DNA from: Klebsiella phage vB_KpnP_BUCT711
Strand: one strand, 5' to 3'
DNA: 38,367 nucleotides
Sequence record: OM816836.1
In this document: piece by piece, positions 1-38,367 of the stretch
Layout of the letters: every line of letters starts with the position of its first letter
Position numbering within the stretch: position 1 is the first letter of the stretch
Notes under the pieces: model-generated
Told to the model about the DNA's origin: nothing
Database searches by the model: none
Seen by the model: the letters and a program-made list of their open reading frames with translations, nothing else
Made by a program: the position numbers and the translations under genes

Positions 1-33
1 CTTTTAGGTAATAATACCATGCCACCAGCGATG

Positions 34-363
34 TTACATGATCGGAATATCATCATCACTCACCCACCCGGCCCGGTTTATCAGGTAGGTAACGACACCC
101 CGCACTTCAACATCGTCCAGGGCTTCCCCTTCCAGCGCCTCACCATCATCAGTGATCAGCGCCTGCCCACGGACGACAGCGAATTCAGTTTTCCCGGCAT
201 ATGCGATAAGGACATGATCACCCTGCGTTGGCCTGCGGCAGACATCGACGATGGCATAACCGGCGGCAGTCTCCAGGGCGCGACAGTTGGCGTCATACTG
301 ACAAAGGCGGGAAACGGTTAGCGTTTGCTCAACGTAGTCTGCGGCAGGTGATGGAAAACCCAT
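34..363 (-). CDS. UmuD'-like S24-peptidase-fold protein; catalytic Ser/Lys apparently missing; starts at the position where mature UmuD' begins
   Basis: Starts M-GFPSPAADYVEQ, identical to the UmuD segment just after its Cys24/Gly25 cleavage site. C-terminal blocks QGDHVLIAYAGKTEF and VRGVVTYLINR align with the LexA/UmuD beta-core. No G-D-S-M serine motif, and K replaced in FAVVRG. SD GAGGT 6 nt upstream of ATG at 363; the longer track start at 408 has no RBS. Confidence 0.7.
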   Translation of the reverse strand: MGFPSPAADYVEQTLTVSRLCQYDANCRALETAAGYAIVDVCRRPTQGDHVLIAYAGKTEFAVVRGQALITDDGEALEGEALDDVEVRGVVTYLINRAGWVSDDDIPIM

Positions 364-381
364 GATGACCTCACATAAAAA

Positions 382-401
382 TACTGTATATTTAAACAGT
401 A
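382..401. promoter_or_regulatory. LexA (SOS) box TACTGTATATTTAAACAGTA upstream of the UmuD'-like gene
   Basis: CTGT(384-387)-N8-ACAG(396-399), a perfect match to the enterobacterial LexA consensus taCTGT(at)4ACAGta. Lies between a -35-like TTGACT (minus strand, 419-424) and the RBS. Confidence 0.75.
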
Positions 402-438
402 TAATCATGTGAGGATTTAGTCAATATGACGTGACATG

Positions 439-777
439 TCACAGCGGTAGTTTCGTTTCGTGCCAGCCGTACATCACCCAGCATGCGGCTTCTCCTGAGT
501 GCGGGCAGGATGCCACCGGCAGTTGATCGCCGCACTTGCCGCAGCGGCGTTTGCTGATGGCGTTAATCCTACCGCGCACCCGGGCGTCATCCTGGCGGAT
601 CAGCAGCGCGATGTACTCGGCCATTTCGTAGGGATCACGACCAGGGCGCCGGGCGGCGCAGTTCCGCGCCAGCATCTCCTGCTCCTGTTCATCCAGCACC
701 AGTTCAATTTTGCGCTCACCGGCGGCGGACTGCCGCGCGCGCTGCGCGGCTTTGCGTTCTGCGGGGGATTTAGGCAC
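439..777 (-). CDS. hypothetical protein with C-terminal Cys/His cluster; GTG start
   Basis: 112-aa ORF; GTG start with SD GAGGTGA 4-5 nt upstream; 8-nt overlap with upstream gene; C-term CGKCG...CPH. Confidence 0.5.
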   Translation of the reverse strand: MPKSPAERKAAQRARQSAAGERKIELVLDEQEQEMLARNCAARRPGRDPYEMAEYIALLIRQDDARVRGRINAISKRRCGKCGDQLPVASCPHSGEAACWVMYGWHETKLPL

Positions 778-961
778 CTTTCACCTCTACGCATTGAACA
801 TTATCTACGCTTGGCGAAACGTCATCCCAGGACCTCTTATCATCTGCAACTTTCATCGCCTTAATGGCTGCTTTGCACTGCTCCATACTCTGCATGGGAA
901 CCACCTGCATATTCGATGATTGGCTGCTGATGACGAAAATCAGGAAGAAGTACGGCATCAT
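770..961 (-). CDS. hypothetical small protein
   Basis: 63-aa ORF in operon context; start/stop overlaps with neighbours. Confidence 0.4.
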   Translation of the reverse strand: MMPYFFLIFVISSQSSNMQVVPMQSMEQCKAAIKAMKVADDKRSWDDVSPSVDNVQCVEVKGA

Positions 962-1242
962 TTCACCTCCTGCGGTGCGGCTGCGAGCATGGCGGCCCGG
1001 AGCGTGCTTGCGATATCGCCATCAGTTTCGCCGTATGCATCTTGAGCCGCCGCCAGCATGTCGCCGTTCGGCTCGACCGGAACCATCACGTAACCATCCG
1101 GAATTACCGGAGAGTTGCCAGCGTTGAGCAATCGCTCCATGATTTCGACCATATCTTCTGGCGGAACCTTGCAGTACTGGCCGATGTGCCTCTGCTGTTT
1201 GGCGTATTCGAGAATGTGCTCCAGTTTGTTGCGGTTGATCAT
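958..1242 (-). CDS. hypothetical phage protein
   Basis: 94-aa ORF; 4-nt overlap coupling with upstream and downstream genes. Confidence 0.5.
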   Translation of the reverse strand: MINRNKLEHILEYAKQQRHIGQYCKVPPEDMVEIMERLLNAGNSPVIPDGYVMVPVEPNGDMLAAAQDAYGETDGDIASTLRAAMLAAAPQEVK

Positions 1243-1853
1243 GACTTACCTCCGCTGAGCATGGCGGCGCGGCAGTGATTCCACCACGCAGCCCGGATAA
1301 CTGCATCACCAATGCTCATCTCAGGGTGCTGACGGCACAACTCCTCCCAGTGCTGCTTTGGCGGCACTACCGGCACCGGCTGCGCGTGGCGATAGAGCGG
1401 CGCTATGTTTCGTTCTAGGTCGGTAATGACGCTCCAAATTGGTACTGACTCGACGCCTTGTTTCGCCATATCACGATAACTGTCGGCATACGCCAGCACA
1501 GGATTGCGATCCGGCTCGCTGTCCGCTACTGGCTGCGCTGGCGGCATATCTGGACCTTTGCGAATGGCTTTTGCCAGCTCGATAGGGTCATCGTAAAGCC
1601 AGTCTCCTGTCTCAGGGTGATTGGCTTCTGCCAGTTGGGAGGCCCACTCCAGACCGTCTTTGCGTCCCTGTAGGTAGTCGAGAGGAAGACACTCAGACTC
1701 GCCGTCCATTGCGGACAGCGCGATTTCAAACAACGCCGCACATTGGTTTACATGGGCGCGGCCTTCACCCGTTATCTTCGTGTGACGGCAAAACTCAATT
1801 TGCTCCTGCGCCTTTTTAATTAACTGCTTTCTGGGTATGGTTGATTTGGTCAT
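1239..1853 (-). CDS. hypothetical phage protein
   Basis: 204-aa ORF; coupled to neighbours (ATGA overlaps). Confidence 0.55.
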   Translation of the reverse strand: MTKSTIPRKQLIKKAQEQIEFCRHTKITGEGRAHVNQCAALFEIALSAMDGESECLPLDYLQGRKDGLEWASQLAEANHPETGDWLYDDPIELAKAIRKGPDMPPAQPVADSEPDRNPVLAYADSYRDMAKQGVESVPIWSVITDLERNIAPLYRHAQPVPVVPPKQHWEELCRQHPEMSIGDAVIRAAWWNHCRAAMLSGGKS

Positions 1854-2065
1854 TGGTTGGCTCCCCGTGAAATTTTGTGGCCCGGCGCATAGCAGCGCTG
1901 GCGGTCTTTGCTGATGCGCCAGCCAGCTTTGCGCGCCTGCTGAGAAATGTCGGTCATATTCCGGCCAATAAAATCAGCCTGCCCCTGCGGATAGATTTTC
2001 CCTGACTGACAACCATCACAGTCGCAGTAGAGGTCCGCGCAGAATCCTTCAGTGATAGCCATCAC
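1850..2065 (-). CDS. small Cys-rich (zinc-binding?) protein
   Basis: 71 aa with CADLYCDCDGC...C..GH cluster; position comparable to the lambdoid ninF region. Confidence 0.45.
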   Translation of the reverse strand: MMAITEGFCADLYCDCDGCQSGKIYPQGQADFIGRNMTDISQQARKAGWRISKDRQRCYAPGHKISRGANQ

Positions 2066-2517
2066 TCAGCCTCCACCTTGATGCCATCGGCGCGAAGTGC
2101 GTCAGCACATGCAGTGATCGCCTTATTCCAAACTTCAGTTTCTGACCATAGTTGACTACCGGCGTACTCCGCAGGGCAAAATCTTTCATCTGGCAGCTTC
2201 ACGGTGCGGGACTCCAGCTCGGCGATGCGAGACATCACGCGCCGTGTTTTCTCTCTCTCCCGCTCAAGCTCTGTGTCCAGCTCTGCGATGCGGTCTGCCT
2301 GCTGGTCGAAATGGTAGTCTTTAGCTGCCTGGGTTACGTCTCTGCTCTGCACCTTCTCCAGCGCCTCTACCAGTGCGATGACATTGTTTGGGTTAGCCAG
2401 GGCGTAAAATTTCTCCGCCGCCGCACGGCCTTTCGAATACCGGGCGATAATGGCGAGCTCTTTCGCATCGATCGCTGCCGCTTTCAGGCTCTGCGCCAGT
2501 TCGGTGATATCAGTCAT
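2062..2517 (-). CDS. hypothetical coiled-coil protein (Ea22/ead-like region)
   Basis: 151-aa ORF; SD AGGAG 8 nt upstream of ATG at 2517. Confidence 0.55.
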   Translation of the reverse strand: MTDITELAQSLKAAAIDAKELAIIARYSKGRAAAEKFYALANPNNVIALVEALEKVQSRDVTQAAKDYHFDQQADRIAELDTELEREREKTRRVMSRIAELESRTVKLPDERFCPAEYAGSQLWSETEVWNKAITACADALRADGIKVEAE

Positions 2518-2532
2518 GCTGCACGCTCCTGA

Positions 2533-3213
2533 TTAGATGTTATTTGCGAGAAGGCAGAATGCAGTTGCAGCCACGATTGGAACTTGTGCATTTCCAATGG
2601 CTCTGTACCTATCCACCCTAAAGGGAACCCCATCAACCAAGATTGATTCTGGGGAGTAGGTATCCCAAACGCTATGGTGAAATTTCTTGCTGATTCCCAC
2701 TTCTGCATTGACTCTGCCGAGTAATTCGCTTTCGTGGTCGGTGTATGCAAGTAGCCAAAATCTTTCCCGTATGTGGTCAGCACCCATGTCTTTCGCGGAA
2801 AGTTGAACCGCCCTGGTTTTGTAACCCATTGCAATGAGGTCGGTTGCGGCGATGGTGATAGCGTCTTTAGTGACGTTTTCTGCAAAGACAAGACCTGGCT
2901 TAACTTCACTAACGATTCGACGCATTTCTGGCCACATGCTTTTTGCAGTAATTCTTCCTCTTGATGCTTTGCTAAATGCCTGGCATGGAAATCCGCCAGA
3001 TACGATGTCAACAATTCCTCTCCATGGCTTTCCGTCAAAACTGCACACGTCAGACCAAATCGGGAAAGGCTGGAGAATTCCATCGTTTTGTCGTTGCGCG
3101 AGAACTTGTGCGGCGTAGGCATCACGTTCAACTGCGCAAACTGTTCGCCAGCCAAGGAGGTGTCCGCCGAGTATTCCTCCGCCAGCGCCTGCGAAAAGAG
3201 CCAACTCATTCAC
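2533..3213 (-). CDS. DNA (cytosine-5)-methyltransferase, orphan (Dcm-like); GTG start
   Basis: Motif I FAGAGG, motif IV GGFPCQAFS, ENV, motif X AIGNAQVP. GTG at 3213 has SD GGAGGT 5 nt upstream and places motif I near the N-terminus. The track's longer start at 3285 overlaps the upstream gene by 80 nt and is rejected. Confidence 0.85.
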   Translation of the reverse strand: MNELALFAGAGGGILGGHLLGWRTVCAVERDAYAAQVLAQRQNDGILQPFPIWSDVCSFDGKPWRGIVDIVSGGFPCQAFSKASRGRITAKSMWPEMRRIVSEVKPGLVFAENVTKDAITIAATDLIAMGYKTRAVQLSAKDMGADHIRERFWLLAYTDHESELLGRVNAEVGISKKFHHSVWDTYSPESILVDGVPFRVDRYRAIGNAQVPIVAATAFCLLANNI

Positions 3214-3667
3214 CGTTACCTCCGTCGCGCAGCTGATACGCCACCATTGCGCAGATGTTCGGCGCGTCGGTGAAGTCGTCATCATCCGAAGTCACTAGCG
3301 CTCTAACGCAGGCCTCTGCACCTTCAGCCTCAATCCCGGCTACGATGCGATCGGTGGCGGGGGTTTCGATATTCCGCTTAGCCTCATCGACGAGAGTTCT
3401 AATTGGATTCGGGTATTTGTTACGATTACCTGTGCTCTCCATCAGCCCATCGTGTAATGCTGTGTTGCGAAATCCGGCTGTATAAACCTCGTTGCAGGTT
3501 TCAAGCGCGTTTTCGGCAAGAATTGCTCTGCTACTTTTCAGCGCCGCATTCTCCTCAGCCAGCTGCTTAAACGCTTTCGCCAGCTTCAGGAACTTCTGCT
3601 CTCTGATCGACAGCTCGCCTGCGCTCTCCAGGGAAGCGATGAGCTCGTTTACTGTTTCGATGTTCAT
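3206..3667 (-). CDS. hypothetical phage protein
   Basis: 153 aa from internal ATG at 3667 (MNIETVNEL...); the upstream track extension lacks an RBS. Confidence 0.55.
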   Translation of the reverse strand: MNIETVNELIASLESAGELSIREQKFLKLAKAFKQLAEENAALKSSRAILAENALETCNEVYTAGFRNTALHDGLMESTGNRNKYPNPIRTLVDEAKRNIETPATDRIVAGIEAEGAEACVRALVTSDDDDFTDAPNICAMVAYQLRDGGNGE

Positions 3668-3798
3668 GCCGCCACCCACTCGATCGCCAGATAAGCCACA
3701 TACAGGACGGCGATGATTGCCACCCACCCAATGATGTTTGCCACCATCACGAACAGCAGCAGTGACCGCCGGCTGTAATTCACGAAATCAAAATCCAT
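3664..3798 (-). CDS. small membrane protein (44 aa), not in ORF track
   Basis: MDFDFVNYSRRSLLLFVMVANIIGWVAIIAVLYVAYLAIEWVAA; SD GGGGGTAAGT directly upstream of ATG at 3798; stop overlaps next start (ATGA). Confidence 0.35.
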   Translation of the reverse strand: MDFDFVNYSRRSLLLFVMVANIIGWVAIIAVLYVAYLAIEWVAA

Positions 3799-3859
3799 AC
3801 TTACCCCCGCTTACCCGTTTAACTTATTGATTCAATTGATATCAATGAAGATCGTTGTT

Positions 3860-4204
3860 TTAGAACTCTTCGACCTTCCACCCGCCGCCGGCTTTTGCCG
3901 GGAGCTTCGTTACTCCGATGATCCGGAATGGGTACTGGTCGGCGGCGACTTTGGTTTTCACCCTGGCATCGTCAGTCCAGAACCCTTTCACCTCATGCAA
4001 TTCCATCTGGCCGTTTGCCAGCATCACTGCGAAGTCAGGCGTGTAGAACGTGTTGTCAGCCAGACGCAGCTTGATGCCTTCGAACCGGTACCAGGCGATT
4101 TCCCCGTAGCGCCTACGCAGTTCAAGCTCTTGCGCATACGCCGTTTCGGTTTTGTTCATCTGGCCAGCTTTAAGCCGGCCAAGTGCCTGTAGTGTCTTTC
4201 GCAT
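3860..4204 (-). CDS. DUF1064-family phage protein
   Basis: 114 aa, MRKTLQALGRLKAGQMNKTE...; resembles the DUF1064 family seen after lambdoid replication genes (from memory). Confidence 0.6.
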   Translation of the reverse strand: MRKTLQALGRLKAGQMNKTETAYAQELELRRRYGEIAWYRFEGIKLRLADNTFYTPDFAVMLANGQMELHEVKGFWTDDARVKTKVAADQYPFRIIGVTKLPAKAGGGWKVEEF

Positions 4205-4209
4205 GATTT

Positions 4210-4224
4210 TTACCTTATTGGTAA
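4210..4224. promoter_or_regulatory. operator-like palindrome TTACCttattGGTAA
   Basis: Perfect TTACC-N5-GGTAA 6 bp upstream of the DUF1064 start codon. Confidence 0.6.
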
Positions 4225-4271
4225 TTTATAACCATAAACGGATCAATATCAATAGTCTTGCGCATATTTTA

Positions 4272-4286
4272 TTACCTTTTTGGTAA
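4272..4286. promoter_or_regulatory. operator-like palindrome TTACCtttttGGTAA
   Basis: Perfect site; identical 15-mer to the sites at 6402 and 34570. Confidence 0.6.
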
Positions 4287-4298
4287 ACATTAAGGCGT

Positions 4299-4322
4299 AA
4301 AAAAACGCGCTTCCGCGCTGCG
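4299..4322 (-). terminator. putative rho-independent terminator after the replication gene
   Basis: GC-rich palindromic cluster (GCGC ttcc GCGC / GCGCtGCGC) followed on the minus strand by T7 (plus A-run 4299-4305). Confidence 0.4.
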
Positions 4323-4329
4323 CTGGCTG

Positions 4330-5091
4330 TCAGGGTGCCGGGCCTCCCCGGAATCCCGGCGGGATCTCGGTATCCGGCCTGGATATGGTGTTCACATCTC
4401 GCTGCCCAGAGCCGCCTTTCAGCTCGAACAGCCCTTTCCAACCCTTCGCCATGCTCTGCTTCACAATCTGCATCTGCCTTGTGTGGTTGCCACCAGACAG
4501 GTTAATCAGTTCGGTGATTGCTGCCCCCTCGCTCCGTTCAGTTGGCGCATAGGCTTTAAACCGCATTTCTGACCTGTAGGCCTTCCACTCATCCCAGGCT
4601 TCGGCATTGAGCTGTTCAGGATACGGATAAGATTTTTTTGGCTCCCTCCCCCTTGGGGGGTTAGGGGGGATCTTATCTTTTACTTCTTCTCTTCTCTTCT
4701 CTTCTCTGGTCCGCATTTCGTCCGCATCAGAAGCGGACATTTTGACGACATTTCTCTTAACTCTTTTCCTGTCAGCGTCCTGTGCGCGGCGCTTCGCAGA
4801 CTGACCGTTATGGGCTTCAAAGCGCGGCATTACTAGGCTTTCGCCATCTTCTTCAAGCCATCCAACGGCCATCATCGCCCGGGCAAATCCTGGAAATCCG
4901 ATGAGGTCATCGAGCGTCTCAGGGCTGTAACCGTCAAGAAAACCATCAACAGAATGGACATCAAAAAGACACCATGCGGAATGTAGTCCGCCAACTATCC
5001 GAAGTCTGTCCGCTTTCAATGCGGACGCCATGCGGACAACTTTAGGATGTGTGTGAAGGTCTGCACGCATCTTGATCCAGTCGCCGGCCAT
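4330..5091 (-). CDS. replication initiation / replisome-organizer protein (lambda O-like role)
   Basis: N-term [18 protein letters not shown]... typical of the phage replisome-organizer N-domain; basic/acidic low-complexity linker; internal iteron-like repeats (see findings). Confidence 0.6.
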   Translation of the reverse strand: MAGDWIKMRADLHTHPKVVRMASALKADRLRIVGGLHSAWCLFDVHSVDGFLDGYSPETLDDLIGFPGFARAMMAVGWLEEDGESLVMPRFEAHNGQSAKRRAQDADRKRVKRNVVKMSASDADEMRTREEKRREEVKDKIPPNPPRGREPKKSYPYPEQLNAEAWDEWKAYRSEMRFKAYAPTERSEGAAITELINLSGGNHTRQMQIVKQSMAKGWKGLFELKGGSGQRDVNTISRPDTEIPPGFRGGPAP

Positions 5092-5753
5092 TATTCACCC
5101 CCGGATAATTCATAAAGGGTCAAATTACCGTTAAAAACAGCACCAGTATCGATGTAGAGCTGGTTTTTGTTACGCATTGGCTGAAGCGCTGGAGTGTGTC
5201 CGAAAATGAATAAGTCAGCCCCAGAAATACTGGAGCTAAAGCCATCAATGGATAAACTGATTCGCTCACGACTCCAGATAGCTTGCTGTGAATCTACCGG
5301 CTTACCGTACTCATATTCGTCGTGAGGATAGTCTGCATGGCAGATGACAAACTTCTTACCGCCCTTCTCCACCTCGATGATGAGCGGCAACTCTGCGACC
5401 TTGGGTAGCAGGGATTTCAGGCGCATATCCTGCTCGTAGTCCAGACTGTGCCACCATCCTCCACCATTTGACATCCAGTGCCCAAAGCTACCAGTGCCGG
5501 TTATGGCATCCAGCATCATCTGCTCATGGTTTCCGCGTACTGCCCGGAACCATGGCTGATTTATCAAGTCCAGGCACTCGAAGCTTTCCTGCCCACGGTC
5601 GATCAGGTCTCCGACAGAAACCAGCAGATCCTGCACCGGGTCGAAACCTGCTTTATCTAGACTGCTCATCAGGTTGGTGTAGCAGCCATGCAGGTCACCG
5701 CAAACCAAAACCCGGCGCCATTCTTCGCCATTTATACGCTGATAGATTTTCAT
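5091..5753 (-). CDS. Ser/Thr protein phosphatase (lambda PPase-like metallophosphatase)
   Basis: GDLHG, GDLIDRG and GNHE motifs; 220 aa; ATGA/TAATG coupling with neighbours. Confidence 0.9.
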
Positions 5754-5953
5754 GCTGCCACCGTAGAACTGCCGGCCTGCAGCATGAGGCGTTTTATCTC
5801 AGCCTGGCGGCGTTTGTTTGTTTCCATAGTGCACTGCACGCAGTGACCGTTATGCACCCAACGTTCGCTATCATGGCCATGCTTACACGATTTCCCGGTG
5901 TAGTACCGCTTCAGGCCACTGGTAGCTGCTTCAGTCCTGGTAATAATCTTCAT
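5750..5953 (-). CDS. small zinc-finger-like protein
   Basis: 67 aa from ATG at 5953 (SD GAGG); CKHGH...HNGHCVQC cluster; the upstream track extension has no RBS. Confidence 0.55.
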
Positions 5954-6031
5954 CTTCGTAACCTCATTCCGATTGCGATTACGATAATTTTGCAGCAAGC
6001 CAAAAAAAGATCAACCGTATTTGGATAATTA

Positions 6032-6046
6032 TTACCAGATTGGTAT
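6032..6046. promoter_or_regulatory. imperfect operator-like site TTACCagattGGTAt
   Basis: 14 of 15 match; preceded by the conserved extension AATTATTACC. Confidence 0.4.
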
Positions 6047-6099
6047 TCAGGGAAAGGCAGGAGCCGCCTGGGGGTGGCGGCGCGGGTGAGTTTTGAGGA

Positions 6100-6333
6100 T
6101 TAACGTTCGTGGAACCAGAGGACCAGGTCGGATTTTGCGGAGATCCACTTACGGGATTTGCAGGCTTTAAACAGTCTTTCTAACAGAGGCTTACGTGGAA
6201 TTCTTCTACGGCCAGTCAGGTGAACCTGAATGTAGTGGCTGGTCGTGCCGGCGTCACTTGCGAACTCTTCTCGCTCAGCCGGCGAGAGGTCGAGCCAGCA
6301 GCGTTTGAAGTCAAATTTTTGCACATCGCTCAT
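6100..6333 (-). CDS. Cro/YdaS-like HTH DNA-binding protein (first gene of leftward early operon)
   Basis: 77 aa from ATG at 6333 (MSDVQKFDF...); HTH-like EFASDAGTTSHYIQVHLTGRRRIP; divergent from the repressor across the operator cluster. Confidence 0.6.
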   Translation of the reverse strand: MSDVQKFDFKRCWLDLSPAEREEFASDAGTTSHYIQVHLTGRRRIPRKPLLERLFKACKSRKWISAKSDLVLWFHER

Positions 6334-6371
6334 ATTTTTTAGTCCCGGACTAACTTTAGACAGCCTGATTA

Positions 6372-6386
6372 TTACCAATCTGGTGT
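6372..6386. promoter_or_regulatory. imperfect operator TTACCaatctGGTgt
   Basis: In the divergent immunity intergenic region; left half plus extension ATTATTACC conserved. Confidence 0.45.
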
Positions 6387-6401
6387 AAAAATCAATGACT
6401 G

Positions 6402-6416
6402 TTACCTTTTTGGTAA
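6402..6416. promoter_or_regulatory. operator TTACCtttttGGTAA
   Basis: Perfect palindrome in the divergent cro/repressor intergenic region. Confidence 0.7.
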
Positions 6417-6418
6417 GT

Positions 6419-6433
6419 TTACCTTTATGGTAA
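6419..6433. promoter_or_regulatory. operator TTACCtttatGGTAA
   Basis: Perfect palindrome, centre 17 bp from the 6402 site (tandem operators). Confidence 0.7.
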
Positions 6434-6486
6434 TATTCTATTAAATTTAATCAGTTAGGTAACAATTTCAGGCCAAAAAAATAGAA

Positions 6487-7068
6487 ATGAAAAGCATCTA
6501 CGACATAAGGCGCGACAACCTCAACGAGATAATCCGGAAGGATTTCGATAACACGCAACTCCGGTTTGCCGAGAGAATCAAAAAATCAGCTAACCTCGTT
6601 AACAGGTGGAGCAAGGGAACAAAAAATATCGGCGCTAACGCGGCACGCGAGATCGAGTCGTTCGCCGGGAAAGGTCGGTTCTGGCTGGATATCGACCATC
6701 TGTCAGATACCCCGACGCTGCCGGAGATTATCGACCCGCAGGAATGGAGTGTGGAAAAACAGGCAGCGTTTACCCTGGGTGTATGGATGGGTCAGCATTC
6801 GGATCTGAACTCAGAGAAAAAGGTTTCGGAAGCGGCCGGCATCGGCCAGGCGACCGTAAATCGCATCCTGAACTGCGAAGGCTCCACCAGCATTGGCGTA
6901 CTGTCGGCTATCGCCAGGGCGTTCGGCCGCGATGCATATGAGCTGATCCTGCCGCCTGGAAATGCTGGTCTGATTGACTATGACCACCATGAATACGCCG
7001 GGCTGCCGCAGGAAGAGAAAAACAAGATCGCCGCCTTCATCAAGTTCATCGTCAGCCAGAACCAGTAA
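6487..7068 (+). CDS. prophage repressor candidate with two XRE-type HTH domains and no S24 peptidase domain
   Basis: HTH1 QLRFAERIKKSANLVNRWSKG; HTH2 KVSEAAGIGQATVNRILNCEG. Sits in the cI position, divergent from the cro-like gene, flanked by operator clusters. Weak or absent SD (possibly leaderless). Confidence 0.65.
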   Translation: MKSIYDIRRDNLNEIIRKDFDNTQLRFAERIKKSANLVNRWSKGTKNIGANAAREIESFAGKGRFWLDIDHLSDTPTLPEIIDPQEWSVEKQAAFTLGVWMGQHSDLNSEKKVSEAAGIGQATVNRILNCEGSTSIGVLSAIARAFGRDAYELILPPGNAGLIDYDHHEYAGLPQEEKNKIAAFIKFIVSQNQ

Positions 7069-7123
7069 CCTCTAACCTACCTGTTACTCCTGCCAGTGGG
7101 ATAACTCCCCGCGCCTCATGCAC

Positions 7124-7138
7124 TTACCAAAATGGTAA
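7124..7138. promoter_or_regulatory. operator TTACCaaaatGGTAA
   Basis: Perfect site upstream of the -35 of the rightward (PL-like) promoter. Confidence 0.65.
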
Positions 7139-7159
7139 ACTTTTCCTCATCAAATCTAT

Positions 7160-7188
7160 TGACACAACCATAAATTGATCAGATTATT
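7160..7188 (+). promoter_or_regulatory. sigma70-like promoter for the plus-strand recombination operon
   Basis: -35 TTGACA (7160-7165), 17-bp spacer, -10 GATTAT (7183-7188); overlapped by the operator at 7187-7201. Confidence 0.5.
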
Positions 7189-7201
7189 ACCTTAACGGTA
7201 A
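7187..7201. promoter_or_regulatory. operator TTACCttaacGGTAA
   Basis: Perfect site overlapping the -10/+1 of the promoter above. Confidence 0.65.
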
Positions 7202-7261
7202 CAGCAGGGCGTTGAATTACCAGAAATCCACCAACGTGTGGTTTTCTCATACCCCTGATAT

Positions 7262-7275
7262 TTACCAAATGGTAA
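7262..7275. promoter_or_regulatory. operator variant TTACCaaatGGTAA (4-nt spacer)
   Basis: Half-sites perfect, spacer one base shorter; 14 bp upstream of the first small ORF. Confidence 0.4.
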
Positions 7276-7288
7276 TAGTGAGGTGTGT

Positions 7289-7438
7289 ATGCAATGGCAA
7301 ATCATTAACGGCTGGTACTGCGTTACGGCATGCGGGCTGATGAGCTGGAAGTTTCGCACGCTGCCGGAAGCAATCAGCTGGGCATTCGTCAGCAAACTGG
7401 CAGCAAAAACGGAAATGGGTATGGGGGTGAGCAAGTGA
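7289..7438 (+). CDS. small protein (49 aa), first gene of the rightward operon, not in ORF track
   Basis: MQWQIINGWYCVTACGLMSWKF...; SD GAGG 6 nt upstream of ATG; stop overlaps the next start. Confidence 0.35.
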   Translation: MQWQIINGWYCVTACGLMSWKFRTLPEAISWAFVSKLAAKTEMGMGVSK

Positions 7439-7734
7439 ACATTCAGCAGATTAACAACCTGAAAAAAATCATGAACAACATCGACGGCGACTACCAGCTT
7501 AACCAGATGCTGTACGAGCGCCACGTCGAGCTTATCGACGCGATCAAGTTCCATCAGCTGCAAAAGCCATTCTACGAACTGGAGCGCAAAGGCGTGCGCA
7601 GCGAGATCCTGGAAGAGCTGATGATGAGCTCTGAGTTTGAAGAATGCCTGGCCGCGTATCAGCGGGAACTCACCGGCATCATTGCCAAGTGGGATCTGGC
7701 TGACCAGCTGGATACGGCGAGGAACGCGGCATGA
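7435..7734 (+). CDS. hypothetical protein (GTG start; ATG alternative at 7471)
   Basis: Frame of the track ORF 7330..7734; GTG at 7435 preceded by GGGGGTGAG. The antisense ORF 7192..7794 is rejected. Confidence 0.45.
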   Translation: MNIQQINNLKKIMNNIDGDYQLNQMLYERHVELIDAIKFHQLQKPFYELERKGVRSEILEELMMSSEFEECLAAYQRELTGIIAKWDLADQLDTARNAA

Positions 7735-7985
7735 GCAAACAAACAGGTGGACCAGCCTTCCCGGTTTCCGATGGTGCCGCGCATCGGATAGCAATGCAGG
7801 TGGCCGGTGACAATGAAGCTAAATACATTGCCGAATCAGCAAAAGCACTCGCCGGAATGACTCTCCGCGATTACTTCGCAGCCAAGGCTATGCAAGCAAT
7901 GATAGCAGCACATGAGCCCGATGACGCGATTCCTGGATGGGCATATGGAATGGCAGACGAGATGCTGAAGGCTCGGGAGGAGTGA
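7731..7985 (+). CDS. hypothetical protein
   Basis: 84 aa; ATGA-type coupling both sides. Confidence 0.5.
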   Translation: MSKQTGGPAFPVSDGAAHRIAMQVAGDNEAKYIAESAKALAGMTLRDYFAAKAMQAMIAAHEPDDAIPGWAYGMADEMLKAREE

Positions 7986-8806
7986 TGACACCAGGAATTT
8001 ACTTCGACATCAGCAACGAGGACTACCACGCCGGCGACGGCGTGAGTAAGTCGCAGCTGGATATGGTGGCGTTGAGCCCGGCCCTTCTGCAGTGGCAGAA
8101 ATCAGCACCGGTCGATACCGAAAAGCTGAAAGCTCTGGATATGGGGACAGCCCTGCACTGCCTGCTTCTGGAGCCGGAAGAGTTTGATAAGCGCTTCATC
8201 GTGGCGCCACCCTTTAACCGCCGAACAAACCAGGGGAAAGCTGATGAAGCGGCTTTCATGAAGGATTGCGAGGGGAGCGGGAAAACAATTATGGAGGCGG
8301 AGCAGGATCGTCAGTTGAAGCTGATGCGTGACAGCGCAATGGCACACCCGGCAGCGCGCTGGCTGCTTGAGGCGGAAGGATTCTGCGAAGCCTCCCACTA
8401 CTGGACAGATCCGGAGACTGGCGAGCTGTGCCGCATACGCCCGGACAAGCGCCTGAAGAATCACCCTGTCCTGTTGGACGTGAAGAAGGTTGCCGATATG
8501 GAGCGTTTCTCACGCCACATTGAGGAATTCCGGTACCACGTACAGGACGCGATGTACCGCGAAGGCGCGCAGCAAACCACCGGCGATCCGCATGGATTCT
8601 TCTTCCTGGCAGTGAGCAAAACCATTGACTGCGGCCGCTACCCGGTACGGGTGTTCGAACTGGATGCGCAGGACGTGGATACAGGGCATGCGCTCTACCG
8701 CCGGGATCTGAATACCTATCACCAGTGCCGAGAAACCGGAGACTGGGGTGGATTTGAAGTTATTAAACGCCCTGAGTGGGCACGTAAACAGGATATGTAC
8801 GTATGA
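7985..8806 (+). CDS. PD-(D/E)XK-type exonuclease, RecT partner (YqaJ/lambda-Exo-like role)
   Basis: Starts MTPGIYFDISNEDYHAGDGVSKSQLDM after SD GGGAGG; D...DVKK...E acidic/lysine motif; translationally coupled to the downstream RecT-like gene. Confidence 0.6.
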   Translation: MTPGIYFDISNEDYHAGDGVSKSQLDMVALSPALLQWQKSAPVDTEKLKALDMGTALHCLLLEPEEFDKRFIVAPPFNRRTNQGKADEAAFMKDCEGSGKTIMEAEQDRQLKLMRDSAMAHPAARWLLEAEGFCEASHYWTDPETGELCRIRPDKRLKNHPVLLDVKKVADMERFSRHIEEFRYHVQDAMYREGAQQTTGDPHGFFFLAVSKTIDCGRYPVRVFELDAQDVDTGHALYRRDLNTYHQCRETGDWGGFEVIKRPEWARKQDMYV

Positions 8807-9684
8807 GCAACGATATCGCAATCACTTCTCAGCCTGGCGCTACCGTCGGCACCGCCGCGGCAATCTTCAGCCCGGAAGGGATGGATCGCCTAGTGCGATT
8901 TGCCACCCTGATGGCTGACAGCAAAGCCACCGTTCCTGCGCACCTGGCTGGAAAGCCAGCTGACTGCCTGGCGGTGACTATGCAGGCGGCGCAGTGGGGA
9001 ATGAACCCGTTCGCGGTGGCGCAGAAAACGCATGTGGTTAACGGCACGCTTGGCTATGAAGCACAACTGGTTAATGCGGTTGTCTCTTCCTCAAACCTTC
9101 TGGCCACTCGCCTGAACTACAAATGGGATGGCGACTGGTCAAAGGTAAGCGGGAAAACCGACAAATCTCCGAGCCTGACAGTGACAGTGTGGGCAACCCT
9201 TAAAGGCGAATCTGAGCCTCGCACCCTGACCATCAGCATGGCTCAAGCCGGCGTGCGCAACTCCCCTCTCTGGGAGCAGGATCCGCGTCAGCAGCTGGCT
9301 TACCTGTGCGTTAAGCGCTGGGCACGCCTACACGCCCCTGATGTTCTCCTTGGCGTCTACACCCCTGACGAATTGCAGGAGGCAGCACCGCGTGTTGAGC
9401 GCGATATTACGCCAACACCAGCGACTGCATCCGGCATGAACAAGCTGATCAACACCAAGCCTGAACAGTTGGCTGAAGAAAAACCAAAGAGCAGCGACGA
9501 CCGCGATCCAGAAGAAATTCTGTGCGCTTTCACTGACGCGGCGATGAACTACAACACGCTGAAGGACCTGGACAACGCTTACAAATACGTTGCCAAAAAG
9601 CTCGCTAACGATGATGAGCGTCTGGCTAAAGCTACCGACGTCTACAGCATCCGCCGCGAAGAGCTGAATCAAATCCCGATGTAA
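8803..9684 (+). CDS. RecT-family single-strand annealing protein
   Basis: 293 aa; N-terminal region ...KATVPAHLAGKPADCLAVTMQAAQWGMNPF... resembles RecT (by eye); acidic C-terminal tail; gene order exo-recT. Confidence 0.7.
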   Translation: MSNDIAITSQPGATVGTAAAIFSPEGMDRLVRFATLMADSKATVPAHLAGKPADCLAVTMQAAQWGMNPFAVAQKTHVVNGTLGYEAQLVNAVVSSSNLLATRLNYKWDGDWSKVSGKTDKSPSLTVTVWATLKGESEPRTLTISMAQAGVRNSPLWEQDPRQQLAYLCVKRWARLHAPDVLLGVYTPDELQEAAPRVERDITPTPATASGMNKLINTKPEQLAEEKPKSSDDRDPEEILCAFTDAAMNYNTLKDLDNAYKYVAKKLANDDERLAKATDVYSIRREELNQIPM

Positions 9685-9692
9685 TCACCACC

Positions 9693-9709
9693 GCGGCGCC
9701 CGGCGCCGC
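9693..9709. repeat. 17-bp GC palindrome GCGGCGCCcGGCGCCGC between recT and alpA-like genes
   Basis: Perfect inverted repeat; followed by an A-run on plus, so not a canonical plus-strand terminator. Confidence 0.4.
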
Positions 9710-9730
9710 ACTGAAAAAAGAGAGGTAACG

Positions 9731-9979
9731 ATGAAAGGTGCATTAGGCAAAAAGGAACTGCTGGCGGTGGTGCCTGTATCGATGAGCACTATCGACCGCA
9801 TGGAGAAAAACGGGGAGTTCCCTAAGCGTTTCTGGATCACAGACAAGCGCTGTGCCTGGAACAGCGAAGAGATCGAGCGCTGGCTGGATGAACGTCAGCA
9901 GAATGGCACAACGGAGTTTGCTGGGAAAAAGCCTCCGGTTGAGCAGCGAGTATTTCGCCCGGTTGGTAACGCGGCGTGA
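9731..9979 (+). CDS. AlpA-family phage regulatory protein / excisionase-like
   Basis: 82 aa; LLAVVPVSMSTIDRMEKNGEFPKRFWITDKRCAWNSEEIERWL is the AlpA/Xis-type wHTH pattern; SD AGAGAGG. Confidence 0.7.
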   Translation: MKGALGKKELLAVVPVSMSTIDRMEKNGEFPKRFWITDKRCAWNSEEIERWLDERQQNGTTEFAGKKPPVEQRVFRPVGNAA

Positions 9980-10088
9980 CGTCGCTGGCGAGGTACTGGG
10001 AAAGGTGGTCAGGATGGTTTCTGTACCTGGCCGCCGTATCCGCCTGGCTGTTCCTGCTGGCGGTCATTTTTCGAGAGGGTTGGATACG

Positions 10089-10382
10089 ATGAATCGGATG
10101 GAAAAATACCACGCGGATTATGTCTCTCAGCGCAAAGCGCCCCCTCTTGTCGCCGTAACGCCGGCGGCAATGGAGATCGAGCAGCGCGCTATTGCTCGCG
10201 AGAAAAAAGGCCAGTACCGCCTGGCCGCTCGCCTCTGGCTTGAGTGTATGGATGCGGCCACTGGCGAGGTTGAGCGGGCCCGTATCGCTATACGCCGCGA
10301 TCAGTGCATTGGCCGCGGGAATCGGCTTCGCCAGGGATGCTATGCCGGGATCTGCGCCACCGCCGGGGTGATTTATGACTAA
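10089..10382 (+). CDS. PerC/ANR-like small regulator (start uncertain; 10014 alternative with better SD)
   Basis: Motif AIAREKKGQYRLAARLWLECM fits the A..LE.KG..RRAA.LW signature of the PerC family as remembered. Confidence 0.4.
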   Translation: MNRMEKYHADYVSQRKAPPLVAVTPAAMEIEQRAIAREKKGQYRLAARLWLECMDAATGEVERARIAIRRDQCIGRGNRLRQGCYAGICATAGVIYD

Positions 10383-10533
10383 CCCACACGACAGCATTCG
10401 CGTAGGCAGTATCACGCTGGTTTATTCGTCCGTGCGCCGTGGCTGGCTGGCGCCTGGCGGCCAGGTTATCAGAAACCCATTGAAGGCTCAGCGCGTGGCG
10501 GAGCAACTGAATAGCAAGAAGGGGGTAGCATGA
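10375..10533 (+). CDS. small ORF (52 aa), not in track
   Basis: MTNPHDSIRVGSITLVYSSVRRGW...; stop overlaps the MT-A70 methylase start (ATGA). Confidence 0.3.
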   Translation: MTNPHDSIRVGSITLVYSSVRRGWLAPGGQVIRNPLKAQRVAEQLNSKKGVA

Positions 10534-11123
10534 CGGGGAAATACACTCTTATCTACGCTGACCCTCCCTGGGTTTACCGTGACAAAGCAGCAGACGGCGA
10601 GCGCGGCGCCGGTTTCAAGTATCCAGTGATGAATGTTCTGGATATCTGCCGGCTGCCAGTATGGGAACTCGCCGCCGAAGATTGCCTTCTGGCTATGTGG
10701 TGGGTACCGACTCAGCCGGTAGAGGCGCTGAAAGTCATGGAGGCCTGGGGATTCCGTCTGATGACCATGAAGGGATTCACCTGGCACAAGACGAACAAGC
10801 ATAAAGGGAACAGTGCGATCGGCATGGGCCATATGACCCGGGCGAACAGCGAAGACTGCCTGTTTGCCGTGCGCGGGAAACTACCGGCCCGCATGGATGC
10901 CTCAATCTGCCAGCATGTCACGGCGCCGCGCCTGGAGAACTCGCGCAAACCGGACGTTATCCGCGAGAAACTGGTGCAGCTGCTTGGCGATGTCCCGCGT
11001 ATTGAACTCTTCGCCCGCCAGTCGTCTCACGGTTTCGACGTATGGGGGAATCAGTGCACGGCGCCGGCGGTTGAGTTGCTGCCAGGCTGCGCAGTGCCGG
11101 TAGTGAAGACGGAGGCCGCATGA
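10530..11123 (+). CDS. MT-A70-family DNA N6-adenine methyltransferase (orphan)
   Basis: YADPPW motif at the N-terminus (DPPW catalytic motif of MT-A70/Dam-like MTases); 197 aa; no adjacent nuclease. Confidence 0.85.
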   Translation: MTGKYTLIYADPPWVYRDKAADGERGAGFKYPVMNVLDICRLPVWELAAEDCLLAMWWVPTQPVEALKVMEAWGFRLMTMKGFTWHKTNKHKGNSAIGMGHMTRANSEDCLFAVRGKLPARMDASICQHVTAPRLENSRKPDVIREKLVQLLGDVPRIELFARQSSHGFDVWGNQCTAPAVELLPGCAVPVVKTEAA

Positions 11124-11311
11124 ACATTGCCGAAGAGGCCTCGCTGATACGACAACTCGAAGAGGCGCGCGCCATTATCAACCAGAGGAATGGTGAGATC
11201 CTTCACCTGCAGCGAGAAGCGGCGCGCTACCGTGAGCAGCGGGATTCTGCAAACGCGATGGTTAAGTTCCTGCGCGGTCTCTTTGAGAATTCTTCGCAGG
11301 CGACACAATGA
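11120..11311 (+). CDS. small coiled-coil protein
   Basis: 63 aa; ATGA coupled to the methylase. Confidence 0.4.
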   Translation: MNIAEEASLIRQLEEARAIINQRNGEILHLQREAARYREQRDSANAMVKFLRGLFENSSQATQ

Positions 11312-11327
11312 GCCGCCTCCGGGCGGA

Positions 11328-12578
11328 CTATTGTTCATTCATCCACTTTTCAAATGCAGACGGGGAGAACGGCACCAGGTCGTAATGCTCCCCGTTTATC
11401 CATGCATCAACCATATTTGCCCACTGCTGCAGCATGTAGGCCCGCTGCCGGGAATACTCGGCCTTGTTGTAAACCGCCCTCACGCCCTTCTGTTCATGCG
11501 CAAGCGCCTTCTCTATCCAGTCTGACGGGAATCCCGCTTCATGCAAAAGCGTGCTCGCTGTGCGCCGCAGGTCGTGCACCGTGAGAGGTTGCAGGCTCTC
11601 CCCGGCATCCGCTGCCGCAGCAACCGCGCGATCGATGACTGAGTTCAGAGCGGCATTGGATAGCGGCTTACTGGTGCTGTAGCGACCTGGCAACAGATAA
11701 TCACTCCCGCCGGCGCACATCTGCAGGCCTATCATCAGATCCTGCGCCTGAGGCGGCAGGTAGATGACGTGCGACCGGCTCCCCTTCATCCTGTCAGATG
11801 GGATCGTCCAGGTTCCTTTGCTGAAATCCACCTCTTTCCACGTCGCCATGATGAACTCGGTTTTGCGCACCATCGTGATCAGGATGAGCTTCACAGCCAG
11901 CTTTAAGGTTGGCAAAGTGCTGACGGTATCGAGCGACCTGAACAGCACGCCGATTTCTTCAGGCTGCAGGCAACGGTCACGCGGTTTAAACATGGCGATC
12001 GCTGAAGGTTTGATATCTGCGGCCGGGTTGAATAACCCGTGCCCGCGGTCATTGGCGTACCGGTAAACGCTGCTGATGATTTCACGCGCCTGCACCGCCG
12101 TCGCACGTCCGCCGCGCTCGACTATGCGATCGCAAAGATCACGCACCATAGGGGTCGTTATCTCGGACATCATTTTGTTTCCGAGAACAGGCAAAATATC
12201 CCGGTCGATTACTGATTGCTTCATAGCCCGCGTGCTGTCAGCCAGGACCACATGTTTCATGTAGGCGTCGGTATGTACCGTAAATGTTTCGGCGCCGCGG
12301 ATCCGCTTGATACCGTCACGCTTCGCTGCAGCCGGCGACTGGCCTGCGTTCAGCAGTTTTTTAGCGGCTATCAGCTCATCCCTGGCTTCAGCCAGTGTGA
12401 TACCGTCACGACCATACTGACCGATAACCAGCGTCTCCCGGCGGCCGTTGATGCGGTAATCGTAACGAAACGAGATGGTGCCTGAGATCAGCACGGCTAC
12501 ATACAGACCGTCGCGATCTGAGACCTTGTACATTTTGCCCTGCGGTTTCAGGTTTTTTAGTTTGGTATCGGTAAGCAC
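11328..12578 (-). CDS. int: tyrosine integrase (P4-like, arm-binding N-domain)
   Basis: MLTDTKLKNLKP...GLYVAV N-term (DUF4102-like); HDLRRTASTLL and LAHEQKGVRAVYNKAEY catalytic motifs. Confidence 0.9.
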   Translation of the reverse strand: MLTDTKLKNLKPQGKMYKVSDRDGLYVAVLISGTISFRYDYRINGRRETLVIGQYGRDGITLAEARDELIAAKKLLNAGQSPAAAKRDGIKRIRGAETFTVHTDAYMKHVVLADSTRAMKQSVIDRDILPVLGNKMMSEITTPMVRDLCDRIVERGGRATAVQAREIISSVYRYANDRGHGLFNPAADIKPSAIAMFKPRDRCLQPEEIGVLFRSLDTVSTLPTLKLAVKLILITMVRKTEFIMATWKEVDFSKGTWTIPSDRMKGSRSHVIYLPPQAQDLMIGLQMCAGGSDYLLPGRYSTSKPLSNAALNSVIDRAVAAAADAGESLQPLTVHDLRRTASTLLHEAGFPSDWIEKALAHEQKGVRAVYNKAEYSRQRAYMLQQWANMVDAWINGEHYDLVPFSPSAFEKWMNEQ

Positions 12579-12619
12579 ATTTCACCCGTGATGCATCATT
12601 TGTCTGACGGTACGAGAGT

Positions 12620-12634
12620 ATACCGTAATGGTAA
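12620..12634. promoter_or_regulatory. imperfect operator aTACCgtaatGGTAA overlapping ATACCGT repeats upstream of int
   Basis: 14 of 15 match to the genome-wide motif; embedded in 3 direct ATACCGT repeats. Confidence 0.35.
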
Positions 12635-12694
12635 TACCGTCAGGTATACCGTCAAAAAATGTGAGATAGAGTGAATAGTTTTGAAGTGATATAA

Positions 12695-12729
12695 AGAAAA
12701 ACCCTCTGTAAAAACAGAGGGTTGCATTT
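12695..12729 (-). terminator. rho-independent terminator ending the lysis cassette
   Basis: Stem CCCTCTG/CAGAGGG (7 bp), loop taaaaa, followed on the minus strand by TTTTTCTTT. Confidence 0.6.
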
Positions 12730-12861
12730 CAATTTGAGTAGATATGATTAGCTATAAGGTAGCCGTTAATCATTCCCACTCAATTATTTACAGGCATCGT
12801 AACCAATTGACTGAAAACAACATTTTTAAAAACAAAATCCAAGATACCGTTTTATATACCG

Positions 12862-13362
12862 TCACCGGGAAATTGTGCCCCGCTTCGTCAGTTCGTCATA
12901 TTGCCTTTCGCAGACCCTTCCGGCTTCAGCTGCCCGGTCAGCGTATTCTGCCAATTGCCGGTTTCGTTCGAGAGATTTTTCGAGCACGTCGGCAAGCAAA
13001 ACTCCGGTGTCTGCGGCTGACGTCCCAGCGCCGACAGTGGCGTTATACTGCCTGAGCTGCTCACGGATGGCAACGAGCTGCTGCTGCAGCCGGCCAGCGC
13101 GAGCGGCAGCATCAAGAGCATCATTGCGCGCCTGGTCGATCCTCTGCTGCGCTTCTCGTTCATTGGTTGCTTTCTCCTGTTCGTCATGTTGACGGGCTTT
13201 CTCATCTTCTGCTTTGCGGTCAGCCTTCGCCTGCGCATACCCGGCGTCGTACTGTCTGTCACCGTGAATATTCCAGACTACAACGCCGCCGGCCACCAGA
13301 GCAGCAAGCATCGACACGATAAGCAACTGTTTCCAGTATGCTTTCACGAATGCCGTGATCAT
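12862..13362 (-). CDS. i-spanin (Rz-like)
   Basis: N-terminal TM (LLIVSMLAALVAGGVVVW) then a long coiled coil; ATGA-coupled to the endolysin. Confidence 0.7.
   Translation of the reverse strand: MITAFVKAYWKQLLIVSMLAALVAGGVVVWNIHGDRQYDAGYAQAKADRKAEDEKARQHDEQEKATNEREAQQRIDQARNDALDAAARAGRLQQQLVAIREQLRQYNATVGAGTSAADTGVLLADVLEKSLERNRQLAEYADRAAEAGRVCERQYDELTKRGTISR
12888..13124 (-). CDS. o-spanin (Rz1-like lipoprotein) embedded in the +1 frame of Rz
   Basis: MMLLMLPLALAGCSSS lipobox (LAGC) followed by a Pro/Ser-rich periplasmic segment; wholly inside Rz. Confidence 0.6.
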   Translation of the reverse strand: MMLLMLPLALAGCSSSSLPSVSSSGSITPLSALGRQPQTPEFCLPTCSKNLSNETGNWQNTLTGQLKPEGSAKGNMTN

Positions 13363-13838
13363 GATTCATTTACCGACGCGGAACCGGTCATTAACGGTAA
13401 TTCTCTACCATCCTTCGCCACATTAACCGGCCAACGGTATCCGGTAACCCTTTCCCTGGAAAATGAACGAATGTTAATTGCATCAGACTGGTTCCCGCCA
13501 AGAACCATCAGGTCGCCATTTTTTTTCTTACCGACAACAAATCCGACATGGCCTCCGCCGTCACGGCTGAATACCACCACACAACCATAAGCTGGTTCTC
13601 TAATCTGAACCCCCCAGTTGAGATAGGATTTTGCAGATTCGAAGCGTGTTGATTTAATTCCACTTCGTTCGAGCATTGCACCTACGAATGCGGCGCACCA
13701 TGGCGTTTCATCATCTTTAATCCCACCACGCTTAATGTCTTTCCAGAATTGAATAATCAGTGGGTTATGACGTGGTCCTTTAATTTCCACCTGGCCAATA
13801 TGTTTACGTGCTTCTGTAATCCAGGGTAACTCACTCAT
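13359..13838 (-). CDS. endolysin, TIGR02594-type (probable NlpC/P60-CHAP-like cysteine peptidase)
   Basis: MSELPWITEARKHIG...WCAAFV...GHVGFVV (Cys/His pair) in the lysis-cassette position. Confidence 0.6.
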   Translation of the reverse strand: MSELPWITEARKHIGQVEIKGPRHNPLIIQFWKDIKRGGIKDDETPWCAAFVGAMLERSGIKSTRFESAKSYLNWGVQIREPAYGCVVVFSRDGGGHVGFVVGKKKNGDLMVLGGNQSDAINIRSFSRERVTGYRWPVNVAKDGRELPLMTGSASVNES

Positions 13839-14131
13839 GATGACCTCGATATTTTGAATATTTGCACGACGTTGCCGCGCGTCTTCAGCACCGCGGCGAA
13901 CATCACAGCATTGATAACGACCTCAGAAAGATCTGCGGTCATAGGGAAGTGGTACAGGTATGAGTACGCGGTGCGCAGCGGGATACTGGCCGCCGCCACG
14001 ATGAGGAAATAGGCTATCCACCCGCCCCAGCGGCGGTGGCGCGATCCGTTGCGCTGGAAGAACATCACCCGTAGCGCTATCCCGGCGCCGCTGATGGAAT
14101 CAGCGATAAGCAGCAGATCATGACCTGTCAT
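13835..14131 (-). CDS. small membrane protein (holin/antiholin-class)
   Basis: 98 aa, 2-3 TM; strong SD GGGAGG; overlaps the holin end. Confidence 0.5.
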   Translation of the reverse strand: MTGHDLLLIADSISGAGIALRVMFFQRNGSRHRRWGGWIAYFLIVAAASIPLRTAYSYLYHFPMTADLSEVVINAVMFAAVLKTRGNVVQIFKISRSS

Positions 14132-14525
14132 CGTCTTTTCCTCCCGGGATTAAATCGCGCGGATTATCAGAGCGGTGATACAGCCATATCCCGACCCGCA
14201 CCGCGACAATTGCCGCAACGAACGCGCCGGCAGAGTACACAATGCCCCGCTCGAACGAGTCCTGTGTGATGGTGGGGATCATGCTCGCAACGCCGATCAG
14301 AATTGATGCTGTGGGTTTGTAGAAGAGAAGTCCGCAGAGAAAACTCAGAATCGATAGCAGAACTCGGCGCCTGACAGGGTACTCAACTGCGGAGGTAACG
14401 AAAATTACCGCCCCAGCGAGCGAGCCAAGAGCCACTTCTGGCGGAACTCCGGCGACAACAGCTGCCATAGAACTGAAACTCAGCATCTGTGTCAGAGAGT
14501 CGCCAGTTAAAGAAGATGCTGACAT
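14118..14525 (-). CDS. holin-like membrane protein
   Basis: 135 aa, three hydrophobic helices; SD GTGAGG; first gene of the lysis cassette. Confidence 0.55.
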   Translation of the reverse strand: MSASSLTGDSLTQMLSFSSMAAVVAGVPPEVALGSLAGAVIFVTSAVEYPVRRRVLLSILSFLCGLLFYKPTASILIGVASMIPTITQDSFERGIVYSAGAFVAAIVAVRVGIWLYHRSDNPRDLIPGGKDDDRS

Positions 14526-14532
14526 ATATGCC

Positions 14533-16866
14533 TCACACTTTAACTATGCTTGAAATATTTACATCGATAGGTGTTAACCCATCGGTTTCAATAAGTACTG
14601 AGTTTGTTTTATTGGTAGCAGTAAAAGTGAGGCTGGTAGCAGTCTCAAGTTCTCCCTGCGTAATAATGTAGCCTAAGCCAGATGCAGCACCTCTGATATA
14701 AACATCGCCTGTTGATGAGTTATTTCTAACCCATGTAACCTTGTAATTATTACCAACAGTCAAATATTCTATGTTTATATACACACGCGCTTTTGTAGTT
14801 GCTGGAGTAACAGTGATATGTCTTCCGTCGACAGTTAATGTTCCATCGTAGCCAGATGGGATACCGACGTTTAGCGGGCTGTAATAATCATCAAGTTGCA
14901 CCTGTGACTGATTTATAAAATCGATATCAGAAGGCATAAGACCAACCCCAAACCAGCACCTGTCAATGTGAACATACTCGCCTACAGTGCTGCCTGGGAT
15001 AAGACGAATCTGCAGGGTGGTAATGGTTTTAGGTAATAATGCGTGGCAGACAACCCACATCCAGCCGTTTTCTGCCTCATTGGCTTTAGTCCTCGATGTA
15101 ACAGCAGTCATTCCTGTCCCAGATATCTGAAGACGACCTGCGTTTGTAGAAAGACCAGAGTTTTTCCAGATACGAGCAGCAAAGGTCACCCATTGCCCTT
15201 TAAAGGCAAAAAGATAATCACTGAGATCACAATAAAAAAGAGGAGAAGATGTGTTCAAAACTTCAGCTTTTACACTGAACGCAAAAGAATCTCGTCGGGA
15301 AAGATCTCGAGAAACAGCTACTGAGTTCACTGCCCATGAGACTGGTAAAGACGAAAGCCAGGAGTTAAATGCCGGGTTTGGCGCAAGGTTCGGGCGCAAC
15401 GGTCCTGTATACGTCTCAATAACTTTATCAAACTGGAATGCAGGATTGTCGTTCAGCGCCTCTATTGCCACCCCTGCCCACACGTCCATGCCAGCTGCAT
15501 TAGGATGGATAAAGTCGGTATACAGGCTTTCTGGGACACCCAACTCAATGAACTTTGAATAGACATCAATGATACCAAGTCCCTGCACCGCGGCGACCTT
15601 AGCCCAGGCGCTAACAGCTCGCGCTGAATGGTCTGGAAAATCACGCCGCGGGTTCTGTGCCGTAACAATAACAGGAGCACCTGGATTATCTTGCTTCACA
15701 GCAAGAACACCCTCTGTAAATCCTGCCTGAATTGTCAACTCAGGAACGGTTGTCCCTTCATTGTGACCATAGTTTAAAATGACCAGGTCATAAGTTCGAC
15801 CGGAGTTATAGATTTGCGAGCGCATCGCTCCCTGGTAATAACGCTCTGTAGAACCAGGAACAGACACGTTATCAATATAAATTGATCTGCCTGTTGTACC
15901 TGTACTCATTACGATTTCGGGATCCCATCCAGAGCCATCAACAAATAAGCGATAGCGTACACTATGAGTGGGATATTTAGATGCAACCCATGTTGACCAT
16001 TTATAAACCCACTCGAAATCTGAGTTCCCCGTCGAATCACCAAGAATAATAATATAAGCATCTGCCTGCGCGCTTCGCACCTTCTGCCACAATGGAGCTA
16101 CATGAGGCAATGCTTTCGTTAAGTCTAAATATTCTGACACTGTATTACCCTCATGATGACCGATATAAATAGAACCAGTTGGTTTAGCCAATTCAATAAG
16201 CACATCCGCAGCACTGCCACTTTCAGGCAAAACCATAAGTGGATCGCCATTATTATCCATGGCAACTATTTTGTTTTTTCGAAAATCCTTAGCAGGAAGT
16301 ATTGATATTGCGCTTTCAGGCACTCTCATTGTTCTTTTAAACAAATCATCTGAATGGCCTATCGCAGCTGCGTTTAGAGTATCTGTATATTTTTTTGTTG
16401 CAGCATCCTGATCCTGAGATGGGTCACGTAGGTTACGAATACGATTGTTGAGTGCGTCGTAATAGTTAGCGAGCCATGACGGCTTCCTGAGAGATAGCCC
16501 AGACCACCACCCGTATGCCTGCTGAACAAGCATGGTTAGTTTATCGAGAGCATCTTCATGGATCTCCGGGAAAAAGCCACCCTGGTTCCTGATGCTGGCT
16601 TCCTGCGTAACCGGAGTGCTGCGCTCGATAGAGATTTTGTAACCAGCTGGCAGCGCCGATGTCAGCACCACCTTACCCCCGTTGTAGCGGTTCACGCCGG
16701 TAACCGTGTAATCGGTGCCGAGCGTCAGCGTCAAGATGTTTTCGGAGGTATCCAGCGTCTGCACCAGCACGTGGCTTTTATCCAAGATGCGGAACGTGAA
16801 ATCGTATTGGGTAGTGGCGCCGTTACCGGTGTACTCGTTACGGCTTACCTGCGTTGAAACTGTCAT
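14533..16866 (-). CDS. tailspike/tail fiber with T7 gp17-like N-terminal adaptor and central SGNH (GDSL) esterase domain
   Basis: N-term MTVSTQVSRNEYTGNGATTQYDFTFRILDKSHVLV. GDS(T) block IIILGDSTGN (aa ~276), GHNE block, DFIHPN block V. The C-terminal ~300 aa is predicted beta-rich (receptor-binding). Confidence 0.8.
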   Translation of the reverse strand: MTVSTQVSRNEYTGNGATTQYDFTFRILDKSHVLVQTLDTSENILTLTLGTDYTVTGVNRYNGGKVVLTSALPAGYKISIERSTPVTQEASIRNQGGFFPEIHEDALDKLTMLVQQAYGWWSGLSLRKPSWLANYYDALNNRIRNLRDPSQDQDAATKKYTDTLNAAAIGHSDDLFKRTMRVPESAISILPAKDFRKNKIVAMDNNGDPLMVLPESGSAADVLIELAKPTGSIYIGHHEGNTVSEYLDLTKALPHVAPLWQKVRSAQADAYIIILGDSTGNSDFEWVYKWSTWVASKYPTHSVRYRLFVDGSGWDPEIVMSTGTTGRSIYIDNVSVPGSTERYYQGAMRSQIYNSGRTYDLVILNYGHNEGTTVPELTIQAGFTEGVLAVKQDNPGAPVIVTAQNPRRDFPDHSARAVSAWAKVAAVQGLGIIDVYSKFIELGVPESLYTDFIHPNAAGMDVWAGVAIEALNDNPAFQFDKVIETYTGPLRPNLAPNPAFNSWLSSLPVSWAVNSVAVSRDLSRRDSFAFSVKAEVLNTSSPLFYCDLSDYLFAFKGQWVTFAARIWKNSGLSTNAGRLQISGTGMTAVTSRTKANEAENGWMWVVCHALLPKTITTLQIRLIPGSTVGEYVHIDRCWFGVGLMPSDIDFINQSQVQLDDYYSPLNVGIPSGYDGTLTVDGRHITVTPATTKARVYINIEYLTVGNNYKVTWVRNNSSTGDVYIRGAASGLGYIITQGELETATSLTFTATNKTNSVLIETDGLTPIDVNISSIVKV

Positions 16867-16964
16867 AGTCTGCTCCAGTGGTCAGCGCTGGCGCGCGTGT
16901 ATAGAAGCATTCTATTACCCATCAAACCATATATGAATAAAACAGATCAAAACGAGCAAAAACA

Positions 16965-16979
16965 TTACCATTAAGGTAA
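16965..16979. promoter_or_regulatory. operator TTACCattaaGGTAA in the tailspike/moron divergent region
   Basis: Perfect site. Confidence 0.6.
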
Positions 16980-17005
16980 ATAAAAACCTTCTGGAAAACC
17001 CTGTT

Positions 17006-17025
17006 ACCTTTTGATATATGTATAT
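17006..17025. promoter_or_regulatory. near-consensus LexA box TATGTATATATATACAGTAT
   Basis: ATGT-N8-ACAG with an (AT)4 spacer; 19 of 20 match to the E. coli consensus; about 30 bp upstream of ORF 17054. Confidence 0.5.
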
Positions 17026-17053
17026 ATATACAGTATTTATCGGAGTAATCCTA

Positions 17054-17314
17054 ATGCCAGAGCGGTACCAGTATCCTGTCGACGAAGGTTTTGCAGATCG
17101 TATTCACACCCCGGAAGGGGTCAGATCCCTGGTTGTAAAATCACAGCTGATGGAGTTGCTCAGGGAAATGGAGCGAGACGGCCACGATGTCAGCGGTGCG
17201 GCGGCGGAACTGGTGGCACTGGTTAACTATGTGACAAGTTCGCAGTTGTCGATGCGGGAGCTGCAAACACACCTGGATTTCTGCGCAATGCAGTTGCGGC
17301 AGCAACTCAGATAG
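17054..17314 (+). CDS. hypothetical small protein in immI-equivalent position (candidate antirepressor)
   Basis: 87 aa from ATG at 17054 (MPERYQYPVDEGF...), SD GGAGT; LexA-like box and an operator upstream. Confidence 0.5.
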   Translation: MPERYQYPVDEGFADRIHTPEGVRSLVVKSQLMELLREMERDGHDVSGAAAELVALVNYVTSSQLSMRELQTHLDFCAMQLRQQLR

Positions 17315-17376
17315 GGATTGATAGCCAGGAAGCACATTTAAAATAATTCTTGACGGACTTCATGGGTGGCTTAAGA

Positions 17377-17391
17377 TTACCGTATTGGTAA
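17377..17391. promoter_or_regulatory. operator TTACCgtattGGTAA
   Basis: Perfect site upstream of ORF 17443. Confidence 0.6.
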
Positions 17392-17442
17392 CTCAACCAT
17401 GTGTTGAGTATCCGCTTGCATTAACGTTTGTTAGAGGTATGT

Positions 17443-17778
17443 ATGAGCAGAAGATATAGCAAAGAGCTGGCTTTAGAGTCAGGGAGCCCTTTGGGTATCG
17501 CTCCTCGCTCTGACTACTCCGGTTTTGTGAAAAGAGACTCATCAACCGGCAAGTTCCTCGAACAAGATATGCGGGTGGTCGGTGATGACTTACGTAGGTC
17601 CGCAACGACCATTTATAAAAAGTACATCATAAAAGATGGGAAAAGAGTTGATGCCCCTCAAGGAAAGATGTTTGCCGTAACTCTACATAAGGAAGGTCTT
17701 GATGCTGCCGGAACACCAAAATCAAGTTCCCCAAGATACGACAAATACGCCAGACTTTACTGGCAAACAAAGCGATAA
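17443..17778 (+). CDS. hypothetical protein
   Basis: 111 aa from ATG 17443 (SD GAGG); overlaps the next gene by 80 nt in another frame. Confidence 0.4.
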   Translation: MSRRYSKELALESGSPLGIAPRSDYSGFVKRDSSTGKFLEQDMRVVGDDLRRSATTIYKKYIIKDGKRVDAPQGKMFAVTLHKEGLDAAGTPKSSSPRYDKYARLYWQTKR

Positions 17779-18247
17779 CCCCGAATTTGAAGAAGTCGAG
17801 GAAGATCTAAGTAAAGAGATCATTGAACATCCGGATGCTTTTTCGCGTGTGCTCGACAGGCCTGAAATTCAAGAAATCGTTGTTGCTCACCACGCATTTC
17901 AAGGCCCGCTACCTCCTCCATATCTTTTACGTGGGTATCAGGAAATCTTACCTGATGCCCCCGAGCGTATCTTTCAACTAACGGAGAGAGAATTTGCTCA
18001 CAGGCATAAGATGGAGGAAAAAGCACTTGATGGCGCCATCAACAGGGATAAAAGAGGACAGCACTACGGTCTAGGCGCTACAATCTTTACCGTCGGTTGT
18101 GCCACCGTCTTAGGCCTGACCGGGCATGAAGTGTTGGCAGGAACGGTCATCGGCATAGTAGTTGCAGTAGCTTGTATTTTTGTTCTCAGGCAAAAACCAA
18201 TCATCAAAAAGAAGCCAGAGAATAACGAAAAACCTGATGAAGAATAG
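17699..18247 (+). CDS. DUF2335-like membrane protein
   Basis: Strong SD AAGGAAGG. Acidic N-terminus; LRGYQEILPDAPERIFQLTEREFAHRH...GLGATIFTVGCATVLGL motif (DUF2335 as remembered); C-terminal TM. Confidence 0.55.
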   Translation: MMLPEHQNQVPQDTTNTPDFTGKQSDNPEFEEVEEDLSKEIIEHPDAFSRVLDRPEIQEIVVAHHAFQGPLPPPYLLRGYQEILPDAPERIFQLTEREFAHRHKMEEKALDGAINRDKRGQHYGLGATIFTVGCATVLGLTGHEVLAGTVIGIVVAVACIFVLRQKPIIKKKPENNEKPDEE

Positions 18248-18338
18248 CCCGGGCCACGGTCTTTTTGATGGATGAAATATCAGCCAAGCGCTACAATCAT
18301 AAAGCCACGGTTCAGTGGTCTACACATGGTAAGTGAAA

Positions 18339-18491
18339 ATGAAAAAAGCATTAGCAGTGCTGTTTGTTCTGTTGTCTATGGGTTCAGCTACACAAGCTTT
18401 CGCTGGTAACTGCCAGCATCCTGATGATACTGCAGCTGATGGCTCACGCTGTGGCGGCCGTTCTGCTGACTCCCGCCCCGGCGGTCAGTGA
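18339..18491 (+). CDS. small secreted peptide (50 aa), not in track
   Basis: MKKALAVLFVLLSMGSATQAFA signal peptide, then a 28-aa Gly/Asp-rich peptide with 2 Cys; terminator immediately downstream. Confidence 0.4.
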   Translation: MKKALAVLFVLLSMGSATQAFAGNCQHPDDTAADGSRCGGRSADSRPGGQ

Positions 18492-18498
18492 TAATTAA

Positions 18499-18524
18499 GG
18501 CCGCGAAAGCGGCCTGTTTGTTGG
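18499..18524 (+). terminator. rho-independent (bidirectional) terminator between convergent genes
   Basis: GGCCGC gaaa GCGGCC followed by TGTTTGTT. Confidence 0.55.
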
Positions 18525-18533
18525 AGTGACATG

Positions 18534-18830
18534 TCACGCTCTCTTTCTGAATGATAGCCATTCGAATAATGAAGACATACCCCCACAGGCGATAGCAAAG
18601 ATTAGACCACCAAAGAAAAGTAGACCAGCCTGCCACCACTCCCAGCGCCATACGTCCATGGCTCCAACCATTCCCACGATAGATCCAACCAGTGGTATAT
18701 AGCTGACGATGAATGCAATCGGTGCCGCTATTATCCAGTGCAAGCCCCACCAAGATTCAAGTCCTGCCATGATTGCGGCTAACTGGAAAAGCCCCACCAC
18801 GATGTAAACGATAAAGCCAATAGCTTGCAT
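18534..18830 (-). CDS. membrane protein (3 TM)
   Basis: 98 aa, highly hydrophobic, W-rich. Confidence 0.5.
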   Translation of the reverse strand: MQAIGFIVYIVVGLFQLAAIMAGLESWWGLHWIIAAPIAFIVSYIPLVGSIVGMVGAMDVWRWEWWQAGLLFFGGLIFAIACGGMSSLFEWLSFRKRA

Positions 18831-18842
18831 GTAGTCACCTAT

Positions 18843-19016
18843 TTATTCAGAAAAAATTAGAGGTTTACCTTGAATAAGGCTCGCCACAAGAATTATTCCC
18901 TGCACAACAAAAATAAACCAGCAGATAGCCTGCGCTGGGGGACTAAGGAAATATTTGTATCGGTCAGCAAATAACAACCAACCAGAAACTATCACAGACA
19001 AAATAATTAAAAACAA
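18843..19016 (-). CDS. small membrane protein (TTG/GTG start), not in track
   Basis: SD AAGGGGGA overlapping the stop of the upstream 824-aa gene; 50-57 aa hydrophobic. Confidence 0.3.
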   Translation of the reverse strand: MFLIILSVIVSGWLLFADRYKYFLSPPAQAICWFIFVVQGIILVASLIQGKPLIFSE

Positions 19017-19025
19017 GGATCCCCC

Positions 19026-21500
19026 TTATTCCGGCGTTACGTCCTGCGGTCGCCACCAGTATGTCTGGTTGAACTGTTTCTTGGATCTCTGCTCTACCTT
19101 GCGCAGATATCCAGGAGAAAAGTATTCCTGAAGCTGGTTAAATATCATATGGTCAAGCGCAGCTTTTGCATACCAAAGATTGGCACCGGGGATAAGGCCC
19201 TTGCCGAGTTTAACCAGATCACCACCTGTCTGTTCCGGCTTTCCTTCAACGGCATTAAGCGGGATGCCCTGCGCCAGCTTAACCACGTCATCAACCAGAC
19301 CAGCCACAGGCCCCAGCATTGACGCCAGCGCGCCACCACCGTAGCGCGTATGGTCAGAAAGCAGGAAGTCACCATAGAGGCCAAGACCACCACCTTTCAG
19401 CAGCGCGCCGAGCCAGAATTTACCAGCATCCTTCCCGACCATCTCTCGGGGATTCCTCCCGGATGCCATGTCGTTTAGCTGCTGAGACAGCGCGCCGAGC
19501 ATCGTGGTGCTGGCGAGGAATGCGGCGATATAAGCGGCCCGGCCGCCAGCGGAAGGCATGCCCATTGCACGCGTCCAGTGCCGCAGCACAACAGAGATCG
19601 GAAACGATTTGAATAGGAAAACCGAGCGGGTTAACTCGCCTTTCCATGTTCCGCGCTGCAGGCCACCACCAGTAAAAAGCTGCTCACGCGCGCCAGGCGT
19701 AATCACCGCCATGTCGACTTCTTCAGATACTGCGGCCAGCAGCCGGCGCATGGCCTCAAACCTTACTCGTTCCGGGAGCCCTAAGTGCATTACAGCAGCA
19801 TCAGGGATCCGCATAATGCTTTCCGGAGTGAGCATGGTCGTATTGCCGTTACCCCAGTCCTCCTGTTGCGCCAGCTTCCATACACTGAAGTCCTGCTCGG
19901 TGATTCCTTTGCTTTTCAGTATGCGAAAATCGCTGTCGTCAAGGCTCCGCAGATCAGGGGCCCTGCTGACCACTTCCCCAAGGCTTCCCATCATCGTCAC
20001 GCCGTAGGCACGTTTGTGCGCATCCGTCCATGCTGTCAGGCCGCTAGCGCGCATCACCGCCGTTGCCGCCCAGCGGGAAACCGACGGTCCCATATTGTCC
20101 ATCGCCCAGCGGTTAACGCTGCCGAGCAACGATTCCATAGCCAGCCCAGCGCGACGGGCGCGGGCAAGCTCCATGCGGTTCGCCGGGTTCATGGCCTCAA
20201 GCTGGTTCATAAATAGTCGGTTCATCGGGATGTTCGCTACCTTCGCCGACATATACATCGTGCCCAGGTCAGAGAATGAAGCCAGCAGCGCGGAACCAAG
20301 TCGGCTCGCCACCATCCAGTTTCGGATGTTGTCCGACCATCGTGCGATGTGCGGATTAGCGATCGGCTGCGTCTTCCCGGCGATAAAGTTGTAAAGGTTC
20401 TCGGTACTGTTGGCCAAGCGCTTAATCCTGCCAGTGCGCTCAGGGTTGGCAGTGGCCTGTTCAGCCGTAACCTCGTCCAGGATAGAGCGGAAAACGTGAT
20501 CGGGGTTCGGGCCGTATGTTTCAACCAGCGCGATATCTTTGCTGATACCTTCAAGGTGCCCGACCATTACTTCCCACAGAGAGCGATCGCCATATTCTCG
20601 CTGATACTCAAGGTAGGAGTCTGCGTCTTTGAAGTGGATCTGACGGGATGCATTACCGCGATTAGAGCGCGCGCCGGAAATGCGCATGCCGGTATCGCTT
20701 AATTTGTTCAGCCCGCCGGTGGCGATGGTGTTGTATGCCTCGCCCAGGAAGGTTGTCAACTCAGCATCGCTCATCAGCTGGCCGTCATCTTTGATGTAGT
20801 ACTTGCGATCCAGTTTGTCGATGACGTCGCTAACCCACTTATCCTGCGGAACCCTGCCGACTTTCTCCATCGAGTGGTGCTGAGGGATGCCCCAGTTTTC
20901 CAGGTAGCCTATATCACCACCAGCGTCATTGAATCGCTGGCGAAGCAATTCAGTAACGCCAGCCCATGCTTTTGCGCCCTTCTTAGCCCTGACGTTGCCA
21001 GTGTCCTGCCCGCGCATCTCGTAAACCAGATCGCGCACGCTGGCCTCGTCCTCAAACAGGTGGAAGAATCTCGGGTCTACCGCTTCAAATGCTTCCTGAA
21101 TCTGGCTTAGTGCATAGTCGCGTGTGGCTTTGCCGCGTGATTCTACCGACAGGAAATTTGATTTCCCGTCAGCGTGAAAGGCGATGGTCCGGTTAAGCGC
21201 CTCAAGCTTGCCGTCTTTCCCCTGGTAGGTCTTTATGAAGGCGTCGAGCCGCTGCCTGGCTGCGATGGTGAGTGCCACGCGGCGCTTCTTCAGCGCAGCT
21301 TCGTTAGTGAGTTCGTTCGCTGCTAACTGCCCGGCTCGGCGCAGCCGTTCGGCGTCAGTCATCGCCCGCCACGAAGCCGGATCATTGCGGGCCAGTTGCC
21401 GCATGTTCCGGTAAATACGGTCTTCAATATTCTTGATTTCCTGCTGCGTGAGTCGGCGGCTTGCGGCCTGCTGCACGGCGTTAATACATTCCTGACGCAT
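19026..21500 (-). CDS. internal virion/ejection protein (T7 gp16-like position)
   Basis: 824 aa, last of three giant genes preceding the tail fiber. Confidence 0.6.
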   Translation of the reverse strand: MRQECINAVQQAASRRLTQQEIKNIEDRIYRNMRQLARNDPASWRAMTDAERLRRAGQLAANELTNEAALKKRRVALTIAARQRLDAFIKTYQGKDGKLEALNRTIAFHADGKSNFLSVESRGKATRDYALSQIQEAFEAVDPRFFHLFEDEASVRDLVYEMRGQDTGNVRAKKGAKAWAGVTELLRQRFNDAGGDIGYLENWGIPQHHSMEKVGRVPQDKWVSDVIDKLDRKYYIKDDGQLMSDAELTTFLGEAYNTIATGGLNKLSDTGMRISGARSNRGNASRQIHFKDADSYLEYQREYGDRSLWEVMVGHLEGISKDIALVETYGPNPDHVFRSILDEVTAEQATANPERTGRIKRLANSTENLYNFIAGKTQPIANPHIARWSDNIRNWMVASRLGSALLASFSDLGTMYMSAKVANIPMNRLFMNQLEAMNPANRMELARARRAGLAMESLLGSVNRWAMDNMGPSVSRWAATAVMRASGLTAWTDAHKRAYGVTMMGSLGEVVSRAPDLRSLDDSDFRILKSKGITEQDFSVWKLAQQEDWGNGNTTMLTPESIMRIPDAAVMHLGLPERVRFEAMRRLLAAVSEEVDMAVITPGAREQLFTGGGLQRGTWKGELTRSVFLFKSFPISVVLRHWTRAMGMPSAGGRAAYIAAFLASTTMLGALSQQLNDMASGRNPREMVGKDAGKFWLGALLKGGGLGLYGDFLLSDHTRYGGGALASMLGPVAGLVDDVVKLAQGIPLNAVEGKPEQTGGDLVKLGKGLIPGANLWYAKAALDHMIFNQLQEYFSPGYLRKVEQRSKKQFNQTYWWRPQDVTPE

Positions 21501-21503
21501 AAT

Positions 21504-23309
21504 TTATCCTCTTAAGAAACACGCAACAGCGACATCAAAAAGTCTGGAGTCCCGCACTGCCTGCTCATTTTCACGTGCAGCATCATCAAGCACCTCACGC
21601 GCGCTTCTGGACTGTGGATTGCCGTCATCATCAAGAACGGTGATCATCATATCTGGCGATAATGCCAGTGACTCTTCAGCAGCCATCACATCAATGTCCT
21701 GCTGATTCTCTGCCATTCTTGGCGATGGCGTGGTTTCTATGTCCCGGAGAGCCGCGTTAGGCTCCAGCGGTGCGACTTCATCGGCGGAGCGCACTTCTGC
21801 CGTGCGGAAAAATGAAAGAGCCTGAGCATCAAGCTCTACCTCTGCTTGCTGCCTGCGGGCGATCTCTGCTCTTGCCTCGAAGAATTCACCACCGGGCTCA
21901 TGCGGGGCCAGTGCGTTACGAGAGAATTCCAGCCTCCCCTGTGCTTCACTGATCCGCTGATCGACATCTCTCAGCCTTGCCTGCTTATCGGCTCGGGCAC
22001 GGGACAGCGCTTTGCCGCTTCCCGCGGGTTGCTCTGCCAGTATCTGGTTACGCTGCTCAGTGAGGTTAGTGATAATGCGTTCGCTGTTGGCTATTTCTGA
22101 CTGGTAAACCTTGCGGTCGCCACGCGGAAGAATTTGCGCAGCCTGATCCTCAAGCGTCCGCATTTCAATAGCTCTGGATGTTGCACCCTCATCTGCCTGA
22201 GAAAGCATCTCATCCAGTGCCTGCGATATAATGCTGCGCCGTGCCGGTATGCTGGTGAATGCCGCCGGCTCAACAATGCTCGCCACATCAACCGATCGGC
22301 CTGCACTGACATCCTGCATCGCCTGCCGTAGTGCCTGGGCATGCGCATCGCGTGACAGCACATTAACCGGAATCCCTGGAGCGATATCAAACTCAGCATG
22401 ATGAGCAGCATTGGCCGCCAGAGCTGCATCGACGTCGGCAGGCATAAAATCAGGCGGGCGAACATTTTCCCCACGCGAGTTTACGAACCGGCCTACACCG
22501 CCGAATGCCAGTCCGAGAACTGCATCGATCGCCATCGCCTGCTTATCGAAAACGTCATACTGCGAGGCCATATCCTCATAGCCATTATTGCGCAGAATGG
22601 AGGCGGTGCTGCCGCGCATAGCCATACCAAAGGCGACGTTCGTGCCTGCCGCATAAGCGATATCAGGCGCAGCTCGCACAACGGTACCAGCAGCATTCCC
22701 AAGCGCCGATCGTGATAACTGAGCGCCGACACCTTCAGCCAGTGCGCCACCAGCACGCAGGCCGATGCTCATCGGTATGACTGTACCGGCACCAGCTGTA
22801 AGGCCGTGTACCAGCGCCACTTCCTGGGCGGTGCTGTAATCTACGCCTTCGCCGCGCAGTCGCTCAAACTCGGAGAACCCCTGCAAGCTGGTCACAGCAG
22901 CAGCGGCGCCAGCAGGACCGGCTGCCAGCGTACTTACTACTGCCTGCGATCCCATATCGAAAAGACCATACAGCACCTGTCCGGCGGTGCCGGTAGTGGC
23001 GGCATCCGGCGTCAGGCGTTTAACCTGTGATGCAGCAAGCTCTCTCTGTCGGGCGATGTATTCAGGTGACGTGTCACGAAACGATGTATTGTCATTAACA
23101 AACTGAGCGATGGGTGATACAACGGCATCAACACCAGCCCACAAAAGCTGGTCAGGCTTTGCAACAAGGCCGGAATAAAGACCTGATGCGGCACCGCTGA
23201 CTGATCCATCGAAAAACCCAACATCGTTTTTAGGGCTGCCTACTGGGTTTGATGCGGCCTGGTCCAGCTGCTGATTCTGGTTTACCGGGTTAAGTCCGAA
23301 GTAACTCAT
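21504..23309 (-). CDS. internal virion protein
   Basis: 601 aa, Ala/Gly-rich; coupled to neighbours. Confidence 0.6.
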   Translation of the reverse strand: MSYFGLNPVNQNQQLDQAASNPVGSPKNDVGFFDGSVSGAASGLYSGLVAKPDQLLWAGVDAVVSPIAQFVNDNTSFRDTSPEYIARQRELAASQVKRLTPDAATTGTAGQVLYGLFDMGSQAVVSTLAAGPAGAAAAVTSLQGFSEFERLRGEGVDYSTAQEVALVHGLTAGAGTVIPMSIGLRAGGALAEGVGAQLSRSALGNAAGTVVRAAPDIAYAAGTNVAFGMAMRGSTASILRNNGYEDMASQYDVFDKQAMAIDAVLGLAFGGVGRFVNSRGENVRPPDFMPADVDAALAANAAHHAEFDIAPGIPVNVLSRDAHAQALRQAMQDVSAGRSVDVASIVEPAAFTSIPARRSIISQALDEMLSQADEGATSRAIEMRTLEDQAAQILPRGDRKVYQSEIANSERIITNLTEQRNQILAEQPAGSGKALSRARADKQARLRDVDQRISEAQGRLEFSRNALAPHEPGGEFFEARAEIARRQQAEVELDAQALSFFRTAEVRSADEVAPLEPNAALRDIETTPSPRMAENQQDIDVMAAEESLALSPDMMITVLDDDGNPQSRSAREVLDDAARENEQAVRDSRLFDVAVACFLRG

Positions 23310-25804
23310 TGAGGGATATCTCCAGAGAAGCGCTGACGCTGCTGCGTGAGATCGATAACTACCGGTGTTCCGTCCTGTTTCAGAAGGTATCCGGTACCAA
23401 GTTTCACGAGATACTGGCTGTCGCCGTAGCTTTGCAGGCCGTACTGCCCAGGCGGAGCCTTAACGCCAGCACCGGTAACCTGCGTTTCCCATGCCTGATT
23501 AACCTCTTTATCGAACTGCTCAGAAGACATGCCCCACGGCAGCAGGACATTACCCATGCCGTTATAGTCATGCACGCCGCCAGTAGCGACGTTTATCGCC
23601 TGCTCCCAGACGTCAGAATCCAGCTCGCCAGAGAGATCGCCCTTCTGCGCCATTACTCCGGCGTAGTAGTCTTTCGCAACGTCATACGCCATAGATGCGC
23701 CCTGTGCGTCACCGGCAAATGCATCTTTAACGGTATTGCTGAACTCGAGCCGCATATCGTTTTCTTTCGGCATGGTAATGCCTTTGGCTTCTTTCGATCC
23801 TTTGCGTGCTGCGGCACCAGCCAGAATGGTTTGCGATGCGGTAGAGGGCGACACAGACACGTCAGGATTGAACCAGTTTTTCTCAGCAACCACGCCGCCA
23901 GGCTTGTCCATAAGAATTCCGGCAACAGCAGCAGACGGCGCATTCGCGCTGATTTGCTGAAGTGCTGCCATGTACGGCTTACCGCCGCCGGTGCTTTTGT
24001 GGATCGTGTCGAGATACGCAGATTGTTGCGAAACCGGGGCGTCTCGGAAGAATTTACCGATCTGGCTCTCCTCTTCTTTGGAAAAGAAAGTCAACGGTGT
24101 TCCGTATGCTCTAGCCAACTCAGAAACCTGAGAAGCACGCAGCCCAATGCTCTGACCGAAATTATTTTGGTTGGACATATCAATTGGTTTGGTTTGTCCA
24201 GAGGAAAGTGAGAACTGAATTGGATCCGCCTTACGCTGCTTAATAACTTCATCAGCAGCAGCCTGAACATGGTCGAATGCTGCTGCGCGCCCTGCCAGCC
24301 CTTCTCCATTACCAACTTGATTCTTTAGATCACTGACATATTGCTGAATGGATGCCGTCGGCATTGTGCGAAAAGATCCGATATACTGCCCGGCAACGCG
24401 CAGGTTTTCGAAATCGTTAAAACGCTGTGTCCCCTCCCGGTAACCGAAAGCGTTAATGAAGTCGCCCTGTGAAGGCGGATTATCGAACTGGATCCCCTTC
24501 AGATAAGCGGCGGTTGCATCCTGTACCTGATCAACAAGTTGGGCCTTGAACTGCGTACGAGCCTGGTTCCGCAGCTCCATAGACTGGCGTAAATATGCCG
24601 CCTGCTGCTGCGGGCTTGCGGCGTCGAAAGCTTGATTCCCTGAATATCGCTTAGGCGATTCCAGAGTAGTAAGACCAAGCGCGGCAGAAACGCCAGTGTT
24701 CAGTTGATCCTCGCTATATGGCTGTTTCCCGTTCTCGTGCTGGATGATGCCAGCGCAGAGCTGACGCAGGGTATTAATGTCGCTCATATTAAGCTGGTCA
24801 TTTGGCGTGACATTCAGCTTTTTGCATAATGCGGCAATGTACGCTTCTGTGTTATTGCCATCGCTGGCCGGCGCCCAACGATTAACGATCTCGCTCACGG
24901 TGTCGTATCCCTGGCGCTGGTACGACAGCAGGTTTTTACCCAGCGCTCGGATCCCATGCTCGGGCGTCACGAATTTCGCAAAACGCCCATCACTACCCGC
25001 CTGGCCATCCCACGAATTGGAACCGGCTTCGATGTTCCCCGGATTATTATTTCGCAGCCCTCTGGCGGCTGACGAATTACCATGCGCCGTAACACGTGGC
25101 GCACCCTCATTGTCTCCAGGCTCACCATTCTGCTGCATGAACTGAATATACTGTTGCGATGCTGCAGTACTCAGCGCGCTATCTGCCGCCTGCTCTTTCA
25201 GCTTTTCTTTTTCCGCTACAACCTGTTCCTGGCTCCATCCATGAGCGGCGGCGTACTGATCGATCGCATCAAACCCCATTTTTACCGTATTAACAAACGC
25301 TGCATCATCACCATAGAGCCCCTGCGACTGGGTTACCACGTTTTGCTTAATAGCGGAGAACTGCTGATCCTGAAACTGCTGGAACTGGCCAACCTCATAC
25401 CGGCGGGCCTGGTTGTGAAATGACTGCATCGACTGCTGCAATTGAAAAGATAACTGCTGACGGGCTTCGCCATCCGGCACGGTACCCAGCAAGTCCTGAG
25501 CTTTCTGCTGCATGTTCTGCATGACGACATCGCTTTGCCCTAGCGCAGCTTTTCCCTGCTTCGTTATCAGACCATTGTCAGGATTGTTGAACTGGTCATC
25601 ACCGAACTGATTAAACTGCAGCAGAGCATCCTGGCTAAGCGCTACATCAGCCTTGCGCTTTGCATCAGCCATCATATTGATCGACGTATCAGCAGCCTGC
25701 TGGATGCCCTGCACCAGCGGATTTTCCGGGACACGAAGATTACTCGTCATCACCGGCGCTGTTTGCGTCTGGCTCTGGCGTTGATATTGCGGAACGGTTG
25801 GCAT
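23306..25804 (-). CDS. internal virion protein (gp15-like) with possible cell-wall hydrolase-like segment
   Basis: 832 aa; Q-rich N-terminus; segment GLRNNNPGNIEAG...RFAKF...GIRALGKNLLSYQRQGYDTVSEIVNRWAP. Confidence 0.55.
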   Translation of the reverse strand: MPTVPQYQRQSQTQTAPVMTSNLRVPENPLVQGIQQAADTSINMMADAKRKADVALSQDALLQFNQFGDDQFNNPDNGLITKQGKAALGQSDVVMQNMQQKAQDLLGTVPDGEARQQLSFQLQQSMQSFHNQARRYEVGQFQQFQDQQFSAIKQNVVTQSQGLYGDDAAFVNTVKMGFDAIDQYAAAHGWSQEQVVAEKEKLKEQAADSALSTAASQQYIQFMQQNGEPGDNEGAPRVTAHGNSSAARGLRNNNPGNIEAGSNSWDGQAGSDGRFAKFVTPEHGIRALGKNLLSYQRQGYDTVSEIVNRWAPASDGNNTEAYIAALCKKLNVTPNDQLNMSDINTLRQLCAGIIQHENGKQPYSEDQLNTGVSAALGLTTLESPKRYSGNQAFDAASPQQQAAYLRQSMELRNQARTQFKAQLVDQVQDATAAYLKGIQFDNPPSQGDFINAFGYREGTQRFNDFENLRVAGQYIGSFRTMPTASIQQYVSDLKNQVGNGEGLAGRAAAFDHVQAAADEVIKQRKADPIQFSLSSGQTKPIDMSNQNNFGQSIGLRASQVSELARAYGTPLTFFSKEEESQIGKFFRDAPVSQQSAYLDTIHKSTGGGKPYMAALQQISANAPSAAVAGILMDKPGGVVAEKNWFNPDVSVSPSTASQTILAGAAARKGSKEAKGITMPKENDMRLEFSNTVKDAFAGDAQGASMAYDVAKDYYAGVMAQKGDLSGELDSDVWEQAINVATGGVHDYNGMGNVLLPWGMSSEQFDKEVNQAWETQVTGAGVKAPPGQYGLQSYGDSQYLVKLGTGYLLKQDGTPVVIDLTQQRQRFSGDIPQ

Positions 25805-25816
25805 AGTCAGCTCCTT

Positions 25817-26314
25817 TTACTTAGCGGAAAGCGGCTTCCAGGTACCGCCCAGCGTCTTGTATGCATTAAGACCGGTCAGCGTGGAGTTGAGCAGTGTTGA
25901 ACCTGCGCCAAGCATTCCGGACTGCTTATCAATTTTCCCTTGCGCTCGGCTGGTATCAGCCTGGAACTGCAGCCCGGCGGCCTGTCGCTGGCCGTTGTTG
26001 ATGGTGGTCAGCGCGTCGAGCGTGCCCTGCTGCATGGTTTCAGTTGTCAGGTCCAATGCGTTACCGCTCGTCAGGTCGGCGCCGTTAGCAGCCAGTGCAT
26101 TGGTTTGCTGTCCGGCAACCCGCCGGGCCTGCTGCCGCTGCTGGTATGCCTGGTCATTAGCTGTATTAATAGTGTCGCGGGCGGCCTGCTCCTGAGCGTC
26201 GGCGTTAGCGTTCGCCAGCGCGGCGTTAGCGCGGCCTGTCTGGATCTGGCTGTAAGCGCTGAGACCGCCAGAGACGGCGGAAACTGCCAGCGCTGCGGTA
26301 CCGACATCACACAT
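25817..26314 (-). CDS. internal virion protein (gp14-like position)
   Basis: 165 aa, Ala/Gln-rich. Confidence 0.45.
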   Translation of the reverse strand: MCDVGTAALAVSAVSGGLSAYSQIQTGRANAALANANADAQEQAARDTINTANDQAYQQRQQARRVAGQQTNALAANGADLTSGNALDLTTETMQQGTLDALTTINNGQRQAAGLQFQADTSRAQGKIDKQSGMLGAGSTLLNSTLTGLNAYKTLGGTWKPLSAK

Positions 26315-26777
26315 GGTCGATCTCCTTCGTAAAGTGGTGAAATGGCATGCCCTTTAATCCGTATGGCTCAGGGTCAGCAAGAGTGAACCCCATCCAGTGA
26401 AGCCAGGATTTTGCTGCGTGGTTACGCGCATCTACGTAATTTTCAAGCACGCGATATCCGCGTGACATGTCACGAAGAACCGGGCGGCAATGGCGGAGGA
26501 ATGTCAGCGGCTGATGCTCAATATGGTCGGTGCTAACCAGCCACGGAATACCTCGTCCGGTGATGATCGATGCAGGAGATATACCGAAGATGGTTACCAC
26601 CTGGCCGTTAATCATCCCTGCAGCGGCTACCGAAGCGCTTTTCATGGCGCGATTAATGACTTCCTCCGGAGTCATCCCAGCGGCAGCCATAAACTCATCG
26701 TGGTCTGCCTGGCGGACATGCGGGAGAATGGCGCAGATATGCTCGTCAGTAACGCTGACTATCTCAACTTTCCGCAT
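26307..26777 (-). CDS. virion protein (gp13-like position)
   Basis: 156 aa; order after the gp12-like gene. Confidence 0.45.
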   Translation of the reverse strand: MRKVEIVSVTDEHICAILPHVRQADHDEFMAAAGMTPEEVINRAMKSASVAAAGMINGQVVTIFGISPASIITGRGIPWLVSTDHIEHQPLTFLRHCRPVLRDMSRGYRVLENYVDARNHAAKSWLHWMGFTLADPEPYGLKGMPFHHFTKEIDHV

Positions 26778-26778
26778 A

Positions 26779-29256
26779 TCAGCCCCCTACCGTTACGCGC
26801 GGTATAATGGCCAGAATGCCAAGCGGCAGCGGATCGGAATGGCTGATTACAACCCGCCCGTTACGCTCCCAGTTTGCATCGAGGTTCATATCGATGATGC
26901 CCGTCTTTAGCCCTACCGGGTCGTCGTAGAATTCCCACTCACGCTGGGTATACTCCAGCAAGTGAGCATCATCTGTTCCGGCCCAAACCGAGCGCCCGCT
27001 GTTGAGCATTACGCAAAGCTGATTGATGAGTTTGGTCTTATCCAGCAGCGTAGACTGCCCTGCAACGTTCACGTCCAGCGTTTCGATAACCGCGGCTACC
27101 GGCAAACCGATATGCACCACTGACGAGTGGTTTTCGATCGTCACTTCGCCGCCTGATACAACCTGCTGAGGTTCAACGTTACCGTCGGCAAGAATGCTAA
27201 CCGTCTGCCCCTCGAGGTGAGACAGTCCCGCAAATGTCCGACGTGCTATCGACCATGTTGATTGCGCAGTGTTACGCAGCGCTGTCGGCACATCACGGTT
27301 TGCTAATACGGTAGCCACTGTTGATGAGATAACACCAGCAATGCTCAAACGCATCGACTTGCTGACACCGCCTTCGGTGTAGGGAATATGAATCTCGTAA
27401 TCAGTGCTCGATGAGTCGAAGATTGCAGAGCTGCATGTTAGCGTGAATTCATCCTGGTAGGTCCAGCCACCGGTGGAACTGATCGTCATTGTGCGTGAAG
27501 AGTCGGTGTTTTCTCCGCTGTAAGACAGGCCAGAATCCACGAAAAATGCATCCTGCTGTTCTGTAAACTGCCTGGTGTTCAGTCGTTCAATATAACGAAC
27601 TGTCGATCCATTCACCGTACGGCGAATAAGCGCATAGACCGCATCTTCCTGCCCTTCGCTAATACTGCAGATCGATTCGACATAGCCATTAGTCATCGGG
27701 TGCGGATGCCAGGCATATACCTGCTGCTCACGGAGATAAGTCAGCCCAAGAAGCATGCCATCACTCCTCGCACACCATGCAACGCTGAACGGCTGTACAG
27801 ACAAGGCCCAGTCCCTGATGCTGTAACCGTTAAACAGATGACTGGCAAGGAGGGTCAGATCACTGGATTGATAGCTGTCCTGGTCAAATGAGTAAAACAG
27901 GTCACGGATGATGGAGCCCTTCTGCTGAACGTACAGTGCAACGCTACCAACGTTGATTGGTGCCAGATCGCTGCTACCGTTGAACGACTGACCGGACATC
28001 GCAAAGCCACCAGTTCCCGTCAGGTTACCGTTGCTGTCGCCTGTCACCTTGAACTCTCCTCCGCTGGTCAGCACGATAAGCTGACCGACATCGAGAAGGT
28101 GCAGGATTTTGTTCAGCTGGCGACCGGCGTAGTTATAGGTGATCGCATCGTCGTCAACCTTCGGGTTGCTGCGATAGAAGTTGTGATAATCACCGGTACG
28201 GCTACACCATATAGTTTGAGGAAATGCCCGGCTGCCGCCGAAAATCAGCCGCTGCTGGTAATAGGTAACTGTACCCGGGTAGCCGTCAGTATCGTTCCAG
28301 GCGTAATGCGCCCATTTGTAAGTGGCGAAGGTGCTACCCACCACTTGCGCCGGCAGCTCGATCTCACCATCCTGACGTGGTACAACGTCGGCCGTTGCAG
28401 TTAGTCCATCTCCGGCGACGGCGGTAATACGGCACACGCCAAAACCACTATGCAGATAACGCCACAGCACACCGTTACGGCCACCAAGACCCCAGCCATC
28501 CCAGGAATCTCCCGTTGTATGGGTAGGAGCAACAGTGCCGGTTGTGCCATTAGAACCGCCGTCAACACAGCGATAAAAGTTCTCCTGATATCGGCACTCG
28601 TCACCGATCCCGATGTCTTTATCGGTTTCCCACCGACCAACACTATCTACCGCTTTCTGTTCCATGTAGAACAGTTTTCCCACGTGCTGGCTTTTGAAAA
28701 TCGGGCTGTTGGCAGTCAACGTTACGGATCCAGTTCGGCCTGAGGCGTACACAGTTACCGAGTCGTCTGTGTTCAGGTCCTGGAATGGCCCGCTGGTTGT
28801 TGTCACTGCGGCGGTGCGCCAGTCAGCCTCTCCGTAACGGCGGATCTCAAGCGGCGGATAATCGTTGTGGCACACTGTCATCACATCGGCAGACTGCGTA
28901 AATTTCAGCTCAGAGATGACGCTCACCGGCCATGGGGTAGCCACTTCAACAGGGCTGCCGCCGTCCGTAACCAGCGCGCCGTTAGACCAGACACGGAAAT
29001 AGTGATCACCGAGCTCGAGCGCATAGGTTTGCGATACGCTGAACTGGAACGGTATTAGCCGGCAGTAACGGTCTGCATATTTCGCGCTCCCCAGGAACCG
29101 GAACCCGGGACGATTTTCAATGCCGCCTGACTGCCGGACGATGAAATTGCGGCAGCGGCGCAATGACGTCTGGTATTTTTCAAGATCGATTCGACCATAC
29201 AGTGAAGGCGATATCTCGCCGCCGGCAAGCGACGGTTGCACCAGTGAATAGGCCAT
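26779..29256 (-). CDS. tail tubular protein B (T7 gp12-like nozzle)
   Basis: 825 aa; N-term MAYSLVQPSLAGGEISPSLYGR parallels T7 gp12 MALISQSIKNLKGGISQQP. Confidence 0.65.
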   Translation of the reverse strand: MAYSLVQPSLAGGEISPSLYGRIDLEKYQTSLRRCRNFIVRQSGGIENRPGFRFLGSAKYADRYCRLIPFQFSVSQTYALELGDHYFRVWSNGALVTDGGSPVEVATPWPVSVISELKFTQSADVMTVCHNDYPPLEIRRYGEADWRTAAVTTTSGPFQDLNTDDSVTVYASGRTGSVTLTANSPIFKSQHVGKLFYMEQKAVDSVGRWETDKDIGIGDECRYQENFYRCVDGGSNGTTGTVAPTHTTGDSWDGWGLGGRNGVLWRYLHSGFGVCRITAVAGDGLTATADVVPRQDGEIELPAQVVGSTFATYKWAHYAWNDTDGYPGTVTYYQQRLIFGGSRAFPQTIWCSRTGDYHNFYRSNPKVDDDAITYNYAGRQLNKILHLLDVGQLIVLTSGGEFKVTGDSNGNLTGTGGFAMSGQSFNGSSDLAPINVGSVALYVQQKGSIIRDLFYSFDQDSYQSSDLTLLASHLFNGYSIRDWALSVQPFSVAWCARSDGMLLGLTYLREQQVYAWHPHPMTNGYVESICSISEGQEDAVYALIRRTVNGSTVRYIERLNTRQFTEQQDAFFVDSGLSYSGENTDSSRTMTISSTGGWTYQDEFTLTCSSAIFDSSSTDYEIHIPYTEGGVSKSMRLSIAGVISSTVATVLANRDVPTALRNTAQSTWSIARRTFAGLSHLEGQTVSILADGNVEPQQVVSGGEVTIENHSSVVHIGLPVAAVIETLDVNVAGQSTLLDKTKLINQLCVMLNSGRSVWAGTDDAHLLEYTQREWEFYDDPVGLKTGIIDMNLDANWERNGRVVISHSDPLPLGILAIIPRVTVGG

Positions 29257-29867
29257 CAGCAGATCCTCGCACTGGCAAGGTCAGACATCGCCTGCTGCGG
29301 TTCATGTGCCTCATCAAGAGAGCGTTGCATGGCCGCCGTAAGCACCTGCTGATAATTGGCCATTGCCTGCTGACCGAGACTGGCATTTGCCGCGATCGGC
29401 ATGGCTATCTCTGCCGCCATACGCCACGAAAGCGCATCAGCGAACAGGGCATCAAACATCGTCGGATCAGTGATGCTTTTCACGTATAGCAGTACCGCCT
29501 GAGACTCATTGGTATGAATGACGCGGCCAGTGCCATCTTCATTGCTGCCAACTTCAAAAACAGGCTTATCCTGCAGAACGATATGAGACCCAGTGAACCA
29601 CTTCGGTAATATGGCAGCTATGCGCGCACAGTCGGTAGGGTACTGATACCGGAACAACCATCCCGGCGCAGGGTCGCCAAGGTCAGCCAGGACAACGCGC
29701 GACATGGCAAAGTTCCAGTCGTTGTCTGCCAGAACTGCGTCGCGCATGGACTCGTAAAACAGGTTGCAGGTATATGCCTCTTTGGTCTTTTCGGTGAGGC
29801 TGTTAATCGTCCGGCTGTTGCCTATACGTGCCAGCGCGATATTACAGATATTGATCACTGATGCCAT
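29256..29867 (-). CDS. tail tubular protein A (T7 gp11-like), start at ATG 29867
   Basis: About 203 aa; SD GGTGGA; the track start is a TTG 12 nt upstream. Confidence 0.5.
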   Translation of the reverse strand: MASVINICNIALARIGNSRTINSLTEKTKEAYTCNLFYESMRDAVLADNDWNFAMSRVVLADLGDPAPGWLFRYQYPTDCARIAAILPKWFTGSHIVLQDKPVFEVGSNEDGTGRVIHTNESQAVLLYVKSITDPTMFDALFADALSWRMAAEIAMPIAANASLGQQAMANYQQVLTAAMQRSLDEAHEPQQAMSDLASARIC

Positions 29868-29880
29868 ATCATCCACCAAC

Positions 29881-29905
29881 TAAAAAGGGGCTTTCGCCCC
29901 TTTGG
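29881..29905 (-). terminator. rho-independent terminator after the capsid gene block (T7 T-phi analogue)
   Basis: AGGGGC gaaa GCCCCT followed by TTTTTA on the minus strand. Confidence 0.5.
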
Positions 29906-29915
29906 TTATGAGGGC

Positions 29916-30194
29916 TTACACCCCGAGTTCTTTTCGCCTTTCGGCGATCTTCGCCTTCAGAGTTTCCGCTTTGGTATTGAAATGCGGCGCTTCGCCGAAC
30001 ATTTCTTCATACTGTTTGCGCAAATCGTCGAGCTCGGTTAACTCTTCTGCACTGGCCGGGACAATCTTTTCGCTCAGGCTGGCATCAACGGAAACCAGAT
30101 TACTTCCCGGCTCACCGTCGTAGGTAACGATGTCACCCGGCTCATGCAGGCGGCCATTGATGAATGACCGCTTAGCGACTTTGTACTCAGGCAT
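29916..30194 (-). CDS. hypothetical head-associated protein
   Basis: 92 aa. Confidence 0.45.
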   Translation of the reverse strand: MPEYKVAKRSFINGRLHEPGDIVTYDGEPGSNLVSVDASLSEKIVPASAEELTELDDLRKQYEEMFGEAPHFNTKAETLKAKIAERRKELGV

Positions 30195-30579
30195 TGGTTT
30201 GCACGCCTCCGGTGATACCGGCAGTGACTTTGCCGGTGGTCGGCGCAGTACCAGTCACCGTATAGTTCAGACGAATGTAGCGTTCCATCTTCATCGGCAA
30301 CGTGATAACCGGCGACTTATAGCCCAGCACCAGAGACGCCAGAGGGATCGTCATGGACAGCACGTCCGCAGCGGAACTGAATGCAGAGTTGTCATCGGTT
30401 TGCACCGTCACAGTCAGGCTGGTAAGGTTATTGAAACCTTCAACCACCTGGATAAGCAGCGGGATATCGCCATATTTACCGACATCTTTATTGCTGCCGG
30501 TATCAATGACGTTGGTCGAAGCAGCCGTGGCCGTAATGGCCTGAGCTGCGGAAAAAAGCGCTTGCTGGTCGAGCAGCAT
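30187..30579 (-). CDS. minor capsid / decoration-like protein
   Basis: 130 aa, Thr/Val-rich beta-like; immediately after the major capsid gene. Confidence 0.45.
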   Translation of the reverse strand: MLLDQQALFSAAQAITATAASTNVIDTGSNKDVGKYGDIPLLIQVVEGFNNLTSLTVTVQTDDNSAFSSAADVLSMTIPLASLVLGYKSPVITLPMKMERYIRLNYTVTGTAPTTGKVTAGITGGVQTNA

Positions 30580-30589
30580 GATCCCCCCC

Positions 30590-31597
30590 TTACGCCGTTA
30601 CGGCTGATTCAGTATTCAGGATGGCGTCAGCGCGACGGATCGGAATACCCAGGAAAGAAACGATTTTCTTACCGGCATATTCGTCGATCGTCAGGTTAAC
30701 GTTTTTCGCATTCATAGCCTGCTTGTGCAGCCAGGCATGGATGGTCTTGTTGCAGTAGATGACCTCTTTACCATCGCCCAGCATTGCGACATCACGCGCG
30801 TAGTACGCATCAACCATCATGCTGATGAGGTCGGCGCCGGTTGCAGCATCTTTGGTCAAGGTGGTGACATCGATGTTGCAGATGCGCGAGATCGAACGCC
30901 AGTCACGGACTGACAGGCCGAGATGCCATTTGAACTCATCACGGTAAGCCAGGAACTGACCGCCGTTCGCATCGCTGACCAGGTCATTACCCAGATCCTG
31001 ATGCTGGAACCCGGCGACCATACCTTCCGGATAGATCATGTGCGCGGTGTTCTCACCCCAGGACATGAACCAGATGGAGGTATTGGTAGAACCACTACCA
31101 CCGGCGCTGAATACGTTCTCCGCGCTGGCCGCTTTGGAAGTGCTCAGAGTGTTGAAGCGCGGAGCCAGGCCCATGAACGCTTCCGGCTCAGCATCGGTAT
31201 TGCCGTAGAAGGTGTAGCGGGAAACCTTGTTGTTAAAGCCCTGCAGCTTGCCCATGTTCTCGGACACGCGGAACGAGTCCGCATTACCGGAGCGATCGGC
31301 CAGGTCTTTGTCCACAAAGCCAAGGTCGTACAGCATACCGGTAGTGTCAGTCACCGGAACGGTCTGGGTTTTGGTAGGCTGCACGCCCTGGTTGTAACGG
31401 CGCCACACCGGCTCGGGAATACCGGCACGAATGGTGGTTTTGTGCTTGGAACCGTCATTACACGGCACGTAAATCGCATCGGTAATGACATCGTTGCTTT
31501 TCGCCAGCTGCTCGACGATTTTAGCGATCCGCCCGTTCTTGTCGGTACGGCTGTACACGTCAAGAAGAGAAGGCAGCGTCTGACCAATTAAAGCCAT
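30590..31597 (-). CDS. major capsid protein
   Basis: 335 aa; position after the scaffold gene; strong SD; gene followed by a terminator two genes downstream. Confidence 0.7.
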   Translation of the reverse strand: MALIGQTLPSLLDVYSRTDKNGRIAKIVEQLAKSNDVITDAIYVPCNDGSKHKTTIRAGIPEPVWRRYNQGVQPTKTQTVPVTDTTGMLYDLGFVDKDLADRSGNADSFRVSENMGKLQGFNNKVSRYTFYGNTDAEPEAFMGLAPRFNTLSTSKAASAENVFSAGGSGSTNTSIWFMSWGENTAHMIYPEGMVAGFQHQDLGNDLVSDANGGQFLAYRDEFKWHLGLSVRDWRSISRICNIDVTTLTKDAATGADLISMMVDAYYARDVAMLGDGKEVIYCNKTIHAWLHKQAMNAKNVNLTIDEYAGKKIVSFLGIPIRRADAILNTESAVTA

Positions 31598-31609
31598 GAT
31601 TACACCTCA

Positions 31610-32287
31610 CTATTTTTTGCTTGGATAAAACGCTTCGACCAGATCGTTTTTCGGCGATCCGTTACCCTGGCCAGTGACGAAACTGTCTTCACTCATCAAC
31701 TTGCCTACCTTTGCGAACGCCCGAACCATTTCCGGGTGATTACCCAGGCCGGTCGAGTCAAGGAATTCGCGGAACTCTTTCGATGCGAAGGTATCCAGCG
31801 CCTTCTGCGCGTGTCCGACGGATACCGTTAATTTGTCGCCACCGATTTCTTTGTCAGCCTTCGTGTCAGCTGCCCACTGTTCAACCTGCTGCCCCCACGA
31901 CTCAGCCTGGCGGTTCTGGATTTGCTCCTGCAGTTGTGGCCACAGTCCAGCCAACTTCTGCGCCTGGTCATTAGAAAGACCAAGCTCGCGCGCCACGGGC
32001 TCAAACAACTCAACAGCTTTTGAGTCCAGCTCAGTGCCTTCAGGTGCCGTTAGTTCATATTTTTCTGGAACCGATGGTTCAGCAGAAGGAGCTGGCTTAT
32101 CGCCAGTCGGCTCAGGTTTATCACCATCAGCTGGCGAAGGTTCTGGATCTACTGCTGGTTGTTGCGCTGCTTCAGATTGCTCAGCCGCAGGAGTCGGGGA
32201 TGGTTCGGATGCTGCTGGAGCTGCTCCACCATCTGCAGGCTGCTCATTGCACAAACGCCGATACATCAGACGCTCAAATAAATTCAT
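31610..32287 (-). CDS. scaffolding protein
   Basis: Starts at internal ATG 32287 (MNLFERL...); acidic Pro/Ala/Glu-rich N-terminal half and helical C-terminal half; between portal and capsid. Confidence 0.6.
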   Translation of the reverse strand: MNLFERLMYRRLCNEQPADGGAAPAASEPSPTPAAEQSEAAQQPAVDPEPSPADGDKPEPTGDKPAPSAEPSVPEKYELTAPEGTELDSKAVELFEPVARELGLSNDQAQKLAGLWPQLQEQIQNRQAESWGQQVEQWAADTKADKEIGGDKLTVSVGHAQKALDTFASKEFREFLDSTGLGNHPEMVRAFAKVGKLMSEDSFVTGQGNGSPKNDLVEAFYPSKK

Positions 32288-32289
32288 CG

Positions 32290-32595
32290 CTATTCCTCGC
32301 TGGCCTCTTTGGCCATTGCCAGATACTGATCGGGACACGCTTCCATCACGTCGGAAAAGACTTTCAGTCCCGTGTTACGTTTTCCTTCGGCGAAGGCTGC
32401 CGAGAGCGCCTCACCGGTATAAGTCGTACGCCACACTCCAGCCTGCTCAATCAGGCGCCAGATGAAACGGCGGCCGTGTTCTGTCTCGCAGATGAGGCGC
32501 AGGTCATTAAGTTCGTTCTCGCGCCGTAACTGCTGCCTTTTGAGCTCATCTGCTGCCAGTTCTTCACGCTCTTCTTCGCTCAGGTAATCAGTCAT
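32290..32595 (-). CDS. hypothetical head-morphogenesis protein
   Basis: 101 aa; coupled to the portal. Confidence 0.45.
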   Translation of the reverse strand: MTDYLSEEEREELAADELKRQQLRRENELNDLRLICETEHGRRFIWRLIEQAGVWRTTYTGEALSAAFAEGKRNTGLKVFSDVMEACPDQYLAMAKEASEE

Positions 32596-34271
32596 TGCGT
32601 CACCGCCGGCTGCTGAGCAGCATCAGAGAGGGTTTTTAACAGGCTAGGGTCAGCGGTGTTGGTATCGCTCAGGGTCTTAGCGGTTGCGCCAGCTTGCTGG
32701 GCCATAGCCATCATCTGCTGCTGTTGTTCCATTTGAGCGCGCTGTTCGCGCGTGGCTTGCACCTCATCATCAGAGTTAACGATCGTGGCCGGGACGCCGA
32801 GCATATTTCCGTACTCGTCAATCGTCTGGTCGATATTGAGTTTGTCGAGCGCCGCAGGATTGGCTTTTGCAAGATTCCCAACAAAGCCAACAAAGCGCTC
32901 AACGCTGCTGATCCCTATGGATTTCTGGGCCTGTGCCAAAATGGAGACATATTCAACTTTCAGAGGAGTGCCCTGCAGTTCTTCCGGTGGCTCAGGAAAG
33001 AGGTTGCGGCGCGCCATGATGTTGAATGTGCGATCAACGAAAGGATCAAGGAATTCATCATTAAGTCGCTCCAGTACTGGACCAAGCTGCAGGAGTTTCT
33101 CATCCTGCATTGCGGCCACAGCCTCCACTGGCATGCTCCTGGTGTTGATGGTGCTGAACAGGTTAAACAGGTCAGAGAAGAAGCAGGCTTCAATCATTTG
33201 GCGGTCATCAGCAATGCTGCCGAGCATGTCATTAAGCTGAGGGCTGACGGCGTAAGCCGGACGCACTAGCTTGGTAGCGTCAACCTCATCAACATAAGTA
33301 ACGCCGCCAGGGGCAAGGTTGATCAGCTTATTTTTAAGACCTGTCGGGGCCACCATTGGCGGGTTAACAAGCTTATCGATCGCGTTAGCTTTGCGAATTT
33401 GCTCCAACTGCAGCGCCTTACCAGTACCGAGCGCCATCATTCCCGGGCAGTTACTCCCGTAAACGTCTTCCCCGTTAATCTCCCAGCGCGGTGAAAGGAT
33501 CGGCGGCTCATCAAAACCAGCCTCACGAAGGAGCTTGTCACCGTCTCCGGACAACTCGAAATACACCGATTTGAATGCCTTGTTGCGGGAGTTCAGCTTG
33601 CCATTCACACGATCGATATTGGGCTCTGTCAGATGGACCACATCGAACCATGCTTCATAGTTCGCGTTATCCCAGGCGCCGCGCACGGCGTTACTGACGT
33701 TGTCCAGGCCAAACTGCATAACAATCTGGCGGGCAGTCATGGAGAAAACGCGATACGTGGTATCGACTGACAAACGATGCGAGTTTGACAGGTAGTAACT
33801 TCCGATCGGCAGAGGATGAGTACGAATCACATCTTCGTCGTCTTCGAGAACCGCCATAGCCGCGGTACCAAAAACACCAAGGTGCCGGTAGATAATCGGC
33901 AGGGACTGGTAGACGTTAGAGCGGTTCATGACGTCGTTCATCCTGGTCATGACCACATCAAGCCAGCGTTTTACCGGTCCATATTGCATCATCTCCGGAT
34001 CCGGCGTTGCCAGCTTAAACCATGGGCGGGTTGGGCTGGTGATACCTGACAGCATGCCTGATTGCAGAGTGCGGGCAGCTTTAGAGGCGGTAGGGTCAAC
34101 GATGCGGGTATTACGCTTGCTGCCGTTGTTTCTCTCCGTCGTAAGAAAGCGCGTGCTGCGCGGATCGATAAATTCCGCCAGTTCGCGCCAGTGCTCCTCA
34201 AAGCTGGTGCGCTCATTTTTGAGCTGCCCCAGGTGTTTGAGGTAATGCTGTTTCGGAGAGAGTTCGGCCAT
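32592..34271 (-). CDS. portal protein
   Basis: 559 aa, precedes the scaffold and capsid genes; size and position fit a portal. Confidence 0.75.
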   Translation of the reverse strand: MAELSPKQHYLKHLGQLKNERTSFEEHWRELAEFIDPRSTRFLTTERNNGSKRNTRIVDPTASKAARTLQSGMLSGITSPTRPWFKLATPDPEMMQYGPVKRWLDVVMTRMNDVMNRSNVYQSLPIIYRHLGVFGTAAMAVLEDDEDVIRTHPLPIGSYYLSNSHRLSVDTTYRVFSMTARQIVMQFGLDNVSNAVRGAWDNANYEAWFDVVHLTEPNIDRVNGKLNSRNKAFKSVYFELSGDGDKLLREAGFDEPPILSPRWEINGEDVYGSNCPGMMALGTGKALQLEQIRKANAIDKLVNPPMVAPTGLKNKLINLAPGGVTYVDEVDATKLVRPAYAVSPQLNDMLGSIADDRQMIEACFFSDLFNLFSTINTRSMPVEAVAAMQDEKLLQLGPVLERLNDEFLDPFVDRTFNIMARRNLFPEPPEELQGTPLKVEYVSILAQAQKSIGISSVERFVGFVGNLAKANPAALDKLNIDQTIDEYGNMLGVPATIVNSDDEVQATREQRAQMEQQQQMMAMAQQAGATAKTLSDTNTADPSLLKTLSDAAQQPAVTQ

Positions 34272-34274
34272 GGA

Positions 34275-34493
34275 TTACGCCCCGAGCAGGGTCTTACCCT
34301 GAGTGCCGCCAGAAGGCTGCGTTACACCCTGGCTCGACGTCAGGATTGTTGATTTCTGCCCACCCGCTGCGGCACGGCGGCGACGATCACTATCAGCGGC
34401 GTTCTGTACAGCAGAATCGGAAACCTGCGGCGCCGCCTGAACCTGCGGAGAACTCACTTTCGGCTTGCTGATGCACATTTTGCTGCGCTCCAT
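34275..34493 (-). CDS. hypothetical small protein
   Basis: 72 aa, Ser/Gln-rich. Confidence 0.4.
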   Translation of the reverse strand: MERSKMCISKPKVSSPQVQAAPQVSDSAVQNAADSDRRRRAAAGGQKSTILTSSQGVTQPSGGTQGKTLLGA

Positions 34494-34569
34494 ACGCGTT
34501 TAAATTATTACCAATTTAACCACATATTATTTATTTGTCGTAGTGTATTGACCTTTTGACGATAAATTA

Positions 34570-34584
34570 TTACCTTTTTGGTAA
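34570..34584. promoter_or_regulatory. operator TTACCtttttGGTAA between portal-side genes and the tRNA
   Basis: Perfect site, identical to 4272 and 6402; a conserved half-site ATTATTACC lies at 34504-34512. Confidence 0.6.
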
Positions 34585-34899
34585 ACACAACATGAAAGCG
34601 CACCCCATTCCCTTCCATTGGTGGCTTTGTCGTTACTCAGATGGCGGAGTGCGCTTCCAGGTGTGAAAGCATCCGGCGTATGGCACATGCGTCGATAGCG
34701 GTCCGGGGGCTCCTTGGTACATGGCCCAGCGGGTAGCCGGAATGTGCAAGCCATGCCCTGCATGCACGACAGCGACTCACCATCGTGGCGGTACGGTGTG
34801 ACACCTCGGAAGAGACGAGGATGCAACGATGAGAGCATTGGCGGAAGCAACGCCTCCCTCGCCGGGTGGTCCACTGTGGTAATCAGTGCTCTCTTCGTT

Positions 34900-34976
34900 G
34901 TGGCATTAGCTCAGTCGGATAGAGCAACCGCCTTCTAAGCGGTTGGTCGCAGGTTCGAATCCTGCATGCTGCGCCA
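34900..34976 (+). tRNA. tRNA-Arg (anticodon UCU), argU-like, phage-encoded
   Basis: Cloverleaf: acceptor GTGGCAT/ATGCTGC (two G-U pairs); D-arm TAGCTCAGTCGGATAGAGCA; anticodon stem-loop CCGCC-tTCTaa-GCGG(TT); T-arm GCAGGTTCGAATCCTGC; discriminator G then CCA. Confidence 0.8.
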
Positions 34977-35022
34977 GAATCACGCTTCATGACCGTGATA
35001 CCCGTAGTTACAGTGCAAGTTT

Positions 35023-35065
35023 GGCGGTGGCAGTTATTCCCTTTCTGACCACCGCCCTTTTTACC
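35023..35065 (+). terminator. hairpin plus T-run after the tRNA
   Basis: GGCGGTGG...(18-nt loop)...CCACCGCC then CTTTTT. Confidence 0.4.
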
Positions 35066-35075
35066 GGAGAAAAGT

Positions 35076-35321
35076 ATGAATATTGACCTCGGATATTTCC
35101 AAAACGTGTTCTTCAACGTGGCCTCTGACTTTCAGATTACTTCTGAATGCATGCGTGAACCGAGTGTTTTGTACAGACCGACACTTAGTCAGGATGGAGA
35201 TAAATGGCTTGCGATATATGGCGACCTGCCAACCGGAGTTGTCGGCGTAGGTAGCACCCCAGAAGAAGCCATGCGGGAATTCAACAAAGCATGGTTAGCG
35301 CCGGCAACAAAAGCCGCCTAA
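35076..35321 (+). CDS. HicB-like (UPF0150-fold) small protein, orphan
   Basis: DGDKWLAIYGDLPTGVVGVGSTPEEAMREFNKAWL matches the HicB N-domain pattern ..G.Y.A.VPDLPG..G.T.EEA...EA...WL; SD GGAGAAAAGT. Confidence 0.5.
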   Translation: MNIDLGYFQNVFFNVASDFQITSECMREPSVLYRPTLSQDGDKWLAIYGDLPTGVVGVGSTPEEAMREFNKAWLAPATKAA

Positions 35322-35414
35322 TGCGGCTTTACACCATGACGCCATTGCGATGACTTCATGCTGTAAACCCTGTGACACCCAGCCAAGGACGGCACTTTCC
35401 ATCATCCCTGTTTC

Positions 35415-35439
35415 GCCCGGTTCGTCCGGGCATTTTTTT
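35415..35439 (+). terminator. rho-independent terminator
   Basis: GCCCGG ttcgt CCGGGC followed by ATTTTTTT. Confidence 0.6.
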
Positions 35440-35444
35440 GCCTG

Positions 35445-35473
35445 GTGACTGAGAGCTACCATAACGGTATACT
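35445..35473 (+). promoter_or_regulatory. candidate promoter for the AT-rich moron gene
   Basis: -35 GTGACT, 17-bp spacer, -10 TATACT. Confidence 0.4.
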
Positions 35474-35498
35474 CCCATAAAAAACATATGGGATTACC

Positions 35499-36290
35499 AT
35501 GTTAGAATCACTTAAAGAATTCACGACATCGACATTCAACACAGCAATGAATCGCGTTAAGAACCCTGCATTCGGTGCTTTCGCAATTTCATGGTGCGCA
35601 TTTAACTGGAAGCAAATACTTTATTTGTTTTTTGCTGATAACGGAATTTATTACAAAATAGAATATATTTCTCAAAATAGCAGTTGGTGGAGCGTAATTA
35701 TTTTACCTGCATTCTCGTCACTTGTTTTATGTGTTGGTTTACCATGGGTTAATAATGCTATAACGAAATGGCAAAGCAAGCCTCTTGACAATGCAGATTC
35801 AATTGAGAATTTCAAGCAGGCGCGCATGATTCAACGCTCCACGCGATTGCAGCGCCTGAAGGCCAAGCATGACGTGACTTACGACAGAGTTAAAACTGGC
35901 GCTGAAAAAGATATCCAATCAATGAAAGAACAAATAACTGAATCTCAGGCAAGAATGGGCGAGCTTACCAGTGAACGAGACGAGTTACGTAAAAAAATAA
36001 ATTTTTTAAATAAAGAAATTCAAAACCTTAAATCAAATATTGAGGACGCAAATTCAATTATCACTGAGAAGAATGAGCGCATTAGCCAGCTTGAAAACTC
36101 AAGAGAATCTTTATTGGCACAATTTAATCTTGACAATGCATCACAACGCACTCCGCTTGCAACGGCTCGAATATCTCCAACAGGTAGCAATATCGATATC
36201 TTAAATAGAAAAATTGACTCTTTATCAAGAAATGGCTACGACTTAAATAAAGAGCTTGCGATAAAAAATTCGGAAAACAAAAAAAATTAG
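35499..36290 (+). CDS. membrane-anchored coiled-coil protein (AT-rich moron; exclusion/abortive-infection candidate)
   Basis: Two N-terminal TM helices then about 170 aa of heptad-like K/E/N-rich sequence; markedly AT-rich versus the genome; own promoter and terminator; stop overlaps the TerL stop convergently. Confidence 0.55.
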   Translation: MLESLKEFTTSTFNTAMNRVKNPAFGAFAISWCAFNWKQILYLFFADNGIYYKIEYISQNSSWWSVIILPAFSSLVLCVGLPWVNNAITKWQSKPLDNADSIENFKQARMIQRSTRLQRLKAKHDVTYDRVKTGAEKDIQSMKEQITESQARMGELTSERDELRKKINFLNKEIQNLKSNIEDANSIITEKNERISQLENSRESLLAQFNLDNASQRTPLATARISPTGSNIDILNRKIDSLSRNGYDLNKELAIKNSENKKN

Positions 36291-37762
36291 GCCCACGGGT
36301 CATACTCGCTGATCACGTTGGGCTGCTTTCCGCCGGCAGCAGGGAAATCTGAACGCTTTGCCACTGGATAGGCGAATGTCAGAAGCAGCGCATCGCCCTT
36401 GCCCGGCGACCGGCCCAAACGCTCTTTGATATCTTCCTTCGGTTCCATGACGATCTTGCCGTCCACCCTCACCTTGTACTCTGCCGCGGACAGGTCGTCC
36501 GCCGTCTCCTGGTCATCCAGCGCGCCGCCGAGCTTGAGCCACGTCTTACAGGCGTTGAACATCTCACCGCGCTTATTCAGCATCTGTGGGTCTGACGATG
36601 CGCCGCCGAACGGCACAAGCTGCCAGGTGCGACCCCAGCCGTCACCGATGGACTTCAGCCCGGTACCGTAGCCGAAGTCGATAAACACCGCGTCAGCCTG
36701 GTACTGATCCTCAAAATCAGCGATACGCTTCGCCATAATCAGATCGTCGGTGGTCTTGTTGCCGGTCCACAGTACTTTGCTGTGCAGCCCCTGGCGGAGA
36801 TAAATCACTGCGTCATCCACGCCGGAATATGCCGGGTCGACGCCGATTATCCGCGGGGCGTGCGCCACCTGCGCAGCGGTCACAACGCGCTTCATCGCCT
36901 CGTCTGTCAGACCGGTAGGGATGAACTGCAGCTCTGATGCATCAGGGAAGATCCCGCGCACGCGGACCTTCACAAAGTCGCTGTCCTCGCCGTAGTCGTC
37001 CACCCATTTCTGCAGCTGCTGCTTGTTGGTGCCTTCGACGGTGCGGCTGTCGATCTGCGCGCACTTCCAGCGGTGCTTGTATTTGCGGAAGCACTCCCGG
37101 AATCGCCCGGTGTTGCGCGTTGGGTTACCGAACGCTACCCAGATAATTTCTGTGTCCTCGTCCGTCAGCGCGCCCTCGGCAACCTCCCACACCAGATCGG
37201 CAATATTGGAGGCCTCATCGAATACGACGATGATGCGCTTACGCTCGTTGTGGAGGCCGGCGAACGCTTCGGTATTGTGCTCAGACCAGGGAATAGCATC
37301 GGCGCGCCAGCGTTTGTCGTGGCCTGGATCGTTGCTGTACATCGCCGTAGCGGTGCAGGTGAACCATTCTTTCGTGATAGCCAGGTTCGACCATTTGATG
37401 ATTTCCGGCCAGGTCTTCGTGCGCAGCTGGTTGTCGGTGTTAGCGGTCACCACCACCTTGCAGTCCTCGCACGTCGACATGCCCCAGTTAATCAGCATCG
37501 AGATGAAAGCAGATTTACCGATACCGTGACCGGATGCGCGGGCCAGCATCAGCGGCTGATGACGCGTCGCGGGGTTCTGCAGGTGATCGCGAATCTCGCG
37601 GAATGCATCAGCCTGCCACTGTCGCGGCCCGGAGGCGTGTGCCAGTTCGGTGCCATCCTCACCCCACGGGAACGCATACAGCGCATAGCCAAGCGGGTCA
37701 TGGGTGAAGCTGGCGATATCGTCGATCAGCTGTTCTTCCGGGGATAAAGCGGCGTCTGTCAC
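36287..37762 (-). CDS. terminase large subunit (GTG start)
   Basis: Walker A ARASGHGIGKS; 491 aa; GTGA overlap with the TerS stop; SD GGGTGGTGA. Confidence 0.9.
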   Translation of the reverse strand: MTDAALSPEEQLIDDIASFTHDPLGYALYAFPWGEDGTELAHASGPRQWQADAFREIRDHLQNPATRHQPLMLARASGHGIGKSAFISMLINWGMSTCEDCKVVVTANTDNQLRTKTWPEIIKWSNLAITKEWFTCTATAMYSNDPGHDKRWRADAIPWSEHNTEAFAGLHNERKRIIVVFDEASNIADLVWEVAEGALTDEDTEIIWVAFGNPTRNTGRFRECFRKYKHRWKCAQIDSRTVEGTNKQQLQKWVDDYGEDSDFVKVRVRGIFPDASELQFIPTGLTDEAMKRVVTAAQVAHAPRIIGVDPAYSGVDDAVIYLRQGLHSKVLWTGNKTTDDLIMAKRIADFEDQYQADAVFIDFGYGTGLKSIGDGWGRTWQLVPFGGASSDPQMLNKRGEMFNACKTWLKLGGALDDQETADDLSAAEYKVRVDGKIVMEPKEDIKERLGRSPGKGDALLLTFAYPVAKRSDFPAAGGKQPNVISEYDPWA

Positions 37763-38343
37763 TGGTCACCACCCTGACGCTCTTTCAGGCGGCGCCGGGC
37801 GGCGGCCATGCGGTCGGCAATGGTGACGTTCACGTTAACTTCCATGCGCTCTTTGAATGCCATCACGTCAACATGCTTACCAATCAGCTCGAGGTTTTTC
37901 ACCTTGTCTGGCCATTTGATTTTCTTGAGGATGGTCTCTATCGAGGTCTCATCCATGTTCATGATGGTTGAGGACAGGTCAAACCCGCTTAGCGTGGTTC
38001 GCCAGATTTTCGGCCACTCGCGGATAGGCTTCAGGCTTCCGTCATCGTTCAGGATATCCAGCACATCCATCTGGTCGATTTCCACCAGGCGCAGCAGCAC
38101 GTAATCGGCGCTGACGCGCAGGCGCTTGTTGCGCTCATCCATGAGCTCAGCGATTCGTTTCTGGATACGCTCATCACGCATCATCGTGCTGGCTTTGACG
38201 TGGGCAGACTTTGGGGAGAACCCGGCATTGATGGCCGCCTGTGTCTGATTTTCAGGGCATTTAACATACTCCTGGGCGTAGGCTTCCTGCATCACCGTCA
38301 ACGGTTTGTACTGAGTTGATTTGCGCTTCGGATCCTTTGGCAT
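37759..38343 (-). CDS. terminase small subunit
   Basis: 194 aa from ATG 38343 (MPKDPKRK...), SD GGGGTG; HTH-like N-terminal region; immediately upstream of TerL. Confidence 0.7.
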   Translation of the reverse strand: MPKDPKRKSTQYKPLTVMQEAYAQEYVKCPENQTQAAINAGFSPKSAHVKASTMMRDERIQKRIAELMDERNKRLRVSADYVLLRLVEIDQMDVLDILNDDGSLKPIREWPKIWRTTLSGFDLSSTIMNMDETSIETILKKIKWPDKVKNLELIGKHVDVMAFKERMEVNVNVTIADRMAAARRRLKERQGGDQ

Positions 38344-38367
38344 GGTAAACACCCCGAAAATAATTAC

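What the first reader, a model, noticed from the sequence alone, without database searches (positions are those of the whole stretch)
1..15. Window ends reconstitute an operator, indicating a circularly permuted complete phage genome
The last bases (…AAAATAATTAC, 38357-38367) joined to the first bases (CTTTTAGGTAATAATACC, 1-18) give ATAATTACCTTTTAGGTAATAAT. That is a perfect TTACC-TTTTA-GGTAA site with the conserved flanks. It lies just upstream of TerS on the minus strand and downstream of the UmuD'-like gene. Together with phage genes filling the window edge to edge and int sitting internally, the window is best read as a whole circular or terminally redundant phage genome. The arbitrary linearisation point falls in the late-operon regulatory region, so it is not a chromosomal prophage with host flanks.
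Basis: seen in the sequence. Interest (0 to 1): 0.55.

Follow-up and report, generated by a model that had tools for sequence, protein, structure and literature searches.

The report
Repressor operator split by genome linearisation
The two ends of this window join to form one repressor-binding site, because the window is a complete epsilon15-like Klebsiella phage genome cut open just upstream of its packaging genes; this is an ordinary, already annotated feature of that phage genus.

Summary
Joining the window's end to its start gives ...AATAATTAC|CTTTTAGGTAATAAT, a perfect TTACC-N5-GGTAA palindrome. It is the tenth such site on the circle; 0.02 are expected by chance in the linear window.

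The same junction sequence is uninterrupted in 26 independent records: 24 IMG/VR contigs, Klebsiella phage Kp4865-1 and prophage ST11-OXA245phi3.2. In each, terS lies on one side and the UmuD'-like gene on the other.

The window is a Uetakevirus (epsilon15-like) temperate podophage genome:
- Its attP is intact and internal, next to int.
- Related prophages are instead bounded by int/guaA on one side and the lysis genes on the other.
- No host DNA sits at either end.

The site is the positional orthologue of the "repressor" binding site annotated at 12..27 of the epsilon15 GenBank record, just upstream of terS. The window also encodes orthologues of the SPC32H repressor Rep (E=2.5e-76 to PDB 5D50) and its antirepressor Ant. 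A conserved extended -10 promoter (TGnTAnTAT) abuts the operator.

Two caveats remain:
- The cut point follows the genus convention of starting records upstream of terS, so it is probably not random.
- Headful packaging and circular permutation are inferred, not shown.

Novelty and interest are low.

The parts
38364..38367 (.). Left part (TTAC) of the split operator TTAC|CTTTTAGGTAA
   Evidence: The site is contiguous in 26 related records.
1..11 (.). Right part (CTTTTAGGTAA) of the split operator. It is the orthologue of the epsilon15 'protein_bind repressor' site at 12..27.
11..19 (-). Predicted extended -10 promoter of terS. It reads TGGTATTAT on the minus strand, and its last T is the first T of the operator.
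   Evidence: TGnTAnTAT abuts the operator in 9 of 10 distinct upstream contexts across about 106 loci. This is an inference from consensus, and the generic -35/-10 scan does not call it.
37759..38343 (-). terS, the small terminase subunit. The start is taken as the ATG at 38343; the mechanical ORF extends to a GTG at 38352.
   Evidence: PF03592 E=2e-28; phrog_51.
36287..37762 (-). terL, the large terminase subunit.
   Evidence: phrog_2 E=9e-52. It is 93.7% identical to epsilon15 TerL, 54% to Pseudomonas phage Ab31 TerL, and distantly similar to P1 PacB.
34..363 (-). UmuD'-like gene of 109 aa starting MGFPSPAADYVEQ. It is the last gene before the operator.
   Evidence: phrog_3469 E=6e-47; UmuD 8GMT E=2.8e-4. 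It is annotated as UmuD-like in MK416010.1.
383..402 (.). Consensus LexA (SOS) box TACTGTATATTTAAACAGTA in the promoter of the UmuD'-like gene.
6487..7068 (+). rep, the prophage repressor and the presumed binder of the TTACC-N5-GGTAA sites.
   Evidence: E=2.5e-76 over the full length to SPC32H Rep, PDB 5D50. It is 65% identical to the epsilon15 repressor.
17054..17314 (+). ant, the antirepressor. A LexA-like box ATGTATATATATACAG lies at 17018-17033 just upstream.
   Evidence: E=4.8e-33 to 5D50 chain E; sequence.
4210..4286 (.). Operator pair at 4210-4224 and 4272-4286.
   Evidence: The epsilon15 counterparts are at 35907 and 35969.
6402..6433 (.). Operator pair at 6402-6416 and 6419-6433, between rep and the divergent cro-like gene.
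   Evidence: The epsilon15 counterparts are at 33341 and 33358.
7124..7201 (.). Operator pair at 7124-7138 and 7187-7201. The second abuts the early-left promoter TTGACA-17-GATTAT.
   Evidence: The epsilon15 counterparts are at 32479-32632.
16965..16979 (.). Operator between the tailspike gene and ant.
   Evidence: The epsilon15 counterpart is at 19895-19911.
17377..17391 (.). Operator abutting the promoter TTGACG-16-TAAGAT, downstream of ant.
34570..34584 (.). Operator upstream of the gp3/portal operon.
   Evidence: The epsilon15 counterpart is at 2931-2947.
11328..12578 (-). Tyrosine integrase, internal to the window.
   Evidence: PF00589 and the Arm-DNA-binding domain.
12768..12784 (-). attP core ATTGAGTGGGAATGATT, intact, between int and the lysis genes.
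   Evidence: core as published for ZX5 (PMC9782041).

Best explanation
**What the window is.** It is one complete unit-length genome of a temperate epsilon15-like (Uetakevirus) podophage of Klebsiella. It is written as the reverse complement of the epsilon15 reference and opened 24 nt upstream of the terS start codon. That cut passes through a 15-bp palindromic operator, TTAC|CTTTTAGGTAA, so the operator appears only when the ends are joined.

**How the site most likely works.** The operator is one of ten TTACC-N5-GGTAA sites. They are most likely bound by the phage's SPC32H/epsilon15-type repressor Rep, an HTH protein that acts as a tetramer. At terS the operator's first base is also the last base of a conserved extended -10 promoter (TG-n-TAnTAT). 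The predicted transcription start therefore falls inside the operator. Rep bound there would keep RNA polymerase off the packaging-operon promoter in the lysogen.

**How repression is lifted.** After DNA damage, LexA cleavage would allow expression of the antirepressor Ant, which dismantles Rep tetramers and frees all ten operators together.

**Shown:**
- contiguity of the ends in relatives;
- an intact internal attP;
- enrichment of the motif;
- positional orthology to the annotated epsilon15 site;
- presence of Rep and Ant orthologues and of LexA boxes.

**Inferred:**
- that Rep binds this particular site;
- that TGGTATTAT is the active terS promoter;
- that virion DNA is headful-packaged, terminally redundant and circularly permuted.
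For: **Circle and completeness**
- The junction is contiguous in OK490417.1 and MK416010.1 and in 24 IMG/VR contigs with both flanks matching.
- Nothing is missing or duplicated at the join.
- attP is intact, with its two arms matching the two ends of prophage MK422448.1.
- IMG/VR contig UViG_2938795008_000001, a close relative, is the prophage permutation running from int to the lysis genes, with the junction internal.
- Gene order is colinear with epsilon15 from terS to the gp49-like gene.

**Operator identity**
- The epsilon15 record annotates 'protein_bind, repressor, lysogeny' at 12..27 (TTACCAAAACGGTAAT), 20 nt before terS. Six further such sites have positional counterparts in the window.
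- Of 45 distinct terS-upstream sequences from 79 related loci, 43 carry a perfect TTACC-N5-GGTAA. The half-sites are invariant and the A/T-rich spacers vary.
- Rep matches 5D50 at E=2.5e-76 and is 65% identical to the epsilon15 repressor, with the first ~70 residues the best-conserved stretch.
- Ant matches 5D50 chain E at E=4.8e-33, with a LexA-like box upstream.
- Rep is described as a DNA-binding tetramer disassembled by tetrameric Ant (PMC9638917, citing Kim et al. 2016).

**Promoter**
- TGnTAnTAT abuts the operator in 9 of 10 distinct contexts.
- The same arrangement, with a -10 hexamer ending on the operator's first T, occurs at 7187 (TTGACA-17-GATTAT) and at 17377 (TTGACG-16-TAAGAT).

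**Packaging**
- TerS belongs to PF03592.
- TerL is distantly similar to the headful terminase P1 PacB and 54% identical to Ab31 TerL.
- Ab31 virion DNA gives a circular restriction map with no detectable ends, and its position 1 was set by convention upstream of terS (PMC3974807).
- Records of the genus are opened at many different points.
Against: - Rep binding to this site has not been tested here. The primary papers (Kropinski 2007; Kim & Ryu 2013; Kim et al. 2016) were not available in the library, so whether any of these operators was footprinted rests on the GenBank annotation and on my memory.
- The generic sigma-70 scan finds no -35/-10 promoter facing terS. It finds only an antisense TTGGCA-16-AATAAT that is not conserved in epsilon15.
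- Not all ten operators abut a recognisable -10 element.
- TerL has no Pfam or PDB sequence hit, and its only experimentally typed relative is distant (P1 PacB, about 24% identity over half the protein).
- The source record and its reads are not available.
Confidence: 0.88

Rival explanations
1. The window is an integrated prophage excised by software, with its ends at or near host DNA, and the palindrome formed by joining the ends is a coincidence.
For: From the sequence alone, the far end only has to supply TTAC, which has a chance of about 3e-3. Many relatives in the databases are prophage cut-outs.
Against: Prophages of this group end at int/guaA and at the lysis genes. The window has those two arms fused as an intact attP at 12.6-12.9 kb. 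Its ends are contiguous in 26 records. No host gene lies at either edge.
Confidence: 0.01
2. The cut point is a genuine physical end of virion DNA, such as a pac cleavage or cos-type terminus next to terS, rather than a convention or an assembly artefact.
For: Several genus records start within about 40-220 nt upstream of terS. A uniformly random cut would fall inside one of the ten operators only 0.36% of the time. pac sites commonly lie in or near terS (general knowledge).
Against: Other isolates of the genus are opened at unrelated positions: ZX5 (a circular record), Kp4865-1, TL-2011b, PAS61 and HEMP4. Ab31, which has a related TerL, shows no detectable ends, and its authors state that position 1 was assigned by comparison. 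The window has no terminal repeat or overhang signature. The exact start differs between records: epsilon15 starts 11 nt before its operator, whereas the window is cut inside its own.
Confidence: 0.08
3. The TTACC-N5-GGTAA sites are bound mainly by another phage regulator rather than by Rep. Candidates are the Cro-like protein encoded at 6100-6378(-) and the gp49-like 'transcriptional regulator' at 439-777(-). The terS site would then be an activator or modulator site.
For: In lambdoid switches Cro shares operators with the repressor (general knowledge). The gp49-like regulator (phrog_536) is encoded immediately upstream of the terS promoter region, which lacks a -35 element.
Against: The epsilon15 record assigns the sites to the repressor. 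The sites sit on or next to -10 elements, which is a repressing geometry. Half-site identity across Salmonella, Escherichia and Klebsiella phages goes with a conserved Rep N-terminal region. Shared use by Cro would add to Rep binding rather than replace it.
Confidence: 0.07

Closest known systems
Salmonella phage epsilon15 repressor-binding site upstream of terS (GenBank AY150271.2, protein_bind 12..27)
   Same: It has the same palindrome class (TTACC-N5-GGTAA, extended ATTACC...GGTAAT). It holds the same position immediately 5' of terS, with the same abutting TGnTAnTAT element. It belongs to the same genome-wide set of sites at the early-left, rep/cro, replication, portal and tailspike promoter regions, and the repressor is orthologous.
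   Different: The spacer differs (TAAAA against AAAAC). In epsilon15 a rho-independent terminator precedes the site and a second, imperfect site follows it. In the window an SOS-controlled UmuD'-like gene replaces the terminator and the second site has decayed. In the window the site is split by the linearisation point.
Salmonella phage SPC32H Rep/Ant/LexA lysis-lysogeny switch (PDB 5D50, 5D4Z)
   Same: The window has full-length orthologues of Rep (E=2.5e-76) and Ant (E=4.8e-33), with a LexA-type box in front of ant. The expected mechanism is a Rep tetramer on palindromic operators, removed by tetrameric Ant (PMC9638917).
   Different: The host is Klebsiella. Rep is about 65% identical to epsilon15 Rep, and its alignment to SPC32H Rep looks similar. 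There is an additional LexA-controlled UmuD'-like gene. No binding data exist for this phage.
Phage P1 C1 repressor with many dispersed operators
   Same: A single prophage repressor acts at numerous operators scattered round the genome, rather than at only two early promoters as in lambda (general knowledge).
   Different: The protein and the operator sequence are unrelated. P1 operators are asymmetric, and P1 late promoters use the Lpa activator. This is an analogy only.
Circularly closing phage assemblies of headful (pac) phages such as Pseudomonas phage Ab31
   Same: The TerL is related (54% identity). Ab31 virion DNA maps as a circle and its position 1 was placed by convention just upstream of terS.
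   Different: Packaging has not been examined for the window's phage.

Membership tests
epsilon15-type (Uetakevirus) Rep operator | A 15-17 bp palindrome (A)TTACC-N5-GGTAA(T) with an A/T-rich spacer. | tested here: met
   TTACCTTTTAGGTAA forms across the junction. It is one of ten perfect sites, against 0.02 expected.
epsilon15-type (Uetakevirus) Rep operator | Positional orthology to an annotated repressor site (epsilon15 12..27, upstream of terS). | tested here: met
   Of 45 distinct terS-upstream regions in relatives, 43 carry a perfect site.
epsilon15-type (Uetakevirus) Rep operator | The cognate repressor is encoded in the same genome. | tested here: met
   Window 6487-7068(+) matches 5D50 Rep at E=2.5e-76 and is 65% identical to the epsilon15 repressor.
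epsilon15-type (Uetakevirus) Rep operator | Rep physically binds the site and represses the adjacent promoter. | not testable with these tools
   This needs EMSA, footprinting or reporter assays.
Complete phage genome that closes into a circle (not a prophage cut-out) | The two record ends are adjacent in independent related sequences, with nothing missing. | tested here: met
   The 27-mer across the junction is exact in 24 IMG/VR contigs. About 390 nt of flank on each side match in 26 records. Coordinates are adjacent in OK490417.1 and MK416010.1.
Complete phage genome that closes into a circle (not a prophage cut-out) | attP is intact and internal, with no host genes at the edges. | tested here: met
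   (both prophage arms fused, core at 12768-12784). Searches give the prophage boundaries. The edge genes are the UmuD'-like gene and terS.
Headful (pac) packaging with terminal redundancy and circular permutation | The terminase clusters with experimentally typed headful terminases. | tested here: inconclusive
   TerS belongs to PF03592. TerL is only distantly similar to P1 PacB (about 24% over 45-55% of the protein) and 54% identical to Ab31 TerL, whose DNA maps as circular. TerL has no Pfam or PDB sequence hit. No phylogeny was built.
Headful (pac) packaging with terminal redundancy and circular permutation | Virion DNA ends are heterogeneous and the packaged length exceeds unit length. | not testable with these tools
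   This requires reads or virion DNA. The window shows no terminal repeat, which is uninformative for a trimmed assembly.
SPC32H-type Rep/Ant antirepression switch | An Ant orthologue under LexA control. | tested here: met
   Window 17054-17314(+) matches 5D50 chain E at E=4.8e-33. ATGTATATATATACAG, one mismatch from CTGT-N8-ACAG, lies at 17018-17033, 20 nt upstream. LexA binding itself was not tested.

The most novel reading that the evidence does not exclude
In this Klebsiella lineage an SOS-controlled UmuD'-like moron has replaced the rho-independent terminator that insulates the terS promoter from upstream transcription in epsilon15, phiV10 and many relatives. After DNA damage, LexA-derepressed transcription from the moron's promoter could run straight into the packaging operon. 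Rep bound at the junction operator would then act as the only roadblock. This would give late-gene expression a second, Ant-independent SOS input and a roadblock role for the operator, in addition to promoter occlusion.
Probability: 0.1. Interest if true: 0.35.

Novelty: already known. Interest (0 to 1): 0.1.

Why it matters
The main value is in curation.
- The window can be treated as a complete, closable Uetakevirus genome rather than a prophage fragment.
- Features at its edges, namely the terS promoter and operator, must be analysed on the circle.
- The terS regulatory region is separated from terS by the linearisation point, which would mislead any promoter or operator scan run on the linear record.

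Biologically it adds one more lineage in which a single antirepressor-controlled repressor appears to sit directly on the packaging, portal and tailspike promoters. That was already implied by the epsilon15 annotation. No open question is made newly testable.

Tried and rejected
- **Primary papers.** I tried to read Kropinski 2007 (PMID 17825342 / PMC2698709), Kim & Ryu 2013 (PMC3807360) and Kim et al. 2016 (PMC4983836). None is held. Statements about what they showed are therefore limited to what the GenBank record and a citing paper say, or are marked as memory.
- **Representative bacterial genomes.** A scan of genome contigs with the 27-mer found nothing. That collection holds one genome per species, so this is uninformative.
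- **Sigma-70 scan across the contiguous junction.** The scans in L003 and L004 found no terS-facing -35/-10 promoter. They found an antisense TTGGCA-16-AATAAT overlapping the terS start. I rejected it as functional because the spacing is not preserved in epsilon15 and no credible gene follows it. The ORF at 19-321(+) is antisense to the UmuD'-like gene.
- **A shared operator architecture.** I looked for one -10/operator arrangement at all ten sites. Only three (junction, 7187, 17377) show it clearly. The portal-operon site at 34570 does not.
- **Source record.** I searched IMG/VR for the window's own record with a tailspike 40-mer. The only hit is a 38,948-bp prophage-permuted relative at about 94% identity. 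The window itself is neither there nor in the phage collection, where the best matches are 95-98% identical over 66-91%.
- **TerL.** Pfam and PDB sequence searches returned nothing. The packaging type therefore rests on PHROGs, tblastn and one paper on a relative.
- **RNA hairpin.** I considered that the palindrome might act as an RNA hairpin in the 5' UTR. I rejected this without folding it. The stem is only 5 bp, the sites occur in both orientations at promoters across the genome, and a cognate DNA-binding repressor is present.

Full report
**Observation**

The window ends ...GGCATGGTAAACACCCCGAAAATAATTAC and begins CTTTTAGGTAATAATACCATGCC.... Joined, the ends read AATAATTAC|CTTTTAGGTAATAAT. 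This contains a perfect TTACC-N5-GGTAA palindrome, made of bases 38364-38367 plus 1-11.

The motif itself is real. Nine further perfect copies lie in the linear window, at 4210, 4272, 6402, 6419, 7124, 7187, 16965, 17377 and 34570. Dinucleotide shuffles predict 0.02. With up to one mismatch there are 13 copies against 0.59 expected.

The terS start is an ATG at 38343; the mechanical ORF starts at a GTG at 38352.

One correction to the statistics is needed. The window start already holds C-N5-GGTAA, so the other end needs only to supply TTAC. That has a chance of about 3e-3, not about 1e-6. The sequence alone is therefore suggestive, and the case is decided by comparison with other records.

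**Are the two ends really neighbours?**

Yes. In Klebsiella phage Kp4865-1 (OK490417.1), window base 1 aligns to record base 13138 and window base 38367 to base 13139. In prophage ST11-OXA245phi3.2 (MK416010.1) the corresponding bases are 30106 and 30105. The 35-nt sequence CCGAAAATAATTACCTTTTAGGTAATAATACCATG is present uninterrupted in that prophage, between its terS and its 'UmuD' CDS.

The 27-mer spanning the junction occurs exactly in 24 IMG/VR contigs. In all 26 records, about 390 nt on each side match the window's end and start without gaps, mostly at 90-98% identity. Nothing is missing or duplicated at the join, and the window has no terminal direct repeat.

**What the window is**

It is an epsilon15-like (genus Uetakevirus) temperate podophage of Klebsiella. 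It is colinear with Salmonella phage epsilon15 from terS through to the gp49-like gene, but written as the reverse complement.

Related prophages sit at the 3' end of host guaA. They are bounded by int on one side and by the Rz/lysis genes on the other (MK416010.1 and MK422448.1). The IMG/VR contig UViG_2938795008_000001 is the same kind of prophage cut-out, running from int to the lysis genes with the window junction internal.

In the window these two prophage arms are fused. Bases 12401-13000 match the lysis-side end and the int-side end of MK422448.1, overlapping at a core ATTGAGTGGGAATGATT (window 12768-12784). That is the attP/attB core published for Uetakevirus ZX5 at the 3' end of guaA (PMC9782041).

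The window is therefore the excised, replicative or virion form of the genome. It carries an intact internal attP, an internal int (11328-12578), and phage genes at both edges.

**What the site is**

The epsilon15 GenBank record (AY150271.2) annotates seven 'protein_bind: repressor, lysogeny' features. The first, at 12..27 (TTACCAAAACGGTAAT), lies 20 nt before terS (47..643). The junction site is its positional orthologue.

The window's other nine sites also have epsilon15 counterparts. These lie at the portal operon, the tailspike/ant region, the early-left promoter, the rep/cro divergent region and the replication region.

The site is conserved across the group:
- Of 79 related terS loci from IMG/VR, which give 45 distinct upstream sequences, 43 sequences carry a perfect TTACC-N5-GGTAA just upstream of terS.
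- The half-sites are invariant, while the A/T-rich spacers vary (TAAAA, AAAAC, ACAAC, ATAAC, ATAGC).
- One further sequence has a single mismatch, and one has a different palindrome.
- phiV10, ZX5 and TL-2011b show the same site.

The window encodes the matching regulatory proteins:
- The ORF at 6487-7068(+) is a full-length orthologue of the SPC32H repressor Rep. It matches PDB 5D50 at E=2.5e-76 and is 65% identical to the epsilon15 repressor, with the first ~70 residues the best-conserved stretch.
- The ORF at 17054-17314(+) is an orthologue of the SPC32H antirepressor Ant (5D50 chain E, E=4.8e-33).
- A LexA-type box, ATGTATATATATACAG, lies 20 nt upstream of ant.

A citing paper summarises the SPC32H system. 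Rep binds DNA as a tetramer, with the DNA-binding pairs drawn from different dimers, and tetrameric Ant splits it into dimers (PMC9638917). My recollection of Kim & Ryu 2013 and Kim et al. 2016 agrees, and adds that ant is LexA-repressed. I could not open those papers.

**Likely mechanism at terS**

Immediately 5' of the operator, on the terS strand, the sequence TG-n-TAnTAT is conserved. It reads TGGTATTAT in the window (bases 19-11, minus strand), TGTTACTAT in epsilon15 and TGGTACTAT in phiV10. It is present in 9 of 10 distinct contexts across about 106 loci.

This fits an extended -10 promoter, which needs no -35 element. Its last T is the first T of the operator. The predicted start site therefore falls in the operator spacer, and bound Rep would exclude RNA polymerase.

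The same geometry occurs at two other window operators. At 7187 the early-left promoter TTGACA-17-GATTAT ends on the operator, and at 17377 TTGACG-16-TAAGAT does the same.

This part is inference. The generic -35/-10 scan does not call a terS-facing promoter, and other operators, such as 34570, show no such arrangement.

A practical consequence follows. In the linear record the terS promoter (bases 11-19) and most of the operator lie at the opposite end from terS.

**Linearisation point and packaging**

The cut is unlikely to be random, since only 0.36% of positions lie inside an operator. The records for epsilon15, phiV10, SPN1S, SPC32H, Tyrion and E15 all start 40-220 nt upstream of terS. 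The window therefore most likely follows that convention.

Other isolates are opened elsewhere, and ZX5 is deposited as circular.

The evidence on packaging type is indirect:
- TerS belongs to PF03592.
- TerL belongs to phrog_2 and has no Pfam or PDB sequence hit.
- Beyond the genus, TerL's relatives include Pseudomonas phage Ab31 (54% identity) and, distantly, P1 PacB.
- Ab31 virion DNA gives a circular restriction map with no detectable ends, and its authors placed position 1 upstream of terS by comparison (PMC3974807).

Headful packaging with circular permutation is thus the most likely mode, but it is not demonstrated here.

**Comparison and verdict**

The feature is an orthologue of an annotated operator in a described repressor/antirepressor system. 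The 'circularity' is the ordinary property of a complete phage assembly.

The only lineage-specific twist concerns the region just upstream of the operator. An SOS-controlled UmuD'-like gene (34-363, with a consensus LexA box at 383-402) occupies the place of the rho-independent terminator that precedes the operator in epsilon15, phiV10 and many Klebsiella relatives. No terminator is detected between that gene and terS. This leaves open a read-through or roadblock role for the operator.

I rate the finding as confirmed, correctly interpreted, already known in kind, and of low interest.

Noticed in passing
window 34-408 (-), with LexA box at 383-402: This UmuD'-like gene's product probably starts at MGFPSPAADYVEQ, exactly the N-terminus of processed UmuD'. 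The catalytic GDS serine motif is replaced by GYA. The gene sits behind a consensus SOS box (TACTGTATATTTAAACAGTA) that overlaps a TTGACT...TATACT promoter. It resembles the pre-processed UmuD' homologue HumD of phage P1 (from memory). PHROG family 3469 shows that it recurs in phages.
   Followed up: partly
window 1-60 compared with L004 18080-18130 and L001 39646-39672: In epsilon15, phiV10 and many Klebsiella relatives a rho-independent terminator (GCCGCCGACTATGGCGGCTTTGTTTT) lies directly upstream of the terS promoter and operator. In the window's lineage the UmuD'-like gene occupies that place and no terminator is detected, so upstream transcription may read into terS.
   Followed up: partly
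window 17016-17314: An Ant (antirepressor) orthologue of 86 aa lies here, with a one-mismatch LexA box 20 nt upstream. A Rep operator (16965) sits between it and the divergent tailspike gene. Together these make a complete SPC32H-type SOS-to-Ant-to-Rep induction circuit.
   Followed up: yes
window 439-777 (-): This is a homologue of epsilon15 gp49 / phiV10 p55 / N15 gp46, 112 aa, assigned to PHROG 536 'transcriptional regulator'. It is the last conserved early-right gene before terS. It could be a late-gene regulator acting at the -35-less terS promoter.
   Followed up: no
window 34900-34976 (+): A tRNA-Arg (anticodon TCT) lies between terL and the portal operon, on the strand opposite to the flanking late genes. 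Several Uetakevirus records annotate the same tRNA.
   Followed up: no
L086 (IMGVR_UViG_3300031110_000340), upstream of terS: One relative carries CATAACCAAAATGGTATTT in place of TTACC-N5-GGTAA. This may be a heteroimmune operator variant with altered half-sites.
   Followed up: no
L001 189-203 and L031 204-218, compared with window 38344-38360: epsilon15 and phiV10 have a second, imperfect operator 18 nt (centre to centre) downstream of the terS operator. This is the same spacing as the 6402/6419 pair. In the window lineage this second site has decayed, with 4 mismatches.
   Followed up: partly
window 38337-38364 (+): A good sigma-70 consensus match (TTGGCA-16-AATAAT, 10 of 12) lies antisense to terS, overlapping its start codon and running into the operator. 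Its spacing is not conserved in epsilon15, so it is probably fortuitous.
   Followed up: partly

Follow-up and report, generated by a model that had tools for sequence, protein, structure and literature searches.

Positions 382-401 of the window, by which is meant the whole stretch of 38,367 bp that was analysed, carry a LexA (SOS) box which scores like the strongest LexA operators of E. coli and stands before a minus-strand gene for a protein of 109 aa. Judged from its alignments, this protein is a reduced, catalytically dead variant of the UmuD' type. The best explanation overall, to which we give a probability of roughly 0.55, is that the gene with its promoter and operator would constitute a LexA-controlled, self-contained SOS moron making a pre-processed UmuD' surrogate. 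The window is a temperate Klebsiella phage; its first 1.5 kb are about 95% identical to the Klebsiella phages Kp4865-1 and ST11-OXA245phi3.2, and it is related, among others, to phiV10 and BUCT554, phages of Uetakevirus. The features discussed below are collected in Table 1, and the positions given in the earlier note for the box and for the gene (34..363) were all correct.

Table 1. Features of the window around the LexA box, across the junction of the window ends and at the second LexA-like site.
Feature	Position	Strand	Basis
LexA (SOS) box TACTGTATATTTAAACAGTA, palindromic	382-401		sequence reading; heterology index 2.02; conservation in 77/79 related loci
CDS of 109-aa protein, putatively a pre-processed, catalytically dead mini-UmuD' (HumD-like; PHROG 3469)	34..363	-	PHROG, hhalign, AlphaFold/Foldseek
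ATG of the UmuD'-like gene	363..361	-	sequence reading
Shine-Dalgarno GAGG	369-372	-	sequence reading
Inverted repeat, right arm TTATGTGAGG, contains the Shine-Dalgarno GAGG	369..378	-	sequence reading, RNA fold
Predicted -10 TACTGT, the gene-proximal reading of the box	396-401	-	conserved spacing
Inverted repeat, left arm CCTCACATGA, anti-Shine-Dalgarno stretch	405..414	-	RNA fold
-35 hexamer TTGACT	419..424	-	read from sequence; spacing conserved in related loci
Spacer from -35 to box	17 nt	-	sequence reading
Upstream 112-aa gene, PHROG 536 'transcriptional regulator', last of the early-region cluster	439..777	-	PHROG match
Putative hairpin, 5' half (ATTACC and loop)	1..12	-	junction sequence and fold
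Putative hairpin, 3' half (window-end bases of the GGTAAT arm) and T-run TATTTT	38356..38367	-	junction sequence and fold
terS, next gene downstream; probable start ATG 38343, GGGG 8 nt upstream	37759..38343	-	PHROG 51, E 1.6e-54
terL, after terS	36287-37762	-	PHROG 2
CI-like repressor candidate, two HTH regions, no S24	6487-7068	+	domain searches
Second LexA-like site ATATGTATATATATACAGTA	17016-17035		heterology index 7.6
86-aa ORF, PHROG 450, weak match to anti-repressor PHROG 1760	17054-17314	+	PHROG search

The 16-bp core CTGT-N8-ACAG with its AT-rich spacer agrees exactly at the box, and the comparison with the idealised TACTG(TA)5CAGTA gave agreement at 18 of 20 positions, both mismatches lying in the AT core. 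The statement that the site fits the LexA consensus exactly is therefore right for the conserved arms and wrong for the idealised 20-mer. A pattern search of the whole window found CTGT-N8-ACAG at this one place, which by itself means little because 0.56 matches of the bare pattern are expected by chance in 38,367 bp. Scoring with a LexA matrix, proposed earlier as a check, was carried out with a symmetric matrix built from about 31 E. coli LexA sites, of which the umuDC operator is the one confirmed against an E. coli genome. On this matrix the box has a heterology index of 2.02, compared with 2.45 for the umuDC operator and 2.44 for dinD, and falls within the range of functional sites, the set of about 31 spanning 1-13; when the window was shuffled 100 times, even the best site had an index of 8.0 or more.

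The conservation of the operator was followed in 80 loci retrieved from viral contigs with a profile of the protein family, of which 79 were classed (51 in class A and 28 in class B). A canonical LexA box precedes the gene itself, or the two-gene operon to which it belongs, in 77 of the 79. All 51 class A loci, which include the window type, have a box of their own starting 38-46 nt before the ATG, and their flanks belong to at least six unrelated contexts (before terS, within lambdoid nin regions, downstream of tail-fibre genes, beside dinI or a Pol III theta homologue, and others). In class B the gene is the second of a pair, joined by a TGATG overlap indicative of translational coupling to a 79-89-aa gene of PHROG 3893, and the pair sits between a tailspike gene and an integrase. 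The canonical box stands before the first gene in 26 of these 28 loci; the two exceptions retain the right half-site alone, at an apparent recombination endpoint. Class B cassettes begin TTGATCTGC, and six of them carry a box identical to that of umuDC, TACTGTATATAAAAACAGTA. Genes of the DinI family are neighbours in three loci and also adjoin the cassette in a further one, and the Pol III theta homologue lies beside the cassette in a single locus; such neighbours fit a part in replisome or RecA* biology.

The persistence of a box at a fixed distance from the gene, though the flanking sequence is unrelated, strongly implies direct LexA control. The earlier proposal that the gene is directly under the host LexA is thus upheld as a prediction from conservation, and we consider such control very probable. 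In at least six contexts the gene is accompanied by its promoter and operator, as in a phage moron, an autonomous accessory cassette that has a promoter and a terminator of its own and stands at different places in different phages; the terminator in the window is a weak hairpin only.

All genes near the box lie on the minus strand, and the order read on that strand is the 112-aa gene (777..439), TTGACT (424..419), 17 nt, the box (401..382), GAGG (372..369) and the ATG at 363. This layout agrees with the earlier placing of the box between a -35-like TTGACT and the ribosome-binding site of the gene. The stop codon of the 112-aa gene falls within a palindrome of its own, GTGACATGTCAC (431-442). 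In related loci with a good hexamer, TTGAnn stands exactly 17 nt 5' of TACTGT in 61 of 70 and at 16 nt in 7 more. Since this spacing is conserved, the left arm of the operator is most simply read as the -10 element, so that the operator would overlap the core promoter and bound LexA would block access to the -10 as well as to the predicted start site. A generic scan for sigma-70 promoters and terminators, which cannot cross the junction of the window ends, made no call for a minus-strand promoter upstream of 34..363; the promoter was missed because the predicted -10 agrees with the consensus at 3 of 6 bases. A longer ORF of 124 aa (34..408) was rejected as the true reading of the gene: its ATG precedes the box and the predicted start site, no Shine-Dalgarno sequence stands before it, and the family consensus starts MGFPSP.

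On either side of the box lie the arms of an inverted repeat of 10 bp, CCTCACATGA (405-414) and TTATGTGAGG (369-378). In a read-through RNA, this repeat and the palindrome of the box would form a hairpin that buries the Shine-Dalgarno sequence. A transcript starting inside the box would be without the left arm, which would occur only in RNA reading through from upstream. The RNA of 355-430 on the minus strand folds with -26.1 kcal/mol (z -5.6), and shuffling of the spacer weakens the fold to -13.7 kcal/mol. The inverted repeat may restrict protein synthesis to transcripts released from LexA by hiding the ribosome-binding site in read-through RNA. As a general feature of the family, the anti-Shine-Dalgarno hairpin was dropped. 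Although pairing of the Shine-Dalgarno sequence with the spacer is seen for 39 of 46 unique upstream regions, 61% of spacer shuffles show it too, and the covariation analysis gave 97.8% pairing with one double change only, a result which the shuffles equalled. The repeat is accordingly recorded as an observation on promoters of the window type, with a putative mechanism.

Downstream of the gene the window ends, and the sequence across the junction is contiguous: the junction 60-mer was found intact in seven independent prophage contigs. The earlier reading that the next gene across the circular junction is TerS is borne out by this contiguity, terS following the stop codon after a gap of 48-57 nt, and by tblastn terS lies directly 3' of the UmuD'-like gene in 24 related loci, where terL comes next. 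When the sequence is folded across the junction, a hairpin with a stem of 6 bp, two of them G-C pairs, is followed by TATTTT; it is possibly a weak, terminator-like element, and the ends of the window fall inside it. With only this 6-bp AT-rich hairpin and TATTTT between the genes, read-through into terS is plausible; transcripts from the promoter at the box probably continue into terS, and the promoter might serve more than one gene.

umuC is absent from the window. A tblastn search with the authentic E. coli UmuC gave zero matches in the window or in 86 other loci, and a Pfam search of the ten largest ORFs of the window, which encode the integrase, portal, capsid, tailspike, terL and large virion proteins, recovered no domain of the Y-family polymerases (IMS). 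The description of the gene as an orphan that no umuC follows is in keeping with both searches.

The 109-aa product opens with MGFPSPAADYVEQ, the N-terminus of UmuD'. After the initiator methionine it reads GFPSPAADYVEQ, and these residues 2-13 are identical to residues 25-36 of E. coli UmuD, i.e. to the N-terminus that is made by RecA*-mediated cleavage between Cys24 and Gly25; the other end is an acidic tail, DDDIPIM. Methionine aminopeptidase, by its general specificity, removes the initiator methionine before glycine. As the second residue here is glycine, the initiator should be removed and the mature protein would start exactly like UmuD', at the equivalent of Gly25, so that it would be already 'activated'.

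Pfam gave no match at E <= 0.1 for the 109-aa protein, Peptidase_S24 included, and for this reason the homology was drawn from PHROGs, hhalign and the predicted fold. The protein matches PHROG 3469 ('UmuD-like') with an E-value of 6e-47. Its hhalign alignment to E. coli UmuD 25-136 has a probability of 96.6%, the Ser60 loop being lost in a gap of 12 residues; the alignment to P1 HumD extends end to end at 98.5%, with an 11-residue gap placed slightly earlier than the one in the UmuD alignment. In these alignments the deletion of 11-12 residues falls between strands 1 and 2. The catalytic dyad S60/K97 is not kept, Ser60 aligning to Ala or lying inside the 12-residue deletion and the Lys97 position being occupied by Val/Arg.

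From 40 family members AlphaFold produced a model with a mean pLDDT of 79, in which the beta core is confident and the N-terminal arm and C-terminal tail are flexible. The top PDB matches found by Foldseek were UmuD' (1I4V, 1UMU, 1AY9) followed by UmuD on RecA (8GMT), with TM values of 0.56-0.66 and a probability of 1.00, and the C-terminal domains of LexA and lambda CI came next. The protein is accordingly predicted to have a UmuD'-like, beta-rich fold of the S24 C-terminal-domain kind, and its earlier designation as S24-fold and UmuD'-like is supported by the PHROG, hhalign and Foldseek results.

For the family to which the protein belongs, 257 clusters at 90% identity were found, in Klebsiella, Enterobacter, Escherichia, Citrobacter, Salmonella, Raoultella, Kluyvera and Kosakonia; representatives at 50% identity numbered 364, mostly of 100-110 aa. 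Short members occur in isolated phages, for example the coliphage mEp390, phiES15 and BUCT554, and some are already labelled 'UmuD-like protein'. Across 40 family members the N-terminal arm M-G-F-P-S-P-A-x-D-Y-x-E is invariant or nearly so, and the family alignment also shows the conserved motif L-I-T-x-D-G-E-A-I-E-G-x-A-L-D-D-V, the strand-7 motif G-V-V-T and the C-terminal tail D-D-x-x-P-V-(I/M). The strong conservation of the arm in a protein that is never cleaved implies that the function needed is one exerted after cleavage. In the structure of the UmuD-RecA filament, F26 and P29 of the UmuD arm contact RecA, RecA F203 fits into a pocket lined by F94, and Y52 and V54 are residues of the RecA pocket (PMC9926225). 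The RecA contacts of F26 and P29 are a possible explanation of why the arm is conserved in a never-cleaved protein. F61, the equivalent of UmuD F94, is nearly invariant in the family, whereas the positions of Y52 and V54 are not conserved.

An orphan gene for UmuD' alone under LexA is not new, as P1 humD, N15 gene 26 and phiKO2 gene 23 precede it, each an orphan gene for a pre-processed UmuD' homologue and each with an annotated LexA site. By sequence, the 109-aa protein is a divergent and shortened relative of HumD, N15 gp26 and phiKO2 gp23 which belongs to an uncharacterised subfamily. The P1 record notes a 'LexA binding site in the regulatory region of lxr and humD', and states that HumD functionally complements E. 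coli UmuD' and is 69% identical to N15 gp26. That HumD facilitates SOS mutagenesis, complementing UmuD', is stated in the title of McLenigan et al. 1999, as cited in PMC11541004.

P1 HumD (P1_gp103) and N15 gp26 resemble the window gene in being orphan phage genes without umuC and in starting MGFPSPAADYVE, the N-terminus of UmuD' without the 24-residue propeptide. An acidic tail D-D-x-P-V-(I/M), absent from UmuD, is shared by HumD (...EFDDCPVI), phiKO2 gp23 (...EFDDCPVM) and the window family. In P1 the box has the sequence TACTGTATAAATGAACAGTA and begins 39 nt ahead of the ATG of humD, and a LexA box some 39-40 nt before the ATG is common to humD and the window gene. The differences are in size, sequence and surroundings. 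The window protein has 109 aa compared with 129 aa in HumD, to which its pairwise identity is 29%, and it lacks 11-12 residues between strands 1 and 2 as well as the lysine of the HumD 'IKRY'. The two proteins fall in different PHROGs (3469 for the window protein and 811 for HumD), 811 being matched by the window protein over its first 22 residues only. In the NCBIfam HumD model NF051876 the window protein scored 39.6 bits, far below the 120-bit cut-off, even though the alignment was full-length (1-109 vs 1-129). P1 humD adjoins lxr and phd-doc, whereas the window gene adjoins terS.

Gene 23 of phiKO2, a phage of the same host genus Klebsiella, has a pre-processed UmuD'-like product (VGFPSPAADYVE ... 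DDCPVM) of 127 aa that is about 32% identical to the window protein. The phiKO2 record places a lexA binding site between the divergent dinI and UmuD-like genes and a terminator after the latter; binding of LexA to this site was reportedly demonstrated by Casjens and co-workers in 2004. The gene resides in a linear-plasmid prophage, between a tail gene and parB, and shares its operator with dinI, while the window is without dinI.

E. coli umuDC has an identical arrangement of promoter and operator in its 5' region, which there reads TTGATC, 17 nt, TACTGTATATAAAAACAGTA, 19 nt and ATG, compared with TTGACT, 17 nt, TACTGT...ACAGTA and about 19 nt in the window. E. coli UmuD and the window protein have the stretch of twelve residues noted above in common, and the same fold is predicted for the latter. 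The window gene differs from umuDC in having no propeptide and hence no need of a RecA*-dependent activation step, no Ser60/Lys97 dyad and no umuC, and in the acidic tail that is added at the C-terminus. The phage cassette looks like the 5' region of umuDC minus the first 24 codons and umuC. The small LexA-repressed genes of other phages, Tum of 186 and GfoA/GfhA of the Gifsy phages, resemble the window gene in that a repressor without cleavage domain is present, yet they have neither a sequence nor a fold relationship to the window protein.

These data suggest the following working of the cassette. A self-contained 'SOS moron' would occupy positions 1-424 and the final 12 bases of the window, with a promoter, a single small gene and, ahead of terS, a weak hairpin. 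The promoter would be of the sigma-70 type, and one arm of a high-affinity LexA operator, the left, would serve as its -10, TACTGT. As long as a lysogen or host cell is undamaged, LexA would cover the -10 and the start site and the gene would be off; on DNA damage, RecA* would provoke LexA self-cleavage and transcription would start inside the box. The product would keep the UmuD' beta-core and the invariant arm GFPSPAxDYxE, the Ser60 loop and the Lys97 equivalent having been lost as no longer needed. It would skip the slow checkpoint of UmuD cleavage, no RecA*-dependent cleavage being required, and would partner the SOS-induced UmuC of the host and RecA, leading to an early start of translesion synthesis where phage or host DNA is damaged. 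What the analysis shows directly is the anatomy of the sequence, the homology and predicted fold of the protein, the operator conserved across contexts and the lack of umuC; the binding of LexA, the start of transcription and the partnership with UmuC are inferred. The role of a surrogate UmuD' for host UmuC, by analogy with HumD, is the most likely one and is given a chance that is close to even and slightly short of it. The deletion of 11-12 residues between strands 1 and 2 is a reason why the protein may not bind UmuC productively, and a non-productive, modulating role is a real prospect, given that the loop is missing, that identity to HumD is low and that the score in the HumD model is below its threshold.

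In such a role the mini-UmuD' would attach to RecA* filaments, to UmuC or UmuD, or to another polymerase-manager partner, no active Pol V being formed, and would dampen or retime host SOS mutagenesis or the co-protease activity of RecA*, possibly with phage DinI. The deleted loop of the catalytic cleft, a core about 20 aa shorter than that of HumD and the missed HumD equivalog threshold are all compatible with it, as are the recurrence of the gene beside DinI, a binder of RecA* filaments, in four of the loci and in phiKO2, and the RecA contacts made by arm residues F26 and P29 in UmuD (PMC9926225), with the RecA-pocket residue F94 conserved and Y52 and V54 not. Set against these points, HumD, the closest characterised relative, is annotated as complementing UmuD', and both the N-terminal arm and the strand-7 GVVT are kept; a modulator or decoy is held to be unlikely, at a level that still deserves attention. 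Rather improbable is an adaptor or decoy whose flexible acidic tip DDDIPIM would re-route or block host translesion synthesis during induction, with the ribosome-binding site hidden in read-through RNA. The tip of SSB is DDDIPF, which the end of the 109-aa protein resembles. The DDDIPIM tip could dock on SSB-client proteins, and the conserved arm on RecA* or UmuC.

Two further explanations were weighed. The small protein might be an SOS-inducible antirepressor that binds and inactivates a non-cleavable CI-like repressor, as do Tum of 186 and the Gifsy antirepressors; the repressor candidate at 6487-7068(+), with two HTH regions and no S24 domain, would be the target, and the strongest LexA box of the window does precede the UmuD'-like gene. 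Searches of Pfam and PHROGs gave no match of the 109-aa protein to an antirepressor family, and the cassette is found in phages of many types (the tailspike-integrase class, mEp390 and phiKO2, with homologues in P1 and N15), unlike a partner specific for one repressor. The LexA-boxed 86-aa ORF at 17054-17314(+) is better suited as the gene through which SOS would act on the lysis-lysogeny switch. The site ATATGTATATATATACAGTA, weaker than the box at 382-401, lies 19 nt upstream of it, and canonical LexA boxes stand at -39 before the orthologues of this ORF in phiV10, phiv142-3 and BUCT554. The antirepressor role of the UmuD'-like gene was downgraded once this gene and its orthologues had been found, and it now seems highly unlikely. 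With a second LexA-like site at 17016-17035, the UmuD'-like gene is probably not the only SOS input of the phage. The promoter itself might instead be what matters, a LexA-controlled promoter serving mainly to boost terS, terL and the late operon during SOS. The stop codon and terS are only 48-57 nt apart, the only structure in this gap is the 6-bp AT-rich hairpin, and of the promoters upstream of terS in the 24 related loci that of the cassette lies closest. The unit of promoter, operator and gene is also found with no packaging genes downstream (prophage ends by int, nin regions, parB in phiKO2), and the promoter is homologous to that of umuDC, hence it travels with the gene. A role centred on driving terS is therefore very doubtful, as the cassette keeps its form where packaging genes do not follow.

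LexA-controlled, pre-processed UmuD' homologues are a known kind of phage gene, of which the window gene is a member from a shorter subfamily. The principle was established with P1 HumD and the regulatory logic is that of textbooks and has precedent, so the present result is an extension and not a discovery. The question that it raises is whether the reduced protein activates the host Pol V or interferes with it; the family is small and easily cloned, and there is a clear prediction for the standard umuD complementation assay. A more specific annotation becomes possible for genes that are mostly labelled 'hypothetical protein', and the start of 122-124 aa given in databases is flagged as likely mis-called. 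A ready-made protein of the UmuD' type under SOS control is carried by many enterobacterial prophages, among them those of Klebsiella, Enterobacter, Escherichia, Salmonella and Citrobacter. If it activates host UmuC, the delay before error-prone synthesis would be shorter and damage-induced mutagenesis, including that induced by antibiotics in clinical Klebsiella, would increase; if Pol V is blocked instead, the effect on mutagenesis would be the opposite.

The LexA box at 382-401, which probably controls the UmuD'-like gene (34..363), lies among symmetrical sequence elements, collected with the other features of the window in the table below. The perfect palindrome upstream of the -35 element was found to be kept, in the form GTGAC-N2-GTCAC, in the related loci that also have the PHROG 536 gene, and it may be bound by a protein such as the PHROG 536 regulator encoded next to it. 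The arms of the inverted repeat enclose the LexA box itself. A read-through RNA would, by the predicted fold of -26 kcal/mol, have its ribosome-binding site hidden, and an RNA starting within the LexA box would leave that site out of the fold. Complementary flanks of analogous design and other sequence were found in the unrelated cassettes L042, L074, L075 and P1.

Features of the window around the two LexA-like sites, the terS junction and the candidate repressor
Feature	Position	Strand	Description
Segment after the UmuD'-like stop codon	15-22		GGCATGGT
10-bp inverted repeat either side of the LexA box	369-378 and 405-414		Shine-Dalgarno in right arm
Perfect 12-bp palindrome	431-442		GTGACATGTCAC; the PHROG 536 regulator gene has its stop codon here; 6 nt separate it from the -35 downstream
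CI-like repressor candidate	6487-7068	+	Two helix-turn-helix regions: YdaS-like match (weak, sub-threshold) and HTH_3
Second LexA-like site	17016-17035		ATATGTATATATATACAGTA; degenerate; heterology index 7.6
86-aa gene	17054-17314	+	PHROG 450; weak anti-repressor family match
Segment spanning the terS ATG	38339-38346		ACCATGCC

The longest open reading frame, 34-408 (-), would begin at ATG 408 and code for 124 aa, and the equivalent start is used by several database entries of 122-123 aa. This start was rejected, as the ATG precedes the operator and lacks a ribosome-binding site; for the same reason the starts of these entries were probably mis-called. At the other end of the gene, the segment right after the stop codon is complementary, across the junction, to the one that spans the terS ATG, and a fold of -24 kcal/mol is predicted for the entire UmuD'-like/terS intergenic region. 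This modelled pairing may couple or mask terS translation.

In many prophages the UmuD'-like gene is the second member of a two-gene SOS operon that sits where the prophage ends, flanked by the tailspike gene and the integrase (class B, loci L047-L080, e.g. L050 2724-3327). The first gene codes for a 79-89-aa PHROG 3893 protein of unknown function, the stop and start of the pair overlapping as TGATG, and a single database protein, P0158 (187 aa), fuses both products. Cassettes in other phages have DinI-family, LexA-DNA-binding-domain or Pol III theta neighbours (L015 3484-3720; L017 3483-3716 and 4059-4451; L056 2688-2927; L063 2674-2931). The DinI-family genes are located either downstream or in divergent orientation, the latter arrangement having two LexA boxes; a neighbour of 130 aa consists of a LexA DNA-binding domain and lacks the cleavage domain, and the homologue of the DNA polymerase III theta subunit is comparable to Hot of P1. 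In L011 and L013 an insertion of about 2 kb (about 1010-2990), carrying a 494-aa ORF in the opposite orientation, parts the PHROG 536 gene from the cassette. It abuts the LexA box in place of the -35 and spacer, and the box now starts with CACTGT.

The UmuD'-like protein ends in a flexible tail, ...SDDDIPIM, coded at 34-54. The family consensus is D-D-x-x-P-V-I/M, D104 and P107 being nearly invariant (alignment A1), and the tail is common to the longer phage homologues HumD and phiKO2 gp23 but absent from UmuD. It resembles the C-terminal tip of SSB, ...DFDDDIPF, to which many proteins of replication and repair are recruited. One family member, P0128 (141 aa), bears an N-terminal extension, ...FIRPAELREIIALTLFSDSMQC|GF..., ahead of a short core devoid of Ser60. 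The extension mirrors the UmuD propeptide including its Cys-Gly cleavage site, which suggests either a recombinant with host umuD or a relic of an ancestral full-length form.

Since the CI-like repressor candidate contains no S24 self-cleavage domain, RecA*-mediated cleavage of the repressor is not the expected route of induction. The second LexA-like site lies 19 nt upstream of the 86-aa gene, which is divergent from the tailspike gene. The left half of this second site reads ATG in the window, decayed from CTG; canonical TACTGT...ACAGT boxes stand at -39 before the gene's orthologues in phiV10 (p24), phiv142-3 and BUCT554. The 86-aa gene probably encodes the SOS-controlled antirepressor of this phage lineage.

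What the first reader, a model, noticed from the sequence alone, without database searches (positions are those of the whole stretch)
4210..34584. Genome-wide 15-bp palindromic operator TTACC-N5-GGTAA in front of most transcription units
I count at least 10 perfect copies, all with an AT-rich spacer and conserved flanks (ATTATTACC / GGTAAT). They lie at 4210, 4272, 6402, 6419, 7124, 7187, 16965, 17377 and 34570, plus one reconstituted across the window ends. There are also a 4-nt-spacer variant (7262) and imperfect copies (6032, 6372, 12620). A specific 10-base pattern is expected about 0.04 times in 38 kb. Every copy is intergenic: the immunity region (6 sites), upstream of the DUF1064/nin-like operon, of int, of the tailspike/moron divergent region, of the tRNA island and of TerS. 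A CI-type repressor normally touches only PL/PR. This spread instead suggests one regulator that silences the whole genome directly. Precedents include the distributed 'stoperators' of cluster A mycobacteriophages and a late-gene activator site. The tandem-HTH repressor at 6487..7068 or the Cro-like protein are the obvious candidate binders.
Basis: seen in the sequence. Interest (0 to 1): 0.8.

Follow-up and report, generated by a model that had tools for sequence, protein, structure and literature searches.

The report
Known epsilon15-type repressor operators, Klebsiella prophage
The repeated 15-bp palindrome is real and is almost certainly the binding site of the phage's own immunity repressor, placed on or beside most promoters. 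The same site network is already annotated in the related Salmonella phage epsilon15, so this is a new example of a known system.

Summary
There are ten perfect TTACC-N5-GGTAA copies, nine internal and one across the window junction, against about 0.02 expected. All ten lie in the 7.8% of the genome that is non-coding.

The window is a Klebsiella epsilon15-like (Uetakevirus-like) temperate podovirus. The RefSeq record of epsilon15 already annotates the same palindrome as "protein_bind: repressor, lysogeny". Its sites sit at matching positions: before TerS, before gp3/portal, between ant and tailspike, in the immunity region, and before the resolvase/DUF1064 operon.

The 193-aa protein at 6487..7068 is a full-length homologue of the crystallised SPC32H repressor Rep (PDB 5D50). 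Its antirepressor Ant is at 17054..17314.

The motif is present in 13 of 13 genomes or prophage loci that carry a full-length Rep homologue. It is absent from 6 of 6 loci with only N-terminal similarity.

At five promoters the predicted -10 hexamer ends on the first base or two of an operator. Two of these have a partner site 62-63 bp upstream. Both features are conserved across the genus.

The interpretation as one repressor acting at distributed operators is supported. It is not new, and the stoperator analogy does not fit. The imperfect copy at 12620 sits inside integrase arm-site repeats. No binding was tested here.

The parts
4210..4224 (.). Operator at the promoter of the DUF1064/nin-like operon, which is transcribed leftward. 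It is the promoter-proximal site of a pair.
   Evidence: Perfect copy. The minus-strand promoter TTGATA-18-TAAATT has its -10 overlapping the operator edge by 2 bases. Epsilon15 35969 and SPC32H 36034 have the same geometry.
4272..4286 (.). Upstream partner operator, 62 bp from 4210.
   Evidence: Perfect copy. The 62-bp spacing of this pair recurs in epsilon15, SPC32H, phiV10, Tyrion, TL-2011b, Kp4865-1 and several of the prophage loci; the Scandinavium locus has 61 bp.
6032..6046 (.). One-mismatch copy (TTACCAGATTGGTAT) between the cro-like gene and the next gene downstream.
   Evidence: PWM score 15.5, above the highest score in the shuffles. Its function was not examined further.
6100..6333 (-). 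Cro-like small regulator, a homologue of epsilon15 gp39. It is a possible second binder of the same sites.
   Evidence: 65% identical to epsilon15 gp39. It matches PHROG 35, transcriptional repressor. The motif AGTTSHYIQxHLT is invariant across the genus.
6372..6386 (.). Degenerate copy (TTACCAATCTGGTGT) that overlaps an alternative leftward promoter.
   Evidence: TTGATT-16-AATAAT at 6395..6368. PWM score 12.3.
6402..6416 (.). Operator at the PR-like promoter of the cro-like gene. It is one of two sites 17 bp apart between rep and cro-like.
   Evidence: Perfect copy. The minus-strand TTAATA-17-TAAACT ends on the operator edge. Epsilon15 33358 and SPC32H 34407 have the same geometry.
6419..6433 (.). 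Second operator of the rep/cro-like pair. It overlaps the PR-like -10 hexamer and spacer, and also candidate rep promoters.
   Evidence: Perfect copy. The 17-bp pair is conserved in epsilon15, SPC32H, Kp4865-1 and the Klebsiella and Citrobacter prophages.
6487..7068 (+). Rep, the immunity repressor and the proposed binder of the palindrome.
   Evidence: PDB 5D50 (SPC32H repressor), E 2.5e-76 over the full length. 65% identical to epsilon15 gp38. Pfam HTH_3 at residues 109-152, plus a weak N-terminal HTH match. NLVNRW at residues 36-41 is invariant in Reps that are 44-66% identical.
7124..7138 (.). Upstream partner operator of the PL-like promoter, 63 bp from 7187.
   Evidence: Perfect copy. 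The orthologous pairs are 62 bp apart in epsilon15, SPC32H, phiV10, Tyrion and TL-2011b.
7187..7201 (.). Operator on the PL-like promoter of the rightward early operon.
   Evidence: TTGACA-17-GATTAT at 7159..7187 ends on the first operator base. Epsilon15 32555 and SPC32H 33604 have the identical promoter and geometry.
7262..7275 (.). Third PL-side site, with a 4-nt spacer (TTACCAAATGGTAA). It is probably weakened.
   Evidence: It is positionally orthologous to the epsilon15 operator annotated at 32479 (spacings 76 and 75 bp). No perfect third copy is found at this position in Kp4865-1 or the K. pneumoniae ATCC 13883 prophage either.
12620..12634 (.). One-mismatch copy just upstream of int. 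It is ambiguous and lies inside integrase arm-type repeats.
   Evidence: On the minus strand it reads TGACGGTAT-ACC-TGACGGTAT-TACCATTACGGTAT. Epsilon15 annotates GTGACGGTAT as integrase-binding sites at the same place. All three phages keep TTACC-N5-GGTAT here.
16965..16979 (.). Single operator between the divergent tailspike-lysis operon and ant.
   Evidence: Perfect copy. It is orthologous to the annotated epsilon15 site at 19895-19911 and to SPC32H 20013. It lies about 70 bp upstream of both candidate start sites and not on a -10 hexamer.
17018..17033 (.). LexA-box-like sequence in front of ant, with one deviation from the consensus.
   Evidence: ATGTATATATATACAG on the plus strand, which reads CTGTATATATATACAT on the other strand. 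It aligns with the perfect boxes of epsilon15 and SPC32H.
17054..17314 (+). Ant, the small antirepressor that is expected to release Rep from all sites.
   Evidence: 65% identical to SPC32H Ant. It matches PHROG 450 and PHROG 1760, anti-repressor.
17377..17391 (.). Operator on the promoter of the rightward genes 17443..18247, which include a DUF2335 membrane protein.
   Evidence: TTGACG-16-TAAGAT at 17350..17377 ends on the first operator base. There is no counterpart in epsilon15 or SPC32H. Kp4865-1 has two sites in the corresponding part of its genome.
34570..34584 (.). Operator upstream of the gp3/portal structural operon. It lies in the divergent region with tRNA-Arg.
   Evidence: Perfect copy. 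It is orthologous to the annotated epsilon15 site at 2931-2947. A conserved half-site, GGTAAT fused to an AATAAT -10-like hexamer, lies exactly 62 bp downstream in both the window and epsilon15.
38364..38367 (.). First four bases of the operator in front of TerS. The site continues at window positions 1..11.
   Evidence: The junction copy is TTACCTTTTAGGTAA. It is orthologous to the annotated epsilon15 site at 12-27.
1..11 (.). Remaining eleven bases of the TerS operator.
   Evidence: On the minus strand an extended -10, TGgTATTAT (19..11), ends on the first operator base. Epsilon15 and SPC32H have TG-n-TACTAT in the same position.

Best explanation
The palindromes are the operators of the phage immunity repressor Rep (6487..7068). 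Rep belongs to the epsilon15 gp38 / SPC32H Rep family.

Proposed mechanism (inferred). Rep is reported to act as a tetramer whose N-terminal HTH domains pair up to read palindromic DNA. Each pair would read one TTACC-N5-GGTAA site.

Site placement, as seen in the sequence with predicted (unmapped) promoters:
- At five promoters the -10 hexamer ends on the first base or two of an operator. These are the DUF1064/nin-like operon, the PR-like promoter, the PL-like promoter, a DUF2335 gene pair and TerS. A bound Rep would cover -10 and +1 and exclude RNA polymerase.
- At PL and at the DUF1064 promoter a second operator lies 62-63 bp upstream, about six helical turns. The second DNA-binding pair of the same tetramer could bind there cooperatively.
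- The portal-operon site and the tailspike/ant site lie upstream of their promoters. They probably act through weak promoter-proximal half-sites or through looping.

Consequence (inferred). In a lysogen, one protein directly shuts the early, replication, lysis/tailspike and packaging/structural operons.

Induction (inferred by homology). Rep has no S24 cleavage domain. Induction should come from the small antirepressor Ant (17054..17314), made from a LexA-box promoter. Ant would pull Rep off all sites at once.

What is shown and what is inferred. Shown here: the sites, their statistics, their synteny, their co-occurrence with Rep and their geometry relative to predicted promoters. Inferred: physical binding, looping and the real start sites.
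For: - Ten perfect copies against 0.02 expected. All ten lie in the 7.8% of the genome that is non-coding, P about 8e-12.
- A PWM built from relatives recovers only intergenic sites above background.
- The epsilon15 RefSeq record annotates the same palindrome as 'protein_bind repressor/lysogeny' at seven sites with matching synteny.
- Rep matches PDB 5D50, E 2.5e-76, and is 65% identical to epsilon15 gp38. Ant is 65% identical to SPC32H Ant.
- Secondary literature reports that SPC32H Rep binds palindromic DNA as a tetramer, that it has an N-terminal DNA-binding domain, and that Ant disassembles it (PMC9638917; PMC9986798).
- The motif is present (4-11 copies) in 13 of 13 genomes or loci with a full-length Rep. 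It is absent from 6 of 6 loci with only N-terminal-domain similarity.
- The site spacings of 61-63 bp and 17 bp are conserved in all of them.
- The -10 hexamer abuts an operator at five window promoters. The same holds at the four orthologous promoters of epsilon15 and SPC32H.
- The putative recognition helix NLVNRW is invariant in Reps that are only 44-66% identical. This fits the invariant half-site.
- Pfam finds no S24 peptidase domain in Rep.
Against: - No binding data could be obtained here.
- The three primary papers (PMC2698709, PMC3807360, PMC4983836) are not held. I could not confirm whether the epsilon15 'repressor' sites were footprinted or only predicted, nor which DNA was used in the SPC32H work.
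- PMC9986798 states that the structural mechanism of repression by Rep has not been extensively characterised.
- The Cro-like protein is co-inherited with Rep and equally conserved. Co-occurrence therefore cannot tell the two binders apart.
- Promoters are consensus predictions, not mapped start sites.
- The sites at 16965 and 34570 do not overlap a predicted -10 hexamer.
- The two DNA-binding ends of the tetramer are reported to be about 100 A apart. 62 bp of straight DNA measures about 210 A, so bridging a pair would need a sharp bend.
Confidence: 0.85

Rival explanations
1. The sites are mainly, or also, the targets of the Cro-like protein (6100..6333). It would use them during lytic growth to turn down early and immunity transcription, as lambda Cro shares operators with CI.
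For: The Cro-like protein is 65% identical to epsilon15 gp39. It matches a 'transcriptional repressor' PHROG. Its motif AGTTSHYIQxHLT is invariant across the same phages that keep the half-site invariant. It always co-occurs with the motif, because it is part of the same module.
Against: The epsilon15 record assigns the sites to the repressor and to lysogeny. A Cro-type protein has no obvious reason to bind at the TerS, portal and tailspike promoters during lytic growth, when those operons must be on. A 77-aa protein has no domain for bridging the conserved 62-bp pairs. This rival is compatible with the main explanation and does not exclude it.
Confidence: 0.3
2. The palindrome is the site of a transcriptional activator of late or lytic genes. 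A candidate is the gp49-like regulator at 439..777.
For: Sites precede the TerS, portal and tailspike operons. At 34570 and 16965 the site lies about 60-70 bp upstream of candidate start sites, a position typical of activators. The TerS promoter has an extended -10 but no good -35.
Against: The same site covers -10/+1 of strong early promoters, such as TTGACA-17-GATTAT at PL. That position is repressive. Six to seven of the copies cluster around rep and cro-like. Epsilon15 labels them as repressor sites.
Confidence: 0.05
3. The repeats are not protein operators of the phage. They could be a host-factor site, a restriction-modification or packaging signal, or small RNA hairpins or terminators.
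For: A 5-bp stem with a 5-nt loop can fold, at -3.5 to -4.7 kcal/mol. The phage group encodes DNA methyltransferases.
Against: The hairpins are weak and have no T tract. Several copies lie upstream of any start site. Strict intergenic placement, fixed phasing and placement on -10 hexamers are not expected for restriction-modification or packaging sites. The motif follows the Rep module across Klebsiella, Salmonella, Escherichia, Enterobacter, Citrobacter, Erwinia, Scandinavium and Superficieibacter hosts. It is absent from the six fetched loci that lack a full-length Rep.
Confidence: 0.03

Closest known systems
Repressor-binding sites of Salmonella phage epsilon15 (gp38), as annotated in RefSeq NC_004775, and the Rep-Ant switch of Salmonella phage SPC32H (PDB 5D50/5D4Z)
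   Same: The palindrome is the same, (A)TTACC-N5-GGTAA(T). The sites occupy the same syntenic positions: TerS, gp3/portal, ant/tailspike, three on the PL side, two between rep and cro-like, and two before the resolvase/DUF1064 gene. The 62-bp and 17-bp spacings match. The -10/operator geometry matches. Rep, the Cro-like protein and Ant are each 65% identical to their counterparts.
   Different: The host is Klebsiella and the genome is mosaic; the nearest records are 96-97% identical over about 60% of the 21.6-kb second half searched (16800..38367) and 95-96% identical over about 36% of the first 25 kb. The third PL-side site has lost one spacer base. There is an extra operator at 17377, on a promoter for genes absent from epsilon15. 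The ant LexA box deviates at one conserved position. A LexA-controlled UmuD'-like gene is inserted just upstream of the TerS operator.
Phage P1 C1 repressor with operators scattered over the genome, plus antirepressor-based induction (from my own knowledge of the P1 literature, not checked here)
   Same: It works in a similar way. One immunity repressor acts at many dispersed operators that overlap the promoters of separate operons, and it is inactivated by an antirepressor rather than by self-cleavage.
   Different: P1 operators are asymmetric 17-bp sites, and C1 is an unrelated protein. P1 late genes are controlled indirectly through a C1-repressed activator. Here the operators sit directly in front of the packaging and structural operons. 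Membership was not tested; this is an analogy only.
   Same: The binding sites of one repressor are distributed over the whole genome.
   Different: From general knowledge, stoperators are asymmetric 13-bp sites, number about 20-30 or more, lie within transcription units in one orientation, and act by blocking elongation. Here the sites are symmetric, number 10-14, lie strictly in intergenic regions, and mostly sit on or just upstream of promoters.
Lambda-type CI/Cro switch with OL and OR
   Same: rep and cro-like genes diverge around clustered operators. There are three sites on the PL side and two to three on the PR side.
   Different: There are further operators at five or more other promoters. 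Rep has no S24 self-cleavage domain and has an antirepressor partner. It is reported to be a tetramer with a p53-like tetramerisation domain.

Membership tests
epsilon15-like (Uetakevirus) Rep operator network | A 15-17-bp palindrome (A)TTACC-N5-GGTAA(T), repeated about 8-11 times per genome | tested here: met
   The window has ten perfect copies. Epsilon15 has 11, SPC32H 10, phiV10 8, Kp4865-1 10, Tyrion 9 and TL-2011b 10.
epsilon15-like (Uetakevirus) Rep operator network | A full-length Rep homologue with an N-terminal DNA-binding domain, a middle dimerisation domain and a C-terminal tetramerisation/Ant-binding domain | tested here: met
   The match to 5D50 runs over residues 1-192, E 2.5e-76. 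The protein is 65% identical to epsilon15 gp38. The domain names come from PMC9986798.
epsilon15-like (Uetakevirus) Rep operator network | Sites at syntenic positions: TerS, gp3/portal, ant/tailspike, PL side, rep/cro-like, and resolvase or DUF1064 | tested here: met
   Every class of site annotated in epsilon15 has a counterpart in the window. The pair spacings of 62-63 bp and 17 bp are conserved.
epsilon15-like (Uetakevirus) Rep operator network | A small antirepressor Ant, divergent from the tailspike gene and under a LexA box | tested here: met
   Ant is 65% identical to SPC32H Ant. The LexA-box position is conserved, but the box reads CTGT-N8-ACAT, which is one deviation from the consensus.
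epsilon15-like (Uetakevirus) Rep operator network | Physical binding of Rep to the palindrome, and repression of the adjacent promoters | not testable with these tools
   Only indirect evidence is available: the epsilon15 annotation, secondary reports that Rep binds palindromic sites as a tetramer, and the promoter-overlap geometry.
Cluster A mycobacteriophage stoperators | Asymmetric sites that depend on orientation | tested here: not met
   The sites are perfect inverted repeats.
Cluster A mycobacteriophage stoperators | Sites located within transcription units, away from promoters, where they block elongation | tested here: not met
   All ten sites are intergenic. Five abut a predicted -10 hexamer.
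Cluster A mycobacteriophage stoperators | A repressor of the L5 gp71 family | not tested
   No direct comparison was made. Rep's best structural relative by sequence is SPC32H Rep.
Lambda-type CI repressor system | A C-terminal S24 peptidase domain that RecA stimulates to self-cleave | tested here: not met
   Pfam finds only HTH_3/HTH_26 and a weak YdaS-type match in Rep.
Lambda-type CI repressor system | Operators confined to OL and OR | tested here: not met
   Perfect sites also occur at 4210/4272, 16965, 17377, 34570 and 38364.

The most novel reading that the evidence does not exclude
The conserved architecture may be the physical basis of a one-protein, one-step switch.

- The architecture consists of an operator abutting the -10 hexamer, plus a partner exactly 62-63 bp upstream. 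At the portal promoter a conserved half-site lies exactly 62 bp from the perfect site.
- Each Rep tetramer would clamp a promoter in a tight micro-loop of about six helical turns. Ant would open every loop in the genome at once, so no separate late-gene regulator would be needed.
- The half-site and both regulators' putative recognition helices are invariant across Reps that are only about 45% identical. Either all these phages share one immunity specificity, or specificity is read from the spacer. The spacer is 4-15% G+C in the window/epsilon15 group and 26-40% G+C in the phiV10 group.

I could not determine whether these points are already described in the primary papers, which are not held.
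Probability: 0.3. Interest if true: 0.45.

Novelty: new member of a known kind. Interest (0 to 1): 0.25.

Why it matters
The result gives a direct functional map of the regulatory layout of a Klebsiella pneumoniae prophage. It identifies which promoters the immunity repressor probably holds shut, which protein holds them, and which small SOS-linked antirepressor should release them. That is useful for predicting inducibility and for engineering Klebsiella phages, for example by deleting rep or its operators to obtain lytic derivatives. The conserved 62-bp phasing offers a simple, testable case of promoter clamping by a tetrameric repressor. As a discovery it is incremental, because the same distributed operator is already annotated in epsilon15 and the repressor-antirepressor pair has been crystallised from SPC32H.

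Tried and rejected
- Primary papers. I tried to read the epsilon15 genome paper and the two SPC32H papers (PMC2698709, PMC3807360, PMC4983836). None is held. A search for the motif string found nothing. I relied on the RefSeq annotation and on secondary citations instead.
- Terminator or RNA-hairpin reading. Rejected: the stems are 5 bp, fold at -3.5 to -4.7 kcal/mol and have no T tract.
- Stoperator reading. Rejected on symmetry, number and placement.
- Late-activator reading. Rejected because the site covers -10/+1 of early promoters.
- The 12620 copy as a clear Rep operator for int. Downgraded: it overlaps TGACGGTAT repeats that epsilon15 annotates as integrase sites. The TTACC-N5-GGTAT form is, however, conserved in three phages, so dual use remains possible.
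- One-mismatch hits at 78 and 9300. Both lie inside genes and score low, so they are treated as chance.
- A 62-bp partner for 16965, 17377 and 38364. None was found. A conserved GGTAAT half-site fused to the tailspike -10 hexamer lies about 49-50 bp from 16965, which does not fit the phasing.
- Separating Rep from the Cro-like protein by conservation. This failed, because both have invariant helix motifs.
- Files for some loci (L003, L005-L007) did not appear in the script folder. The PWM was therefore built from epsilon15 and SPC32H only.

Full report

Yes. One hundred dinucleotide-preserving shuffles give a mean of 0.02 copies and never more than one. Joining the window ends gives a tenth copy, TTACCTTTTAGGTAA, at 38364..38367 plus 1..11. 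The window is therefore a circular or permuted genome.

The 5-nt spacer is exclusive. Spacers from 0 to 11 nt give no other hits except the 4-nt variant at 7262. With one mismatch allowed, four more hits appear. Two of them, 6032 and 12620, are intergenic. The other two, 78 and 9300, lie inside genes and look like chance.

A weight matrix built only from epsilon15 and SPC32H sites ranks the ten perfect window sites first. The next hit is 6448 (score 9.2, also intergenic), after which scores fall to 5.8 or less.

With a gene model supported by family matches and synteny, 7.8% of the genome is non-coding. All ten perfect sites lie wholly within it, which has a probability of about 8e-12. The ORF at 34527..34874 overlaps one site but has no family match.

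Four small corrections apply.
- The extended flanks are only partly conserved.
- The "tRNA island" is one tRNA-Arg.
- The copy next to int is ambiguous (see section 4).
- Eight of the 13 intergenic regions of at least 40 bp carry a site, or nine of 14 when the 15-bp end stretch holding part of the junction copy is counted.

**2. What is the genome?**

The window is a temperate podovirus of the epsilon15 type.
- The first 25 kb matches Klebsiella prophages and phages (ST11-OXA245phi3.2, Kp4865-1) at about 96% identity over part of the length. It matches Salmonella SPN1S, SPC32H and SPN9TCW at about 79%.
- The second half searched (16800..38367) matches Klebsiella phages ST512-KPC3phi13.3 and Kp4865-1 at 96-97% identity over about 60% of that stretch.

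Gene content and order match epsilon15 in the reverse orientation:
- TerS and TerL, portal and capsid;
- tailspike followed by the lysis genes, then integrase;
- a RecET-type early operon;
- rep and a cro-like gene;
- replication genes, then a DUF1064/nin-like operon.

**3. The sites are already annotated in the type phage.**

The RefSeq record of epsilon15 (NC_004775) carries seven features labelled "protein_bind, repressor, lysogeny". They lie:
- before TerS (12-27);
- before gp3/portal (2931-2947);
- between gp19 and the tail fibre gene (19895-19911);
- at three positions next to the repressor gene gp38 (32479-94, 32554-70, 32616-32);
- before the resolvase gene (35906-22).

Their sequences are all (A)TTACC-N5-GGTAA(T), and epsilon15 has 11 perfect copies in total. 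SPC32H has 10 and phiV10 has 8.

Every site class has a counterpart in the window.

| Site class | Window | epsilon15 |
|---|---|---|
| Before TerS | 38364 | 12 |
| Before gp3/portal | 34570 | 2932 |
| Between ant and tailspike | 16965 | 19896 |
| PL side | 7124, 7187, 7262 | 32617, 32555, 32479 |
| Between rep and cro-like | 6402, 6419 | 33358, 33341 |
| Before DUF1064/resolvase | 4210, 4272 | 35969, 35907 |

The spacings are also conserved.
- The DUF1064/resolvase pair is 62 bp apart in all seven complete phage genomes and in five of the six prophage loci; the Scandinavium locus has 61 bp.
- The PL-side pair is 62-63 bp apart (61 bp in the Scandinavium locus).
- The rep/cro-like pair is 17 bp apart wherever it is present.

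**4. The copy at 12620.**

On the int-sense strand the sequence reads TGACGGTAT-ACC-TGACGGTAT-TACCATTACGGTAT. Epsilon15 annotates GTGACGGTAT repeats at the same place as integrase-binding sites. All three phages compared keep a TTACC-N5-GGTAT variant here, so dual use cannot be excluded. It should not be counted as a clear operator.

**5. Who binds?**

The protein at 6487..7068 matches the full-length SPC32H repressor (PDB 5D50) with E 2.5e-76. It is 65% identical to epsilon15 gp38 and 45% identical to the phiV10 repressor. Pfam finds HTH_3 at residues 109-152 and a weak N-terminal HTH match. It finds no S24 peptidase domain.

Secondary literature summarises the SPC32H work as follows (PMC9638917; PMC9986798).
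- Rep has an N-terminal DNA-binding domain, a middle dimerisation domain and a C-terminal tetramerisation domain.
- Rep binds palindromic DNA as a tetramer. The DNA-binding pairs are drawn from different dimers.
- A tetramer of the antirepressor Ant takes Rep apart.

The window encodes Ant at 17054..17314, 65% identical to SPC32H Ant. It sits in the same place, divergent from the tailspike gene.

*Comparative test.* A tblastn search finds Rep in only 36 phage records, and all but one weak partial hit are epsilon15-like enterobacterial phages. The motif is present in every genome fetched that has a full-length Rep.
- Complete phage genomes: the window, epsilon15, SPC32H, phiV10, Kp4865-1, Tyrion and TL-2011b carry 8-11 copies each.
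- Prophage loci found in bacterial genomes, within 5 kb of rep: Klebsiella, two Citrobacter, Scandinavium, Erwinia dacicola and Superficieibacter carry 4-7 copies each.
- Six loci with similarity only to the N-terminal domain have none.

In an alignment of six Reps that are 44-66% identical, NLVNRW (residues 36-41) is invariant. This fits the invariant half-site.

The Cro-like protein (6100..6333) is 65% identical to epsilon15 gp39. It is just as conserved, with AGTTSHYIQxHLT invariant. Conservation alone therefore cannot exclude it as a second reader of the same sites.

**6. How it most likely works.**

*Promoter overlap.* Consensus promoter scans place a -10 hexamer so that its last base or two are the first base or two of an operator at five promoters.

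| Operator | Predicted promoter | Strand | Drives |
|---|---|---|---|
| 7187 | TTGACA-17-GATTAT | + | PL-like early operon |
| 4210 | TTGATA-18-TAAATT | - | DUF1064/nin-like operon |
| 6402 | TTAATA-17-TAAACT | - | cro-like gene (PR-like) |
| 17377 | TTGACG-16-TAAGAT | + | genes 17443..18247 |
| 38364 | extended -10, TGgTATTAT | - | TerS |

The first, second, third and fifth of these geometries recur at the orthologous sites of epsilon15 and SPC32H. A protein bound there would cover -10 and +1, which is the classic position for excluding RNA polymerase.

*Partner sites.* At PL and at the DUF1064 promoter a second operator lies 62-63 bp upstream, just beyond the -35 element. That is about six helical turns. 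I infer that the second DNA-binding pair of one tetramer binds there cooperatively.

*The portal promoter.* The perfect site at 34570 lies about 60 bp upstream of a conserved AATAAT -10-like hexamer. A conserved GGTAAT half-site fused to that hexamer lies exactly 62 bp from the perfect site in both the window and epsilon15. This looks like the same pair with a degenerate proximal member.

*The tailspike/ant site.* The site at 16965 lies about 70 bp upstream of both divergent candidate promoters. It has no partner in phase, so its mode of action is unclear.

*Induction.* The ant promoter carries a LexA-type box at the position conserved in epsilon15 and SPC32H. Since Rep has no self-cleavage domain, induction is expected to run from the SOS response, through loss of LexA and synthesis of Ant, to release of Rep from all operators. 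This chain is inferred by homology. I recall the LexA control of ant from the abstract of Kim and Ryu (2013), but I could not re-read that paper.

**7. Rivals considered.**

- A late-activator site is unlikely, because the same sequence sits on early promoters in a repressive position.
- RNA hairpins or terminators are unlikely. The stems are 5 bp, fold at -3.5 to -4.7 kcal/mol and have no T tract. Several copies also lie upstream of any start site.
- A host-factor or restriction-type site does not fit the strict intergenic, phased, promoter-abutting placement. It also does not fit the way the motif follows the Rep module across eight host genera.

**8. Comparison with known systems.**

This is a member of the epsilon15/SPC32H Rep-Ant system. 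All sequence-testable defining features are met, and only physical binding could not be tested.

- It works like the phage P1 C1 network, in which many dispersed operators are combined with an antirepressor. This comparison is from my own knowledge. The proteins and sites are unrelated.
- It is not like cluster A stoperators, which are asymmetric, numerous and intragenic, and which block elongation.
- It differs from the lambda system in having operators outside OL and OR, and in lacking an S24 domain.

**9. Novelty and score.**

The phenomenon is already annotated in epsilon15, and the repressor has been crystallised from SPC32H. The window adds a Klebsiella member with four small differences.
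- The third PL-side site has a 4-nt spacer.
- There is an extra operator at 17377.
- The ant LexA box is a variant.
- A LexA-controlled UmuD'-like gene is inserted before TerS.

The conserved 62-bp phasing and the abutment of the -10 hexamer are clear and testable. I cannot tell whether the primary papers already describe them. Interest is 0.25.

Noticed in passing
window 34..425 (minus strand): A perfect LexA box, TACTGTTTAAATATACAGTA (core at 384..399), overlaps the promoter of a 109-aa UmuD'-like gene at 363..34. The protein starts at the GFPSPAADYVEQ motif, as if it were already processed. The gene ends 18 bases before the -10 hexamer (16..11) of the predicted TerS promoter, whose operator starts at base 11. 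Epsilon15 has an annotated terminator at this place, and no AT-rich LexA-box-like sequence was found near it. SOS-induced read-through into the terminase operon is conceivable.
   Followed up: partly
window 17018..17033: The LexA box in front of ant reads CTGTATATATATACAT on the ant-antisense strand, so CAG has become CAT at a conserved position. Epsilon15 and SPC32H have perfect boxes. The spontaneously lytic variant SPC32N differs from SPC32H by CTG to CTT in the other arm of this box. The window phage may therefore have leakier Ant expression.
   Followed up: partly
window 7262..7275; Kp4865-1 (L005) and K. pneumoniae ATCC 13883 prophage (L009): The third PL-side operator has a 4-nt spacer in the window. 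No perfect third copy is found at the orthologous position in the two Klebsiella relatives. Epsilon15, SPC32H and the Citrobacter prophages keep a perfect 5-nt-spacer site there. This looks like a lineage-specific weakening of one operator.
   Followed up: partly
operator spacers in the window, L001-L003 and L005-L007: The half-sites and the putative recognition helices of both Rep and the Cro-like protein are invariant across phages whose Reps are only about 45% identical. Spacer composition differs by group: about 4-15% G+C in the window, Kp4865-1 and epsilon15, against about 26-40% in phiV10, Tyrion and TL-2011b. The phiV10 group also has one site between rep and cro-like instead of two. 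This may bear on immunity specificity or cross-immunity.
   Followed up: partly
window 17350..18247: The genes at 17443..17778 (PHROG 10654, function unknown) and 17699..18247 (DUF2335 membrane protein, 'moron' category) sit behind a promoter covered by an operator. They would therefore be off in a lysogen, which is unlike a typical lysogenic-conversion moron.
   Followed up: no
window 4633..4670: A G/C-rich inverted repeat, TCCCCCTTGGGGGGTTAGGGGGGA, lies inside the replication-initiator gene (4330..5091). It could be an origin element or an internal structure.
   Followed up: no
window 34900..34976: A single tRNA-Arg (anticodon TCT) lies on the strand opposite the structural genes, in the 406-bp gap upstream of gp3/portal. 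SPC32H has a tRNA-Arg in the equivalent gap, but epsilon15 has none.
   Followed up: no
window 12862..16866: The lysis cassette (membrane protein/holin, holin, endolysin, Rz-like spanin) directly follows the tailspike gene on the same strand. No O-antigen conversion genes lie between them, unlike in epsilon15, SPC32H and phiV10.
   Followed up: no
window 38337..38364 (plus strand); epsilon15 (L001) around position 12, minus strand: A good promoter-like match, TTGGCA-16-AATAAT, points away from TerS and ends on the other edge of the TerS operator. Epsilon15 has CTGGCA-16-AATAAT in the same position. It may be a by-product of the symmetric operator flank or a real antisense promoter.
   Followed up: no

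Follow-up and report, generated by a model that had tools for sequence, protein, structure and literature searches.

The lysogeny control region of Klebsiella phage vB_KpnP_BUCT711 (OM816836.1) is, very probably, the lysis-lysogeny switch of an epsilon15-like (Uetakevirus-like) temperate podophage, operating in the same way as the Rep/Ant system of Salmonella phage SPC32H. The window analysed here (the whole stretch of 38,367 nucleotides) codes for homologues of both proteins of that crystallised pair, and has a conserved layout of operators around the repressor gene, a LexA-like box upstream of the antirepressor gene, and no S24 peptidase domain in the repressor, all of which are seen directly. 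The initial annotation recognised an immunity region with a 193-aa protein in the cI position, and this is confirmed: the homologues of this protein include SPC32H Rep, phiV10 gp40 and the epsilon15 protein annotated 'repressor'. SPC32H has already provided a characterised and crystallised example of a non-cleavable repressor with a small SOS-controlled antirepressor, so the observation is real but of an ordinary, already described kind. SPC32H and SPN1S are syntenic with the window at ~79% nucleotide identity, and the closest relatives of the window are Klebsiella prophage-derived phages (95-99%).

The repressor and its three probable modules

On either side of the immunity repressor gene, rep (6487..7068, plus strand, 193 aa), lies a cluster of three TTACC-N5-GGTAA operators. 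The gene product is a full-length homologue of SPC32H Rep (63% identity) and shares 65% identity with the repressor of epsilon15. In phmmer searches of PDB, Rep aa 1-192 aligned with residues 2-196 of 5D50 chain A (E=2.5e-76), and aa 89-192 with 5D4Z chain A (E=4.3e-39). The initial annotation ascribed to this protein two XRE-type HTH motifs and no autocleavage domain, and proposed a domain search as a check; we ran Pfam on the 193-aa chain, and both points hold. Two stretches of the chain are hit by HTH_3 (E=7e-10), and there is no match to Peptidase_S24 in Pfam (E<=1) or NCBIfam, nor to any other C-terminal catalytic domain, the C-terminal half being homologous to the non-catalytic 5D4Z fragment. 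When the two stretches are scanned separately, HTH_3 matches aa 109-152 clearly (28.9 bits) but aa 16-62 weakly, the 14.4 bits of the latter falling short of the cut-off. The middle domain is thus the stronger match, so that sequence alone would not single out the DNA binder.

The domain roles are borrowed from SPC32H Rep (PMC9986798, PMC9638917). By alignment, and with approximate boundaries, the protein would comprise an N-terminal DNA-binding HTH (aa 1-75), a middle HTH-fold dimerisation domain (aa 88-160), and, at aa 161-193, a C-terminal domain for tetramer formation and Ant binding. The last of these, homologous to the corresponding domain of SPC32H Rep, was overlooked in the initial annotation. 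PMC9986798 gives the domain order of SPC32H Rep as DBD-MDD-CAD and describes Phe187 and Phe190 as a hydrophobic tetramer interface; these two residues align with F184 and F187 of the present protein. Eight phages with the same operator word all carry NLVNRW (aa 36-41), the putative recognition helix, without change, whereas they differ in the corresponding helix of the middle domain.

Two HTH_3-type folds within one chain, together with palindromic operators made of two 5-bp half-sites, could be taken to mean that each HTH of a single Rep molecule touches one operator half, and the initial annotation had indeed envisaged a monomer on the palindrome, in effect a 'single-chain dimer'. We consider this highly improbable. 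A palindrome implies identical reading heads, but the HTH domains of Rep are mutually dissimilar (BLASTP, no alignment at E<=100), and their third helices differ (NLVNRW versus ATVNRIL). In SPC32H Rep, the middle HTH dimerises, the C-terminus tetramerises and the tetramer binds through N-terminal pairs; moreover, its fragment 92-198 crystallises as a homotetramer (5D4Z). A monomer on the palindrome is unsupported because the SPC32H homologue binds DNA as a tetramer, with the second HTH serving as a dimerisation domain. A recent duplication of the two HTH domains of Rep was also considered and rejected on the same BLASTP result.

Operators and early promoters around rep

The word TTACC-N5-GGTAA occurs in the window 13 times at <=1 mismatch, against 0.59 sites expected, and none of 100 shuffled sequences reached 13. 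The count of six copies around rep in the initial annotation is correct, but the sites are not confined to that region, as five more perfect copies are found elsewhere in the window. ATTACC-N5-GGTAAT triplets flank rep on both sides and overlap the early promoters, in the same layout as in SPC32H and epsilon15.

On the cro side, OR1 (TTACCAATCTGGTGT, 6372..6386) has two mismatches and a position kept in eight phages. OR2 (TTACCTTTTTGGTAA, 6402..6416), located by operator-word scan and phage comparison, and OR3 (TTACCTTTATGGTAA, 6419..6433) are perfect, and their starts are 17 bp apart, as had been noted from the sequence. A consensus scan places a PR-like promoter, TTGATT-16-AATAAT, at 6368..6395 on the minus strand, and OR1 falls within its spacer and -10 element. 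On the other side, the three operators and the TTGACA-17-GATTAT promoter of the initial annotation were all recovered. OL1 (7124..7138, perfect) lies 20 bp upstream of the -35 element of this PL-like promoter (7159..7187, plus strand, 10/12 consensus matches), and the homologous site in the epsilon15 RefSeq record is annotated 'protein_bind repressor'. OL2 (7187..7201, perfect) overlaps the end of the -10 element and the start-site region. OL3 (TTACCAAATGGTAA, 7262..7275) directly precedes the ribosome-binding site of the gene at the head of the PL operon; it has perfect half-sites with a 4-nt spacer, which is common to 4/4 Klebsiella relatives, whereas the Salmonella phages have 5 nt. The TTGACA element of PL and the operator after its -10 are conserved in seven phages. 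The PL-like promoter serves an operon of gp37-like and gp36-like proteins, an exonuclease (DUF3799, PDDEXK-like) and RecT (PF03837).

Across OR from rep lies a Cro-like early gene (6100..6333, minus strand, 77 aa), the first of an operon that continues to phosphatase and replication genes. Its product is 66% identical to SPC32H gp042 and matches phrog_35 'transcriptional repressor' (4e-09) and, weakly, HTH_31 of Pfam; NCBIfam gave no useful match for this protein, for Rep or for Ant. The gene position suggests a Cro-like role. One could suppose that immunity is determined by another gene, such as this one, and that the 193-aa protein is an accessory regulator; near-identical proteins in GenBank are indeed labelled only 'XRE family transcriptional regulator'. 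There is very little chance of this, however, given that the orthologues of Rep are named repressor in epsilon15, SPC32H, SPN1S and PAT1, and that the location of rep between OR and OL, with conserved operators, fits a cI role. In addition, overexpression of the phiV10-type orthologue, ZX5 ORF21, blocks the lytic cycle, leaving no free phage and decreasing lysis-gene transcripts by >99.9% (PMC9782041). Homology to named repressors, the effect of ORF21 overexpression and the conserved OR/OL position together support the assignment of the 193-aa protein as the cI-equivalent repressor.

The start of rep

The near-absence of a Shine-Dalgarno sequence at rep, also remarked upon in the initial annotation, is borne out: the best anti-SD pairing is -2.5 kcal/mol, the weakest among 15 genes checked except exo. 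A plus-strand promoter scan from OR3 to the rep ATG returned no qualifying promoter. By eye, two candidates can be discerned, TTAGGT-N16-AAAAAT, which ends 4 nt before the ATG, and a conserved TTTACC-N18-TAAATT about 40 nt upstream. With a promoter close to the ATG, the rep mRNA may be leaderless; the TTTACC-N18-TAAATT candidate would instead yield a leader of ~33 nt. A good -10-like hexamer at 4 nt from the ATG (TACAAT) occurs only in the Salmonella clade; this phage has a poor one (AAAAAT), the phiV10 clade has none, and conservation across the eight phages compared favours neither candidate.

Dispersed operators

The perfect operators outside OR and OL are at 4210, 4272, 16965, 17377 and 34570, all of them intergenic. 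The first two (4210..4224 and 4272..4286) are upstream of a DUF1064 nuclease-like gene and downstream of a terminator-like hairpin (4319..4304, minus strand); their counterparts are a pair at 35972 and 36034 in SPC32H and an annotated site at 35906 in epsilon15. The operator at 34570..34584 stands ahead of the structural gp3-like and portal genes, with counterparts at 3175 in SPC32H and 2931 in epsilon15. The other two flank the antirepressor gene. Just upstream, between the divergent promoters of tailspike and ant, is the operator at 16965..16979, which is invariant in 11/11 related loci and is an annotated repressor site in epsilon15; just downstream is the one at 17377..17391, which overlaps the -10 of a promoter-like sequence, TTGACG-16-TAAGAT (17350..17377, plus strand). 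An extra, operator-controlled module of two genes is found downstream of ant.

The antirepressor gene and its LexA-like box

The gene for the small antirepressor, ant (17054..17314, plus strand, 86 aa), is immediately adjacent to the divergent tailspike gene (14533..16866, minus strand). Ant and its counterpart in SPC32H share 65% identity; in PDB the protein matches chain E of 5D50 (E=2.5e-33), and it belongs to phrog_450. The candidate promoter of ant is TTGATA at 17011, N17, TATTTA, and a LexA-box-like palindrome, ATATGTATATATATACAGTA (17016..17035), lies over this promoter region; a LexA-type palindrome occupies the same place in 11 loci. The initial annotation argued that induction must come from an antirepressor or another indirect route, and this argument gains from the presence of the ant gene in the window and from the published mechanism of the family: according to PMC7380047, which cites Kim & Ryu 2013, a LexA-controlled Ant inactivates the repressor.

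The box reads ATGT-N8-ACAG, while the consensus is CTGT-N8-ACAG. The right half (ACAGTA) and the (TA)n spacer are canonical, and no canonical LexA box in another register was found upstream of ant. ATGT is present in all Klebsiella copies and in one Superficieibacter prophage, and CTGT in eight other lineages. As the left half is without its C, LexA may control ant less strongly here than it does in SPC32H.

Taken further, this could mean that in the Klebsiella lineage ant is not tightly gated by LexA, and that induction is set by Rep at 16965 and 17377 or by other inputs; it would then be leaky or independent of SOS, with positive feedback between Ant and Rep. We regard such loose gating as unlikely. 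The deviation is at a core position and is shared by all the Klebsiella copies, and the upstream Rep operator is invariant. In the right half, one core substitution, ACAG to AAAG, is the sole difference between SPC32N and SPC32H in the ant region, and SPC32N is said, after Kim and Ryu in 2013, to be a constitutively inducing variant. However, the remainder of the box fits the consensus, with a perfect spacer and a perfect right half; the consistent, non-sporadic conservation of ATGT points to a functional box; and the 16965 operator overlaps neither candidate ant promoter. Some functional SOS boxes of E. coli, for example that of dinG, have one non-canonical half-site, which also counts against loose gating. 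Control of ant by Rep combined with weakened LexA control would amount to positive feedback between Ant and Rep of a kind not yet described, with induction in part independent of SOS, and to this we give slightly less credence still. More remote is the possibility that the well-preserved HTH fold of the middle domain has retained a further DNA-binding function, for instance in looping between dispersed operators.

A model of the switch

Our preferred reading remains a LexA-controlled Ant acting upon an uncleaved tetrameric Rep. The oligomeric state, the identity of the DNA-binding HTH, the resistance to cleavage and the action of Ant are carried over from the SPC32H homologue, at the level of Rep identity given above. 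In the lysogen, the N-terminal HTH of Rep would read the TTACC-N5-GGTAA palindromes, the middle HTH-fold domain would dimerise, and the short C-terminal strand-helix domain would couple two dimers into a tetramer. Tetramers on the OR and OL triplets would keep the divergent cro/replication and exo/recT operons off, and would probably also sit at four to five further promoter regions, on operators that occur there singly or in pairs. Lacking a protease domain, Rep is expected to stay uncleaved on SOS induction. DNA damage would instead inactivate the host LexA, which is predicted to sit on the box over the distant ant promoter; the 86-aa Ant, as a tetramer, would then bind the C-terminal domains of Rep, split its tetramer into dimers and sequester the DNA-binding heads, so that Rep leaves the operators.

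According to Kim and coworkers in 2016, SPC32H Rep tetramers reportedly bind DNA via pairs of N-terminal domains and are uncleaved in the SOS response. In PMC9638917, SPC32H Rep binds DNA as a tetramer, and an Ant tetramer binds two Rep dimers. The same source and PMC9986798 describe the dimers as weak DNA binders, the N-terminal HTH as the only DNA-binding domain, the second HTH as dimerising, and the last ~35 residues as the tetramerisation and antirepressor-binding domain.

There is little mechanistic news in this, as work from 2013-2016 already describes, with crystal structures, the non-cleavable tetrameric repressor with two HTH folds together with the LexA-controlled antirepressor, and two HTH motifs and operator sites are already in the public records of phiV10 and epsilon15. 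The practical value is in annotation: the K. pneumoniae prophage genes at present called 'XRE family transcriptional regulator' and 'hypothetical protein' can be renamed Rep and Ant. Such prophages are found in ST11 and ST512 carbapenemase-producing clones, and, induction being predicted to be SOS-linked via Ant, DNA-damaging antibiotics would trigger them. Given the common operator word and the invariant recognition helix, Salmonella and Klebsiella members of the group may be cross-immune.

Comparison with known systems

Lambda, with its cI/LexA-type repressor, shares with this phage the position of the repressor gene between OL and OR, three operators per side, divergent PR-like and PRM-like promoters, and a repressor gene co-directional with the recombination operon. 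Autocleavable repressors of the LexA and lambda cI type have a C-terminal Peptidase_S24 domain, with a Ser/Lys dyad and an Ala-Gly cleavage site. Unlike them, Rep is without S24, has an HTH-fold dimerisation and a p53-like tetramerisation domain (PMC9986798), and is induced through an antirepressor. Rco of the Rco/Rap system of Bacillus plasmid pLS20 has an N-terminal XRE DNA-binding domain and a C-terminal 'TetDloop' domain for tetramerisation; a partner protein relieves repression, and looping of the DNA has been suggested (PMC9986798). It differs in having no middle HTH-fold dimerisation domain, and its tetramerisation domain has no sequence homology to that of Rep.

Tum of coliphage 186 and the Gifsy and Fels-2 antirepressors follow the same logic, in which LexA cleavage frees a small antirepressor and the repressor is left uncleaved (PMC7380047). 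They, too, inactivate the repressor via protein-protein contact, but are unrelated to Ant; the SPC32H-type Ant, unlike them, targets the oligomerisation domain and breaks up tetramers (PMC9638917).

Among closer relatives, gp40 of E. coli phage phiV10, identical to ORF21 of E. coli phage vB_EcoP_ZX5, is 45% identical to Rep, and 'two helix-turn-helix motifs (PF01381)' are already mentioned in its GenBank note. These phages share the OR architecture of the present one, but their operators are more divergent, with TCACC and GGTGC half-sites, OL has only two sites, and the repressor gene is followed by a terminator. In Salmonella phage epsilon15 (NC_004775.2; Kropinski et al. 2007, Virology 369:234), gp38 is annotated as repressor. 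Three repressor sites are marked at OL, and others ahead of the terminase gene, ahead of gp3, in the gap that separates the Ant homologue gp19 from the tail fibre, and behind the replication gene; these match the dispersed operators of the present phage. It differs in host and in serotype-conversion cargo, and gp19 is not labelled antirepressor.

The characterised switch of this kind is that of SPC32H (Kim & Ryu 2013, J Virol 87:11775; Kim et al. 2016, PNAS 113:E2480; PDB 5D4Z, 5D50). Apart from the Klebsiella host, this phage differs from SPC32H in a Rep linker, between the N-terminal and middle domains, that is three residues shorter, in the ATGT left LexA half, in the 4-nt spacer of the third OL operator and in the two-gene module after ant. 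Otherwise the two have the same Rep/Ant pair, homologous over its full length, the same three-module Rep with the tetramer-interface phenylalanines kept, the same operator word and OR(3)/OL(3) layout, an ant gene likewise divergent from that of the tailspike, with a LexA-type box over its promoter, and the same genome synteny.

Immunity region and repressor

This temperate Klebsiella podophage belongs to the epsilon15/SPC32H type and is Uetakevirus-like. Across 5900..7500 its identity to three Klebsiella phages, ST11-OXA245phi3.2, ST512-KPC3phi13.3 and Kp4865-1, is 96.7-98.6%; over its first 25 kb it shows synteny, at about 79% identity, with the Salmonella phages SPN1S, SPC32H and SPC32N. The immunity region has the same arrangement as in lambda, mirrored, with the order OR (operator triplet on the cro side), repressor gene, OL (the triplet beyond) with PL, and recombination genes. 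A 77-aa Cro-like gene (6100..6333, minus strand), 66% identical to SPC32H gp042 and matching phrog_35, heads in the opposite direction, towards phosphatase and replication genes. The 193-aa repressor gene, rep (6487..7068, plus strand), is followed on the plus strand by two small conserved genes and those for a PDDEXK-type exonuclease (DUF3799) and RecT. Elsewhere, a C-5 cytosine methyltransferase ORF of 250 aa (2514..3285, minus strand) matches only the first half of its Pfam model (positions 5-166 of 324), and a 231-aa ORF in another frame covers nearly all of it; this gene may be truncated, frameshifted, or endowed with a divergent target-recognition half.

The initial annotation described the rep product, Rep, as an immunity repressor with two HTH motifs and no autocleavage domain. 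Domain searches bear out the motifs and the missing domain, and homology supports the role of immunity repressor, predicted to be non-cleavable. Two stretches match Pfam HTH_3 (E=7e-10); scanned alone, aa 16-62 score 14.4 bits, a weak HTH_3/YdaS-type match, and aa 109-152 score 28.9 bits, a clear match. Pfam and NCBIfam searches found no S24 peptidase domain, and a separate domain scan of the last 38 residues matched nothing. By sequence, the protein is a homologue of the SPC32H repressor over its full length: it matches the Rep-Ant complex, PDB 5D50, with E=2.5e-76 (aa 1-192 against 2-196), and Rep 92-198, PDB 5D4Z, with E=4.3e-39. With the protein annotated 'repressor' in epsilon15, whose RefSeq record cites HHpred 5d50_A, it shares about 65% identity, and with gp40 of phiV10, whose public record (phiV10p40) notes 'two helix-turn-helix motifs (PF01381)', 45%. 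The phiV10 protein is identical to ORF21 of vB_EcoP_ZX5; when ORF21 was overexpressed, no free phage was left and transcription of the lysis genes fell by over 99.9% (PMC9782041).

A two-HTH polypeptide had been thought able to occupy a palindrome as a monomer. According to secondary literature (PMC9986798), SPC32H Rep binds DNA through its N-terminal domain and dimerises through a middle one (MDD); its C-terminal domain (CAD, or 'TetDloop') serves both tetramerisation, with Phe187 and Phe190 at the tetramer interface, and antirepressor binding. The DNA-binding form is a tetramer, dimers bind weakly, and the palindrome is read by a pair of DNA-binding domains drawn from different dimers (PMC9638917). 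The second HTH of the Klebsiella protein is thus, by homology, predicted to be a dimerisation domain, because SPC32H Rep has its MDD at that place. The two HTH domains have no detectable similarity to each other, which makes one chain reading two identical half-sites hard to reconcile with the sequence. Eight phages with a common operator word all keep NLVNRW (aa 36-41), the third helix of the N-terminal HTH, unchanged, whereas the corresponding helix of the middle domain varies among them. The interface phenylalanines are kept as F184 and F187. Together these features agree with the tetramer model; the monomer proposal is not upheld, and it had overlooked the C-terminal oligomerisation and Ant-docking module.

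Operators and promoters

The operator word, TTACC-N5-GGTAA, has 13 matches in the window with at most one mismatch, against 0.59 expected; none of 100 shuffles reached 13. As noticed initially, operators flank rep on both sides: between cro and rep at 6372 (two mismatches), 6402 and 6419 (OR3), the latter two perfect and 17 bp apart, and downstream at 7124 and 7187 (OL2), both perfect, and 7262..7275 (OL3, TTACCAAATGGTAA), with perfect half-sites and a 4-nt spacer. This spacer is common to all four Klebsiella relatives, against 5 nt in the Salmonella phages; being one base shorter, it would rotate the half-sites, and Rep binding is probably weaker. The early PL-like promoter seen in the first reading, TTGACA-17-GATTAT, is present at 7159..7187 (plus strand), with operator 7187 on the end of its -10; its PR-like counterpart, TTGATT-16-AATAAT (6395..6368, minus strand), lies over operator 6372. 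Between OL2 and OL3 the PL leader contains CCACC-AACG-TGTGG-TTTTCTC (7227..7250), a small hairpin with a run rich in T behind it; the stem is a cleaner 5 bp (CCACC/GGTGG) in the Klebsiella relatives, and the Salmonella clade has CCAC-N6-GTGG at this position. The hairpin could be an attenuator or antitermination-type element.

The rep start, as first noted, essentially lacks an SD (anti-SD pairing of -2.5 kcal/mol, the weakest of 15 genes checked except exo). Phages of the Salmonella clade have a good -10, TACAAT, that stops 4 nt short of the rep ATG; the window has AAAAAT in its place, and the phiV10 clade has nothing comparable there. TTTACC-N18-TAAATT, overlapping OR3, is kept in 8/8 phages and, as a promoter, would produce a leader about 33 nt long; a promoter scan returned no qualifying plus-strand promoter for rep. 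The proposed leaderless mRNA is unproven.

All nine perfect operators are intergenic. Outside the immunity region there are five of them and a one-mismatch intergenic site at 6032..6046, all adjoining promoter-like sites or terminators: 4210..4224 and 4272..4286 lie past a terminator-like hairpin, ahead of a DUF1064 nuclease-like gene; 16965..16979 lies between the tailspike promoter and ant, the antirepressor gene; 17377..17391 covers the -10 of TTGACG-16-TAAGAT; and 34570..34584 precedes gp3-like and portal genes. Given these dispersed operators, Rep is probably a genome-wide repressor, of perhaps seven promoter regions and not of PL and PR alone, and seems to repress many promoters directly, some of them ahead of structural genes. 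Near operator 34570 lies a tRNA-Arg(TCT) gene (34900..34976, plus strand); SPC32H likewise has a tRNA-Arg in its equivalent region, past the gene that follows the terminase genes and ahead of the gp3-like/portal genes.

The candidate tailspike promoter, TTCATA-17-TAGAAT (16909..16937, minus strand), is conserved, with an ATTACC half-site (16912..16923) conserved in its spacer and -10, and 11 related loci all carry its sequence block unchanged. The half-site, with a full operator 54 bp away, suggests that Rep may control the tailspike gene, possibly by looping. The 777-aa tailspike/tail-fibre protein (14533..16866, minus strand) has a T7-type tail-fibre N-terminal domain and a GDSL/SGNH esterase domain; this combination suggests that the protein destroys its receptor by deacetylation and not as a glycosidase.

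Antirepressor

Induction through an antirepressor or another indirect route had been anticipated, and tblastn with SPC32H Ant found an 86-aa gene at 17054..17314 (plus strand), 65% identical, whose product matches 5D50 chain E with E=2.5e-33. As in SPC32H, ant is divergent from the tailspike gene. Upstream, over the ant promoter, the LexA-type palindrome ATATGTATATATATACAGTA (17016..17035) occupies the position of TACTGTATGTTTATACAGTG in SPC32H. SPC32N differs from SPC32H, in the aligned 206-nt stretch upstream of ant, solely by ACAG->AAAG in the LexA-type box, a change reportedly found by Kim and Ryu to make Ant constitutive.

A Rep operator, a CTGGA motif, a LexA-type palindrome and a GGAG ribosome-binding site are conserved upstream of ant in 11 related loci, from phages and prophages of Klebsiella, Salmonella, Escherichia, Enterobacter, Citrobacter, Scandinavium, Pseudocitrobacter, Superficieibacter and Erwinia. 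Every Klebsiella copy and the Superficieibacter prophage have the box as ATGT-N8-ACAG, with ATGT for the left CTGT, a substitution that may loosen LexA control; the other genera have canonical CTGT-N8-ACAG. The ATGT variant is accompanied by a 1-nt insertion that turns the -35-like TTGCTA into TTGATA.

In the SPC32H system, LexA self-cleavage leads to Ant production and inhibition of the repressor by protein-protein contact (PMC7380047, citing Kim & Ryu 2013), and the Ant tetramer binds two Rep dimers, breaking the Rep tetramer (PMC9638917). By homology, Ant of the Klebsiella phage would dock on the C-terminal module of Rep and break its tetramer.

Downstream of ant (17350..18247), the promoter-like TTGACG-16-TAAGAT, overlapped by a perfect operator, precedes two overlapping genes, of 111 aa (phrog_10654, no assigned function) and 182 aa (DUF2335 membrane protein, phrog_3996, 'moron' category).

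Comparison with known systems

SPC32H and epsilon15 have operators at equivalent dispersed places. In the epsilon15 RefSeq record the label 'protein_bind, repressor, lysogeny' stands at the three OL sites and at four further places, so repression beyond PL and PR is already annotated for that phage. SPC32H has no two-gene module at the position downstream of ant. This module under operator control, the ATGT half-site and the 4-nt spacer of OL3 are the only points that are mildly unusual. Otherwise, by sequence comparison, the system is a Klebsiella orthologue of a switch already characterised by crystallography and genetics, and the mechanism itself is therefore of little new interest.

Follow-up and report, generated by a model that had tools for sequence, protein, structure and literature searches.

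How a prophage whose main repressor carries no cleavage domain could still respond to DNA damage is the question raised by a small gene of Klebsiella phage vB_KpnP_BUCT711. The whole stretch of 38,367 nucleotides (sequence record OM816836.1) was analysed and is called the window here. By its gene content the window is a complete epsilon15-like (Uetakevirus-type) podovirus prophage, with terminase, portal, major head protein, three large virion proteins, an integrase and a lambdoid-style early region. At the DNA level, only three Klebsiella prophage records resemble it among known phages. The original prediction held that the small gene encodes an antirepressor, derepressed through LexA, whose target is a repressor that cannot be cleaved. 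Our analysis supports this, as orthologs are so described in Salmonella phage SPC32H, while LexA control in the window is predicted. The locus likely serves this epsilon15-like prophage as its antirepression module and is the ortholog of the Ant/Rep/LexA switch known from SPC32H. That switch was reportedly worked out by Kim and Ryu in 2013 and Kim et al. in 2016, with structures in PDB entries 5D50 and 5D4Z. The coordinates of the features are collected in Table 1.

Table 1. Features of the ant locus, the rep locus and related sites in the window
Feature	Position	Strand	Description
ant	17054..17314	+	86-aa antirepressor, SPC32H Ant ortholog by homology and synteny
Shine-Dalgarno GGAG	17042..17045	+	8 nt before the ant ATG; read from the sequence
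LexA-like box ATATGTATATATATACAGTA (ATGT-N8-ACAG)	17016..17035		aligned with the SPC32H LexA box (alignment A1)
Candidate ant promoter P1	16992..17020	+	TGGAAA (16992-16997), 17-nt spacer, TG (17012-17013), TATATG (17015-17020)
Alternative candidate P2	17011..17039	+	TTGATA (17011-17016), 17-nt spacer, TATTTA (17034-17039)
Rep operator TTACCATTAAGGTAA	16965..16979		starts 89 nt before the ant ATG and 12 nt before the candidate -35
Second Rep operator near ant	17377..17391		overlaps the -10 of TTGACG-16-TAAGAT, putative promoter of the next plus-strand cassette (17443..18491)
Cassette gene	17443..17778	+	phrog_10654, function unassigned
Cassette gene	17702..18247	+	DUF2335 membrane protein
Cassette gene	18333..18491	+	52-aa protein with signal-peptide-like N-terminus
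Terminator	18498-18515		after the plus-strand cassette
rep	6487..7068	+	193-aa repressor, SPC32H Rep ortholog; no S24 autocleavage domain
Two adjacent Rep operators	6402-6416, 6419-6433		in the gap separating rep (+) from the cro-like gene 6100..6378 (-)
Rep operators	7124-7138, 7187-7201		downstream of rep, ahead of recombination genes (PL-like)
Rep operators	4210-4224, 4272-4286		upstream of the DUF1064 gene 3860..4204 (-)
Canonical LexA box TACTGTATATTTAAACAGTA	382-401	-	overlaps the -10 of the minus-strand promoter TTGACT-17-TACTGT; best LexA site in the window

The ant gene and its cognate repressor

The ORF holds 86 codons and a stop, so the length of 87 aa first given for its product has to be corrected. 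As in SPC32H, Ant thus has 86 aa, and it is 65% identical to SPC32H_020 'ant' over 84 of the 86 residues (E 7e-42). It also matches chain 5d50_E, 'Anti-repressor protein', of the Rep-Ant complex 5D50 (E 2.5e-33). A full-length match to phrog_450 is found (1e-44), together with matches to phrog_15539 and, weakly, to the C-terminal end of phrog_1760 'anti-repressor'. The Pfam search assigns Ant to no family, and in particular to no P22-Ant/Bro-type domain. Using Ant as the query, tblastn retrieves 34 phage records, including epsilon15, phiV10, SPN1S, TL-2011b, Tyrion, SPC32H and SPC32N; the gene is labelled 'ant' in the last two. The location expected for ant, between a virion-protein gene and the tailspike gene, is confirmed. 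Its flanks are the gene of an 824-aa virion protein (19026..21500, minus strand) and a tail fibre/spike gene whose product has a T7-tail N-terminal domain (14533..16866, minus strand). The same slot is used in SPC32H, with ant again divergent from the tailspike gene. The second G of the Shine-Dalgarno motif (17043) is invariant in the alignment of upstream regions described below (A1), and the remainder of GGAG is present in most sequences.

The repressor of the window matches chain 5d50_A, 'Repressor', over residues 1-192 (E 2.5e-76) and is 63.5% identical to SPC32H 'rep'. In the Pfam search Rep gives HTH_3 and HTH_26 only and no Peptidase_S24. The main repressor therefore lacks a cleavage domain as had been proposed, and this is likewise so for SPC32H Rep. 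Homologs of Rep are present in 36 phage records, nearly the same phage set as that of Ant. Ant and Rep are orthologs of the SPC32H pair, and we infer that this Ant binds this Rep.

An observation on the neighbouring spike concerns its enzymatic domain. Besides the T7-tail-fibre N-terminal domain it carries a GDSL/SGNH-type esterase domain (Pfam Lipase_GDSL_2, residues 330-461), so the spike may destroy its receptor by deacetylation and not as a glycosidase.

Operators of Rep

The motif TTACC-N5-GGTAA occurs in the window in nine exact and four one-mismatch copies. These 13 copies compare with 0.59 expected, and the operator proposed upstream of ant is therefore real. Since the same motif is found at equivalent positions of SPC32H, it is assigned as the Rep operator. 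The pair beside rep recurs in the intergenic region upstream of SPC32H rep (positions 2415 and 2432 of that locus, L091). The operators downstream of rep have their equivalents at 3156, 3218 and 3294 of L091, and those upstream of the DUF1064 gene at 788 and 850.

At ant, the operator lies at -87 to -92 from the ATG in every clade, with few exceptions among the related loci, and also in SPC32H. In the window it is about -55 from the likely ant start and is also upstream of the divergent tailspike promoter. We infer that this conserved operator adds Rep-dependent control, a feedback, to ant. A minus-strand promoter-like sequence TTCATA-17-TAGAAT is seen at 16909-16937 upstream of the tail fibre/spike gene, and its blocks tatatgaat and attctattaccca are common to SPC32H. 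With its position 27 nt upstream of the -35 of this spike promoter, the operator may serve both divergent promoters.

An operator downstream of ant, at +291 to +379, recurs in several clades. A Rep loop around ant between 16965 and 17377 was considered and rejected, because the downstream operator is missing from SPC32H and many other loci. It tracks the presence of extra downstream genes, and assigning it to the promoter that follows is thus the better reading. Here the window differs from SPC32H, where ant stands alone and is not followed by an additional plus-strand cassette with a predicted Rep-controlled promoter. The cassette would be repressed by Rep in the lysogen, which is not as expected for a lysogenic-conversion gene. 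Similarity to the nearest relative stops at operator 17377-17391, and other genes are found there in the relative, including a 'putative anti-repressor'. A further exact Rep operator, TTACCTTTTTGGTAA, is located at 34570-34584 in the gap between portal and terminase, right after a TTGACG hexamer. Two plus-strand ORFs with unassigned function lie near it, 35076..35321 and 35499..36290 (phrog_4780).

The LexA-like box and the candidate ant promoters

The string TATGTATATATATACAGTAT occupies 17017-17036. In a fixed-register comparison with the 20-nt LexA consensus TACTGTATATATATACAGTA, the box at 17016-17035 shows three mismatches, at positions 1-3. Within the 16-nt core CTGT-N8-ACAG one mismatch is found, where A at 17018 replaces the nearly invariant C of CTG. 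The single mismatch originally claimed is thus correct for the 16-nt core, or with a 1-nt deletion, and incorrect for the fixed 20-nt register. The site reads ATG-N10-CAG in place of the canonical gammaproteobacterial CTG-N10-CAG, with spacer and right half at consensus. Matches to the 20-mer with up to three mismatches number two in the window against 0.00 expected from shuffles. Cores with one mismatch are no more frequent than chance predicts (12 against 12.05 expected), so it is the perfect right half and the (TA)n spacer that give the signal.

At the position aligned with the window box, SPC32H carries TACTGTATGTTTATACAGTG; the box thus sits where the LexA box of SPC32H is. The corresponding stretches of SPC32H and SPC32N (L002 and L003, positions 2780-3010) show two differences. 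One falls within the tailspike gene; the other, a C to A within CAG shortly before ant, turns TACTGTATGTTTATACAGTG into ...ATAAAGTG. Kim and Ryu are said to have described SPC32N in 2013 as SPC32H with two nucleotide differences. Constitutive Ant reportedly results from one of these two changes, which lies in the LexA box that overlaps the ant promoter, and the mutant box is said to have lost LexA control. The sequences compared here agree with this account of two nucleotides.

To score the sites, we used a heterology index with a matrix derived from E. coli boxes. On this matrix the window site has an index of 5.9 in forward and 7.9 in reverse orientation. The SPC32H box scores 2.3-3.5, and the SPC32N mutant box, with 7.6 and 6.4, is close to the window site. 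In a scan of the window, the box at 382-401 ranks first (1.4) and the ant box second, followed by a next best site at 12.1. The index leaves the window site unseparated from the SPC32N mutant box and so cannot decide whether the site binds LexA and functions. With ATGT as its left half instead of CTGT, LexA control of ant is likely, judging from the sequence, and is possibly weakened.

A scan for consensus promoters called no ant promoter. P1 and P2 were both drawn from the conserved columns of A1 alone. The invariant blocks in this alignment are the Rep operator, CTGGA about 12 nt past the operator, T.TTG.TA and the box. In the same register, SPC32H and the clades with a canonical box have TGGATA-17-TACTGT (TG-n-TACTGT), an extended -10 promoter with its -10 inside the box. 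In the window the box would overlap both candidate promoters.

The canonical box at 382-401 was also considered as the real SOS input. Its promoter drives a gene for a 109-aa UmuD'-like protein at 34..363 on the minus strand (phrog_3469). Inspected by eye, its sequence begins as cleaved UmuD' does (GFPSPAADYVEQ), and the catalytic Ser/Lys motifs are missing. Homologs occur in lambdoid Klebsiella and E. coli phages, for example mEp390, and are absent from SPC32H. This gene is a UmuD'-like accessory that SPC32H does not have, hence it is not the antirepressor, and the candidate was rejected.

Conservation of the box among related loci

We gathered 91 loci encoding Ant relatives and compared their upstream regions (alignment A1); a scan of genome contigs for Ant relatives gave seven loci. 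The box is found at the same aligned position in all clades. Its form is ATGT-N8-ACAG in 66/91 loci. These belong to the Klebsiella clade, with 74-100% Ant identity, apart from a single locus with 70% and a prophage of Superficieibacter with 64%. In 61 of these 66 the spacer is the exact consensus ATATATAT, despite diverged flanks. The canonical CTGT-N8-ACAG is present in 17/91 loci, with variable spacers and Ant identities of 60-65%; these are of Salmonella, E. coli, Citrobacter, Scandinavium, Pseudocitrobacter and Erwinia types. That the ATGT form and the consensus spacer are kept across diverged loci argues for constraint rather than decay. The ATGT form is, as judged from the alignment, an old and maintained state and not a recent lesion.

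Related prophages sit integrated in many Klebsiella genomes, such as K. pneumoniae ATCC 13883, and IMG/VR holds 372 related stretches, clinical isolates among them. This integration in many genomes makes the ATGT form compatible with stable lysogeny, and it fits an ant gene that is not constitutively on.

Two kinds of altered boxes are seen among the related loci. In L030 and L047, 2 nt are missing from the spacer (ATATAT in one, ATTTTT in the other), leaving ATGT-N6-ACAG. This loss would break both the spacing of the LexA half-sites and that of the promoter. In L044, L054 and L059, an ISL3-family transposase gene interrupts the box within its (TA)n (L059 181..1401, minus strand; Pfam DDE_Tnp_ISL3, 1.9e-55). 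Lost with this insertion are the Rep operator, the candidate -35 and the left half-site. These three prophages may be locked, or their ant may be under new control.

Proposed mechanism and alternative readings

In the lysogen, Rep, which would not be cleavable through RecA, is proposed to shut the lytic promoters at the TTACC-N5-GGTAA operators. Host LexA would occupy 17016-17035, overlapping the core ant promoter, and would silence ant. Upon DNA damage, self-cleavage of LexA would allow ant transcription. By analogy to the solved SPC32H complex, an 86-aa Ant tetramer would bind Rep dimers and split the DNA-binding Rep tetramer, and the break-up of this tetramer would induce the prophage. The passage of PMC7380047 that cites Kim and Ryu 2013 gives the same order: LexA self-cleavage, Ant synthesis, repressor inactivation. 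The one paper found for a Klebsiella relative, on prophage PKp4865-1, is purely in silico and includes no induction experiments.

The main question about this mechanism is whether LexA still reads the ATGT box. It probably does, possibly more weakly. In a different reading, which we regard as rather unlikely, ant is indeed the antirepressor of Rep, and the box of the Klebsiella clade has no useful LexA binding. Ant would be kept off mainly through the upstream Rep operator or another factor, and induction would be SOS-independent, leaky or triggered by another signal. The A in place of C in CTG speaks for this reading, and so does a heterology index close to that of the SPC32N box on the E. 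coli matrix. All clades have a Rep operator 12 nt before the candidate -35, and in mobile elements a non-canonical SOS box often goes together with a regulator encoded by the element itself (PMC8265657). However, diverged loci keep the right half and the spacer exactly at consensus, which would hardly be expected of a site that LexA has ceased to read, and the N8 spacing and the orthologous position are retained. With its centre about 55 bp before the likely start, the Rep operator is not placed where a repressor classically occludes a promoter. Furthermore, the dinG operator of E. coli shows that a non-C first base can work: it is a functional LexA box with the left trinucleotide TTG and a perfect right half ATACAGTA (Lewis and Mount 1992; PMC8265657). 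The dinG box has T where the window site has A, and dinG is a chromosomal gene. A variant that we also hold to be doubtful is that, in the Klebsiella clade and a few other lineages, ATGT-N8-ACAG is a deliberately weakened LexA site whose remaining positions are all kept at consensus. LexA and Rep would then co-repress ant, and Ant, by removing Rep, would give rise to more ant. Joint control by LexA and an element's own regulator is reported for mobile elements with atypical SOS boxes (PMC8265657). The review by Fornelos et al. 2016, as cited in a passage of that paper, concerns non-canonical boxes of this kind, and the locus here likewise has an atypical box near the repressor site of the element. 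For the ant promoter of the window, a concerted effect of the two repressors is a hypothesis.

Two other readings put the gene outside an Ant/Rep/LexA switch altogether. The ORF could be an unrelated small accessory gene, a 'moron', and the AT-rich palindrome a promoter or (TA)n low complexity to which no regulator binds. The chance frequency of one-mismatch CTGT-N8-ACAG cores would fit, as would the (TA)n slippage variants in L030 and L047. This is very improbable, since the homology of the ORF to a solved antirepressor, with 65% full-length identity, already contradicts it. Moreover, the cognate repressor is encoded in the same genome, and the site aligns with the SPC32H LexA box. The least credible reading is an immI-type arrangement, in which adjacent small Mnt/Arc-like repressors, and not LexA, control ant. 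In P22, the immI slot (ant, mnt, arc) adjoins the tailspike gene. The equivalence to immI suggested in the original prediction holds for this genome position, an antirepressor gene beside the tailspike in a podovirus genome, and for nothing further, as Pfam finds neither a P22-type Ant nor a Bro domain in the protein. The Ant of P22 is unrelated and far larger, and it is controlled by Mnt and Arc. No Pfam or PHROG regulator family is found among the neighbouring small ORFs of the window, and SPC32H ant has no regulator gene beside it.

Relation to known antirepression systems

The orthology to the SPC32H switch extends from the two proteins to the regulatory sites, with TTACC-N5-GGTAA operators at the same positions and an SOS-type box at the same place before ant. 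In contrast, the left half of the box is ATGT here and CTGT in SPC32H, and the host is Klebsiella.

The antirepressor Tum of coliphage 186 is credited to Shearwin et al. in 1998, and those of the Salmonella phages Gifsy/Fels-2 to Lemire et al. in 2011. Kim and Ryu reportedly found SPC32H Ant to be structurally distinct from Tum/Gifsy-type antirepressors. The likeness to these systems that had been suggested is one of circuit logic only: according to a passage of PMC7380047, a small LexA-repressed antirepressor acts there on a non-cleavable repressor as well, while the phage types differ.

The system is thus an already known one. What is new is a Klebsiella member with a conserved atypical left half-site, biologically an extension of a known system and not a new one. 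The SPC32H switch, characterised both by experiment and by structure, would also be the induction circuit of a widespread K. pneumoniae prophage family. This leads to a direct prediction for the induction of Klebsiella prophages by DNA-damaging antibiotics. If LexA and Rep do co-repress ant, the induction threshold would be unlike that of SPC32H. The conserved atypical LexA half-site would provide a natural test of how operator strength relates to the induction threshold.
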